A stretch of 61,536 bases of DNA from Catajapyx aquilonaris. Taxonomy: Eukaryota. The notes beneath the pieces were generated by a model. The model saw only the letters and a list, made by a program, of their open reading frames with translations, made no database searches and was not told where the DNA came from. Position numbers and translations under genes: made by a program. The number at the start of each line of letters is the position of its first letter. Positions within the stretch are counted from its first letter, which is position 1. The stretch is from assembly GCA_000934665.2 (NCBI GenBank), contig JYFJ02002200.1:1-61536 (forward strand), written 5' to 3'. Below, one piece after another: positions 1 to 61,536 of this stretch.

Positions 1-1650
1 CCCACCCACCCCCCTCTGATCTAACAGTCGACCTAGTTCGTGATTTTGGTTGGGTAGTACTTAGGTTGTTGCTATTGGCCTAATAGCTATCCACTATTCA
101 GTAATAAACTATTAGTGTAAATGCGAAGAAAAATTTCGTAAGAAAAGATGGCGGTAATCCACCCCCCTAAAAGGGCTCTGTTCCCTCTAATGGGGTAAAG
201 CTATATATATATAAAAAAAACCTATTATTAGTGAAGTTGCTTAATTGATCATTCTTTTCAGATGCTGCAACGGCTTTCATGTGAACCAATAGATGATGAG
301 GAAGCTTCCTTGATGTGGCGTTGCCTGATGGGAGGTACGGAAATCGATTATAGGCCTAATTCACTTTTGTATACAGTAGGCCATAAGGTGTGCAGTTTAT
401 ATACTTACAGTATATTTGCAGAAGAGAAGAATCAAATTTTTGAACATTAAATTTTAACAGATATTTTTGGAGCACAGTTACAATGTTTCGATAGATAGCC
501 TATTGAATAGCAGGTCGTGTATCGTATTGCAAACACAATGCAACTATACGCTGCAATCACTAACAGTTGTTGCAGGTAATCGACATCAACTCACATGTTA
601 TCAATTCGCATGATGTACTGTATATGACAGTTAGTAAATTACGCCGATTTAACATGTTATCTATGTGTAAATGGGTACGAACTAATTCCCACGACAATCT
701 CGGATGATGTCATTTCCGTGTGAACTTCTGCCCTCATCAGTTTTCCCTAAAACTGAAAACACATAACCACAAGGCTGTCGCACGTAAGCAGGTGAAGGAC
801 ATACCCTCATGATGAAGAGACTGTGTACCATACACGCAACACACATTAGACATACATATTTATCTGTTAGAACCAATCCTCCATGCCAAAATGACCACGA
901 ATATAATCCATCATTTACTATCCTGGTTAGCCGATTGCACCAGTTGTTTACAATATATACGTCCAGTATACACGTAGGAGTCACTGTTGAGAATTTGAGC
1001 TACGTTTGTGCCTGGTGCACACAACCACGCGGTTTTCGAACACACGAAAAAGGGCTAGTGTAAGCCCTACGGCTAAAACTGCGGTATAACTTGCAACACG
1101 TGTATTTTTTTTTATATACCTTCCCTCCCCTTCTCTCTGTGAATGTGTGCAGGTCTGTGTAGATGTATGTGTGCATGGTCATATATTTCCAGAAGAATAG
1201 TCCCCAAGTCCCCCAACGTGCGTGTGTACCTAGGATCCCATATGTAATGTGGTTGTAGGGTGGGGGGGGGGGGGGGGNGAGGCTTGTGTGTGTATGTGTG
1301 TGTGGGTTAGAGGGGGAGGGGGGGGGGGTTGGAAATGACGAGCCCCAGGGAAATGCAGAGCTTTCACATCACAGGGAAGCGAGATGGAGGGAATGGCAAA
1401 TTGCAATCAATTGGCCCAAGGGCCTTGCAGTGCGTGGGATTTATTTATTGCGCGGCATATATAGTTTTTTTCAGCATCATTAATTTTATTCCCATCGTGC
1501 ATCGTACAGTATGTGGTAGTAGGGATCGGTAGAACAAAATTTTCATTTTGGTGTAATATTAAATTGGCCGTTAAATTAAGCTGCTAATGAAATTGCGCTT
1601 CAAAGTAATGGGTGTGTCATTCTGTGTACAGTATATAAAATCTATAGGTA

Positions 1651-2058
1651 CACTGTAATTCATGTACCGATTCCGGAGGTGGTACTGGTTTTGTGATCAA
1701 CAATTATACCGTCTACAGAACTGACTTGTAGACAGCCCATGGTCGTTCAGATGTATTACTGACCTGAAAATCACCATGTACCGATTCATGTACCGACTTA
1801 GGACCCGTTTCACCGAGCTCAGTATATTATAAATCCGAGTTTCTTTTCGAAAAATCCTCAGTTTTCATTGTTGACGACAATCGTTGCTATCGCAATTCTT
1901 GTTATAACCGAGGTTCTAAGTTATACTGAGCTCGGTGAAACTGGCTCTTATATAGATATCAAATACCTTCTATACGTATACAAGCCATATAGACGGTACT
2001 TGTTGATCACAAAATACCACCTCCAATTCGGTACCTGAATCGGTACATGATTTTGCAA
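1651..2058. mobile_element. Non-autonomous TIR element, family C copy 1
   Basis: TA|CACTGTAATTCATGTACCGATT left end; inverted sub-terminal TCGGTACATGA/ACCACCTCC; homologous to 9471-10107. Confidence 0.65.
1801..1947. mobile_element. PIF/Harbinger-type MITE nested in family C copy 1
   Basis: TIR GGACCCGTTTCACCGAGCTCAGTATA / TATACTGAGCTCGGTGAAACTGGCTC, flanked by TTA on both sides. Confidence 0.7.
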
Positions 2059-2454
2059 TATTGGTCGGTGCAAATTGAATCATTTATAACTCGAAAAAAA
2101 ATTTAGGTGCATTTATCCCAGGCCTTGGTTCTGTGTGACTGAATGCGGGATATCATTTTAAAGAGTTAATTATTTTTATTGGCGAAGGCCTTAGTGACGT
2201 CAATGCGGGCAGAAGGCCTTAGTGTGATGTAAGCTATATTTGATGGTCAGAGCAGCATGGGATTAAAATGGAATCTTTCGAGAATGTCAACAAGGGGCAG
2301 ATTCCACTTACGCGGCTTGTGCACGCCACATATAGGATGATATAGGATCCGAGTTAGTTACAGTACAGAAAAGATTCGTCTCTTTATGCATGATGTCACT
2401 TGGATTCCAGTCTTCTTCACTGTGACATATATGTTGTTTGCCTGAAGTATACAG

Positions 2455-2769
2455 CAGGGTGATTCGAAATTCCAGCAAGCAGTCGAAATATATTGATGCT
2501 GCAACCGCTACAAAGTTTTACAAAATCCTGCGCAGTATATGCACTCTCGTAAACAAATATAGGGCTAGTGTATTTTTAAAAGATGGATATACATAATATA
2601 GGTACGCTCGGGTATACGCTACATATTTTGACCACGGGCTATCAGCAACGCACATTTCGCCTTAATTTCTTTAATTTAAAAATATGCTGAATAATTTAGT
2701 CTGGACTATACGCTATATAAGAGCTCGCGGCACCACATGAAGCAATTCCAGGTGTTACTGGCCACCCTG
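2455..2769. mobile_element. Degenerate Tc1/mariner-type MITE
   Basis: CAGGGTG...CACCCTG|TA ends; the left TSD is not intact. Confidence 0.35.
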
Positions 2770-5700
2770 TATTTATGCATGATGTTGCACTTTGCCAGTC
2801 CGCATAGCCTACTGATCTATAATGTATAGCCTGTATAGAAGCCCCGATACACACAAACATCAAAGGCAGCACGTAGGGAGTGTATAGGCCTATTGTGAAA
2901 GGTATATTATAAATGTTGTGCCATATCGCGCAATGACTTCCAAGTTACAACGAGTAAAAAATTGTTTCCCTGTAGTAGTTTACCCACTAGTTACACCACG
3001 CTAAATTGTGTCATTGACTTATAAGACTGACATTATCATAAGATATATACTTGTAGATTAGTTTCATTATACAAATCTAATCAATGCAAAGGTGACATTA
3101 GGATGTTGTTGGTGACCAAAACTACCTCTATATATGTAGGGAGTGTTTGGAATCAAAAAGTCTTCTGCTGGTGTTATGCTGTATGCTTACACACCTGAAA
3201 ATTTATAGGAAAATACTTCTAAATAGCTATTTTGGTTAGCAGTAATTTGTACAGACATGATGTCCATTAAGGACTTCAAAATGACGTCCTATTCATGCGA
3301 ATAATGCAGATCAAAATGTTCAGTGCCACCTATTTATAGTATACAAATTAAAAAGAGAGGGAATATAAGGAATCGCTTTACGTGTCATTATGCGCAAGGT
3401 ATGACCAGCCTGTCTGCTGAGCATGCTTGGCAGTTTATGATGTCTTAATTTTGGTTTCAACTTAATTGCACAGCAAAGTCAAATCGAGGATGACTGCACC
3501 GATGGAAGCTGGACTGCTGCAGTCTGATGGAAGGGGCAGACACGATCAGGAATCGACACCTGCCAAGGACGCTTATGTAGGTATAGTATACTATATATAA
3601 ATTTTAAACAGGGTGGAACCAAAGATTGCTAATAGTCGCCTAATAACGGCAAAATCTCTCTTATTCCACTCTGTTTTACTCCCTAAACCGTCAAGTGTGG
3701 AAGAGAACTATACCGGGGTGGTTGTATAGGGCCAGGATACATCTGGCCCAAACTTTTTTTTTTGGTTTTTTGCTACCTATAATATTTATAAGTAAATTCT
3801 GTTTTGCGTGTCCGGTATACTTGACAGAGATCAATCACCGCGTGTGAGGAGGTAATAGAACTTGTCGTGAGGTCAAAAGGCATTGTTGTTCAATTTCGAA
3901 ACCCTCACTTCCTATACCGAAATATACACAGCAGGAGACGTCGATGCGTATATTCCCCATGCACATCCGTGGTCTAATTTATGAACTTACGACACCATCC
4001 GATCAGCCAGGGACTAAATCTATACAGGTGAGGTTCCATAATATACTGGGAAATCTGTCAATAACTGACCATGGTTGGATATAGTGGAAAGTTGTTTATA
4101 TTGCTAAAACATTTTGCACAACGGAGCAATTCCGCTATATACAGGTTTCAGAGCACCTACAAAAAAGCAATTCCTTTCGCAAACAAAGTTACGGCACCAA
4201 GAATTATTGCTTTTGTTTCTATAAAACAAACCTGGCCGGCTGTATTAAACAACTGAATTATTTTAAAAGAATGTATAACCATAAATTCTTCATTCATTCA
4301 TTCATTACACTCACGGCATATTCCCAAGATGGGGTTACCAGCGATGACCAGGACCAATTCACCTGGCCTTAAATTCTTCAGAGACTATAATTATATTACC
4401 ACGCTTATGCATAAAGTTTTATGCCGTTAATGATGCAATCAGTTCATATACCGACAGGCCTATAATAATGTAAATATCTGAATACGAATATTCTGGCCTA
4501 TTGCGCAACTGAAGGCAAAATCAACTTGAGCATATTTAGACTCCTATCATAAGTATACGGTTCACGCAGACCTAGACATCGAAATACTGGGGTCTGATGT
4601 ATAGATAAGTCCTTCTGAACTTATCAGTCATAATGCGTGACATGACCGTGCTGTGGACTTATAATAGACTCTAGTATATACAGTATACATAAATTGTAAT
4701 ATATTCCAGCATTTTAGTAACGAATATTTTTTTTAAATGCCGCGTGTGATAGACGAAAAGACTGAGCTGGCATGAGAGTGAATCGCTACCTGAATTTAGT
4801 GTTGGAAGGTATGAAGAGAGGGAAAGGAATGTAGCTGAAGAGCAGGCTTCGTGGTGGGTGGTCTTGGCCACCATATAGTTGTTTGGGCATTCAAGGCCTC
4901 GTGCCTGCCAGAAGCCAAGGATGATGCCATCACTTCCAAATTGCTGCCTCATTGCTCCCAACGCCTTTGCCCACTCTACTCTACTCCCCTGGTGCTGATG
5001 GCTTCTGCAGCTCCCTGCCTCCCAAGAGAGGAAAAAGGAAAGCTCAATAGAAATAATAATGAAAGCTAATTGGGCCTCTCAACCCTACCATGTAACGCCT
5101 GTCATCCAGGATTCCACGTCTACTTTTATACACGAGAGGAAATTCCAACTGCTTGGAATAAATTCACATGACAGCTATATATGTTTCTCTTGGGATGATG
5201 CGCTGCATATTAGGATCCGTTTCATTACTTTAGAAAATCGTTAGATTTTATTGAGTTACAGACTATTTAATAAAATGTATGTGTCAGCATGGTTTGCTTG
5301 AACTAACTTGTAAGGCCTGACGCGAGGAAAAGCTGGATAGGATAATCATGAAATGTCTACAACTGCAATTTCCAGCTGATGGCTAAAATATACTGTATCA
5401 TGAATTAAGCATTGTGCAGGTCTATATCGCTCCAGGCACTGTCTTATAATGTATACTGGACATAACAATATAGCCCGTACTGCTGATGAGTGAGTTGTAA
5501 AGTTAAGCCGCCTCTTTAAAATATCTTACTGCACTTTGAAAGGCTCCGTAAGATTACTCTGCGTTGAATCACACAGTTCCTTTGGCTTTTATTATTCAAT
5601 TGTAATATCATCAATATTGAAATAGCAGATAGCTTGAAGGTCATTCATCCCTTGATCACTTACGAAAGGACACCGCAGATTAGGCAGCATGTTATTCTTG

Positions 5701-7096
5701 TGCAAAATCGGTTGGACTTTCGTCCTTTGGAGCACCTCCTGTGGACAACCTTTTTAGAATCAGGTGCAGTGTCCTTTGTAACTCCTCAGATAAAAGATCA
5801 CTATTACTTAATTCAGCATTAGTGCATTTTAATCATATCTGTAAATTTTTCACCATAGACAACTCCAAGCATGATTTCTCGCAAATACATTCATTTAGGG
5901 ACGCGAAAGATGAGCCATCCGGTTGTGGGGGTTTGAAGAAGCGCGAAGTGGAAGGTCCGAGATTGGGTTGGGGAAAGGTCCCCCCTCCAACAATAATGGG
6001 GGGGGGGGGGGGGGGGGGTTTATAGGGCGAGGANCTAGTGGGGGATCCATTCATAGCCCCTTTTACACGCTCCATTCGCCACCTGGCCTCGAATTTCACA
6101 CGCGCTCTTTTACGAGCCGTCCTTTTGACCTCTCTGAGGCCAAACCGCGCCCAACGACCGCCCCCACCTTTTGGGTTTGCGCATCCACACTCATATCACT
6201 CCCTTTCATGTTCCTAACAAACCTGCGACCACACCTGTCAACATTAGCCCATCCACCTCCCCCACCATGAATTGGTCTTCCGCAGCAGAAGCACACACAC
6301 ACACAGGGGAGGGTATAACCCATGAGTTTTGCGTGGAAGAACCATGCTGCTCCGACTGTTTGCAGGTACAACAAGAGGCGAGAGGCCGAGCAAACATTCA
6401 GGCCAAGAAGAGCTAGCTAGGGAGCAGTGCATTAGGCTGCAATGTGCACTGCCCATATTGCGGTTACCCAAACCATTATGCTCTCCATGCCGCTCCAATT
6501 ACACTGCCTAAGTCCCAAATTTAGGGCTGGGCTTCCAAAACTCGTGGGGATTGTGGTCAAACTCCCTAAAGCTCTCTACTGTATATATATATATTTTCCT
6601 TAATACCCCCCATCTCACTTTTCCCCATCACCGCATTTACCTCTAATTAACAGGCGTACCAGTAAAATAGCGTGTGCAGTGCGTGCATTATCATGTCGCC
6701 CAAGCTTGATCGGGATGGAGAGGGTGCTTGGTCGTGAGTTGAGTCAATGAGAAGGGTATTAGCCTTCAGGCACAGCATCAGGGTTCAAAGGTTGGGAAGA
6801 TATACTTGCAGCGAGCTTTATATTAATGCTATGGTTGTCGTCGAGCTCGTGCTTTTTCCTAGGCTGCTGAGTCTTACAAATATATAAGAAGAGTGTGAGG
6901 GAACTTGTTGGAGGTCCTGTGACCAGACTTGAGCTCCCAAGGTTTCATCTTGTTGGGTTGTCATCATCACGAGGGGAGCACTTCAAGGCGTCATCTCTTC
7001 CTAATCTGGTTCTCACAAGTCACATATGTTGCTGATTCATTCTGGCTGCTATAGTCAGCACTCTTAACAATGTTCCTCAGATAAAACAATGCTGCA

Positions 7097-7097
<1 letters not shown>

Positions 7098-7185
<88 letters not shown>
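7098..7185. repeat. (ATT)n microsatellite
   Basis: ~29 perfect ATT units. Confidence 0.95.
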
Positions 7186-9527
7186 GGGTAGATTTTTGGG
7201 ACATCCTGTTAGGATTTTCTTGAAAGTGTCAATCTAATAGCTGGCGGGTGAAGTCTCTTTGGACAAAAACAACTTCAAATGAGACGGAAAATGCGGTTGC
7301 ACGCACTGGTATCGACGTAAGGCTTCAATCAAGATTCTCTAGAAGACTTCTCAGATTGTAGACCCTTTTTGACCCACTTGGCAAGTGCAAAATCAACCTC
7401 GTCGCGGGTAGAGTGACATAAGAGACCGAAAAGTCTCAGACACTTAACTCATGTATACTGTATGTCAAAAAATGGTATCCGTTGACTTGCTAAAGTGCTG
7501 ACGGTTTTGTTAGAAACTTTGATGATAGTTAATGACCAAATATCTGAGTGATAGTTGGGTGGAGGTGACAGTATACAGTGAGGTTCCCCAGGGACATGTT
7601 GCCTACTTGGCATTGAGGGCCAATTTGAGGTGGGTGGGCAACAGGGATGGGGTCCCAAAATTCCCGGGACCTTCTATTGTCACCTATCCGCTTGGTTCTA
7701 TTCATCCCCTCAAAATGCCTTTTAGTATCACCCCTCCACCCGATTCTTAATCTCAGTTTGGGGAGGAAAAAGAAGGAAAAGAAGAGACGAAACCAGTTCT
7801 TTTTCACTATGAAGACAGGATTATTGCTAAAGGCCGTCAGGTGTCCCTGATGCATCTGCCTCTAATTTTGTACCACATGAAATTGATTTCACCTGAAATT
7901 AAAGGTCCAGTTGGTCTATGAATCAAGTCGGCCGAGTTTGGAGAGAGACCAATATTGTTCCATTACTGGCTTTGATTGGAATTTGTGAGCTGTCGACCAT
8001 GGTCGAAAGTAACCGAGCAGACAATGTATTTGCTCGTTTATTAGTATCTATCAGTATGAAAAATTATGTGCCGATGCATTTTAATTTAATGTGTAGCATG
8101 ATGCAGTTATTGATTGGTGTTCTATATACAGGGTGTTCATAAAGGTGTTGAATGCAATATTTATATAGTCATTTTATTCATTTTTAGACTCTTCAGATGC
8201 AACATCACGACCAGAATAACTATGGGCAACGTAAGGACGGAATAGTGGTATGTGCCGAGTAGTTGTGGGGTGTCGTCGGTATTATCTGGGGGATTTTTGC
8301 ACCTCCCATAATGCTCCTCGCGACAGGGGCTGGCAGCTAACTGGCAGCTTTTGTCAGGACAAGTGGCCATCAAGGGTGCGCCTTGCCTTCTATCCTCAAC
8401 CTCTAATGGTCTCACCCTCTCTCAGCACCCCCCCNCCCAACCTCACACTATACTTTTCACATAGACTTACCACCAACTGGTATATAAATTCAACAGGAAA
8501 ATAGCTTTTTTTAAACCGTCCCATTAGCCCTTAATGAGTCGTTACTTTCAGTTATAATTCGTGGGCAATTTCTTGACTAATGAGATGAGCCATAGAGGAA
8601 TTTATTTCACGACCGATGCGTAGGTCGTAAAAGTCTAAAAGTGCGAGAGCCAGCCGCATATTCATTGACAAAAGGTTGGCGAACCGAGCCGAAACGCTGC
8701 TGTTGGGGGTGTTTTATCACTTATTTGCCTAGTGATTTATAAGGGCATAATTGGGACTATCTGGTACTGATGTGTTGGACCAGAGGTAGGAGAAGTTGGG
8801 CAAACATTTTCTATCAAGGACGTGGCCAAACAAACAGACACAGCCCGTCATCCGCACGTGTATAAATCGATTCGTATTTACACGTGCCTTTTTTTTTCAC
8901 CGTTTTTTTTCGGATTTTCGAATTTTTTTTTGAAGTTCATAATATTTTAGATACAAATATTTGTGCAGACCACCTAAGTAGTGTAGGTGTAGCGATTCCA
9001 GAAGGAAGGAATCGTTTTAGAAGAAGATTACAAATAAGAAAAAAACCCCAAAAAATGTGGGCTACTCCCCTTACACGTTGGGTGCTCCCGAAATTCTTTG
9101 CGAAGGTGAATATAAGATACTTTCTCTGTCTTCTTTTAACACCGACTAGAAAGAAAAAAAAAAACTGGTAGAAATTCCTGAACCAAGGAGGGTCCCGCGT
9201 GTATAGTTAACACCGACTTACTACTACTGCTGGGAGGAGTTAGTTAAGTCAGGCCTTAGAGGTGTTAAGATGAGGGAACGAGCTACGTATAAAAGCATTT
9301 TAGGTAGTCTTATATTAGAAATTGTCCACCCGTTTTACGCATTCATTCTTGCAGCTGTTAGTTGAATTTGAATGATAATCATAATAATTGCTGAGCCTTT
9401 TTTTACCATAAATGTATACAGTGTATTCTGTATGTTTAGCATATTGGCAAGGGGTTGTCTACATGTAGCCTAATTCATGTACCGATTCCAGAGGTGGTAC
9501 ATTGTGATCAACAAATACTGTTTACGG

Positions 9528-9787
9528 CAGCGGTTCCTAAACTTTTTGAGCCCTTAACGAATCATTATTATTTGGCGGAACCCCAACACCAAATAAAAAT
9601 TATGCAAAACTAATTCCAATGTTTTTACTTGTTATAACTTTTACTAAGTTGATCACACAATATGATGATTTTAAATTAAACAAACTACAGTTTCAAATAA
9701 GAATCATTTATTAGAACCATTTATCAAAACCTAACTGACTCGCGGAACCCTAATGATCCTTCGCGGAACCCACTTTAGGAACCGCTG
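9528..9787. mobile_element. hAT (Charlie-like) MITE
   Basis: TIR CAGCGGTTCCTAAA / TTTAGGAACCGCTG; 8-bp TSD GTTTACGG / GTCTACGG. Confidence 0.8.
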
Positions 9788-9822
9788 GTCTACGGTACTG
9801 ACGTGTAGACAGCCCATCGTTC

Positions 9823-9942
9823 GTCGTTTGTGACATTGCGCGAGTGCACGTTAAAGATCCCCAGAGTGGCCAAATTTCCCCCTGGCGTCGGTGTTTAGCC
9901 TTAGCAGCAGAAATAGGCCGACGTTAAGCCCCACTGATAAAA
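9823..9942 (+). mobile_element. 5'-truncated SINE (Nin/Deu-like core)
   Basis: 12-bp TSD AGCCCATCGTTC (9811-9822, 9943-9954). GTGCACGTTAAAGATCCCC resembles the conserved core of Nin-domain SINEs; short A tail. Confidence 0.6.
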
Positions 9943-11492
9943 AGCCCATCGTTCAAATGTACTGACTTAAAAATGGTACATCACTATGTACTGAATCATG
10001 TACTGAAGTGGACATCAAATTCCGTGTACAGTACTGACTTGTAGACGGTATTTGTTGATCACAAACACCTCCAAGTCGGTACACGAATCGGTACATGAAT
10101 TACAGTGTACACAGATGACACCACCACTCGAATGAAGAATGGCAAATGTTCCTTCTGACCACCATCAGTAAGAAGAGGTAGTGAAGACGACGTGCCGTAT
10201 TTGCCAGGACCTGGCTCAAATCCTGAGTGACATAACTTATGGAAAGCGGGAGGCAAAAGGGAAATAATCCGGGGCTTCCATTGGCCACGTGCGGTACAAA
10301 TAAAAGGCTGCAGGGTCACGGGTATAGAGCGGGGGAGGGAGTGAGTTTGTAGGGAGAGAGGGAGAGGTGGAGGGGGAGACCAGGTTGGGGCGGTGGGGTG
10401 TATTTCCCATAATGCCCCTGTTTGTTGGATGGCCCCGCTGAGCTTGATGACAATGGCTCTTTGTGGTGCCCTTTTCCCCGGCCGGGAGCAAATTTGCCAT
10501 AACACCTGAAAAATAATGTAATGATAATGTAATGGCGCGCCCAATGGACGAGGATAAACAGGCCGCCTCGCCAGCAAACACGAGCGCTTTGCTATCAAAA
10601 TGCAAACAGGGCACACGAGTGCTACCACTCTATAAAAGCCACCCTGCTAGCTGATGCCAGTCCACCCACTAAGCATTTTTGTATTTTAACATTTCTCAGT
10701 TTCATTCTGTAGCCTGTACTATACTACAGGATATAGAATCACAGACAACACCTGGTTAATAATGTAATGGACGTAACAATGTGTCGAACTTTGACTTCCA
10801 GAACAATAGGGCATGAGTCGAGGAAATGAGTGCTGAAGATCACTTATGGGGGACACGTAAAAGGGAAAAGGTAGCCGTTATTGTGTGCGTCCATAAATGA
10901 TTCAATTATTCGGCTGGAGTATAGGGGGAACTAATTATATAGGTTGGGTCTAACCAGGATTGCACGCAGCGTCAAGCTGCACTCTTTGCGCTCCTCTAAT
11001 CGCTTCCTTTCATATTTTTCCCACAACTATCTGGGTAGGGATCATCAGTTGTGGTCGTGAATGCAGGGTAGTTCAGTGCCAATAGTTGTTATCTGATCCT
11101 AGTAAATGTAAGAGTCGTGTCAAAGTAAGCGATGCCATCCAACGGTGTGTGTTATCGGATTGGGTACTGTAGTGTATATATACTATATAGTCGATGTAGT
11201 CGAAGTGCAGTAATGTTATACCGCGGGGTATATAATTCATAAAGGTTAGCCGTCGAAAATGTTATGTTCAAGGCAAGTCAAAATAATATTTGATTGTTCG
11301 GTATAGCAGCAGAACTCACAATAGGAGAATCGCAAAAATGTCTCTTAAGAGATTCTTTTTATGAAAACATTTTCTTTACTGGAGTGTGGTGTGGCATAAA
11401 AATAACTTGGCTGTCAGAAAAGTCTAGATTACACAATGCCTAACTCAATTTAGACCGCAGTGTGACTCTGGTGGTTCTGAAAAGCACAGAAC

Positions 11493-11630
11493 CGAGGCCG
11501 TTTGGCTCAGCGGATCAGGTTGCTTACTGTCATTTGGGAGCTAGGCCTTTGTGGGTTCTATTCCCGATTCCATCTATATGGGCCAAGGTTTTCAGCAGAT
11601 TGGCTTGGTCAACTTGAGGAGTTTGGCACC
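11493..11630 (+). mobile_element. Degenerate tRNA-derived SINE head
   Basis: TGGCTCAGCGG A-box-like and GGGTTCTATTCCC B-box-like motifs. Confidence 0.35.
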
Positions 11631-12989
11631 AAAATAGGTCACAATATCTTCTTCCTATAAGTTATATGCTGCAATATCCAGTCCTTAATAATATAATTAG
11701 TACTACTACATGTACCTGCTAGATACATATTGTTGAAAATCTATGCCAACTGATGTTCTACGCAGTCAATTTGTGCAAATGAAGTTATGTGTGCTAATAA
11801 GTTAACCAAGTTTTGTGTCAGTCATGACCCAGTCCTATATTCCACCCCATATACCACAACCCAAACGCGATAAGACACAAGAGCCTGTCGAAGACGCGGG
11901 GTATGTCTTGCATGTGATTCATGACATGAAAATTTCGCGTCCTCAAAAGGGTCTTATCTCGTTTTGGCTGGAGCGGCTGGGGTATGGGTTAGAATATTAA
12001 GAATAGATTTTAGGTCACGACTATACCACAAGAATCTGTTTATGTTCTGGTTATGTTTTAACAACTATATATACTTCTTGGTATTACCGCATTCCGAAAG
12101 TTAGTCTGTAAATGTGTCAAATAGAATTTTTCTCATAATTCAACGTAGCCGGATGATGTCACAGATCTTTAGCTATAACTGTTGATCGTTGAATATTTTT
12201 TTTTCGAACCGTATATCACCGAATTTGGTTCGCTATACCAAGTATATTCATATTTTGGTGACCCCCTTTAGCTCCTGCCAAAAATGTTCCGTAGGTCGTG
12301 GCCTCATTTTATCCATACTATTAATGTCGTTTTCCGATCTCTTCTTCTTTCTTCATATTACAGCAGAGTTTCAACCGTACACAAAATATATTAAGGCCAT
12401 ATTTTCACAATTGGGGAATTACTTTTGAAAAATTTATTTATTTCAGGTATTTGCCCACTCTTGGTGTCATTTCCAGACGTTTTCCGGTTAGTGACAATTT
12501 TGACATCGAAAACACGAATGTGCAGCAGGATAAGAATATTGCAAAAATTTGCATTCTCCGCACTTTCCCTGCTATGCGCCTGTGTATGGACAAGCATTTT
12601 GCCCTTGGCTGTACGTAAGAGAGAGAAAACCTTCCCCCTCGGAGTTCTTTGGAAACATTAAGTCGTGTTTGCAGAGCGGCCATTGGGTTGTCGGAGTTAC
12701 CAGGTTGGCGGGCTCTAATTAAGACGAATGGGGGTGGCCAGACGCAGGGAGAAGTTGCCGCCTTCTTGGGCCTTTGGGGAGGCGGGCAAACATCGTTACG
12801 TTCCGGGATGATTACCTGCACGCAACATTGCCTTTTCCTACCCCACTAGGCTCCGGGTTTAAATGCTGCCATAAATCTATTTTTGCTACAAAAACTTGAA
12901 AAACGTCCCAGGCGTTATTGCAACACATGCACTTCATACTGAAGCCATGTTAATGACACTAAATTAATCACCTTTCCACGTATGACAAG

Positions 12990-13147
12990 AGGGTAAAAAA
13001 GGGACTCTTTTTTACCCTCTATTTTCTAAGGTAATACATGCAAAATTTACCTTAGAATCAATTTACCCAAGAATATTTACCCTACAATGTAAGGTAAAAA
13101 ATGGCCACTTTCTTACCCTCTCTAGAGAAGGTAAATGGTTAAGAGTG
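12990..13147. mobile_element. MITE family A, partial copy (one arm)
   Basis: Near-identical to the right arm of 23550-23839, ending GGTAAATGGTTAAGAGTG|TA. Confidence 0.8.
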
Positions 13148-16100
13148 TATATGTACTTCACAATGGTATTTTTAGTATCAGCAACATCAAGGTGACAAGT
13201 AGTTGCTGTGCAGGTGGGTAACTAGAGAGCAGTGTGAAAGAAACAGGATAACAAAGGACAGGTGCTAATAGGGTCTGGTTAGGCTTGGAGACTATTGCAC
13301 ATATATTTATTCACCAAGTGATGATTTTTTAGATCCACACAAACAGCCAAGTATAGCCATCGCTAACAAATTAATCACTCAAACCGTCGGTTCTTGTTCT
13401 AATTAGATGACTAGTCCCTTCTCCCAACACCCCCTTTGGTAAAGTAAACTTAAGCAACACGTTTAAAAAAAACACTGAAAACACATGCACTTTTGAAAAG
13501 AGGACAAGGGGAGTTTCAGGACAAAAGAGTGTTTATGAGCGGCAGGAGCATGGAAATAAGGGTAATAAGAAGAGATGAGCTCCCTGCTCTTGGGGAGGAT
13601 TATAGGCTTGGGTGGAGGGTGGCACAGAGACAAGGGGAGGATAATCAAATCCACATTTAGCCTAGGGCTTGTGCCTGATGCCAAGGGAGAAAGCTGAATT
13701 TGTTCTCAACTTTGATCCGGGTTCATGTCTCCATGCCAGTTCAGGATCATTCAGTTGGGATTATCCCTCTTTATATGGATACTGCCTTTATTAATAAAAT
13801 AGGGCTGATTCCCACCACCAGCAGTGTAGGGTGGGAAAAATAGTAACCGCAGATTCATGTCATATACACAGTGTGCTTATGCTATAAATCCTTAGGGAAG
13901 ATCAACTGATTTATAAGAATCTGCATCCTATACAGTATAGCATCACCTTGATGGGTATGAAATCAGGCGTGTATCCATTAAATTTTATCACATTTTGTCC
14001 ATCCATTCACGATCCGCAACCAAATATGTGGAGTTCATCTTAAATTAATCACCCTGCATAAAATCCACAGCCGGAGATTAGGAGAGTGAAAATCCGATGT
14101 TTTTATGCCCAACCATGCACCTAAAGGACATTGGCCAGAAAAAAGAGTAGGCCTAATGGCAAAGTGTGAGGTCATTCTGCGCTGTGAGCAATGTGCTAAA
14201 ATTGTGATGCTACAAATAATGTAGATGTTATAATAATAATAATTTATATAGTGGCTTTAAAGAGATTGGGTATTTGCCTTGCAAAATGAAGGGCGGTTTT
14301 GACCCATAACAATTTGATTTAGTAACAAAAGCACTAGTTGGATTTCCAGACACGTTGTTCCATTAATTAATTATGCTCCAGAGTATAAATTAAGTCAACA
14401 CAGATCTTTTAGGTGCTCTAACAATCGTGGAAACATATACTTGCCGCCGGAGCAGGATATACGTGACTGTGCAATTATTATTATAAACTTGCAAATTATT
14501 GATCCCTGAATCCTATTCAATAGACTAAGAGCTCAACTCATTATTTAAAATTTTATTCTAAAACGCGAATGTGAAATGTGTGCATACGGGCAAAATAGTT
14601 TTCACTCTGGCTTAACTTGGATTAAGCGAGGGAATTTTTTGTGGCCATTTTATATTACCAGCATACACATATAGTGCATTGACGGGTTGTGTACACAGGT
14701 GAATGGGTGCTCCCCAATGGTGCCATGACAGGCAAACAAAAACAAGTTGAATTTTGTACCCATGAGGGTGAAAATTGCAGCATTCAAAGGCTTCACAATG
14801 ATGCATTCAAAATTTTTTAACAAGCTTGAATGCATTTTGCATGCCATTAACGAAGTGTAAAACACGATGAAAGGAAGGCACAGGCTATTGTCCTAACCGT
14901 TATTGGCCAACTTTTTATTCTTCCCGCAGATAGGTACACGCTTCCAATCATCGATTTTTATTCAATCACGAAAATAAAAAAACTTACAATCGAGCATGTG
15001 TTTGTACCAAACCCATGAGATATCCCCCCCTCCCTCCAATGGAAATGAAGTGCAGCGACAATAAGAGGGGCGTATGCAGACAAGTGTGGGAAGGTTTGAT
15101 CGTATGGGGTGCGATGATGCGGTCCAGATTGGAGCTCATCATGAGATTCTCCCTGGAGGCCATCTCACCCTCCATTTCCATCTGAATCCGCGTGTGCGAC
15201 CACCGATCGTCAGTTGTCGAGCGAGGGAATCCAGAGGGTTCTTCCCCCCCACTCATTTCAATCAATCCCCACCACTTCTGATCCGGATTTTAATCGGTGC
15301 CATTAGGGCCACCAACCAATTTATTATGGTTGTTCCATGCCAGACCGGTATAATTATACAAGCTACTTAGGGATCGAGTGTTTGGCAGGAGTTCTACCAG
15401 GTGGCCTTCGGGGTTTTTGCAACATGGCGGCATGGCGGACCCCCCAAATATTCGTGTGCTCACCCTGGGAACAAACCCGCGGGTTCTGTTACCACCAAGT
15501 CCCAAGCTGTCGCCCCGACCACCAGTTCAGATAAGCGTGGTAAATTGATTNGGGGGGGACGCTCATCTTCATACATTGCTGCCAATTCAACTTTTGTATT
15601 GATGCGGCACAAGGCCCAACTCTTCCTCCCAGCAGTTTGCGTGGGACTCGTGGCATTTTGCTACCAGATTGACATTGTGTAAGTGTTTGCTCTCACAACA
15701 AGAATGTTTGATTACCACAAAAGAAACATTGAACTGTGCTAACACATTTGATAAGGGATCACATATGTAACTTTTTGACAGCCTGCATCGCCAATTATAA
15801 ACCACATTACAATGTTTGCTCTGAAATCACTGATCATTTTTGTTCTAGACTGTACATATGATGCTGCAGGAAGCAGGTTACTACTGCATTGAATATGAGT
15901 GACAGATCAAGTGGGCCAAAAGGGGAGAGTTGAATTAATACTGCACGATTGAGATGAGACAGCTGTGCCCTATTCAAATGACCCATCCGCATAAGGTACT
16001 TGCAGCTTAGTAAGTAGGCGTAACTATATATAGGTAAGTCCTGAACGTGAGCCAATAAGAGTTAGGAGAGGGAGTGGTCGTGGTGTAATGGGCCCAAGGA

Positions 16101-16706
16101 AAGCGGGGAATGTGTATGAAAAGGAGCTAGGGGAAGTGGGCGCCGTTAATTCTGTTTGGCCTCCTCCCCAGCGGCCTTTTCCGCCATTAATAATTCCCTG
16201 TTTGTCTTCCCATTTCTTGAACCAACATCGCCCGCCCAGCAGGCCGAGAGCAGGGCTGCTGCTGCCGCTGTTTGCCCTTCTCCTACCCTAGCTTCTTCCT
16301 CTTCTTCTTCTCTTCCTTCGCCTCCTCTTTTACCAGTTACAGCCTCCTCTCTTATTCCAAACCGCTTGAATTATTAACTGAGCCTTCGCCTTGTGTTCCT
16401 AATGGATTAAGCTCCAGCCTTTTCCGACTGGGTAAAACTCTCTCTCTCTCATGGCTTCCTCGAGCATGGGTGGTCCCCATGCATGCGCAGTTATACTTTG
16501 CCTTTGACGTTTTGAAGTGGAGGAGGTTAGCGTTATTTGAATCTGTAAGGTAACGTTTTTCAGATCTAATGAGAGATTTGAACCCCCCCCCCCCCACCAC
16601 CACCACCACCGTCCCTTCATAGGCGTTGCAATTTTAGGAGATATATGAGAGAGGTGAAAGTACCGGATGGAGGAAGTGGAGGGCAAAGGTAAACGGGATT
16701 GTGGAG

Positions 16707-16774
16707 GAGAGGATGTGAGGGGGTGTGGGTGGGGATGGGGGAGAGGATGTGAGGGGGTGTGGGTGGGGATGGGG
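16707..16774 (+). repeat. Tandem 34-bp G-rich duplication
   Basis: GAGAGGATGTGAGGGGGTGTGGGTGGGGATGGGG x2. Confidence 0.85.
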
Positions 16775-19700
16775 GAGAGAGTTAAGAGAGAAATGGCCGG
16801 GAGCACTTATTGAAGTGTTTGCTCGGGCCAATATCCCAAGGCCAAAGCTGGATGGAAATCCCGTGTTCTTTCGCCAAAATGAAGACCTCTGGGAAAGTCT
16901 CAAGGTGCCAAAACAAAAGCTCTGTCGCTCAGCTATCACAACCTCCAGTTTCTGTATTTCCTTCCCACTTTCTCTTTATTAAAATCTGCTTTTACACTCT
17001 GACCTGAATAGCTCGGCGCAAAATTACTGCCGAACTTATATCACACGAATCACCATATGATCGACAATACATCAGTTTTGGATAGGTCAAGTAGTGCATA
17101 TGACACATCAGAGTATGAGTTTCACAAAAAAATAATTAATTGATCATTTTCTAAATGATCATCACATGCCATCTCCTGCTTATCCTGCACTAGCGGCAAC
17201 CTACATTGCAGCTTAGAGATGCGGAAGAGTATTGGTCAGGGGTAAATTAGTTTATTCGCTATTCATGGTTAGAAGGTGGTCACTAACTTCCGTATGTGGT
17301 TCAGATAAGATGATCTTTTGACCTACTGTGCATCATTTTTGTATTGCGGTGTTCAAAGGATATTGAGTTTTGGTTGTTACCGTTGCGGGAATATATTTTG
17401 TGGGAATCACCCATATGATGTCTAGAATATTCACTATACACGTAACATAATCTTACGTAATTGCCATCGCGCTCTGTAATTAAACCCGGGAGGCAAATAT
17501 GATAATGAGAACAGGGAGTGTACTTATGGGGCCTAGTTTAATTAAAGTTAATTTATGTAATGCTATTATTTCTGTAAAGGTGACTTGGCCTTTATATTGT
17601 TTGATGTTATTGTGTTTTGGTGTTTAGGAATGCAAATATTTATTATGGTATTAATGTAAACAAATGTTATGGCATTTAATTTTTTACCTTAATATAGTCG
17701 AAGGCATCGCTTTACCCGCAGCAAATCCGGGACTTAAGAATCACCCTGTATACTCTGCAAGAAAAGTTTGCACGGAGCTAATCGACTGGCTCTATTGTCA
17801 TGCCTTAGGGCCTGCGTCATGGAGAGTAATTCAAGTTCTCCCCTGCCAGATATTTAAATTCAGTTATTACTTGAGCTTAATCAAAGTGTGCCTCATGGCA
17901 AGTTTGCCACCGATTAAATCCTATAGGTAAATGTGTTTAATGGGAATCACTGTATGGATCAGGTTTCAAATTGAAACAGTTGCACTTAAGAGCTCCGCTT
18001 TTATTCCGGAATGCAGAATCGCACATTATGCATATAATGACTTGCATAATTACGTTTGCAACACGACAGAAAATTACAAATGACATAATACAGGGTGTCT
18101 CATCTTTTTTTGTCCGAACAGTTATCGGAAAATTGCGCGTAGCTGCTACTTTTTAAGCAGTGACTTGCAAACGGTGATTTGTCGGAGGAATGGGGAATGG
18201 GGAAAAAGAAGGTCACACATCCCATGGCATGTGTGACCCTCTTTTTTGCAGGCTTGACCCTCAATTTTCAGCGGGCAGCACGTATGCCACTTCAACCTAC
18301 GATTCCCCATTCCTCCAAAAAATCACCAATTTGCAAGTCACTGCTTAAAAGTAGCAGTTTCAATGCACTTTTTTCCCTATTAGCTTCGTACTTTTATAAT
18401 GACTCGCTGAGCATAGTAAAAAGTTCCTAGAAATTGAAAGACACAGCCAGACACAGCAAACCAAAAATGAAATAGTCTCACACTACTTATCATAGGTTTC
18501 GGCCCAATATATTCTAGAACCATGCAAGGAGCAACCATCAACAGTTCAGTATTTTTAAAAATAGGTTTTCATTGGGAGAGTGCTGATGGGTAGTGGTAGT
18601 AATAGTACATAGTAGTAGTAGTAGTAAAAAAAATCAACTACGATAAAAGACTCAATCCGTACGATATGACTAAACATGACGTGACTCCATGTATGCATTA
18701 CAAGTATATCACCGTGATAGTCACTTGACAGACATATCCCCGAACAGTTATTATACGAACAGATCTGATAAGAGCACCGAGAGTAAGTACTATTTGTCTA
18801 CTAATTCCATAAGAAAAGCTCAGCTCGGATTCGCACGCGACATGTCGCGAAAAGAGCGTTAAAGGTAACAATGAAATGCATTTGTCCTCCCACCCCCCCT
18901 CCCCCCTGCCAGTCCCCCCCCCCTTACAGTGCAGGTGAGTGCGTAATGTGATTACGTTTTCTGAGCAATTGGGATGAGGAAGCAACATACGCTGCCATTG
19001 TGCCTGCGCAGGAAAGCATGAATGTTTCATTCCCCCACTTATAGGGTCACCCACTCTTTTCTTACCCGCACTTAATCCTAATTATTTGCCTTTTCCCTCA
19101 CCCCCCATTGTTGTGTACATAATGCTTCTGCAATCAATTATCTTTTTCATGATTTCCATTCCCCCCCAAGTCTAGAGAAGAACTTCAAAAATTGTAAGGT
19201 ATGCACCTTACAATTTGGAGGAATCATATGCGTTACTGTATATGTACGACCAACCTAAAACGAAAAAAAAAAATATATAGGCAGTGAGTAAGTGCAAGGG
19301 GGGTGCTTGATGGGCGCGTGTTCGCCCTTTGATCTCACCCCCTATGTGCTACTATATAATGCATCAGGTTGGGGAAAAAGAGAGGAGAGGACGTGACATG
19401 GTCGAGACCACTGCGCACTGCATATTCCATTGCATGACTTACCATGATTATAGTCGTACCCGTTAAGACAACGTGTACCTCGTATTACTTTTTATGTTTG
19501 GCTCACAATATGCATATTATGGGATATTAGGAATGGGGATATAGATTTTTTTTTGTGCTAGGTACAACAACAACAAAAAAAACTGGGAACGCTTTGTTGG
19601 GAAGAGGGGGGGGGGGGGGGNTGGGAGCTTGGGAAGGCTCGATCGTTTTTGACGGACGTTAATGAATTGTCCGTTCGGCCACTTTGGGAAGCGCGGGAAC

Positions 19701-20846
19701 TTGGGCGTCCGTTCCTTTGTCAGCTTCACCGACTTTTTTTTTTTTTTTTTGCCGTCCCGTTTTTCCCCTCCACTCAACGAGTCCAATATCCCCTATGCAT
19801 TTTATGAGTGTAATGTATTAAACATAGTTGCTGTATTTGCCATTAGATGGGGACGTTGTGCAGGGTATGCCATCACAGTATTGCCTAATGATAATGATTG
19901 CACAAGTATGTGCGGGTTCAAGGAACTACAATTAAAAAGTAGAGTTGCGAATCATGAGTCATAACGTAGAGGTTAACGTAAGGAGGAAAATTATCTACAT
20001 TTTGCATAGGCGGCATACTGCATATTTTTTATGAGTCTATTCAAATGATTATGGCTCTATTATAGGCAGATAAAGCATTGATTACCCAAGTAATATTTGT
20101 CAGATTGTGTTAAAATTATAGAACATTGTGTTAAACAATGTACTCCCACATTATTACTATATTATGAAATGAGAGAGAGGGCTCTAAAATTTTCCAGGGA
20201 AAAATCCCCTTACAACCTTGTAGAACAGATGATTAATAATTAAATGCAAAATAGGGTCTAAGGCAACTTTATCTCGTTTCACATAACATGCGTCTTGGAC
20301 ATCGACCGAAATAGCGTGGGAGAAATGCAACTGTATGGAGTTCGTTTCGCAAATTGAAAGGCATGGGCGAGGGCATGCGTCTGTCTCTCGTTTCTTTATT
20401 GTTCAGCATTATAATTTTGAAAGTGACGCAAGCTTCCAAGTTTCTAATGGGGGAAGATGGGCACTCCGAAATTGAATTAAAAATTCATTATACGGAATAA
20501 TTGCGAAAATCATAGGATTGTTGCAAAAAATTGTAACCGTAATACTAGTGCATGTTCGATGTTCCCCCTGGGGAGCATAAATCGCCTGCACATGTCAGGG
20601 GTAAAATGTGCTTATTTCTGTGCCGTGCATGGTTTTCTTGTAGCTGGATAGGCAAACTTCTTTTATGCATAATCAAGACGGCCCGAAATGCAGAACAGTC
20701 ATATATAACTGATTTGGAGATATGATGGAAGGAAGTTATTGCTGCACTGCGTCCCTTATGGGGTGTACTAGTACTATTTTCAGAAAGTTCTCTAGGGGGC
20801 TGTAATTTCTCTATCAGAATCTGACTTGACCCTCTTTCAAGGACTA

Positions 20847-20996
20847 CACTCTAAGAAATGTCCGGGTTAAATAACCATGACTAAGAAATGTCCGGTTTAA
20901 ATAACCATGACTAAGAAATGTCCGGGTTAAATAACCATGACAAAAGTGATCTTTTTTCCGGGATAAATACATTTAACCCGGACATTTCTTAGAGTG
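20847..20996. mobile_element. MITE family B with three internal 30-bp tandem repeats
   Basis: TA|CACTCTAAGAAATGTCCGGGTTAAAT ... ATTTAACCCGGACATTTCTTAGAGTG|TA; CTAAGAAATGTCCGG(G/T)TTAAATAACCATGA x3 at 20851-20940. Confidence 0.85.
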
Positions 20997-21044
20997 TATA
21001 TTCAACACTTGACCAAAATGTGACTGATCAGTGTGTAGTTCATA

Positions 21045-21368
21045 TCTATATAAATAAAGCCGTTTGTGAGTCTGTCTGTCTGTCTGTCTGCCTCTCTGTC
21101 TGTCTGTCCGCCTGCCAACCGTCATTTGCCTCCATCTGTGCTCCACCCCCAGGCCGGGAGACGATGGAGGTGTTGGGGGTTGACTACAGATGGCAGGCAA
21201 ATGACGGTTGCCGTTATACAGGCGGGAGAGGTTGAAGGTGTTGGAGTAGCAGGACCACAGATGGCATTGGTGGCCGGACACACAGAAAGACAGACAGTTG
21301 ACGGGGGTACTGGCAGGTGTTTCCCCTTCATTCATTTCTTCCCGGGCAACGCCGGGTGCCGCAGCTAG
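21045..21368 (+). mobile_element. Non-autonomous Helitron
   Basis: A|TCTATATAAATAAA 5' end, (TCTG)n, 3' hairpin CCCGGGCAACGCCGGG, and CTAG|T terminus. Confidence 0.85.
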
Positions 21369-22112
21369 TCTTCAATAAATATGAAACAGTGAATGGAAAT
21401 TTGAATACTGAATATATGGAAAAGCGATATTGTTTTCATCAAACTTGTGCTCGTATAAATTTATTAATAATTATAATAAATACGAAGCTGTTTAATTGTC
21501 CCCTGTTGGTATAGCACAATTAGATGATGAAAAGTGCGAATGATTAGATCCTGCTATAGCAGCAGGTGAATGGTGGTCGACGGTGATTCAGGCCATTTAA
21601 GCCTTTTCCGGCCCAGCAGTCACCCCAACAGTGATGCATCGGCGAAACGGTTCCGGGAGATGGATCCCAATATCACACAACAGCAAAGTGGAGCCCTCAA
21701 CCCTCCTTCCATCGTGCGCTAGAAAGATGGACACGTGACCATCGTCACGCCACCTACCATTTTTTTTATCTGTTTTTTTTTTTGTGGCTAGGGGGTGATA
21801 TGTGCTTGTGGGATTCTTCTTCCGGAACTGAGTTGCATGTTCATTGAATACTCAGCCTAATTCCCGGAAGAGCAAGGGGGGGAACTTTATGTTCATTTTG
21901 TGCTACTTGTCATTTGTGTATAGGGGTGTGAACTTCACAAATCGGGTATTCCGGGTTTGAATTTGTTTGTGGAGTACTGTAGTGTGTTTTCTAGATAAAT
22001 ATCAAAATGTTGGTTTTGAAATTGATGATATTTTAGTTGTAGCCTATTATACAGTAGTAGAAATGGGATAGGTAATCTAGCGCTGGTGTACATAAATATA
22101 AGTATTTTCCTA

Positions 22113-22236
22113 CACTCTTAACCATTTACCTTCTCTAGAGAGGGTAAGAAAGTGGCCATTTTTTACCTTACATTGTAGGGTAAATATTCTTGGGTAAATT
22201 GATTCTAAGGTAAATTTTGCATGTATTACCTTAGAA
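22113..22236. mobile_element. MITE family A, partial copy (one arm)
   Basis: TA|CACTCTTAACCATTTACCTTCTCTAGAGAGGG..., near-identical to the left arm of 23550-23839. Confidence 0.8.
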
Positions 22237-22960
22237 TAATATATTGAAATTGAATGCAATTGACAAATTGTGTCGAAAATGGGTTACCGGTATCCCCCAA
22301 GTTCATTGTTGCCACTGCTAAACACCATCATGGTAACAATGGGGATGTAATTTGGTACTAATAAATCAGCGTATAGAATGAAATGACCTAGGTCTCCTAG
22401 GTGCCCTTTTACTTCAACTAGAGCAAGTAATTTGGGCGTTGTAAGGTTTTGAATATTTCTCTTTCGTTCGTACAATTGGCCAATTTCTATTCAACTCCCA
22501 AGACCTTGACTGAAGGACAGAGATCCTGAAAAATTAGGAATAAAACTATTGTTGACAGCTGATGATGCAATGTTAAATGAACGAGATTCTTTTGTCATTT
22601 CGAAGGTCAAAGTGAAGGGGGAGGTGCACACTGGTCCATCCATACCCACAGATTGCATATGATCGTAAGTGATCAATAGCCCACGCAAGGATGATTGTAA
22701 CAATAAGAGCATGCTTAACACAGGTCATGTCAAGCCTGCATCCAACACTGTGGTGACGACCAATGACAACCTTCATCCTGAGCGTTATTTCAGATGGCAG
22801 CAGGTCGAGCAGAGGACGCTGTAGGGCGTGGCCGACGGTCCTGATGTCAGTGCCGGAAGCTGCTGCTTTAGATTGACAAGGCAAAAAGGTGGACCAAATT
22901 TACCTGACAAGAATGCTCATCGTTGAGCTCTCACGCACATCCTGTGTTTGGCCCGCTACT

Positions 22961-22992
22961 TATTTAAGGTCCAGTGTATGTCTCTTCTCAAT
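22961..22992 (+). promoter_or_regulatory. Putative core promoter of gene 1 (TATA-like plus Inr-like)
   Basis: TATTTAA at 22961 and TCAAT at 22988-22992 (~29 nt spacing), followed by a short non-coding exon ending at donor AG|GTGAGG (23029). Confidence 0.45.
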
Positions 22993-23093
22993 ATACAACA
23001 GGGACAGTCTATCTGAAATAGGCAAAAGGTGAGGTTCAGCATGTTATATCTGCTCTGATATTGATGGTCAATTTGTTGCAGTCACCTGTTACC

Positions 23094-26000
23094 ATGAAGT
23101 GGATTTGTTTGCTGTTGGGGGCATGTGCGTTGGTGTGTGGTGTGATGGGCAGCAGCGAGGACGACGACTGCCATGTTGGAGCACGCGAACGAGCTTCTCT
23201 TCGTCGGACATGCCAGGACGACTCGTGTCCCTCAGAACCGAGAACCATGCAGGAGTGTTGTGTCTGTACCGGAAAGTGCTGCTCTGACGGTATGGTTTTC
23301 TGTAATGCATAGTGATGGGTGTCTAATTCGCACTGATTCTTTGTGCAGATAATGATAGAGACTCGGGCAGTAGTCGCAGCAAGCGAAGCAGCGAGAAATC
23401 TAGTAAGATTACAATAAAAAGCAGTCTAGTCTATTCATACATTACAAACGTTTAATGATCGAATCATTGACTCAACAATTTATACTAAGTGAGAAACACG
23501 ATGATGCGATCACTAAACGTTTGTGCCGTGTGGTTGGACCTACTGCGTACACTCTTAACCATTTACCTTCTCTAGAGAGGGTAAGAAAGTGGCCATTTTT
23601 TACCTTACATTGTAGGGTAAATATTCTTGGGTAAATGGATTCTAAGGTAAATTTTGCATGTATTACCTTAGAAAATAGAGGGTAAAAGGGCCTCTTTTTT
23701 ACCCTTTATTTTCTAAGGTACCGTAATACATGCAAAATTTACCTTAGAATCAATTTACCCAAGAATATTTACCCTACAATGTAAGGAAAAAAATGGCCAC
23801 TTTCTTACCCTCTCTAGAGAAGGTAAATGGTTAAGAGTGTATACGTAAACGATATGCCTGAGGGGAGAAATATAATAGTGTGTTTATTTTTCAGGTGATG
23901 CCTATACCTTTGCTGATAATTCCAGTTCTACCGGTCAAAATCAGGATATGACTGCAACAGGAGGTAAGATTTCAAATCAAGTACACAGGCACTGACGAAG
24001 TCCCAAGTTCAAGAGGTATGTAGGTGAAGATGAAGTTATGGATTGTTTATTCCAGCAACCAGTTGTGATTGTTGGATCTCTTTAAACTGTTTGCTAGAGG
24101 AAGCAATTCAAACATCATCGCCTATCCACCTCTTGAACTGATTTGGGCTGTGCACCATCCTGTTTGTATATGGCCTCGGACATTTAGTAATAAACTATTT
24201 ATGACATTTACAGGTGGAAATAATCAATCTGGTGGGAACGGTGGAAAGGCAAAGAGAGGTAAAAAAAGAGAATGTTCCGACTAGAGTGTCTCATTCATCA
24301 AAATGTGCAGCTATATGCTATGGAAGTAGCATTAACATTTAAGTTTTATTTTAAAGTAAGTTAATAAATGTTTCAAAGTGCTTGGACATTGCGGCAAACG
24401 GGAACTTTTAACATTATAATGTTCAAAGTTAGCTCAATTTTGGGTAAAATATGAGAGAGTGGTGTAATAATAACTGTGTATACCATTCAAACTTTTTATG
24501 GCATAACGTGGTGTTTTGAAACTGCCAGCACATTAAACATGCTGATATGGTGATTCAGAAATTTATAATCACAAAGGTGGAATAGTATATGCCTTCCTGT
24601 GGAATGTGCTTACTGCACGACCAATCTTTTTCATTTACTATTCTCATTTTATTAATTTCTGGAAGAGGTAAGCGGTTGCACAACTTCAGGTATAATAGTG
24701 TAACTTACTACGGCTTTATTCCCGTTGAGAAACTGCTACTAACAGGGATAAATCCGAAGTATATGAAAAATGCTTGATTTATCATTATTGATTGCTTTTA
24801 AACATTAACCAGGCCCTTAAATGTCCGTCTGATAGCAAAATATGCTACATTATGTATTCGAAAGTTGTGCTTCAAGACATCCCCGAATATCAGTAGACTA
24901 TTATTAAGCAAAAAAAATAAATTGTAATAACTGCTACTACTAAACTGCTACTAAACTCATTTCCATTACCAGGAGCTCCTCCAAATAATCAGACCAACTT
25001 TGAAGAAGACGCCACAAGGTTCCTTTCCAAACGTGACGCTGGGGACAGCTCTGGAAGTAATAAATAGTGTATAATCAATTGGTATGTAGAGTAACACTGT
25101 ATAAAAACATTTATAAACTTTCACAGATGGAAACAAATCCAGCAATGCTAGCAGGAGCAAACGAGGTGAGCTTCTAAGACATTCCAAGTAAAACATATGG
25201 CTAGCAAGAGTTTTATTGCATTACAGCAACCTCCGGTAACAACCAGACGATGTTTGAAGACGATCAAGTAATTATCTCGAAGCGCGATGCAGGTTCAGGT
25301 CAGTTATTTATGGTTCTCAGATTCTCAGATCAAGAAGTTATGGATTGTTTAGCACAACAACCAGTTTATACCTAAAGATATCAACTTACATAGGTTCCTT
25401 GCGATATTCCTAGACAAAGTTGATCTAGATGAATTTTGTGATTTTCATTTCATTACGGAGATACTCGCGTATTAATTTTCATTTTGTCATGCACGTGAAC
25501 AATAGGAGTTATCCTGGGCGTTAGGCCAACCACAATGCATGGGGCGTTAGGGGTTGTATAACTGGCAGGATGACCTCTATTATTCACATGCATGACGTAA
25601 TGAAGCGGAAACCTCCAAAATCAACGAAGTTATTTTCGTCTTTGTATATCATTAGAACCTACGTCACAGGATAGGTGGTGCAAAATTGGGTATTTTGCAC
25701 CACCCTTTAGGGAAGCACCAATCAGATCCAGATTCGCTAGTAGCTTCTCATTACACTGGTTGCTGGGGTATATAATTAATAAATTCTTCAATGCCACTTC
25801 AATATGGGGTAGTGCCAAGGGGTTAGCAACTCCCTGGAACCGGTGTACACACTGGCCAAGGAACCAGGTGGAACCGGCTTGGAACCGGCCTGGAACCGGC
25901 CTGGAACCGGGTGGAATCAGCCTGGAACCGGCCTGGAACCTCCCGGTTCCAGGATCTGGTGTACACTTTTTTGGGGAGTTGCTAACCCCTTGGGTAGTGC

Positions 26001-26529
26001 AACACCCAAATTGTCCTTTAATTATAACGAATCATTTTTAAAATAGGAAATCAGACACAATCACTCTCTTCTGGATCCTTAGGCAAGAACAAAAGAGGTG
26101 AGTATAAGGCCGTAAATAATGACCAAATACAGTGTAGTCTAAAACCTCATTCCATCGACAGAAGCATCCAAGAACATGACTAATTTGTTCGAACGAACTT
26201 TGACCAAGCGTTCCATTTACGACAACCAAGGTGAGTTCACCTTCACCATCAGTACAGTCAAAAGGACACTGGCGGACAAGGGTGAGGAGCTAGTTCATTG
26301 TAAAACTGGTGGTAATCAGAGCCACTAATGGTTATACAGTGAACTTGTTGGAGCTCCCCATCTTTGTTCATGACATAACATGACTAATACCTGCCACATT
26401 ATTTACATAGGATCCAGCGACGAGAAGGATTCAAAGGGCCCAGAGTTACCAGTTGCTGCGTCCGTCCGATCTCGCCGTACAGTAGGGATGTTCATGCCCT
26501 CGGAGCCGGCTGCTCCCCTCCCTATGTGA
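23094..26529 (+). CDS. Secreted prepro-polypeptide, ~265 aa: signal peptide, 8-Cys head, multiple dibasic-cleaved peptides
   Basis: Ten coding exons, all GT-AG, all introns phase 1, frame continuous: 23094-23289, 23349-23402, 23895-23963, 24214-24258, 24973-25056, 25127-25165, 25227-25298, 26047-26097, 26162-26230, 26411-26529 (798 nt incl. TGA). Starts MKWICLLLGACALVCGVMG. Contains RSKR, KAKR, LSKR, RSKR, ISKR, KNKR, LTKR, RSRR. A 5'UTR intron lies at 23029-23081. Confidence 0.8.
23550..23839. mobile_element. MITE family A, full palindromic copy in an intron of gene 1
   Basis: Long near-perfect inverted arms CACTCTTAACCATTTACC... / ...GGTAAATGGTTAAGAGTG; TA TSD. Confidence 0.9.
25816..25992. 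mobile_element. MITE with 8-bp TSD (hAT or P superfamily) and internal 11-bp repeats
   Basis: TIR CAAGGGGTTAGCAACTCCC / GGGAGTTGCTAACCCCTTG; TSD GGTAGTGC at 25808-25815 and 25993-26000; (GGAACCGGCCT)n inside. Confidence 0.85.
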
Positions 26530-27141
26530 TGGCAATGCCTGAATGATGATCATGGCCGCTATCAGCAGTCAGCAGACTCGACCCTATAACTCCCCATTGA
26601 TTTGCAGCGCATTTGCCTCGGCAGGGGTGCATCATTATGTGACGGGATGTTACCATGCATGTATCGGTACATGTGATGCACTTTGCTGAGGTGGATTGGA
26701 ACTTTTGACACACCCATTTAGGCCTCATTCCCCAGGCACTGCACAGCATATTTTATGATATGGTGATAATATAAAACTTGTCTCCTATGTGTCGTATGGG
26801 CTCGTTTTATTTTTTGAACACTTGACCTGCTGGCGATGACTGGGAGGCAACAGATGAACGTTGGAAATGGAAGACTTGCTTTTTCAGATCAAGACATAAA
26901 ATACTGAAAAATTTAAGTCACATTGATTTTTAAATATGAGGGTTTGAATTTTCAAAATTATGCTGTCGCTTGGGCTGTAGGATAAAACTGACTTAATGGT
27001 CTCAAATATATAAAAAATTTAAATCCTCTCAATGATGTGAGCGAAATATGAAAGATTTCAGTAACTTTAAATATTTCTGCATTCACATTTTGTATACTGA
27101 TCCAGGTACGGTGCTTTATTACTGTAGTTGACAGGGAGGTA

Positions 27142-27280
27142 CTATGGGGCTCATGTTTTGGCCACTTTATCCTGGTCTTGAAGCAACCCTTCACACAGGC
27201 CCCACGGTGAGCAAGTGTGTCTGTGTGAAGGGTTGCTTCAAGACCAGGATAAAGTGGCCAAAACAATTTGAGCCCCATAG
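27142..27280. mobile_element. Palindromic MITE with TA TSD
   Basis: ~57-bp inverted arms CTATGGGGCTCA...CCTTCACACAG / CTGTGTGAAGG...TGAGCCCCATAG. Confidence 0.8.
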
Positions 27281-27545
27281 TACACTGTCAAAATTCCCAG
27301 TTCATGAAGAGAATATGGGAAGAAGTTCTGGATTGTTCAATTCAGTAACCATTTTATTAGTAATAAGCTTTTTGGAATAAGCAACAATAAGGGTCACATT
27401 AAATTGTAGTGATTGTTTTCCTTCTAATAAAGCTAGCTGCTGGGATGAACAATTTCTAGCTACTTGCCCTACACTTCTCATGAGATTGGGATACGTCAAT
27501 CACCTGATGTAGTGCACTAATAAACACCTGCATTTTTAGTCACTA

Positions 27546-28412
27546 CTAGCAGGTTACCCGGCGTTGCCCGGGTATGTTGGGGTACTGGTAAGGGGTACAT
27601 ATACACTATTTTAGGAAGTGTGTTTGTTTGTAAAAATTTCCCTTCCGTACACTGGAAACTCGATATGTCTTAAAATAGGCCTTATAAGTTGCAATAAGCC
27701 AAAGTTTGTCACTCTCTGTGATAGATTACCTGCTTGTCTTATAGTGTAGTCGACACAGATATTCTGATTGGATGTGTAAAAAGAGGATTGCGGATGGAGT
27801 TGGCCCAAGAAAAGACTGCACAGCCGTGTATTTTTTCCCCCTGCATTTTTGACCCCTTGACCCCCCAACCCCACTTCACACCTCCATCTCGTTCCATATG
27901 TTTGCTTTGAAGAACTCTAGAAATGTACGTACAGACGTACAGATGCATGGTGGAAGAAATATTTTCAACACGGAGTAATATTAGTAAATACTGTACTATT
28001 TTATTGTATTTATTTTTGTCTGGAAGTCTACTTTCTAATCCCACAAAATCCCGGAATGACCATACGATACGAACTCACGTGAGGTGCCAATTATTAGCGC
28101 AATTGGTGCATGCGTTGAATTTACCGTCGATGGTTTAATTTGCTAGGTATATTGAACTTGCATAAGGGCATTTCCATGGGAATTTGAATTGATATATTGT
28201 TGTAAGTTAATTGTTAAGGCCCGAGAAGAGAGAAGATTCGGGAATATGCGTGTTGTGGGAGTTAGGTACATTTTCGGAAGCTGAAACATGCGGCATTAAA
28301 TTCCTTGAAAAATGTAACCCCCGATATGCTAATTTAAGGCGGTGTAGGGGCCTTCCCCAGGATTTCTATAAGGGACAAACATCTGACAAACTTCCTTATT
28401 TATAGATATAGA
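27546..28412 (-). mobile_element. Non-autonomous Helitron (minus strand)
   Basis: The minus strand reads CCCGGGCAACGCCGGGTAACCTGCTAG|T at 27546. Candidate 5' end A|TCTATATCTATAAATAA at 28412 (less certain). Confidence 0.65.
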
Positions 28413-29702
28413 TTCGAAGGAATTCCATCTATTTGAAAACCATAATTCACCATTTAGAAAAATATAATGTAGGACTGTACAGCCTGTGTCCTGAGGATAT
28501 AAACCATATGTTAAATCCGCATTCAAGGTGAGACCTGCTATAAGCATTATAATTATTGAAGTTCAGTGCCTTCAAAAACATTACAATGCCCAAGGATAAA
28601 TAATAAGTCTCTTTGGGTGAGGCCCCGAGTATGCTGTATTATGTGACTCAATAGGTTTTATTGCAGTTGAAGTAATGATTGAGGCTACTAAAAGGTTTTA
28701 TAATCCCATGAAGAATTGAGTTCGTCGGTCTATGGCTCGGTCTGTGGAGGACTATTAAATTCGATTACCTCACATGGTTACATTCCCCCCCCCCCCCNNN
28801 TCCCCCCCCCCCCCCTGCATACACAAACCTTGAGAATTATTTACTCTATTTTAGAATTTTAAAAAACAACAACACCAACCGCTCCTGCTTTAAGTCCGCC
28901 TAGCTTATTGCCTGGAAAATATTGATATATGTTAATGACTTATAATATGGACATGTTTATTATTTCATACGACTACTGTAATTGCAATTACCCCTATAAC
29001 AGCTGGATAGCACATTAGGATTATGTAATACAGTATTTAACTACAGGAAGATGCTTATAAAAATTACAAGACCTAAACAACTTGAAATTAGGTAGCCTAC
29101 ATCAATAATTTTGTCAGTATACGTAACATAGTTAAAATTAAATGCAAAATAATTCTGAAAAATAATTATGTTGTAATATGTTCTTGAACAATGGAAAAAT
29201 TATCGCCTGGACTCCTGAAAGAAGCAGAAATGGTGTAATAAGAACGTAATCTACATAATGAACTCTGAAGAAGCATTCTTCTTTGTACAAGAGCCATTAA
29301 GCAGATACGAAAGGCATTCCACTGTGAAATCCCACCGATTCAACTGTGGTCAAACAATTTGTCTTGCAAACTGCGATTTCGAGAACAAAATTCCGTCCGT
29401 TATCGTGCAAGCATGCGGACATATTGTGGAACAGCTATTGATATCACAGGAATGTCCGAATTGGTAGCAAAAAGCACGAAATTAGGGGGCGGCGACTAGA
29501 AAAAATCAGCTTAACTATCGCAAGAAGCCAGATATTATGTACTCGGAATAATGGTTTAACACGCATTTGAAATGACGCAATACGCTCTGACCTTTGTTCA
29601 AGAACCGGAGACGACAACTGACAATAGCCTGCACGAGCAGAAAGCTATCGCGGGACCATTAGTGCTTTCAAACCCTTTTGTTTAGGAAATGCACAATGGA
29701 GG

Positions 29703-29720
29703 CATAAAAGCCATAAAAAG
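29703..29720 (+). promoter_or_regulatory. Tandem TATA-like motifs upstream of gene 2
   Basis: CATAAAAG and CATAAAAAG, ~150-165 nt upstream of ATG 29867. Confidence 0.35.
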
Positions 29721-29866
29721 TTGTTTAGTGAGCGCTTAATCTTTGGTGGACGGTTGGGAAGCCAAAGGACTCCCCATCCCACTTCTGCACATTCGGCAAA
29801 GGGCCTTTGACAAGTAGAGAAGGCACCGGTTGACTCTTCTCTGGGTCCATCTGGGCAAGCACCAAG

Positions 29867-32800
29867 ATGGACTGGAGAGCTTTATTGCTCTGTCTCATTA
29901 ACTTCACCTATGGCTTGGTCCACGGAGAAGGTGAGTTATTACCCAATTTTTCTGTCCAATTCAAGTACTTGTTCGAGTGTCCATTTGCATTTTTTAAAAA
30001 GTTTAGGACTCTGACCATTTTTGTGGCTCATGTTCTATTAGTGTCAATTTCAACAGCCATGCTGGTAAAGTTATATTAAAATAATTAGGATTCATTATTC
30101 ACGCGAATTTTACCATGATATTTTCGGAAGGTGTTGCTAGTTCTATGAGGAAGGAAATTGTTGGAGAAAATTCATTATTGCAAGTTAGAATCGCAAAGAA
30201 AATGGCTGGGTATATATTTCATTAGGAAACCTGGGGGTCGTACCGTCATAACCGGTCGTAACTATAGTTAATTATTAGTAACTATGGTTATTACCAGTTA
30301 CGACGAAAATTTAACTTACGACATTGGATGAATCCACCCCCCTGGGGCTCAAGCATGTTCTAAAAGTTAACCGCCCTAGTTAATATTATATCGTAATTTT
30401 GTTCGGTGATAGCAAAGCATTCCAACCATTGTATTGCACCAACCGAAATTACCGATTCGATATGTTCCTAATGGACCGTTAGCAGACCTTTTAACGTGTG
30501 CTAACGAGCTGTTAGGAGCTATTGAATAGGTAATTTCGTTGGTGCCATCCGGCACTAGAATCACAGCAAATAGAGGAGCGGAATTATATGCAGCCTATGT
30601 TAGAATTCCAAGTGGCTCTCTAAAGTAGATTAAGATCATCATTTTTAATGGCGAGTTTTGTTAACTGTGTAGCATAACTAAGAAGTTGCTAACAAAATCC
30701 CGACGATTTTGTTAGTGGGTTCCTTGAAAGTAACTATCCCAACTTTTAAGATTTTTTGTATTAAAAAAAAATGATTATTTATGTATACCCCAATGGGAGA
30801 ATCAGCGCTCTATTAGGGGGGTGGAGTAGGCTACCACCATTGGATGGGGCCAAGGATAGGGAAGGAAGGAAGCGGCTGTGGCCTATTATACGGAAACAAC
30901 CCCGGAATTATCCTGGGGGGACCGTGGAAAACCACAGAATTTTTTTGTATTTATAACGTAACACAATTTTTGTAATAGCAAAAGACCATTTTCTGAAATT
31001 TTATCCACAACGTACATTTTACCAGTTACAGCTGTGCCTAGCAGGGTCCCCTACATGGTTGCCTCCCCCACCCTAACCAGGGTATTGTCTTCACGTAGTC
31101 CTTATGCAATCTAGCTCCAATATGGCCGCCCCATGCTGCAGGATAGGAAATTGGCAAGCAATTCGTTTTTGTTTTTTTCAATTGTTTTTTTTTTCAATGC
31201 ATGTAGCTCCTATGTGAATTAGCTCCAATATGGCGGAGAGACAATACCCTGTCTAGGTGGGGGAGGCACTCATGTAGGTGACCCTGGTGCCTAGTAAATC
31301 GGCTCTAATATGCTCAGCTTTAGAATATGCTGACGTCACGATGGGCAACAATGACTATCAACAATGTAACAATGAAAGCCTTGTGACATCAGTACTATTC
31401 TACGCTAAATGCATAGTATGTGAATAGTTACAACGCGTGTTCTTTAATTTTTGTAACATTGACCAACAAAAATATTACATTCCAGTTTTTGCCTAGCTCC
31501 CCACTAACTGTATGCCAATCCTTGTATTTCAGTGGCCAGGGAAAAGAGGCAAATGCCTTTTGCACTGATGTTCCCTCCGAACCCATGGTTATGGCAACCG
31601 TTCTCAGCACAACATGCTCCCCAGCAACCTATCATGTGGGCCCCTCGCTCAACATACATGCACTCAAACCCTGCCTACGGGTACGGAAATAGGCCTCCGA
31701 CCACCTGGGCTCAACTTAACCCATACGAATATTACGGAGAAGGTAAGACACCTATTCAAAAAAAAAAAAAAAAAACCAATGCAACGTCAACACATTTCAC
31801 CTGCAGATTACAATTTCGACGGACCAAATCCATTTTCGGACAGCGATAATTCATCTCCAAAGAATTTTGACGACGTTGATATCTCCAAGTATGCGACAGC
31901 ACGTAAGCTGGCCAAAGACGAGATGTGGTATGTGGAAAATCCCAAGCAGGTGTCTCAATTCAACTCGAAGGGAGATGCGAATATAGACAATGGTAGGCCG
32001 AAATTGTATATATTTGTAGTGTCAGGTATGCATGTTTTTCATATTGACAACTTTATTTTGGGCAGGCATCACGGGGAGAAACAAGAGGAAATTGGCAGCT
32101 ACAAAGGCCGCTGAAGATGGTAATTGAGTGTTGCATGGTGAAATTTTATTGCTTTGTAATATTATTTCTTTGCAGCAAAACTGCAGTCCAAGAAGCAGAT
32201 CTGGCCCAAGAGTAAGGACGAAGACAAGGACGAAGACAAGGACATAAGCCAACCTAAGGAGAAGGTTTTGAGCCGGAAAAAGCGTACGTATCATTATCTC
32301 AGTTTTAGATAAAAATTAATAAAGCATTATATAATTAGATGAAGCTGATATTTTGGGACACTTGGCATTATATTTAAAAATACAGGGTGTTCCAATTTCG
32401 GGGGCCACTTCTTGATAACTGATATCGCCTGATAGCAGTTATTTTTTGTAACTTGTTGTGCCCCTAACCGTGTGCCCCATTATACTATAACTACTGCTAT
32501 ATTCGATCCACTGTGGGCCGAATATAGCAGTAGTTATAGAATGGGGCACATGCTTAGGGGCACAACAAGTTACAAAAAAATTACTGCTATCAGGCGATAT
32601 CAGTTATCAAAAAGTGAGCCCCGAACTTGGAACACCCTGTACCGTATATTCTGTAACTTGAATATCCGAAAATTTTGTACACTGCCAATGTATTAGCTAA
32701 GGCGATTTGCATGATAATCTGCTGATTTTAATTTACGTTACTATTCTTTGCTGCAGGTATCATTAGTGGACTGTTAGGAGGTGGTGGTGGTGGTAAGTAA

Positions 32801-35800
32801 ACGTTACTTTTACTAAAATAATACGTTTTTGTAACAGTCTCAAATAATGGTATTTGCGTAAAATGACCACAGAATCACAAATCTCTAAGCAAAATTGCAA
32901 AAATATTGCAAGATTCCAGCATGTCAGTCACCGATACCACCGATATTTTGCTGATGGCTTATTGCAATTTACGAAAATGCATAATCAGCTCCTAAATCTG
33001 TGATTAATTTAAAGGTGGACCCGGTGCTATTCTGGGAAGCCTTCTTGGAGGTGGAGGCGGAGGAATACCGATTGGTAAGCACTATTTTCCTCAATTCATG
33101 CCGCCTACCTATATTTACTATTGGGCTAATAATGTGTTGTGGTTTCAGTTGGCGACATGCTATCAGGATTTCTTGGTGGAGCAGGTGGAGGTTTGCCGTT
33201 AGGTAAGCACTACGCAGTAAATGTTGTCGGCAAGGAATTAACAATTACTGTCATTTTAGGTGGTGACTTCTTAGCTGGACTTCTTGGTGGAGGCGGAGGC
33301 GGAATCCCAATAGGTCAGTGATGAGTTGTGAAGTTGATTGTAGAAAAAGAAGCATATTAACTAGATATGTGTTTTTTTCTTAAATTTCAGCTGGCGACTT
33401 GCTATCAGGATTGATTGGCGCAGGAAGTCCAACTGCAGGACTGCCAATAGGTTTGTAATGTCTTCTGATAAGCCTAAATATTGGTTTTGACATTTGGTTT
33501 TGCTTTTGCAGTTGGAGATTTCCTGAGTCGTCTTGCCCCCGGAGGTGGAGGAGGAGGAGGAGGAGGAGGAGGAGGTTTAGGAGGTTTAGGAGGTTTTCCC
33601 ATTGGTACGTGTCTCTCTAACAAAGAACGTACAAAAATGCGTATCACTTGCTTGAAAATGTATGTCTCTTTTCTTTCAGTGGGCGATTTATTCGGCGGAT
33701 TATTTGGAGGTGGTGCAAAAGGTAAAGATTATATTTCTTCCAAAATGTCAAGCTTGAAAGTAACAATATGTAAACTGTAAACTACTACACATGTCATATA
33801 CTTCAGCTGCTGCAGCTGTAGCAGCAGCAGTTCCTAGTGCCGGAAACCAAGCTCAGCAGCTGTTCTCACTGTTGGCAGCAGCTAAAGCCAGAGACCAAGG
33901 ACATGCACAACAGCAAGGACAGCAACAGTTGCTGCAGCAATTTCAAGACCAGCAGCGACAACAACAGCAAATGCAAATGCAGATGAACCCGGCTGAAATG
34001 CGACCGCCGCCTGCACATAATATGATGTATGGAGGTGGTGGCGATGGCACAGCCAACCAGAAGGGTAAGGGGGACGAGCAGTTTGAAGGTCATAGTGTAG
34101 ATAGGATACCGATAAACGACATAGTGTAACAAACATAAAACTTAACATAGCCACAAATTTGTGCTCAACCAAACTCTGCTACTTCGAATATGCTACTGCT
34201 GCACCAAGGCTGCCATTCAAGGGAAATGGGATGCGACAAATACAATTTGGCTTAGTCATTTGGCAACAGAAGCCAAGTCAACAGTATCAGTCTTATACAA
34301 GGATTGGCGCAAGTTGACATTTAGGGGTAATATAAATTCATATACAGTCAGGTATATTTTTCGTACGGCTACCAATACGACTTACAGTTAGATCATTTGA
34401 TGCATTTCAAGAGTGCTGCTCATATCAGAGAAGCTCTTCATGCTGTAAATTGTATTTCCAAAAGTCACGATGGTAGAATAGGGTTTCTCGAGATTATAAT
34501 GTGAACGAGATGCTTTTATGGCTCTCAAGAAGAGTCTGACGAAGTGAGCATGATATTCGAGAGCAGAGGCAAGTTTCTACCATCCTTCTTCACTCATCAA
34601 AACATATTGGCAAGGATGGGAATGTGAATCGGAGCGATAGCAGTTTCGGAAGAGGTTAGTCATTCTTTTTAGACTACCAAAGAGTTCTGTCATTTACCTT
34701 TGTTTCAATACTCTTCGGTAATAATATTCTGACGTAGGCATCAATGTGGGCACCATTTGCTACAGTGGCTTCGGACACATCTCAAATAATGCCACGTGTG
34801 AATTTTGTAGGCAATCCTTCAGAACGGAAGGTGGCAGCAATAGTGGCATCGAAACATTTCTCAACGCATGATAGTTGCTCTTCAATCATTTCCCTTTACA
34901 TTTGTTACGTTTTGTATCATCGATTAGGTAAGATTTTCGCCATATAATGGTTATTTTCCATAAATAGCATTACTGCTGTCTTCGGGGATTTTGTTCTAAT
35001 TCAGCAACTTCACATTATTATGGTACGATAAAAACCACGACAATAAAGTAACATGAATTCTCAGCGTGTCACTGTCATATCAGAACAATATATTGATAAG
35101 CATCTCAGTAGTGAAATTAGTTGCCTATATACTGTTGCAGTAGGGGAGACGGAGTGGTGCTGCGGTAACGTATGCGCCCACGGATGTTAAGGTCCCGGGT
35201 TCGATCCCAACCCGGGGACACCCCCTTCATCTCGTGCAGAGTTCAGGGTCACCTCTGGCTTTGTCTCGGGTGGTATTTCCACAGACTAAACCACCCGGGG
35301 GAGTTCACTAAAAATGGCCACCACGTCAGATGCACTGCACTTGCACATCCCCTCCTGCCATCCTGCCCGTGGGCCCGGGCGCTTCTCAATGGCTCCAACT
35401 TGTACACTATGTAGGATCAAATAATAAAGGTCCGTTCCGAACGCCGAAAGGTGAAGCACTACCCCCACAATTATTTAATTATTTATTTATACTGTTGCAG
35501 TTACTTTTGCAGTAACAGTTATTGCATTAAATGTAGCTTGAACAAGCTGATTACTAATATTCTACCATTCGATCCTTTCCAATGGTACAAAAAAACTTTA
35601 TAATATTTCATTTCACTTATTGCAGCTAAGAGAAGTATCGACTCAGACAACCAGACTACCAACAAGGATACTCCGGATGAAACAGAACAACCAGAACAAC
35701 CAGAACAACCAGAACAACCAGAACAACCAGAACCAACCAGTTAGTATTTGTGCTTTGGATTTGCAGATACATTGAAATGACTACCATTGTCTATTTGTGT

Positions 35801-37354
35801 TGCAGGTGAGAAACCTGAAGAAGTAGCCACCAAGCATGACGATGCACAGGAATCCAAAGGTAAAGATGGGACCTGTTGATAGCCATACGCACACAAACCT
35901 AAAATATGTTAACGTAAATCACAACGTATTATTGACATGAAGTTGTGTTGTTGTTTTTTTGCATTACTTTAATCTGAAATTGCAAAACTTGCAAGTTATA
36001 AACTGTTGCCATCTATTGCAGAAACAATACACCAAGTGCCAAAGAAGTATCTTCTTCTCTTGAATAAAATCTTGAAGGCAAAAAACCAAGGTAGGTTGGG
36101 TAGTTTGATAATAATTAGGATAAGTGCACTCTCCTAATTGACTGGGTAAAAACGATCCTTTATTGACAGTTGCTCAAATCAATCTCATTGAGACATAAGA
36201 GTGTTTATTATCCCATATTTACAGCAGTTGATCCATCACCTGAAGTTCAAAAAAAATGTCTTTGAAATTTATAATATATTGGAATTGAGAGCAAATGTCA
36301 GTTTTTCGTCACGTGATTTTGGTGGGTGCAGAGAAATTTCGTACCGAATTATAACACCATGTTTATTCGACTCATTTAGAATTCAAGCAAAACTTTGGAC
36401 TCATGAGTGATCAACAAAGTGCTGCACCAAGTCCATTTATGGCTCCCTACTCACCCAGGAACTACTATTTCAATCCAACCCTAGATTATCCAGTGATATA
36501 TCAGGTTCCTCAGTTTGACGTTTACGACACACGTGATTCTATCACTCCCGGTAGGTCACTTTCTACCTGGAAAAATGACATTCTCATATATTCACTTTCC
36601 CCAGGTTATGCTGCTCCAGTTGAATTTGACACGATCCACCATGGCGCAGATAATAATTACTATGGTACAAAGTTATTGTTATGGATTTGGTGCAACTTGA
36701 ATTTAACAATTGTTTCTCCTCCTTAGGCGTAGATGTCAAGCAACAAAAGCGAAACATCGCTATAGCACATGATCTAACTGACATGAGACCTCCACTGCCT
36801 TCGGTGAAAGCAGAAGGACGACTGATTGATGCGCCTCGTAAGCACACCTTGGGATGGAGAAGTCCGATAACTGGACACCGCGAAGTAGATCTAGAGGAAT
36901 ACATGGAGACGCCTGCTGATTACCAGAAGCAAGCTTTGTCGTCGCTGAGTAAGTACTTGGCTCATCTGAAACAGAAAAAGAATTACTAATGTCGTATATA
37001 ATATTGAACTTGGAGCAAAAAGCACATCTGACGTTTCATTTTTGGGTACAGCTCCCGGAGCAGATACGTTGCTGTTGACAAATAGCGACGATTTGTAACA
37101 TTTGACACTGGAAATCGTAGCAATTTCACTTAAAAAATCATTCCGTCACTACAATATCTACTGCAGTTACAGATAACCGCAACTGGATGTGTCCCAGGAT
37201 AGCACAAGCGAAACGATGGTGTTCGTGGTCCCAGCAGTCGTGCAGCCGTGACATCGACTGCGAAGATAACCAACGATGCTGTCTGTTGCCATGCGGATGG
37301 AAATGCGTTACTCAGGCCAGCCCACCAACAATAGGCACGAATTTCATTAAGTAG
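29867..37354 (+). CDS. N-terminal part of gene 2 (or a stand-alone ~716-aa isoform): signal, Pro/Tyr/Trp-rich, Gly/Leu repeats, Gln-rich, EQP repeat, one WAP
   Basis: Twenty in-frame exons linked by phase-1 introns, with REKR, RNKR, RKKR, KAKR, QQKR sites. The WAP exon starting at 37173 reads on to TAG at 37352-37354; AATAAA follows at 37475 and 37533. Confidence 0.7.
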
Positions 37355-40300
37355 ACCAAGAGGGATTTCTTGTGAACCTAACTTAATGTCACGTGTCAGA
37401 CTGGTAGTCCCTTTGGCTGTCCGCCGACTGTGGTGTCCTGTGGTTCAAAGTGTTCCTTTAGTGCTCGTCACCTTAATAAATTAATTCATCCGTAAATAGT
37501 TATAACACCATGTCTTTGTGTGCAACGTTCGTAATAAACCATGTATCAGTTCGTCCGTCCTGTCCTTCATTGGCTGTTATATGTTACTGTCATCGTATGT
37601 CATTCCGTCTTTTCTTATTAGGAGGTAGGGAAGGATATCAGATGCGGCATAACTCCTACCCATACCCACAACATCATCACAGGGTCACCAGGGATGTAGC
37701 GGAGGTGACAGGTATGTTTCATCACCATAATATTGTCTTTAAAACGTAATTGATTCAATAGCCCTAACATTACCTGCCATATTTTACTAGCCGTTCATTC
37801 TTAGAGAGGTGTATTATAAATACAATGCTATAAAGACTACAGCAATATTCTTGTCAGGTGACGTGCCAACACAGTTAGTGCTTTAGAGTACTTTGGAATC
37901 TCGGGCTGATTGTCATTAAGACACGCAAATTGTGGCATACCATTAGTGCTACAAATGCCAGATACAACACGACAGTAGTCACTGTGGTTCTTTGATCCTC
38001 ATTAGATAAACTAGTGGTCATGTATTATTTACTTATATCCTAGAGTCGATTATGCCTGGTTGCCCATTTTAAATGCCTATGTTGTAGGCTTTATTAAATA
38101 GGCATAGTACATTTAATATATCATCATTAGGAGAAGCGTTCGCAGGCCCCCTCAGTGTATTGCTTTAACTTCAAATTGCGTTTAAGCCAACAGCTTTGAT
38201 ATAATTTCACCAGGTTTCAGCCGTCAGCGATCGGCTCTTGTAGTACTCAAACTCAGAGGTTCTGGCATAAATTATAAGTATATGCAAAGTGTACCTATCT
38301 GCTGTTAACATTTCATAAAGTGTGAGGCACCTAATTCTTTGAATCATATTTTGAATGCTATTATCAGTGCATTTCTTTTAAAGTTATCTGGCATACCTGA
38401 GGAACTTTAACAACAGACCCTTTAGCGATACGTTAAGAAATTTAACCAGACAACTGACTTATATTATGCTCACAGATATTGAACCTGAAGTGTGTAATGA
38501 AGTGAAATGCATAAGCCAACCAGACGGCTTCACCTGTCGTCGAATCCGTGATGAAGTTGGACCTTGCAGCTGCCCAGTATGGGAATGCGAAGTTGTGGGA
38601 TTGGAAGGTAAGAATACAATAGCAGTCTTGTCAACGAGGCTATTAATATCAATTATGTTACAGAATACCAAGCGCCTGCGTCTGAGAATTGTTCCCATGT
38701 TAGTTATTGCCCATGGCCACCCATAGAAAGCTGCGTGAAGAAACCAATAGGAGAAGATCCGCTCCAGTGCTGCCCTCTGTTTGAGTGTCCTCTGCTGTGG
38801 AATGAGAGTATGGACGAGGTTTAATTTTAATAAATAGCTTTTTCATATGCAATTGTGACGTTGCAGATGACCCCTGTGAAATGGTGCCATGTGAGATGCC
38901 ACTAGAATTAGAAGAAGACTGCCCAATTGTGACTCATCCAGGCCAATGCTGTGCATTTAAGACATGTGGGGCAGAAAACGACACCTTGACACTACCAAAA
39001 GTCTGTTCAGATGCTCTGTGCGGACCTTCACCAGGACCTGATTGCACAATGGAGAATATCCCTGGCCAGTGCTGCCCTAAGTATACCTGCATTCAGAGAA
39101 ATGGTAGGTGCATGCAAACAAAAAAAGGAGCATATATAATTTGCATATGGCATTACAGAGAATCGTCCTGCCTGCCCTTCTGAAAGAAATGACACACTCT
39201 GCCTCTTTGATCCCCTCCTAAATTGTGTCAATGATTCACATTGCGAAAAAGGGTAAGTAAGTGTATAGTGACCTAAATTGAAATAATTTCGTAATTATTC
39301 AATATTTACTTCAGTCAAGTATGTTGCTTTGACGGTTGCGGACGAGTATGCAAGGATCCTGTGGAAGTTGGTGAGTAGTAAGGGTGTGATTGCTATTTAG
39401 ACGGCCCTTCATTGCTCTTCTCTCTAGTTACTGTTGATGGCCCAGAGGACAACGTTCTTCCTAAGGAAGTCGGTGAAGCCGAAGATGTCTACGGTTATCC
39501 TGTATGGATTTCTAACACTGTATCTAGCGGAAAAAGTGGCAGTTGGTCTCTTCATGGAAAGTTTAAGCGAGCTTCAAAGAAGGATGACAAGAAAACGTCA
39601 AAGAAGGACAAAAGCGGCAAGAAGAAAAAGTGCAAGAAGAGGAAGAAGGGCGATAAGGGCAAAGGAGGAAAGGACAAGGGTGGTAAGGACAAGGATAAGG
39701 GTGGTAAGGACAAGGATAAGGGAGGAAAGGACAAGGATAAGGGAGGAAAGGACAAAGACGGCAAGGGAGGAAAGGACAAAGACAAAGACGGCAAGGGAGG
39801 AAAGGACAAAGACAAAGACGGCAAGGGAGGAAAGGACAAAGACAAAGACGGCAAGGGAGGAAAGGACAAGGGCTCAGAAGATGCAGGATCCACCTCAGCC
39901 GGAGGATCAGGAGAGAATGGCGAGAGTGGAGAAGGAGAGGACAAATCGGATAAGAAGGGTAACGAAAGCACAAGTGGACAAGGATCAGACGAAAAAGGCA
40001 ATGAAGGCGACACCTGTAAGTATAACTTAAAGTTAGGAAGAAAATGTATAATTAAGCACCTGCAATTTTTTAAAAGTGGAGGATGGAACTACCTGCCCCA
40101 ACTACAAATTCAAGAATAAGAAAACATGCAGAACTAGTACTAAGAAATGTTCGCAAAACAGAGACTGCAGTGGACTAAAATGCTGCGATACGATATGTGG
40201 CAAACGATGTCTCCATCCCAATTTACCTGGTAGGTGTTAATGTACAATTCCAAATATTCAGAACATTCTCACTTCAACACTTTGTTTCAGATCTGAGCAG

Positions 40301-43300
40301 TATCGGAGGTTTCATCAAGTCAGGTAAGTGTCACGTTTTATAACTTCAAACCGTTACATTTGGGCAGATTGATATTTCATCTCAAAACAAAACATTTTCG
40401 ATGTTTGAAATGTTCGGACTACATATAAGACCCCCCCCCCCCTTCTTCTTTTTAGATGAAGAATCCAAGTGCCCTAAATTCCGATTCCAAACCGAAGCCC
40501 TCTGTTTGAAGCATACTGTGTCATGCGCTGGTCACTCTGATTGTCCATCTGGTTACAAGTGCTGCGAAAAGATTTGCGGATTGCGTTGCATGTTTGTCGG
40601 TCTCAGCGACCAAGGACTAATTAAATCTCCATCTTTTGCTCCAGGTAGAGAAATTTTTTTGTACTCATTATTATTCTACCTAACGTTAATTTATTGACAG
40701 GTGCTTCAAAGAAAGATAATGTTCATGAAGAAAGAAAGAAGAGGAGTATAGGTAAGATGCATTTGATAATAAGATAAAAACAAGGCTAATATGCAATTTT
40801 AAAATTTTGCAGACAAATTTGGCTCCTGTCCGGCATTTCAATTCCGCTCCGAGGAACTCTGTCTCAAACATACAAAAGATTGCTACATGGAAAGGGATTG
40901 CCCCTCAGCATTTTCATGCTGCTTGCAATCTTGTGGATGGAGATGCATGGACGATTCACTGGAAGAAGATGGCGTGTTGGGTTTGGCTCCATATAATTCT
41001 GGTAGGTCTGAATAACTTGTAATATCTACTCAGTGCTACAGTCCGTTAAACCAAAGAACGATCTGACGTCACGTTCAGCCCCTCCTCCACCTGGCTCTTC
41101 CCTCCTCTCATGTCCCCGAATCGCTCTGAAAGCATACTAGTACTACGTATGCTCAGAAAACAGGTGGTGTGACGTCAGAGCGTTCTATCGTTTAAAGGAC
41201 TTTATTTTATGATAATCATTTCTTTCATGAAAGCTTTTAAAGAATTAAGCCACGTCAGCAAACGTGATTTGTCTGGAAGAGGACCTATGGGTATGGCTTG
41301 ATGTGAAGGCGATATAGGCATTGTCACTAACTAATTTTCTCTTCATCAAGGACCCTTGAGACGCTGTCCCAGCTTTGATTTTCATACCCAGTCACTGTGC
41401 ATTCATCATTCAGAGGATTGCAGTGACGCTCCTTGCACTAGTGGCTATCAGTGTTGCCGATTCAATTGCGGATGGCGATGCATAACTGAAGACCTGTATA
41501 CCTTACCTGAAGCAGGTAAGTGTTTCTGAATCACATTAAATCGCACAGCAATTGCTGAATAATTTTAACGTGACGCTTTCACTTGCAGATCTGAGTGAAA
41601 TTGGAGTGTTGTACAAAGACCAAGGTACGCTGCGAGAAATGTTGCGGACATAAACAACCAAGACAATAGTCGTTAAGCCTACCTAGTAGATTTTTTAATG
41701 TAATAGTTGTCATCTTGTCTTAAAAGCATCATTCATTTATGGGTTGAGGCTTATACCTTTCAAAACTGTTGTATGAGTCTAGATATCATAATAGGTTCTG
41801 CTAACACCTGGTTAATAAAAATCGCCCATAACTGACAACCTAATAGATCCCATGGTGCTACCCACGGAATTAAACTTCGTGGGTGATTAATATGAAGCAA
41901 TGTTCCCTCTTATGTATTCAACTTTGAGATGTTACTGTTGCCGCCCATAAAATGCAATAGCACAGGACGTAAATGGTAGCAAGATATTGACTTAAAGACT
42001 TAAGACTCGAATGAACATTGCCAGATTGTTGTTCAGGATACAGCACAGGATATATGTATATTTTACTTATTTGTCAAGTCATATTGTTTAAACTTCAAAT
42101 ACTGATACTTAAGTGATGTTACCGTTTAACGATAAAGAGTCTCTTCCAATTAGATAAATGGACCTGCCCCGAAGTGCCTCTGTCTTCTGAGCGTGAATGC
42201 CGTGTGATGGATAAATGTTTATCCAGCGACGCCTGCGGTCGAGGTTTCAAGTGCTGCGAGACTATATGCGGCAAGAGATGTGTCCAGCCTATCGAGGATC
42301 TCCCCCCCTTCCTAAGTAAAAATCATATCTAAGGTCTTTATTCATCACAGTAGTTATGTTTCACCTGTTGTTGATGTTGTTTCGCATATGCATAAATAAT
42401 AAATGGTGGGATTAGCATCTAGCCCTGAAATTTTCCTTTTTTTCTGTCTTTGTCGTCACCGATACTGTCCGTTCCAGAGATCAAATACATACTCTAGCTT
42501 CCTAATTTACATGGACGTAACGGTGCATCGTGAAGAGGTCGCTCTCTGGGGGGGTCGGGAAAAGATATCTCCTCTTACTCTTTCAGATGCGGACGAGTTC
42601 CCTCTGACTAGCTGGGGTTTGGTTGGAAATATCTGGAGTGGGAAAATACCCAAAGGAATCAGAAAAGGTAGAGCGGATAAAAAGCTCTCAAAGTTTATAT
42701 TAAATTACTGAAAGGTTCGTCTTTCAGAGGGTTACGAAGCCTTTCACGCACTCCCTGACGATGGAAAAATTTCACGGAAAAGTAAGCCTTACATGAAATA
42801 GTTGAGGCTCATATTTTGATTACTTGTTATGTTTTTCAAAGGTGAGGTTCCGCACCGATGTCCAAAGTTTCAATTCCACACCTACGACCTATGTCTTCGA
42901 TTCTCCATTAGATGCCAAACAAATGCAGATTGTGCAACAGGGTCTACTTGTTGCTACACTCTCTGCGGAAGACGTTGTTTGTGGTCGAATCTTGACCCAA
43001 ATGCTCCAGGCAAGACATTTTCAATTTGTTTAGTTACCACTACTAATAAGGTTTTATTCCAGGGCTTGGAAACATTGGGATATTTTCTGGAGTGAGTTCA
43101 CCGGGTGAGTTAAGGTGGCATATGCTCAGCATAATGACTCACTAACTTGCCTACTTTTTCGAACTTTTAGGCGCCCAACCTGCACGCAAAGAAGGCAAAA
43201 AAAAGATGCCTCCCATAAAAAACAAAGGTAATACAAAATTATAAGACTAATTACAGCTCGATGAATATGAAAATATCCGCAGAGACGCAAGAATCAAGAG

Positions 43301-46300
43301 AAGAACTCTATTCTGGAAAAGGCAGCGATGAAGAAACTGGAGGAAAAGTCAGCGATGAAGAAACTGAAAGCAAAGGCATCGGCGAAGAAACTGGAGGAAA
43401 AGTCAGCGATGAAGAAGCTGAAAGCAAAGGCATCGGTGAAGAAACTGGAGGAAAAGTCAGCGATGAAGAAGCTGAAAGCAAAGGCATCGGTGAAGAAACT
43501 GGAGGAAAAGTCAGCGATGAAGAAACTGAAAGCAAAGCCATCGGTGAAGAAACTGGAGGAAAAGCCTCATTGAATTCCGAAGGCACAGAAGAGATGGGAA
43601 GGGGCATCGTCAAAAGCAGAAAGAAACCATCCAAAGATGACGATGAAGAGCCATCTGATGAGGACATATCAAAGGACGGTAGTGAATCCCCTGGAATTAG
43701 TGACACGAGTGACATAGAAAGTGAAGCTAAGAAGCCAAGCAAGAAACCAAAGGTGAAAAAATGCCAACTGTGGTAAAATAATAATTTAAAAATTAATAAC
43801 ATAACAAAAAGTCTAAAACTTATTATATTACAGGAAGAATCTGAATCTGACGAGTCTACGGATAAGTTGACACCAAAAACGAAAGGCCCAAGGGGCAGTG
43901 AAGAGAGTTCAGAAGAGCCAAATGCAGACATGGACGACTCCGAAGCTATTATAGGAGGGGAAAAACTTCCGATATATGGAGAAGGCGAGCGCAAAAAACC
44001 AGGAGAAACAAGGTATGATGACACAAGAGTCGAAGATTTGGAATACGAAGAAAGGGAATCGTCCACTGAAGGAAAACGAAAGAAACCTGAGAAAAAACCA
44101 GAACAAGAAAAGAAACAGGAGAAAAAGATTGGGAAAAAACCGACTTCTGAGAATGGTCAGAAACCCACTGAGGGAGACGATTGCTCTGATATCACCATGG
44201 AATCCCTTGACAAATTGAATGAAAGTCCGGAAGAGAGTGGTGTACAGCAAGGTAGTGATGGATACAAAAAGGAGAAAATAGTCACCAGTGGTGATGAGGA
44301 CGCAGACGTTTCTGAGCAAGGTCCAGGAAGGCAAAAATCAGCAGACAAGTCTCCTCCAAATAAAGAATCTGCTTTGGACGAATGTGATGAATACGAGTTC
44401 ACCCTGCCAAGCCAAGAAGATGCTTCTGAAACTGCATCACCCGAAGAAAGCAAAAGTCCAGAAATTGAAATTCCCAAATCAACACCAGTCACCAGTAGCA
44501 ATGAGGACGCGGATGTTTCCGAGCAAGGTCAAGGAATGAAAAAACCAGCAGGCACGTCTCCTCCAAATAAAGAATCTACTTTGGACGAATGTGATGAATA
44601 CGAGTTCACCCTGCCAAGCCAAGAAGATGCTTCTGAAACTGCATCACCCGAAGAAAGCAAAAGTTCAGAAATTGAAGTCACCAGTAGCAATAAGGACGCG
44701 GAAGTTTCCGAGCAAGGTCGAGGAATGAAAAAACCAGCAGGCAAGTCTCCTCCAAATAAAGAATCTACTTTGGACGAATGTGATGAATACGATTTCACCC
44801 TGCCAAGCCAAAAAGATTCTTCTGAAGCTGCAACTCCAGAAGAAAGCAAAAGTTCAGAAATTGAAATTCCCAAGTCAACACCAGTCACCAGTAGCAAGGA
44901 GGACTCAGATGTTTCCGAGCAAGGTCGAGGAATGAAAAAACCAGCAAGAAAGTTTCCTCCAAAAAAAGAATCGACAAACGAGGACACGACAGATGAGGAT
45001 GATGAGGATGATACACTTGAATGTGAAGAAAGTGGTACCGAATCTGAAGAAACTGACGAAAAATCCGATAAGAGTGAAGAATGTTTAGAAGACACATTTG
45101 ACGAAACACCCTCTTCTGAGAGCACGGAGAGTGATGCCAGTGAATACTGTGACAGTGAAGAAGACAGCAATGGAATAGAAAGTTCTGAACAAAAACCATC
45201 ATTTGAATCAGGTGCTAGCGACGGGGAAGGTGCCAAAAATTCTGAGGAATGTTCGGAAGAGGCTGACTCTGGAGCTAAAAAGCAACCTAACACAGGAGAA
45301 AGTGTGTCTGAAGGAGATCAAGAAACAGACGATGGCGGGAGGACACCATCTGATTCAGGAGATGACTCTGAAAAAGATTCTGGGGGTTCTCAGGAATGTT
45401 CCGATGAAGCCAAAGAAACCGCGCGCGGTAGGGTTTTAGGAAACCAGCCTCCTAAAAGCGTTGGTGAGGACGAGTCCGATGATGATTGTAAGAGTGAAGG
45501 CGATACAGATGACAAAGGCGGGGATAAATCAGAATCAGCACAGACAACAGAAAATAAGTCAGATAGTGGTGTAAAAAGTACCGACAATTCGGAGGATTTG
45601 GCGGAAGACAACGAAACGAAACCTTCCAAGGGTGTCAAAGAAAGTGCGGATGAAGAGGATTGTGAGAGTACAGATGACCAAAAAGGTGCTGATAAATCAA
45701 AACCTACAGACACAACAGAAAACAGTGCAGCTGCAGGTTCAAGCGGTGGTTCTACAGAGGAATGTTCCGAAGAAGAAGAAAGTAGTTCAGCCAACGAGTC
45801 AGAAGATGCTTCAACTAAACCTGATGTACCAAAGAAGGGAGGAGACAAATCAAAAACCCCAAAGGATACAAAGAAAGAATCAACAGGTTCAGATGGTGAC
45901 GGACAAGGAGGTACAAGTGATACCGAAGAATGTTCCGAAGAAAAAGACACTGGTTTAGAAGGAAAACCACCAGAAAGTGGAACAGCAAGTGATTATGATG
46001 CAGATTGCAAGAGTGGAGCCGCTGAATCAGGCCAAGAAGAAGAAAAAACGCCAATAACAGAGACAACTGAAAATAAATCATCTGAAGAAGGTGAACTTGA
46101 TAGGGAAAAAGGCAGATCAAAAGACAAAAAGGGAGGTACTAGTGACTTGGATGAATGCTCTGAAGAAAAAGGCACAGGTGATGACGCAGAAGGTGATTCC
46201 AATGCAGATTCTGGGAGGGAAGGCGAGAAACCGGGTGAAAAGGGAGATAAATCAAGAAAAGAGGACACAGAAGAAGACAAGTCATCTGCAGGCAAAAGTG

Positions 46301-49300
46301 CGAGCCAACTCGACGAATGTTCCGAGGAAGATGTCACTGGTTCTGGCACAAAACCTTCAAAGAGCACCGAAGGAAGTGAAATTGATGAAGATTGTGACAA
46401 TGATGATGATAAACCTGATATGAGCGGAGATAAAAAGGGCAGTTCTGGAGAAAAAGCATCTGGAAGCATAGCTGAAAATGGTTCTGATGAGGATAAATCA
46501 GATAAGAGTGGAACGGGTTCAAAACCATCCGAGACAACTGGAACAAAGTCAACTGCAGGTTCAAGCGGTGGTTCTACAGAGGAATGTTCGGATGAAGAGG
46601 AACCTAGCTCTGATGATAAATCTCCGAAGAGTGCTGTGGAAAATGGCTCTGATGAAGACTGCAAGAGTGGAGACGAGTCAGGACCGGCAGAAACCGCTGA
46701 AACTAAAGAAGGTGGCAACAAGGAAACTGGTAGGGCTTTGGAAAAGGCCACCAGTTCCGCAGAAAAAGGATCTAAGAGCGAAGCAAGAAGTGGATCTGAT
46801 GAGGATTGCAAAAGCGATGCCGATAAATCAGATACGAGTGGCAATGGTCCAAAATCATCCGAGACCCCTGAATCAAAGTCAACTGCAGGTTCAAGCGGTG
46901 GAGACCAGGGGAGCAGTAGTTCTTCAGAGGAATGTTCGGATGAAGAGGAACCTAGCTCTGATGATAAATCTCCGAAGAGTGTTGCGGAAAATGGCTCCGA
47001 TGAAGACTGCAAGAGTGGAGACGAGTCAGGACCGGGAGATACCGCTGAAACTAAAGAAGGTGGCAACAAGGAAACTGGTAGGGCTTTGGAAAAGGCCACC
47101 AGTTCCGCAGAAAAAGGAACTAAGAGCGAGGCAAGAAGTGGATCTGATGAGGACTGCAAAAGCGATGCCGATAAATCAGATACGAGTGGCAATGGTCCAA
47201 AATCATCCGAGACCCCTGAATCAAAGTCAACTGCAGGTTCAAGCGGTGGAGACCAGGGGAGCAGTAGCTCTTCAGAGGAATGTTCGGATGAAGAGGAATC
47301 TGGCTCTGCAGATAAATCTCCCAAGAGTGTTGCGGAAAGTGCTGGCTCTGATGAAGACTGCAAGAGTGATGGCTCTAAACCAGGGGATGGCGGGAACGAG
47401 TCAGGACCGGGAGATACCGCTGAAACTAAAGAAGGTGGCAACAAGGAAACTGGTAGGGCTTTGGAAAAGGCGACCAGTTCCGCTGAAAAGGGATCTAAGA
47501 GCGAAGCAAGAAGTGGATCTGATGAGGATTGCAAAAGTGACGCCGATAAATCAGATACGAGTGGAAAAGGTCCAAAATCATCCGAGACCCCTGGCGAGCA
47601 AGAGAGCGGTAGTGCTTCAGAGGAATGTTCAGATGAAGAGAAATCTGGCTCTGCAGATAAATCTCCCAAGAGTGTTGCGGAAAGTGCTGGCTCTGATGAA
47701 GACTGCAAGAGTGATGGCTCTAAACCAGGGGATGGCGGGAACAAGTCAGGACCGGCAGAAACCGCTGACACTAAAGAAGACAGTGAAAGTGCTAGTGTTC
47801 CTGAAAAGGGAACTCGTTTAGGAGAAAAAGCACCTGGAAACATAGCTGGAAGTGGTTCTGATGAGGATTGCAAAAGCGATGTTGATAAATCAGATAAGAG
47901 TGGAACACCGAGCTTAAAATCATCCGAGACCCCTGAAAGCAAGTCAACGGAAGGTGCAAGCAGTGGCGAGCAAGAGAGCGGCAGTGCTTCAGAGGAATGT
48001 TCAGATGAAGAGGAATCTGGTTCTGCAGATAAATCTCCCAAGAGTGTTGCGGAAAGTGCTGGCTCTGATGAAGACTGCAAGAGTGATGCCGATAAGTCGG
48101 ACACCACTGAAACCAAGTCGACAGCAGGTGCGACAAGCGGTGGCAAGCAGGAGAGTGGCAGTGTATCAGAGGAATGTTCGGATGAAGAGGAACCTAGCTC
48201 TGCTGATAAATCTCCCAAGAGTGCTGCGGAAAATGGCTCTGATGAAGACTGCAAGAGTGATGGCTCTAAACCAGGGGATGGCGGAGACGAGTCGGGACCG
48301 GGAGATACCGCTGAAACTAAAGAAGGTGGCAACAAGGAAACTGGTAGGGCTTTGGAAAAGGCCACCAGTTCCGCAGAAAAAGGATCTAAGAGCGAAGTAA
48401 GAAGTGGATCTGATGAGGATTGCAAAAGTGACGCCGATAAATCAGATACGAGTGGAAAAGGTACAAAATCATCCGAGACCGCTGAAAGCAAGTCAACGGA
48501 AGGTGCAAGGAGTGGCGAGCAAGAAAGCGGTAGTGCTTCAGAGGAATGTTCAGATGAAGAGGAATCTGGCTCTGCAGATAAATCTCCCAAGAGTGTTGCG
48601 GAAAGTGCTGGCTCTGATGAAGACTGCAAGAGTGATGTCTCTATACCAGGGCTGGACGGAGAGGAATCAAAACCGTCAGACACCACTGAATCCAAGCCAC
48701 CAGGTACTTCTAGCGGCGGTGATCAGGGCAGCGGTGGTGATGCTGATGAATGTTCGAATGAAAGTGACACTAGTTCTCCAGTAAAATCTGCGAAGAGTGT
48801 GACAGAAAGTGGTTCTGACGAAGACTGTGAAAGTGATGTCGATAATTCAAAAAAGGAAGGCGACGAATCAAAACCGCCTGAAAAACCAGGAAACGCGGGC
48901 AGTGACGAGAAGGTAACTAGTTCAGGAGAAAAAGCCTCTGGAAGTGGTTCTGAAGAAGATTGCGAGAGTGATGTCGACAAATCAGATAAGAGCGGAGAAG
49001 AATCAGAACCATCAGCGACAACTGAAATCAAGTCACCAGATGGTTCAAATGGTGGTGACAATGGCAGTAGTACTGGTTCTGAGGAATGTTACGATGAAGA
49101 GAAAACCAGTTCTGCAGAAATGACTTCGACGTCAGGCAGTGGTTCTGATGAGAGTTGCAACAGCGATCTCGACAATGCTGACAAAGCCGGGGACAAATCG
49201 AAACCGCCAAAGAGTTTTGAAACCAAGTCACCGGGAAGTGCGAACAATGATTACGAGAATCCCGATGAAGATGAATCTATATCATCTCCAAAATCTGCGA

Positions 49301-52300
49301 AATCTGAAACAGAAAGTGAGGATCGTTCCTGCTCTGATTTTGATGTGAATATCTCCGTTGGGGATGAAGAGGGTCGTAAAATGTCTGCCAAAAGCCCGGT
49401 TACTAAAGGTAAAGAAAAACCACAAGATGAAGTAACTGACTCTTCACCAAATCCTAAGGACACATCAAAGAAAGGCAAGAAGATCAAGGACCCAAAGAAA
49501 AATAATGTCACCATGACCATGGACGTAACTGTAACTGTGAATCTTACCATGGCCGGAAATATTAATAAGCATTATGCTACTGATCCTAATGATACAAATC
49601 CATCAGGAACAAAGTTGCCTGATGGATCAGAAGAAAATGACGGAAAAAGTTCTTCAAAAAATAAGCGTCCTTTTTTAGGCGATGATAAGCAGAATTTCGT
49701 ACCAGAAGGAGGAGGAAAGAAGAAAAACAAGACTAGTATTGATAAAGATAGTCTTCCAAAAAACGGGGTTAGTGCTGAAGTGTCAAGCAGGGGAGATGAC
49801 ACTTCAGCAGAAACCTGTGATGATGAAAATGAGACACCGAGTATAGGCAGTGATGAAAATGCGTCTACCTTTCCTGTAGTTTTCAAAGACTCTCCTGGTA
49901 CACCTGAGGAGTTGTCTAAGGAAGATGGACTGAAAGAATATTCGAAAGAAGACAAGAAAGACGGGACTGCGGACAAAGGTAAAGAATCTGAGTGTGAATC
50001 AGATGAAAGCAGACGTTATCCAGATGGAAATTTTCCTAATATAAAAAATCCTGAAACGAAGGGAACTAAAGAAAGCAGTGACGAGGAAACATCTGATGAA
50101 TTCACAGGGGTGCACAAAACCTTGAATGATACAACCAGCAATGAAAAGAAAACGGAAGAAGATGACAACTCGGAACCTGATGAACAAGAGACAGTTATCT
50201 CAAAAGAATGTGAGAACTGTCCAAAGGGGGAAAAAGATGAAAGTGGGAACACAGAAGGAGAAGACGGAAAACAAAGTGGCAACAACCCTGATAAAAGCAG
50301 TCAAGAAATAAGTGGAGCAAAAAGTAAGGAGCCTGATAAGCCAGAAATAGACGGAGAAAATAAAACAGATGGTACCGATAAAGATACCAGTGAAGGATCT
50401 GAGTACTGTAGTGAAGGAACAGATGAAAGTGGAGCAGATGAGTCAGGAACCGATAGACAGAATAAGACAACTAGTGACGATAGCAAAACTAGCGATGGAT
50501 CTGAGTCCTGCAGTGAAGGAACAGATGAAAGTGGAGCAGATGAGTCAGGAACCGATGGACAGAATAAGACAACTAGTGACGATAGCAAAACCAGCGATGG
50601 ATCTGAGTACTGCAGTGAAGGAACAGATGAAAGTGGAGCAGATGAGTCAGGAACCGAGGGACAGAATAAGACAACTAGTGACGATAGCATAAATAGCGAG
50701 GGATCTGAATATTGCAGTGAGGACACAAATGAAAGTGGAGCAATCAGCCAGGGGGCTGATCAATCAGGAACAGATGGACAGAATAAGACAGCTAGTGGCG
50801 AAAACGACAATGGTGGAGGATCGGAAAAATGCAGTGAAGAAAAAAATGAAAGTGGAGAAAAAAACAAAGGGGACACTGAATCAGAAGCCGGTGAGCCGGA
50901 GGAAATAAAGACTGACGATATCTTCGAAAATGGAAACTCAGATGATTGTAATGAAGAAACTGATGGAAGTGGGGCAAAAAGTAAAAATGATGAATTAGGT
51001 TCAGAAGGGCGAAATGAAACAAGTAGTGAGGGCTCGGAATCTTGCAGTGAAGAAACAGGCGAAAGTGGAGATGAATTAGGTTCCCAAGGTCGAAATGAAA
51101 CAAGTAGTGAAGGCTCGGAATATTGCAGTGAAGAAACAGGTGAAAGTGGAGATGAATTAGGTTCCCAAGGTCGAAATGACACAAGTAGTGAGGGGTCTGA
51201 ATATTGCAGTGAAGAAACAGGTGAAAGTGGAGATGAATTAGATTCCCAAGGGCGAAATGAAACAAGTAGTGAGGGGTCTGAATATTGTAGTGAAGAAACT
51301 GATGAATCAGGAACCGATAGACAGAATAAGACTAGTAGCGAAAGCGACACCAGTGAGGGCTCTGAATACTGCAGCGAAGAGTCGGAAGAAAAGGAAAATA
51401 TAACTTCTTCATCGATAGAATCGACTACAGTGACCACTGAGGTAGCCACTGAGTTAAGTACTAGCCCAGAACCAGAAACCACAACTTCTGGTGCAGATGG
51501 CACAAGTACAACAATCTTCTCCAGCACTGAAAGTGGCACTTCAGAAACAGACCACACGACTGATGAAACTACCACCTTGCCAGACACTGGAATTACAGAG
51601 TCAGAAACAGACCACATGACGGATGAAACTACCGCCTTGCCAGAGTCAGAATCAGGTGAACAAAGTTCACTTTCCAGTATGGGGCTCGAAACTAGAATGA
51701 CAAACTTAGAAAGTGAAGAGACAACTATTAAAAGCACTCCCCCGCCAATCACGGAAAGTACAACTCCACAAACAGCAGTGCCAAACACAGTGGAGGCAAC
51801 TTCAGGGGCCACTCCAAGCACGACTACACCCAATCCGAGAACTAATGAAGTAGTACCACGCCCAAGAGCCAAAAGTTAGTACTATTGAAACACGTTTCAT
51901 CATTTTTTGTTCCTTGGGCATGAAAGTAATAATGATCTAGCTTTCTCTCTATTAATATAATTATTTTCTAAGATTGACGCAAATACTGTACCAGAGAGTT
52001 ATTTACCACATGGGAACGTTTCATGTAGAATATAACCTATCTATTTTGCTGTTACATCTATCCTGTTTGGTCACAACTAATGGTCAGTTTTTCGTCATAC
52101 TTTTCACTATTGCAACACTAATAGTATCTTAACAATTATTATGTAATGTAGGTAATTCCAGGACAAATTAGGGAGTGTATACAACGCTGAATTTTTTTAT
52201 TTCCATGAAAATTATTTTTCGGAATTGCCATTGTAAAAGTAGGAGACTAATGCCAGATTCCACCAACCGCTTTTACTGTAAGTTAAGAGCTATCTGTCAT

Positions 52301-53004
52301 TTAGCGCCCAAATTAACACACGTATAGGAGTGAGCAGTTTGCTGCCTATGACAGGGGCGTGGTATACGAAAAAAATTTATTTGATACCTTCAGGCATTTG
52401 TTGAGTTACAATTAAGACAGCAATAAAAACACTTTAAGTAAATAATAATTTAGCAATTTTGAAGATAATACGGTATTGCTTCAATAATAATATACCTTCC
52501 TGTGACAACATTGCTAATCGATTATTATTATGGAGTTTGCTTATGCTCGTCAAAATATTCAGTGTCATGGTCACGGCAGACTGTATTCTCATTGGCAGAA
52601 TCTCGTAGTGTACGAATTTTATTGGATTTATTATCATATTTTTCGATAATAATCCAATAATACTAGAATTAATTTTTAAGGTACTAAAGTACTTGGGGCC
52701 CTTGGACCTGTGACGTTTTGTCTAGGCATAGAAAATGTACAATAAATTTATTAAGATAGATATACAGTATTTTCAAGTTGTAATCTTCATGCATGAAGCC
52801 ACCAAATTGTGTTATAAAATGCTTTCGTAATAAATACCAATGCATATTATAGAAAAGCGCTGTCCACCCCCTCCACCGAGAGGACCGCTGAACCCGTGCC
52901 TGAAAACGAAGGACGAATGTACTACTACATCAGAGAAACCGTGTCCTGAAGACAAGATGTGTTGCCCCTGGAAGTGTCGTATGGAGTGCAAAACACCTCG
53001 CTAA
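29867..53004 (+). CDS. Giant secreted multidomain polyprotein (~4,520 aa; 9 WAP, 4 half-VWC-like, Gly-rich, Gln-rich, acidic Cys-spaced domain)
   Basis: 44 exons joined in frame: 29867-29930, 31533-31742, 31807-31992, 32066-32119, 32176-32283, 32757-32792, 33015-33074, 33149-33202, 33260-33313, 33391-33450, 33512-33604, 33680-33721, 33807-34064, 35626-35739, 35806-35859, 36022-36090, 36380-36550, 36605-36664, 36727-36948, 37173-37334, 37622-37711, 38476-38607, 38664-38807, 38867-39103, 39159-39252, 39315-39370, 39428-40015, 40077-40229, 40291-40323, 40456-40644, 40701-40751, 40813-41001, 41234-41290, 41351-41515, 41589-41624, 42154-42315, 42587-42667, 42728-42781, 42842-43009, 43063-43104, 43171-43227, 43283-43752, 43834-51874, 52853-53004 (13572 nt by my sum). 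Signal peptide MDWRALLLCLINFTYGLVHG. The model needs GC donors at 37335 and 43010; the single-gene join at 37335-37621 is the weakest link. Confidence 0.6.
31042..31286. mobile_element. hAT-type MITE in intron 1 of gene 2
   Basis: TIR CAGGGTCCCCTACATG / CATGTAGGTGACCCTG; perfect 8-bp TSD GTGCCTAG. Confidence 0.85.
32383..32639. mobile_element. Tc1/mariner-type palindromic MITE
   Basis: TA|CAGGGTGTTCCAA ... TTGGAACACCCTG|TA with long inverted arms. Confidence 0.9.
32757..33721 (+). CDS. Seven micro-exons, each encoding one Gly/Leu-rich repeat
   Basis: RIISGLLGGGGG / GGPGAILGSLLGGGGGGIPI / VGDMLSGFLGGAGGGLPL / GGDFLAGLLGGGGGGIPI / AGDLLSGLIGAGSPTAGLPI / VGDFLSRLAPG(12)LGGLGGFPI / VGDLFGGLFGGGAK. 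All are symmetric phase-1 exons of 36-93 nt. Confidence 0.8.
35142..35487 (+). mobile_element. Full-length tRNA-derived SINE
   Basis: A box (GTGGTGCTGCGG), B box (GGTTCGATCCC), (ATTT)n tail, 14-bp TSD TATACTGTTGCAGT at 35128-35141 and 35488-35501. Confidence 0.85.
38476..39103 (+). CDS. Four 6-Cys modules resembling the C-terminal half of VWC domains
   Basis: Examples: CEMVPCEMPLELEEDCPIVTHPGQCCAFKTC and CSDALCGPSPGPDCTMENIPGQCCPKYTC. The CxxxxC...C...PGxCCPxxxC pattern matches the VWC C-terminal subdomain. Confidence 0.65.
39159..43009 (+). CDS. Array of seven WAP (four-disulfide core) domains with linker micro-exons
   Basis: The eight-Cys pattern CP..C..C-x5-C..CC-x3-CG-x2-C occurs in exons 39159-39370 (split; CCFDGCGRVCKDP), 40077-40229, 40456-40644, 40813-41001, 41351-41515, 42154-42315 and 42842-43009. 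Confidence 0.85.
39428..40015 (+). CDS. Lys/Asp/Gly-rich charged repeat exon (GGKDKDKDGK)n
   Basis: 588-nt phase-1 exon inside ORF 39412-40119: KFKR site, Lys-rich run, 21-30 bp tandem repeats, then an acidic Gly/Ser tail. Confidence 0.8.
41039..41202. mobile_element. Degenerate MITE
   Basis: AGTCCGTTAAACCAAAGAACGATCTGACGTCAC / GTGACGTCAGAGCGTTCTATCGTTTAAAGGACT imperfect TIRs; TA flanks. Confidence 0.55.
43834..51874 (+). CDS. 8-kb exon encoding an acidic Ser/Glu/Asp/Gly/Lys-rich repetitive domain with periodic Cys and a Thr-rich tail
   Basis: Uninterrupted 2670-aa ORF (43867-51879). Acceptor CAG at 43833 is in frame; donor A|GTTAGT at 51875 is phase-compatible with the terminal WAP exon. 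Confidence 0.9.
52853..53004 (+). CDS. Terminal WAP-domain exon
   Basis: TAG|AA AAG CGC TGT... encodes KKRCPPPPPRGPLNPCLKTKDECTTTSEKPCPEDKMCCPWKCRMECKTPR* (8 Cys, WAP-like spacing). AATAAA at ~53498. Confidence 0.8.
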
Positions 53005-53052
53005 GAAATTCCTTAGAGTAGAGTTCCACTCATTTGGTATTCATGTAAACTG

Positions 53053-53053
<1 letters not shown>

Positions 53054-53108
<55 letters not shown>

Positions 53109-53112
53109 TTTC
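53054..53112. repeat. (ATTT)n microsatellite in the 3'UTR of gene 2
   Basis: ~14 ATTT units. Confidence 0.95.
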
Positions 53113-54089
53113 TTGGTTTAAAATATTCTACAACGTCAATGTCCACAGTATGTTGTGCAATTCAAATACAACATGTTTTGTGTCTGGGATTTGTTTTCTT
53201 TCGATACAGGAAATTCATAATCCATGCAGTGATGTATTATTTGTTTCAGAAAAATGTCTAAAAATAATGTAAGGGATTTTAAAAGCATTTTATTACTTTC
53301 CCAAGTCAGAATTATAATATCGATTGCGAACCTAACCACCTGTAGATATGGGGCCATTCAGTACAAGTACGTCAGCAAAGATGGCGGTTACTCTGCTGTC
53401 AAAATATGATGACTACTGTATAAACATGAGCGGTAAGTTCAGAAAAATGTACTAGACTGTACAAAATTATCAGGACTTTCTTCTGTACATTTATAATAAT
53501 AAATAATACTTACTGCCTCGAAACTCATATGAAGCTGCTTAGGGTATTGTAAAATTAATTCTTCAGAGCTGACGTATAGATGATGCGTAAAATCATGGAT
53601 TTTACACAAGACAAAATGTATGAAAGAATACTGTTGCTGAAAAACTATGATAGGTCAGTAAGTTGCAGTATTTCATGGCAGCTACTCTATAACTAAATTG
53701 GACCTCTGCAGTTTTGATGCATGGCCGCAGCCGCAGGACAGCATGTGATTGATGATAAAGAATTACCACACTCACAGGTATTATTATGGTGTGGGTGGGT
53801 GTGGGTGTGAATACCTACATTAAAAAGATAAATACTGTGCATAACGGCAGGGGAGCCCGCTTTCATCAAAAAATTCTTATCTTTTATAATCATCCTATAT
53901 CTGTCCTATAGAGCGTATTACACGATGCATTCCATATCAACAGGACCACCCTTTGTCGTGACCTTTTTCGAGGTATTTTACACTCTCTATATCTATAAGA
54001 TGGTCATACTTGTCCTTAGAAAAGCCAAAATGTAAGATCCAAAATGGCGGTCAAAATTCTGTTTGGATATTATTTTATCATTAATCAAC

Positions 54090-54200
54090 CGGGGAAGGTG
54101 TGGTGGCCGAGATGGTAACGTCTCGGCTTGCTGAGTGAAAGGTCCCAGGTTCGATCCCAGTCTGGGAGTTCCCTTTCACCTGCGTCTCTGACCTGCACCT
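54090..54200 (+). mobile_element. tRNA-derived SINE head (3' extent unresolved)
   Basis: GGTGGCCGAGATGGT A box and GGTTCGATCCC B box, with no clean acceptor stem. Confidence 0.6.
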
Positions 54201-55126
54201 TTGGAGGTGTGTAACATGTATGACCAATTTTCGACTATCCCATTTGGACATGTTCATACTTTGGTATTTTTTTTGTGCATATCCTTTTTTTTGGTCAAAC
54301 TAGTTTTCTTGGGAAGCAGCTGACTTCTTGAGCAAAAGACGCCCGGGAGGTTGGCTTCCGCCAACACGCTCCTTTCCTTGGTCTCCGTTGCGTTTCATTA
54401 CGCAGTTTGTCTACCTCTTCGGATGATTAGAAGGAGGGTTGTGAGTTCCTAGGACTGATTAGTTCTCTTACCCCACTTACCTGCCCAGGTTATTGGTTTG
54501 GGTTTGGGAGACTCAGACGTGTTTGATAAGTATCATATGGGTGTCACTTTTGGTTGCGTTGGTGAAGCGTTTTTTTTTTGTTAAGGTCAATGATAATTAT
54601 TGTGGAGAATGTCTCTATTGCTTAGAGCAGTGACCGAGTATATTCTGATTTTGTTGTTTTGTAAGAATAGAATATTAATATCTGCATTTACAGAGAGTTG
54701 ATTTGATGAGTCTACCGCATGATGCTTTTGGGTGGCTGGACCTTCTTCAGTATCCATCCTTGATTCCTGTATCCTACAGAAGACTTCAGCATTGCTGCGT
54801 GAGAATATGAGACTCTCTATTTTCTTTGAACCGATTGGTTATGTTGATTTTTTTGACATTCACATTGTAAATAAACATATATTTCGCTAGCTACTGTTCT
54901 TCCCTGCCTTCTGCTATATTTTCCTACCCTTCTCTGCTTTCCTTGTAACAAGGTGTCTGGCAACCTAACATCCTGGGGGATTGTCATTGCACTTGCACCA
55001 GTGTCCCCTCCCCAAAAATCCCCATCCTTACCCATACATCCTTAAAGTCCTTGCACGGAGTTCGAAGAAAATAAGAAAAATCTATTCAGATGGTGGTAAT
55101 CCACCGATATATGCCGATATATGGGG

Positions 55127-55696
55127 TGTCTGTGTGTGCGTGTACTAGTACCTGTCTTCAATAAGCTGTGGGACCGGAAGTAGTTGTTTTTACTGTAACT
55201 GGGGGACTTTCTCCGTTCACCGTTCACCTGTGGGGACATTTTCCCACTTGCGGGGACATTTACGGTCCCCACAAGAAAATTGCGGGTTTGCTTTTGCAGT
55301 AGTGGGGACAAGTCCCCAATATTTCCAGTTGCAGGGTTTTAGAAAAGTCCATTTTTCTCAGCCTAGGTTACGTAGGGTAGGGTAGGTTAGGTTAGGTTAG
55401 GTTAGGTTAGCTTAGTTTACACTGGCTTTGAAAAGTTGTATTTTTCACGTCCCCGCACCTAATAGGCCGCAGGGAGTGTGTGTGTATGGGTGTGTGTGCC
55501 CGTCTGACATTGGCACTGGGGACGGAAATGGATGTTTTAGCAGTAACTGTGAGAACATTTTCCAAATAGTGGGGACATTTTCGGTCCCCACAGTTGAAAC
55601 GCCTGATGTGGTACTACTTTATTGGGGACGTGTCCCAAAAATTGGGGTTTAAAAAATTCCATATATCTCAGCCTATAGGTTGGGTAGGGTAGGGTA
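55127..55696. repeat. Two-unit repeat element with GGGGAC/GTCCCC motifs and a (TAGGG)/(TTAGG)n tract
   Basis: GTGGGGACATTT..CGGTCCCCAC occurs twice, followed by CTCAGCCTA..GGTAGGGTAGG; (TTAGG)4 at ~55386-55410. Confidence 0.55.
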
Positions 55697-56211
55697 ATTA
55701 ATCAACTTACTGATATACGATGATGTAACTAACAACGTAAGTAACGCTACAAATTCATATCTGCTCTATAGGTAGGCTATACGTAACAATTAGTAGTTAC
55801 TATGAAACTGCGTCAGTTCCTGATGAATTGGGCAGGCGATATAAAAAAATAATTCATATTACTCTAATAAAAGATAGACATCTTCTACGTAGAATTCAGA
55901 ATTTGTGGGAATGAAAAAGGTGCTTCTGTTTTCCTTTTCACACCTACATACTATAGGAATATCTTGCTGAAAATTTCATTTTCATAGCATCATGTCCGTA
56001 AAATTCATCTTGCATTAGATGGTTTGAAAATTACATTGTACTGTATAATTGCTAAAAACCTCAATTTAAGAATGGCTTTATTCATAGTGCCAACAAAACA
56101 TGCTGAGAACAAATTCAGCTCAATAATATATTCAACCAAGGATTTTTTAAACACATGCAGAGTTGTGCTGCAACTAACTGAATCTACAAAATGTCTTTGG
56201 TAGCCAACTTC

Positions 56212-59200
56212 TCATTGGAAATATGCTTCCTTAGGGATCTTCCCTTCCCGGTTGAGTTCAGAGAAGGCTAATTCCGCTCTGTTCAAATCCCACTGGTGGT
56301 CTTCCAGACACTTCCTGGACCAAGGGAACTTCATTCGGGACATGTTTGAAAGTGAGACGATCATCTTGTATTTCGTAGTGGAATCAGGCTCATTAGATGT
56401 GGATGCCATTTCTGGGAGGGAAGCCACGACTACTGATTTGACAAATGCCTCTGCCGGAATCTTCCCTTCCATCTGGAGTGAAAAGAAGCTTAATCCAGCT
56501 CTGTTGTAATCCCATAGATTATCTTCCAGGCATTTGAGTGACCAGTCTGTCTTCATTCCTGATTGCCTGGAAAATGATTCGATCATCTGTTGTTTGAATC
56601 TAGTTGCATCATCGGCTGGCCTACCAGCTGGAGATGCCACATCTCCGATGCTTTCACCTGCAACATAATTATTAAAAGTGAAATCAAATATGATGTACTT
56701 CAGCCACAGATTTCACATCATTAACTTATTGTAGCGGTGAGAGAGAGTGGGGGTTTGAGGCAGGGTATATGTTGAGACTCTGCAATGTTTCCAAAGTTAA
56801 AACAGCCATTGGAGCTCAAATATTGAAATGTGGTAGATTTCTAAACGTACTTTTTGTACCAATGTTATGCAATGTCCATTACTGAGTTGGCTATCACTGA
56901 CTAAGACTGACTGACAGAAAGCGACGAAGTTGTCAAGTGTAACATCCGACTGGAAGGGTTTTCATGTTGTGCAACAGGATTTTGTGATAAATTACCAAAT
57001 TCATTGACAGCACAGTATATTCAATGACAGTATATCAATATACACCTTTGAAAATTGGGTGCCACCTACCATTTCATAGAAACTGCAATTAAATTTACCG
57101 TACTGCACATTGCAATATATTGCAGTCTGGGGGCCATTAAAAACTTCTTCAGATAGATGATTTAAAACACACACATTAACGAGTTCTCTATCCCATTTTT
57201 GCAATTCTAGCTTTTCTAGCTTTTTCCATTCCCACTATCAGACACTGTTTCATAAAACTTCACGATATGTTTAGTACGGTATGTGTATAGTAAGGGAGAT
57301 CGAGGTATAGGTTGTAACACTTTTTAGGATATGGATTTTTAAATTCAGTTACATATGCATTTAGGCAATGGTTTATGGCATGGTGGAAATAAGGCAACAT
57401 TCCCAATAACATTCCTCCTTGTAAAATTAACATTAGAAAATCTTAAGATTAAAAATTGATAGATTTGTAAAGATTTTTCCAAGGCAAGGCAGTGTTACAA
57501 CCGACCCCATCATAGGGGCGGTTGTAACAGAGGGCAGGGTCGATTGCAACACTACCGGTATGCATTAAGGCAGTGTTTCCCAATTTCTGTCGTTGGCGAC
57601 CCCAAAAAATCGTATCGTAATATTTGCGACCCCCTATATTTCGATCCGCCAACATGAAAAGACAGGAAAACAGTGTAATGACCTTACCTTATATGGTCAT
57701 GATTTTCAAGAAAGATAGCATCATTTTGTGAAAATAATATATTTGTTACTCTCCCTCGCGACCCCAAATAATATTTTCGTGACCCCAAATGGCGTCGCGA
57801 GCCACAGTTTAGGAAGCATTGTCTTAAGGGGGAAATGAAATATGGAAGAACAGTTTGCACCCACTCATCTTCTCGACAATATTGTCTTATAGCCTACTTG
57901 ATCCACCTAGACTACTCTTTATCTCTCGATACGCTGGAACTTAATCAACAGATGAATATTAAACTTACAAGAAAATGGATTTTTAATTCATATAAATTTT
58001 CGACAAACTGGTTATAAGAGGCTTTATTGCACAAAATGATAACTATTTCGTCTCTCAATATCCTGTGAAATATATGTAGCTGTAACATCTGTACACAAAC
58101 TTGACCATTCCCTCATGGTTTTACCATGTTACAACTGATCACAAGGAAGCTGTTACAACCGTCCCAATTGTGTGTTGTCTTGTAGATATGCTTACTACTT
58201 TCTATCTGTGCACATGATTTGGTCATCCATACCATCAGTGCGATCCCACTAAAGGAATCTTTCTAGTGATTCCAAGGGCAATTCAAGGGGACCTCTACTA
58301 TCCCCATAATCCCTTGATTACAGCCATACACCCACAAAAGTTGGGAACACACCTTGATTTTTTTTTGTGGAATTATACGCGTATAGAAGAACAAAAAACA
58401 AAAAAGGAGTAGTCTAAGTTTTGCGAGGCTTAGAGGTCATACTGGCACACGTACTGTGTGAGTTTTAGATTCAGGGCCTTCTAAACGTATTTATTATTGA
58501 CGATGATACAACCGTACCCTGTTACAATCGTCCCCGATCTCCCTTAAGTGTAGTAAAAGAGGCAGTCTGCAGATTACTTACCTTGTTTGGCAGTAAATAC
58601 CCTTTCTTTGGAAAAATGCTAAATGGCAGAAGTGTCAAAGCCAGATAATTGGTATAATTAGTCACCTCAATACCTCATTCCAACTGAGGCAGAAGACCGG
58701 GGAAACATCACACTCACTATATCGCACCAAAAGCAAATTATCACTCAACCACTGCATATACTGCATATTACATATCACGGCATATTAGAAATCCATATCA
58801 ATAAAGACAGATGTGAGTCTGTCTGTCTTTCTGTCTGTCTTTCCATCTGTCTGTCTGTCCGCCCACCAATGCCATCTGTGGACGTATACTCCAACACCTT
58901 CAACCTCTCCCGCCTGTATAACCTCAACCGTCATTTGCCTGCCATTTGTGGTCCATCTGCTACACCTCCAACCTCTCCCGGCCTTCCTAATATAATTATA
59001 TCAATAAAGACAGATGTGAGTCTGTCTGTCATTCTGTCTGTGTTTCCATCTGTCTGTCTGTCCGCCCAATAATGCCATCTATGGATCTATACTCCAACAC
59101 CTTCAACCTCTCCCGCCTGTATAACCGCAACCGTCATTTGCCTGCCATTTGTGGTCCATCTCCAACACCTCCAACCTCTCCCGGCCTTCCTAATCTATCA

Positions 59201-60955
59201 ATAAAGACGGATGTGATTCTGTCTGTCTGTCTGTCCGTCCGGCCCGCCAACTATCTCATTCGCCTGCCGTCTGTGGTCCGCTTCCTGCACCTCCAACCTG
59301 TCCCGTCCTTCCGACCCGGCCACCTCCCGGACACTACCTCTACGTTCTTATCTTATCGCCTGCCGGGGCGTTTTGCAGGAGGTGCTCACCTGAGAGCGCC
59401 ATGAGACCTTTCACGGAGCATTTATGTGGCGACCCTACCGGCCCTATATGTGGGCCCAACGTGGACGCCCGACCATGTTAGGCCCCCCAATGTCGCGCTT
59501 CCCTTTTGTATACCTATAAAGTTCAGCGTAATCCGGTAGGGTCGCCACATAATAGCTCCGTGACAGGTCTCATGTCGCTCTCAGTCTGAGCACCTCCTGC
59601 AAAACGCCCCGGCAGGGGGTAGGTGGGAATGTTCAGACCTTAGTAGTCTATGACCATGGACCCGGCCTTCCTCAAAGTGTCATGGCGGCTCTCTGTGCGT
59701 GAAATTTTTTACGGGGCTACAGGTAGGTGTTATCCTTTCATTCATTTATTCCCGGGCAACGCGGGGTATCGCAGCTAGTAAATAATATGGAAGGTCGACA
59801 TCCTTTAACATTCCAATTGATTTGATGGATCGTGGTTCGCCTTCTGTGTGCCCATAATGGCCAAACAGGCAACCAATAGCAAATCGTCATTGATGGCTAA
59901 TATCAATCTTGTCACTTTCGACTTGTGCACATAAGAAACTCAGTGCTAGAAAACCACTAAGAAAACTCTGACTCACCTGTTTGTACAAACGGTATAGGGC
60001 TCGGGTTGGGCGTAGGGTCAGGTGTCTCAGGGGCACACTTAATTTCCATGACATGAGGAGGCGTGAGATCGACTCCATCTAGCCAAAAGAGACTAGGAAA
60101 CATCTTTCGCACTATGTTGACATACACAGTCTTGTTCTCGAACAGCTTGCACATCGGATTATTGTCGAGCCTCAACTCTAACAGGGGGAGGGAGGAGACG
60201 GCATCCAGTTTCTGCAGGTCTGCCAGTTGATTGTCGGACAAGATCAGGATCCTGAGATTGGGGGCCTTTGCGGTGAGCTGGCTAAAGAGGTCCAAGTTGG
60301 AGAGTGCGTTTTCCGACAGGTCCAAAGCCTTGGTTTGTGGAAAGCCCTCTCCTATGGTCTGGAGTACATGTGCTGCCACATTCGGACGGGTTAATGGTAC
60401 ATATGTGTCATGCAGCTCAGCATCACGATGGAAACTTTTCAGATCCAAATAATGGGTCTCAGGATTGTACCTAGTTGGAATGGAGTAGCAGAAAAGTTCA
60501 GCCTTGTAAATTCCAGAGCATACCTGAACTACGTATAAAATTGGTTTTAAAATATCGCAAAAGTAATTCAAGCATGTGCATGCACAACATTATTTTACAG
60601 GTAGGCTATATTCAATTAGTTGTTAGCATTTAGCAATTAGCATTTAATATCACCTGCGGGTCATCACATTCTTGATCCTCTCTTGGAGTTGCAACGTTAG
60701 CAAGATGGTTGGTGGTGGGGATGGCCTTACACTCAAATTCACCCTATTTCTAAATCCGACAGGGATACTCGGAATGTTGAGCTTGATCTCATTTGCAGCT
60801 ACAGAAGAATCTAGGTAGAAAACCGCGTTTGAGCCCTCCCACGAGAACCCCACTGGATGCAGGGGCAGGGACAGGGCAGCTTGCAGAGAATTAAGCAGCT
60901 TGGACATCTCCTGACCCACTGCATTATGGATGGTGACTTTGTGCCACACATATTC
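56212..60955 (-). CDS. NXF1: NXF1/TAP-family nuclear RNA export factor paralogue (RRM-LRR-UBA-UBA; 5' end unresolved)
   Basis: Exon 60955-60654 (WHKVTI...LHPVGFSWEGSNAVFYL, TAP RRM), exon 60470-59977 (RYNPETHYLDL...LDLSENAL...LELRLDNNP...FPSLFWLDGVDLTPP, TAP LRR) and exon 56657-56212 (two TAP-C copies: [26 protein letters not shown] and WSRKCLEDHQWDLNRA). Phases 2 and 1 match; AATAAA on the minus strand at 56077-56082. The family is certain, orthology to NXF1 itself is not. Confidence 0.85.
57293..58544. mobile_element. Non-autonomous TIR element (pogo/Tc1-like, TA TSD) in the NXF intron
   Basis: TA|AGGGAGATCG.GG...TTGTAAC / GTTACAATCGTCCCCGATCTCCCT|TA, with internal GTTACAACC repeats. Confidence 0.7.
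57571..57821. mobile_element. hAT (Charlie-like) MITE nested in the previous element
   Basis: CAGTGTTTCCCAA / TTAGGAAGCATTG ends, GCGACCCC sub-terminal motifs, imperfect TSD CATTAAGG / TCTTAAGG. Confidence 0.65.
58792..59778 (+). mobile_element. Non-autonomous Helitron with a triplicated 5' module and an internal inverted repeat
   Basis: A|TCCATATCAATAAAG start repeated at ~58997 and ~59195; ~80-bp inverted arms at 59359-59616; 3' CCCGGGCAACGCGGGG...CTAG|T. Confidence 0.8.
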
Positions 60956-61189
60956 CTGAAATAGAATGATGACAGCTGACAATGTAGAAGAAGAGAAGAA
61001 AGAATAGGGAGGGGAAATAATCTTGAGCATGGGCAGCATAGGCTGAACCAGTAAGAGTAGCGCAGTGGGTCCCAAACGGGGTGCCACGGATATCATGGCG
61101 TATAGAGGTGCCATGAAACGAATCGATACCGAGGGTGCTTTAATTTTATAAGATATAATAATAAGTGTCATAATACTACCTTTGATGTA

Positions 61190-61536
61190 CGAGGGGTGTT
61201 ATATAAGTTCGTGGTTTCGCCTAGAAGGAGAAGCAAATGCGGAAGCTAAACATCGCCATTAAATCGAGCCACCCTTCAAACCCCTATATCCACCCAATTG
61301 ACATAGGTGTCAAAGTCCTTGGGTTCAGAAATAATTCGGATGTGAAAGGGTACGCAGCATTTTGTGAAGATGGCGAACATCGCACATCGCGCGGTCATCC
61401 AGTACCTGGTGGCAAAGGGAATGGGTGCCAAGGACATCCTTGAGGACATGAAGGATACATTGGCTGGCGATGCACCATCCTACAGCATGATCCAGAAGTG
61501 GACTGCCCTCTTCAAACACGGCCGAGACAGCCTAGA
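61190..61536 (+). mobile_element. Mariner transposon, left end with transposase N-terminus (runs off the window)
   Basis: TA|CGAGGGGTGTT terminus. ORF from ATG 61370, MANIAHRAVIQYLVAKGMGAKDILEDMKDTLAGDAPSYSMIQKWTALFKHGRDSL, matches the mariner N-terminal HTH (irritans-like W..F..GR.SL.D). Confidence 0.85.

What the first reader, a model, noticed from the sequence alone, without database searches (positions are those of the whole stretch)
29867..53004. Hidden ~4,500-aa secreted polyprotein that reads like a complete self-protecting biomaterial kit
Seen: 44 frame-compatible exons, almost all symmetric phase 1, link a signal peptide to chemically distinct blocks (Pro/Tyr/Trp-rich, Gly/Leu repeats, Gln-rich, EQP, half-VWC x4, WAP x9, Lys/Asp/Gly, ~2,700-aa acidic Cys-spaced chain, Thr-rich stalk). 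Convertase motifs sit at block boundaries: REKR 31538, RNKR 32077, RKK|R 32274, K|AKR, RVTR 37681, KFKR, RKKR 40733, VSKR, RAK|KKR. Established: furin cleaves R-x-[K/R]-R; WAP domains act as protease inhibitors or antimicrobials. Partial precedents are abalone Lustrin A (modular matrix protein with a C-terminal WAP), type II crustins (Gly-rich plus WAP) and trappin/semenogelin genes of the mammalian WFDC locus. I know no protein with this full architecture. Inference: one precursor releases stoichiometric parts of a glue, silk, spermatophore/plug, egg coat or mineral matrix, together with its own protease or microbe protection.
Basis: partly seen in the sequence, partly recalled or inferred. 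Interest (0 to 1): 0.88.

Follow-up and report, generated by a model that had tools for sequence, protein, structure and literature searches.

The report
Two WAP-ending secreted matrix genes
The supposed single 4,500-residue secreted polyprotein is mainly a 718-residue secreted precursor that ends at its own stop and polyA signal, followed by a separate giant acidic coding unit rich in WAP domains whose start is unknown.

Summary
I rebuilt 40 frame-compatible exons, nearly all phase 1-1, with canonical splice sites.

Spliced contigs of run X5 show GT..AG joints that are absent from DNA run X1. They confirm 9 introns of the first block. They then run unspliced through WAP#1, through the in-frame stop at 37352-37354, and end at 37555, 17 nt after an AATAAA.

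So exons 1-20 form a complete gene, A, of 718 aa. It has a signal peptide, low-complexity blocks and a C-terminal WAP. Its 3 strict furin motifs were matched by 0 of 2000 shuffles.

The other 20 exons (37622-53004, about 3,750 codons) form unit B:
- four half-VWC modules
- eight WAP-type modules
- a Lys/Asp/Gly block
- an 8,041-nt acidic exon with spaced Cys
- a Thr-rich stalk

B has no furin-motif excess. I found no signal-peptide exon of its own, so it is either a second gene or a rare long isoform.

No close relatives were found. Verdict: lineage-specific modular matrix proteins in the manner of Lustrin A. The one-chain "kit" is not the main product.

The parts
29867..29930 (+). Gene A exon 1. 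It codes the signal peptide MDWRALLLCLINFTYGLVHG|E, and its donor is in phase 1. The 5'UTR runs upstream past 29800. TATA-like CATAAAAG motifs lie at 29703-29720.
   Evidence: The length and bin depth of X5 record 9 fit about 166 nt ending at 29930 (inference).
31533..32283 (+). Gene A exons 2-5. They code a short pro-piece ending in REKR (31538-31549), a Pro/Tyr/Trp-rich block, an acidic block, RNKR (32077-32088), and a Lys/Asp block ending in RKK|R (32274-32758).
   Evidence: X5 record 9 joins 31531-31740 to 31805-31991.
32757..33721 (+). Gene A exons 6-12. Seven small phase 1-1 exons each code one Gly/Leu unit of the type GDxLxGLLGG(G)nIPI.
   Evidence: The X5 joint 33719>33805 leaves the last of these exons. 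The others rest on the length of record 9 (inference).
33807..34064 (+). Gene A exon 13, an Ala/Gln-rich block. Its end, together with exon 14, forms K|AKR.
   Evidence: X5 record 10 covers 33805-34063 and carries the joints 33719>33805 and 34063>35625.
35626..36948 (+). Gene A exons 14-19 (35626-35739, 35806-35859, 36022-36090, 36380-36550, 36605-36664, 36727-36948). They code EQP repeats and Tyr/Pro-rich acidic blocks.
   Evidence: X5 joints 35739>35806, 35857>36020, 36088>36378, 36549>36604, 36663>36726 and 36948>37167. All are GT..AG and none is seen in DNA run X1.
37167..37555 (+). Gene A terminal exon. It holds WAP#1 (Cys signature at 37190-37306), the stop TAG at 37352-37354 and the 3'UTR, with AATAAA at 37475 and 37533. 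The transcript contig ends at 37555.
   Evidence: Pfam WAP 30.8 bits. X5 record 12 is collinear with the genome over 37167-37555.
37622..37711 (+). Unit B candidate first exon (GREGYQMRHNSYPYPQHHHRVTRDVAEVT). It is phase 1-1, has a strong acceptor and donor, and has no transcript evidence.
38476..39103 (+). Unit B, three exons (38476-38607, 38664-38807, 38867-39103) coding four 6-Cys modules of the form C-x4-C-x7-9-C-x8-10-CC-x4-C. They resemble the C-terminal half of VWC repeats.
   Evidence: The closest matches are VWC-repeat proteins. Pfam VWC itself gives no hit.
39159..39370 (+). Unit B WAP#2, split by a phase-2 intron into 39159-39252 and 39315-39370.
   Evidence: The 8-Cys signature appears only in the joined model. 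The first half alone has no Pfam hit.
39428..40015 (+). Unit B Lys/Asp/Gly exon of 196 aa, with 21- to 42-nt tandem repeats. It contains KFKR at 39559.
40077..43009 (+). Unit B WAP#3-#8, one exon each (40077-40229, 40456-40644, 40813-41001, 41351-41515, 42154-42315, 42842-43009). Small linker exons lie at 40701-40751 (with RKKR), 41234-41290 and 42728-42781. The last WAP exon needs a GC donor.
   Evidence: Pfam WAP 26.8-30.7 bits for five of them and 19.7-20.1 bits for 41351. The six are 31-46% identical to each other.
43171..43752 (+). Unit B linker exon 43171-43227 and Glu/Gly/Lys/Ser repeat exon 43283-43752, the latter with a 54-nt repeat in 4.6 copies. A phase-0 intron follows at 43753-43833.
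   Evidence: X5 record 13 covers 43564-43750 at depth 2.4, and the bin depths fit a spliced continuation into 43834+ (inference).
43834..51874 (+). Unit B giant exon of 8,041 nt. The first 2,522 aa are acidic (Ser 18, Glu 16, Asp 11, Gly 11, Lys 10 %) with 57 Cys spaced 20-80 aa apart in DEDCKSD, SEECSDE and SEYCSEE contexts. From 51400 there is a 158-aa Thr-rich stalk. If the donor at 51874 is not used, the frame stops at 51877-51879.
   Evidence: There is no Pfam hit.
52853..53004 (+). Unit B last exon. It codes (K)KR followed by a Pro-rich, WAP-like 8-Cys module (#9), then the stop TAA at 53002-53004.
   Evidence: Pfam WAP scores 15.7 bits, E 0.018, below the cut-off.

Best explanation
The + strand of 29.8-53.0 kb of this metazoan window holds two consecutive coding units, each ending in a WAP exon that carries its own stop. 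It does not hold one obligatory polyprotein.

Gene A (about 29765-37555, 20 exons, 718 aa) is the product supported by transcript evidence.
- It has a signal peptide and a 7-residue pro-piece ending in REKR.
- Four compositionally distinct low-complexity blocks follow, separated by RNKR, RKKR and KAKR. The last block ends in a WAP domain.
- I infer that it is secreted and cut by furin-type convertases into about four pieces: an aromatic/Pro-rich piece starting with Gln, a 47-aa Lys/Asp peptide, a 221-aa Gly/Leu/Ala/Gln-rich piece, and a 289-aa acidic Tyr/Pro-rich piece carrying the WAP.

Unit B (37622 or 38476 to 53004, about 3,750 codons) codes a giant acidic protein (pI about 4.4). It has four half-VWC modules, eight WAP-type modules, a basic Lys/Asp/Gly block, a 2,522-aa Ser/Glu/Asp-rich region with regularly spaced single Cys, and a Thr-rich stalk.

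I infer that both are extracellular matrix components (of a mineralised layer, coat or mucus). In this reading:
- acidic S-x-E-rich stretches bind cations;
- single Cys residues cross-link chains;
- WAP modules inhibit proteases or bind crystal faces.

Shown: the exon structure, the domains, the splicing and 3' end of gene A, and the motif excess in A.
Inferred: secretion, cleavage, and the matrix role.
Open: how B gets a signal peptide.
For: Splicing of gene A:
- X5 contigs carry 8 listed GT..AG joints, with 0 contigs of DNA run X1 showing them. One more junction appears in record 9. All nine lie at my predicted exon borders.
- Record 12 (1,001 nt) goes from the 36948>37167 joint unspliced to 37555. 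That path crosses the stop at 37352-37354. AATAAA lies at 37533.
- No usable phase-1 GT donor follows WAP#1.

Gene models:
- Both models are open. Splice sites are 39 of 39 AG acceptors, and 37 GT plus 1 GC among 38 donors.
- The signal peptide has a hydrophobic core and a small residue at -1.

Furin motifs:
- A has 3 against 0.10 expected, matched by 0 of 2000 shuffles. B has 1 against 0.27 expected, P 0.24.
- The motifs in A lie 0.7-7.7 residues from exon junctions.

Domains and composition:
- WAP by Pfam and by Cys signature.
- Half-VWC likeness.
- All tandem-repeat periods in the coding parts are multiples of 3.
- Composition and Cys spacing.
- WAP#1 is only 24-31% identical to the other WAPs, whereas WAP#3-#8 are 31-46% identical to each other.

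Precedents read as passages in papers:
- Pif-177 is cut at a furin site (RMKR) into Pif-97 and Pif-80 (PMC3091754).
- WAP domains occur in the nacre proteins lustrin A and perlwapin, and perlwapin inhibits crystal growth (PMC5854119; PMC6003135).
Against: - X5 is not recorded as RNA (kind '?'). I call it RNA-like only because of its GT..AG joints.
- It is a single data set of contigs, which cannot prove a 3' end or exclude rare isoforms. The joint table was cut, with 16 joints not shown.
- Ten of gene A's 19 introns rest on contig length and bin-depth arithmetic, not on listed joints.
- Unit B begins with a strong phase-1 acceptor only 66 nt after A's presumed polyA site.
- None of the 14 ATGs in 37556-38475 opens a signal-peptide-like exon. 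This fits one gene with two 3' ends as well as it fits two genes.
- One GC donor is needed in B.
- No relatives, tissue or organism are known, so the matrix role rests on composition and domain analogy only.
Confidence: 0.7

Rival explanations
1. There is one gene with two 3' ends. Most transcripts stop in the WAP#1 exon, which acts as a composite terminal exon. Some instead use the weak GC donor at 37334, or skip that exon from the donor at 36948, and continue through 37622 to 53004. That would give a chain of about 4,450 aa sharing the signal peptide and N-terminal blocks of gene A.
For: - Every exon end of A and the first acceptors of B are in phase 1, so any such join keeps the frame.
- B has no signal-peptide exon of its own in 37556-38475.
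- The acceptor at 37622 is among the strongest in the locus and lies 66 nt after A's presumed polyA site.
- A GC donor sits in phase 1 at 37334, at about the same place after the last Cys as the donors of the other WAP exons.
- A small X5 contig shows that B is transcribed in the same data set.
Against: - The only listed joint leaving 36948 goes to 37167, and that contig then ignores the GC site.
- WAP#1 carries its own stop and two AATAAA signals.
- WAP#1 is an outlier among the WAPs.
- B ends in the same 'WAP exon with stop' form as A, as two paralogous genes would.
- Furin motifs are not enriched in B, so the 'cleavage at every block' picture fails there.
Confidence: 0.3
2. Gene A and unit B are host-defence or mucosal proteins (antimicrobial or antiprotease, crustin-like and SLPI-like), not structural matrix parts. 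The Gly-rich and WAP parts would act on microbes or their proteases.
For: - Gene A has a hydrophobic Gly-rich repeat domain and a C-terminal WAP, as type II crustins do (crustin review PMC9680087, passages).
- Arrays of WAP modules are typical of antiproteases. Weak pairwise matches to elafin and nawaprin were found (E 0.11 and 0.64).
Against: - Gene A lacks the 4-Cys domain of the 12-Cys crustin signature. It has 9 Cys in all: 8 in the WAP and 1 in the signal peptide.
- Gene A is 718 aa and acidic (pI 5.9), and the piece carrying the WAP has pI 5.1. Crustins are described as cationic peptides (abstract of PMC7401287 in the listing).
- 2,522 aa of acidic sequence with spaced Cys has no parallel in those families.
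Confidence: 0.2
3. Unit B is a decaying or non-translated remnant, a former gene that lost its first exon, and only gene A is functional.
For: No start with a signal peptide was found. One non-canonical GC donor is needed.
Against: - An 8.1-kb frame stays open in a 41-48% GC sequence.
- All 20 exons are open in compatible phases.
- The repeat periods are all multiples of 3.
- A contig of X5 lies on 43564-43750.
Confidence: 0.05

Closest known systems
Lustrin A (abalone nacre matrix protein)
   Same: Both are large, secreted, modular proteins that alternate Cys-rich modules with low-complexity Pro-, Gly- or Ser-rich and basic blocks, and end in a WAP-type module. Both A and B end this way. Passages read: 'large multi-domain protein', 'Cys_repeats, C/P' (PMC6003135), and WAP domain in lustrin A (PMC5854119). 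The full domain list of Lustrin A is recalled from memory, not read.
   Different: Here there are eight WAP modules in B instead of one, half-VWC modules instead of Lustrin's Cys domains, and a 2,522-aa acidic region with spaced Cys that Lustrin lacks (recall).
Pif-177 (pearl oyster), a matrix precursor cut at a furin site
   Same: Both are secreted acidic matrix precursors with a consensus R-x-K-R site between functionally distinct halves. Pif-177 is cut at RMKR into Pif-97 and Pif-80 (PMC3091754, passages).
   Different: Pif has VWA and chitin-binding domains. None was seen in the ORFs scanned here. Gene A has three strict sites and one loose site rather than one. Cleavage of gene A has not been shown.
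Type II crustins (crustacean WAP antimicrobial peptides)
   Same: The order signal peptide, hydrophobic Gly-rich repeat domain, C-terminal single WAP is shared (PMC9680087). Gene A's Gly/Leu block is 31% Gly.
   Different: The 12-Cys crustin signature is not met, because the 4-Cys domain is absent. In gene A about 320 residues of other blocks lie between the Gly/Leu repeats (which end about residue 345) and the WAP (residue 665). Gene A is several times longer and is acidic.
Perlwapin and multi-WAP antiproteases (SLPI, elafin)
   Same: All have tandem WAP four-disulfide-core modules in a secreted protein. Perlwapin is an abundant nacre protein that inhibits crystal growth (PMC6003135).
   Different: Those proteins consist of one to three WAPs and little else (recall). 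In B the WAPs make up under 10% of a 3,750-aa chain. Pairwise similarity to solved WAPs is weak (E 0.11).
VWC-repeat proteins (kielin/chordin-like; hits P0002, P0007, P0009)
   Same: The 6-Cys modules at 38476-39103 match the '...C..PGQCCP.Y.C' C-terminal half of each VWC unit. P0002 scores E 3e-36 over 42 stretches, and BLASTP against P0007 gives 46-56% identity over 16-26 residues.
   Different: The N-terminal half of the VWC unit is missing, and Pfam VWC does not match even at E 10. These are therefore VWC-derived half modules, not VWC domains.

Membership tests
WAP four-disulfide core (Pfam PF00095) | Profile match at or above the gathering score of 20.8 bits | tested here: met
   6 of 9 modules score 26.8-30.8 bits. 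One scores 19.7-20.1 bits and the last exon 15.7 bits, both below the cut-off. The split module could not be scanned as a whole.
WAP four-disulfide core (Pfam PF00095) | Eight Cys spaced as C-Xn-C-Xn-C-X5-C-X5-CC-X3-5-C-X3-4-C | tested here: met
   9 of 9 modules match a relaxed pattern in the models. In the six-frame control, 8 unsplit matches all lie on the + strand within 37190-52989 and none lies elsewhere. Module 9 has 8 residues, not 5, between C3 and C4.
VWC domain (Pfam PF00093) | Full 10-Cys domain recognised by the profile | tested here: not met
   No VWC hit for the three exons at E up to 10. Only the C-terminal half resembles VWC units.
Crustins type I/II | 12-Cys crustin signature: a 4-Cys domain directly before the 8-Cys WAP | tested here: not met
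   Gene A has 9 Cys: 8 in the WAP and 1 in the signal peptide. The definition is from PMC9680087.
Crustins type I/II | N-terminal hydrophobic Gly-rich repeat domain of 20-160 residues | tested here: inconclusive
   Seven Gly/Leu units of about 135 aa are present. They are internal and lie far from the WAP.
Convertase-processed polyprotein precursor | R-x-[KR]-R sites in excess of chance and placed between distinct blocks | tested here: met
   Met for gene A only: 3 against 0.10 expected, matched by 0 of 2000 shuffles. The sites lie 0.7-7.7 residues from exon junctions. Not met for B: 1 against 0.27 expected.
Convertase-processed polyprotein precursor | Cleavage products observed | not testable with these tools
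   This needs N-terminal proteomics of the secretion.
Lustrin A-like matrix proteins | Sequence homology to Lustrin A outside the WAP | not tested
   No Lustrin A sequence was available. The searches that were run returned no close relative of any kind.
   Nine junctions of gene A are seen. At WAP#1 the contig continues unspliced through the stop to 37555. Junctions of B could not be seen, except that one is inferred at 43752>43834.

The most novel reading that the evidence does not exclude
The locus is a switch. One promoter and one signal-peptide exon serve two very different secreted products through alternative 3' processing at a composite WAP exon. One product is an abundant 718-aa furin-cut precursor. 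The other is a rare giant of about 4,450 aa, in which the same N-terminal blocks are fused to four half-VWC modules, eight WAPs and a 2,500-aa acidic cross-linkable chain. Unit B, which has no signal peptide of its own, would depend wholly on gene A for secretion.
Probability: 0.3. Interest if true: 0.6.

Novelty: new variant of a known kind. Interest (0 to 1): 0.4.

Why it matters
If the reading holds, the locus gives two lineage-specific secreted matrix proteins with clear, testable parts.
- Gene A is a multi-site convertase precursor in the manner of Pif-177, but with four blocks.
- Unit B is a giant acidic chain with regularly spaced single cysteines and the largest WAP array I met in these searches.

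Such proteins are the raw material of shells, coats and glues. They are usually missed or mis-merged by gene finders because they are repetitive and have no relatives.

The practical lesson for the scan is that chains of phase-1 exons can be joined in frame across gene borders. Frame compatibility alone does not define a gene. The unresolved start of unit B is a concrete question for a long-read cDNA experiment.

Tried and rejected
Sequencing runs
- no RNA holder listed. There were four DNA runs of one sample, plus X5 of unknown kind holding 6% of the sampled words.
- X5 has no cover over 37994-43295. I record this here only and do not use it as evidence of silence.

Homology searches that found nothing
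- Giant exon, proteins of 1,473-4,689 aa: 7,997 candidates scored, none at E 0.001 or better.
- Gene A exon 19, longer proteins: 22 candidates, none.
- WAP#4 exon, longer proteins: no candidate.
- Representative library with the double half-VWC exon: 8 hits, none a close relative. Three (P0002, P0007, P0009) carry Pfam VWC. P0003 and P0004 look like translated repeats. P0006 has bacterial cadherin-like and Ig-like domains, and P0005 and P0008 match only DUF7743 below its cut-off.
- ESM Atlas with 1,000 aa of the acidic exon: best score 0.80, unnamed, at chance level.
- ESM Atlas with the neighbouring NXF exon: no useful taxon.
- PDB sequence search: only weak WAP matches, and none for the half-VWC exon.
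- Pfam: nothing on the giant ORF or on the low-complexity exons of A.
- Rfam on the whole window: nothing.

Search for a start of unit B
- I looked for a second signal-peptide exon. The ORFs starting at 37510 and 37597 read through the 37622 acceptor, but their hydrophobic cores are too short.
- SP-like ORFs at 32032 and 33791 are translations of polypyrimidine tracts just before acceptors, so I rejected them.

Other
- Small candidate exons at 35415-35450, 40234-40323, 41589-41624 and 43051-43104 were left out of the models. The first is skipped by the X5 joint 34063>35625. The others have no support.
- My first model of B had three off-by-one exon borders and 10 stops. It was corrected.
- The organism could not be named.
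- Structure prediction was not run. Single Cys-rich exons without an alignment were judged unlikely to give a usable model.

Full report
**What is in the sequence**

The window is eukaryotic, with 39-48% GC. On the + strand between 29.8 and 53.0 kb there is a dense series of short open segments, each bounded by a polypyrimidine-AG acceptor and a GTAAGT-like donor.

From these I built two models (borders and scores):
- 20 exons from ATG 29867 to the stop at 37352-37354, coding 718 aa;
- 20 exons from 37622 to the stop at 53002-53004, coding 3,749 codons in an open frame.

All 39 acceptors are AG. Of 38 donors, 37 are GT and one is GC (at 43009). Most introns are 54-85 nt long.

Nearly all exons are phase 1-1. 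The exceptions are:
- a phase-2 intron that splits one WAP domain (39253-39314);
- a phase-0 intron of 81 nt (43753-43833), which removes the single in-frame stop between the two long ORFs.

The phase bias is not chance. Strong phase 1-1 candidates number 27 on the + strand and 3 on the - strand of 29930-43800. They number 7 and 6 in the 29.8-kb upstream flank.

**Domains**

Pfam finds WAP in single exons at 37121-, 40052-, 40344-, 40803-, 42117- and 42820-, scoring 26.8-30.8 bits against a cut-off of 20.8. The exon at 41335- falls just below, at 19.7-20.1 bits. The last exon (52853-53004) scores 15.7 bits, E 0.018.

A ninth WAP is split over 39159-39252 and 39315-39370. It was recognised only by its eight-Cys pattern.

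In a six-frame scan of the whole window that pattern occurs 8 times. All are on the + strand inside 37190-52989.

Three exons at 38476-39103 code four 6-Cys modules. Pfam VWC does not match them. A search of 1.84 billion representatives with the double module found VWC-repeat proteins as its best hits. P0002 is 4,619 aa and scores E 3e-36 over 42 stretches; its Pfam domains are VWC and TILa. The match is to the "PGQCCPxYxC" end of each VWC unit. "Half-VWC" is therefore a fair label, but these are not VWC domains.

The giant exon (43834-51874) has no Pfam match. Its first 2,522 aa are Ser 18, Glu 16, Asp 11, Gly 11 and Lys 10 %, with pI 4.2. They carry 57 Cys at spacings of mostly 25-65 residues, in DEDCKSD, SEECSDE and SEYCSEE contexts, and 115 S-x-E motifs. 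A 158-aa stretch with 27% Thr follows.

All tandem-repeat periods in the coding parts are multiples of three: 9, 21, 27, 30, 42, 54, 81, 102, 117, 189, 207 and 348 nt.

**Transcript evidence**

No run on record as RNA holds the stretch. One run of unknown kind, X5, held 6% of the sampled words, so I laid it together with DNA run X1 on 29800-44250.

X5 contigs carry eight listed GT..AG joints that no X1 contig shows: 33719>33805, 34063>35625, 35739>35806, 35857>36020, 36088>36378, 36549>36604, 36663>36726 and 36948>37167. Record 9 joins 31531-31740 to 31805-31991. All nine fall on my predicted exon borders. X5 therefore behaves as spliced RNA.

The lengths of the contigs fit the remaining exons:
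- Record 9 (1,052 nt) breaks down as 166 nt of exon 1 with its 5'UTR, 210 nt, 187 nt, and 489 nt that equals exons 4-10 plus the start of exon 11. It ends in the Gly-codon repeat.
- The bin depths for 29800-30281 and 32692-33173 match this arithmetic.

This part is inference, because the tables were cut.

The decisive piece is record 12 (1,001 nt). After the 36948>37167 joint it is collinear with the genome from 37167 to 37555. That stretch contains WAP#1, the in-frame TAG at 37352-37354, and AATAAA at 37475 and 37533. The contig ends 17 nt after the second signal.

No GT donor in phase 1 exists after the WAP domain. The only candidate is TAG|GCACGA at 37334.

Exons 1-20 are therefore a complete gene, gene A. 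TATA-like motifs lie at 29703-29720.

**Gene A**

The 718-aa product begins with a signal peptide (hydrophobic core ALLLCLINFTYGLV, with HG before the likely cut). The rest of the chain follows in order:
- EVAREKR;
- a 134-aa Pro/Tyr/Trp/Asn-rich and acidic block ending in RNKR;
- a 47-aa Lys/Asp block ending in RKKR;
- a 221-aa block of seven exon-sized Gly/Leu units plus an Ala/Gln-rich exon, ending in KAKR;
- a 289-aa acidic Tyr/Pro-rich block with EQP repeats, ending in the WAP.

Strict R-x-[KR]-R motifs number 3 against 0.10 expected, and 0 of 2,000 shuffles reached 3. All three lie within 8 residues of an exon junction.

Processing by furin-type convertases into about four pieces is therefore a reasonable inference. 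Pif-177 is a documented precedent in a matrix protein: it is cut at RMKR into Pif-97 and Pif-80 (passages of PMC3091754).

Gene A resembles a type II crustin in the order Gly-rich domain then C-terminal WAP. It fails the 12-Cys crustin signature, and it is long and acidic (PMC9680087).

**Unit B**

From 37622 or 38476 onward the exons code:
- a short Tyr/Pro/His piece;
- the four half-VWC modules;
- the split WAP;
- a 196-aa Lys/Asp/Gly exon;
- six WAP exons that are 31-46% identical to each other, with small linker exons;
- Glu/Gly/Lys repeats;
- the giant acidic exon with the Thr-rich stalk;
- after a 978-nt intron, a Pro-rich WAP-like exon with the stop.

If the donor at 51874 is not used, the frame ends two codons later.

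Furin motifs are not enriched in B: 1 against 0.27 expected.

One small X5 contig (244 nt) lies on 43564-43750. The bin depths (0.93 and 0.29) fit 187 + 57 nt, that is, a spliced continuation into the giant exon (inference). B is therefore transcribed.

**The open point: how B starts**

Between 37556 and 38475 there are 14 ATGs. None opens a signal-peptide-like exon. The ORFs from 37510 or 37597 that read into the 37622 exon have very short hydrophobic cores.

The 37622 exon has one of the best acceptors of the locus, and it lies only 66 nt after gene A's presumed polyA site. All exon ends of A are in phase 1.

Two readings remain:
- B is a second gene whose first exon I cannot recognise.
- B is reached from gene A's promoter by skipping the WAP#1 exon or splicing out of it.

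Points for two genes: both units end in the same "WAP exon with stop" form, and WAP#1 is an outlier at 24-31% identity to the others. Points for one gene: the missing signal peptide and the strong acceptor.

I cannot decide between them with the tools at hand. I put about 0.3 on a long isoform that carries gene A's blocks.

**Function**

No relatives were found in any search. The organism and tissue are unknown, so function rests on anatomy.

Both products are secreted-type, modular and mostly disordered.
- Gene A combines aromatic/Pro-rich, Gly/Leu-rich and Gln-rich blocks of the kind reported in shell and cuticle matrices.
- B combines an acidic, S-x-E-rich, Cys-spaced chain with a mucin-like stalk and many WAP modules.

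WAP domains are known both as protease inhibitors and, in perlwapin and lustrin A, as parts of nacre. Perlwapin inhibits crystal growth (passages of PMC5854119 and PMC6003135).

I therefore favour extracellular matrix components of a mineralised layer, coat or mucus (about 0.6) over immune effectors (about 0.2).

**Verdict**

The interpretation as one hidden 4,500-aa polyprotein is not supported for the main transcript. Convertase processing is supported by motif statistics for the first gene only.

These are new, lineage-specific variants of the Lustrin-like class of modular matrix proteins ending in a WAP. They are interesting chiefly for the unusual acidic giant and for the unresolved link between the two units.

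Noticed in passing
window 56212-61198, - strand: A gene like nuclear RNA export factor (NXF/TAP) lies here. Pfam finds Tap-RNA_bind, LRR_NXF1-5 and TAP_C. The ORF at 56212-56712 holds two TAP_C copies in tandem in one open frame.
   Followed up: partly
window 30764-31245 and 35102-35583 (introns 1 and 13 of gene A): These are very high-copy repeats. DNA run X1 has word depth about 44,000 and 168,000 against a baseline of about 30. X5 depth there is 540 and 4,288, so the repeat family also appears in the RNA-like run.
   Followed up: no
window 34503-35085: An unspliced X5 contig of 583 nt (depth 6.7) lies inside intron 13 of gene A. It could be a retained intron, pre-mRNA or an independent transcript.
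   Followed up: no
window 23022-23312, + strand: An ORF with a signal-peptide-like start (MKWICLLLGACALVCGVMG) is followed by an acidic, Cys-rich stretch. It has no Pfam match. It may be another small secreted gene upstream of the locus.
   Followed up: partly
window 53054-53111: A (TTTA)14 microsatellite begins 50 nt after the last stop codon of unit B. No AATAAA follows the stop within 400 nt.
   Followed up: no
window 45993-48722, - strand: A 909-aa antisense ORF and several other long ORFs in wrong frames lie across the giant exon. They are by-products of the purine-rich repeats (AT skew up to 0.39), not genes.
   Followed up: partly
window 1278, 6034, 8435, 15551, 19621, 28798-28800: Isolated N positions occur here. 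In the translations, several fall in runs of Gly or Pro codons. None lies inside the finding.
   Followed up: no
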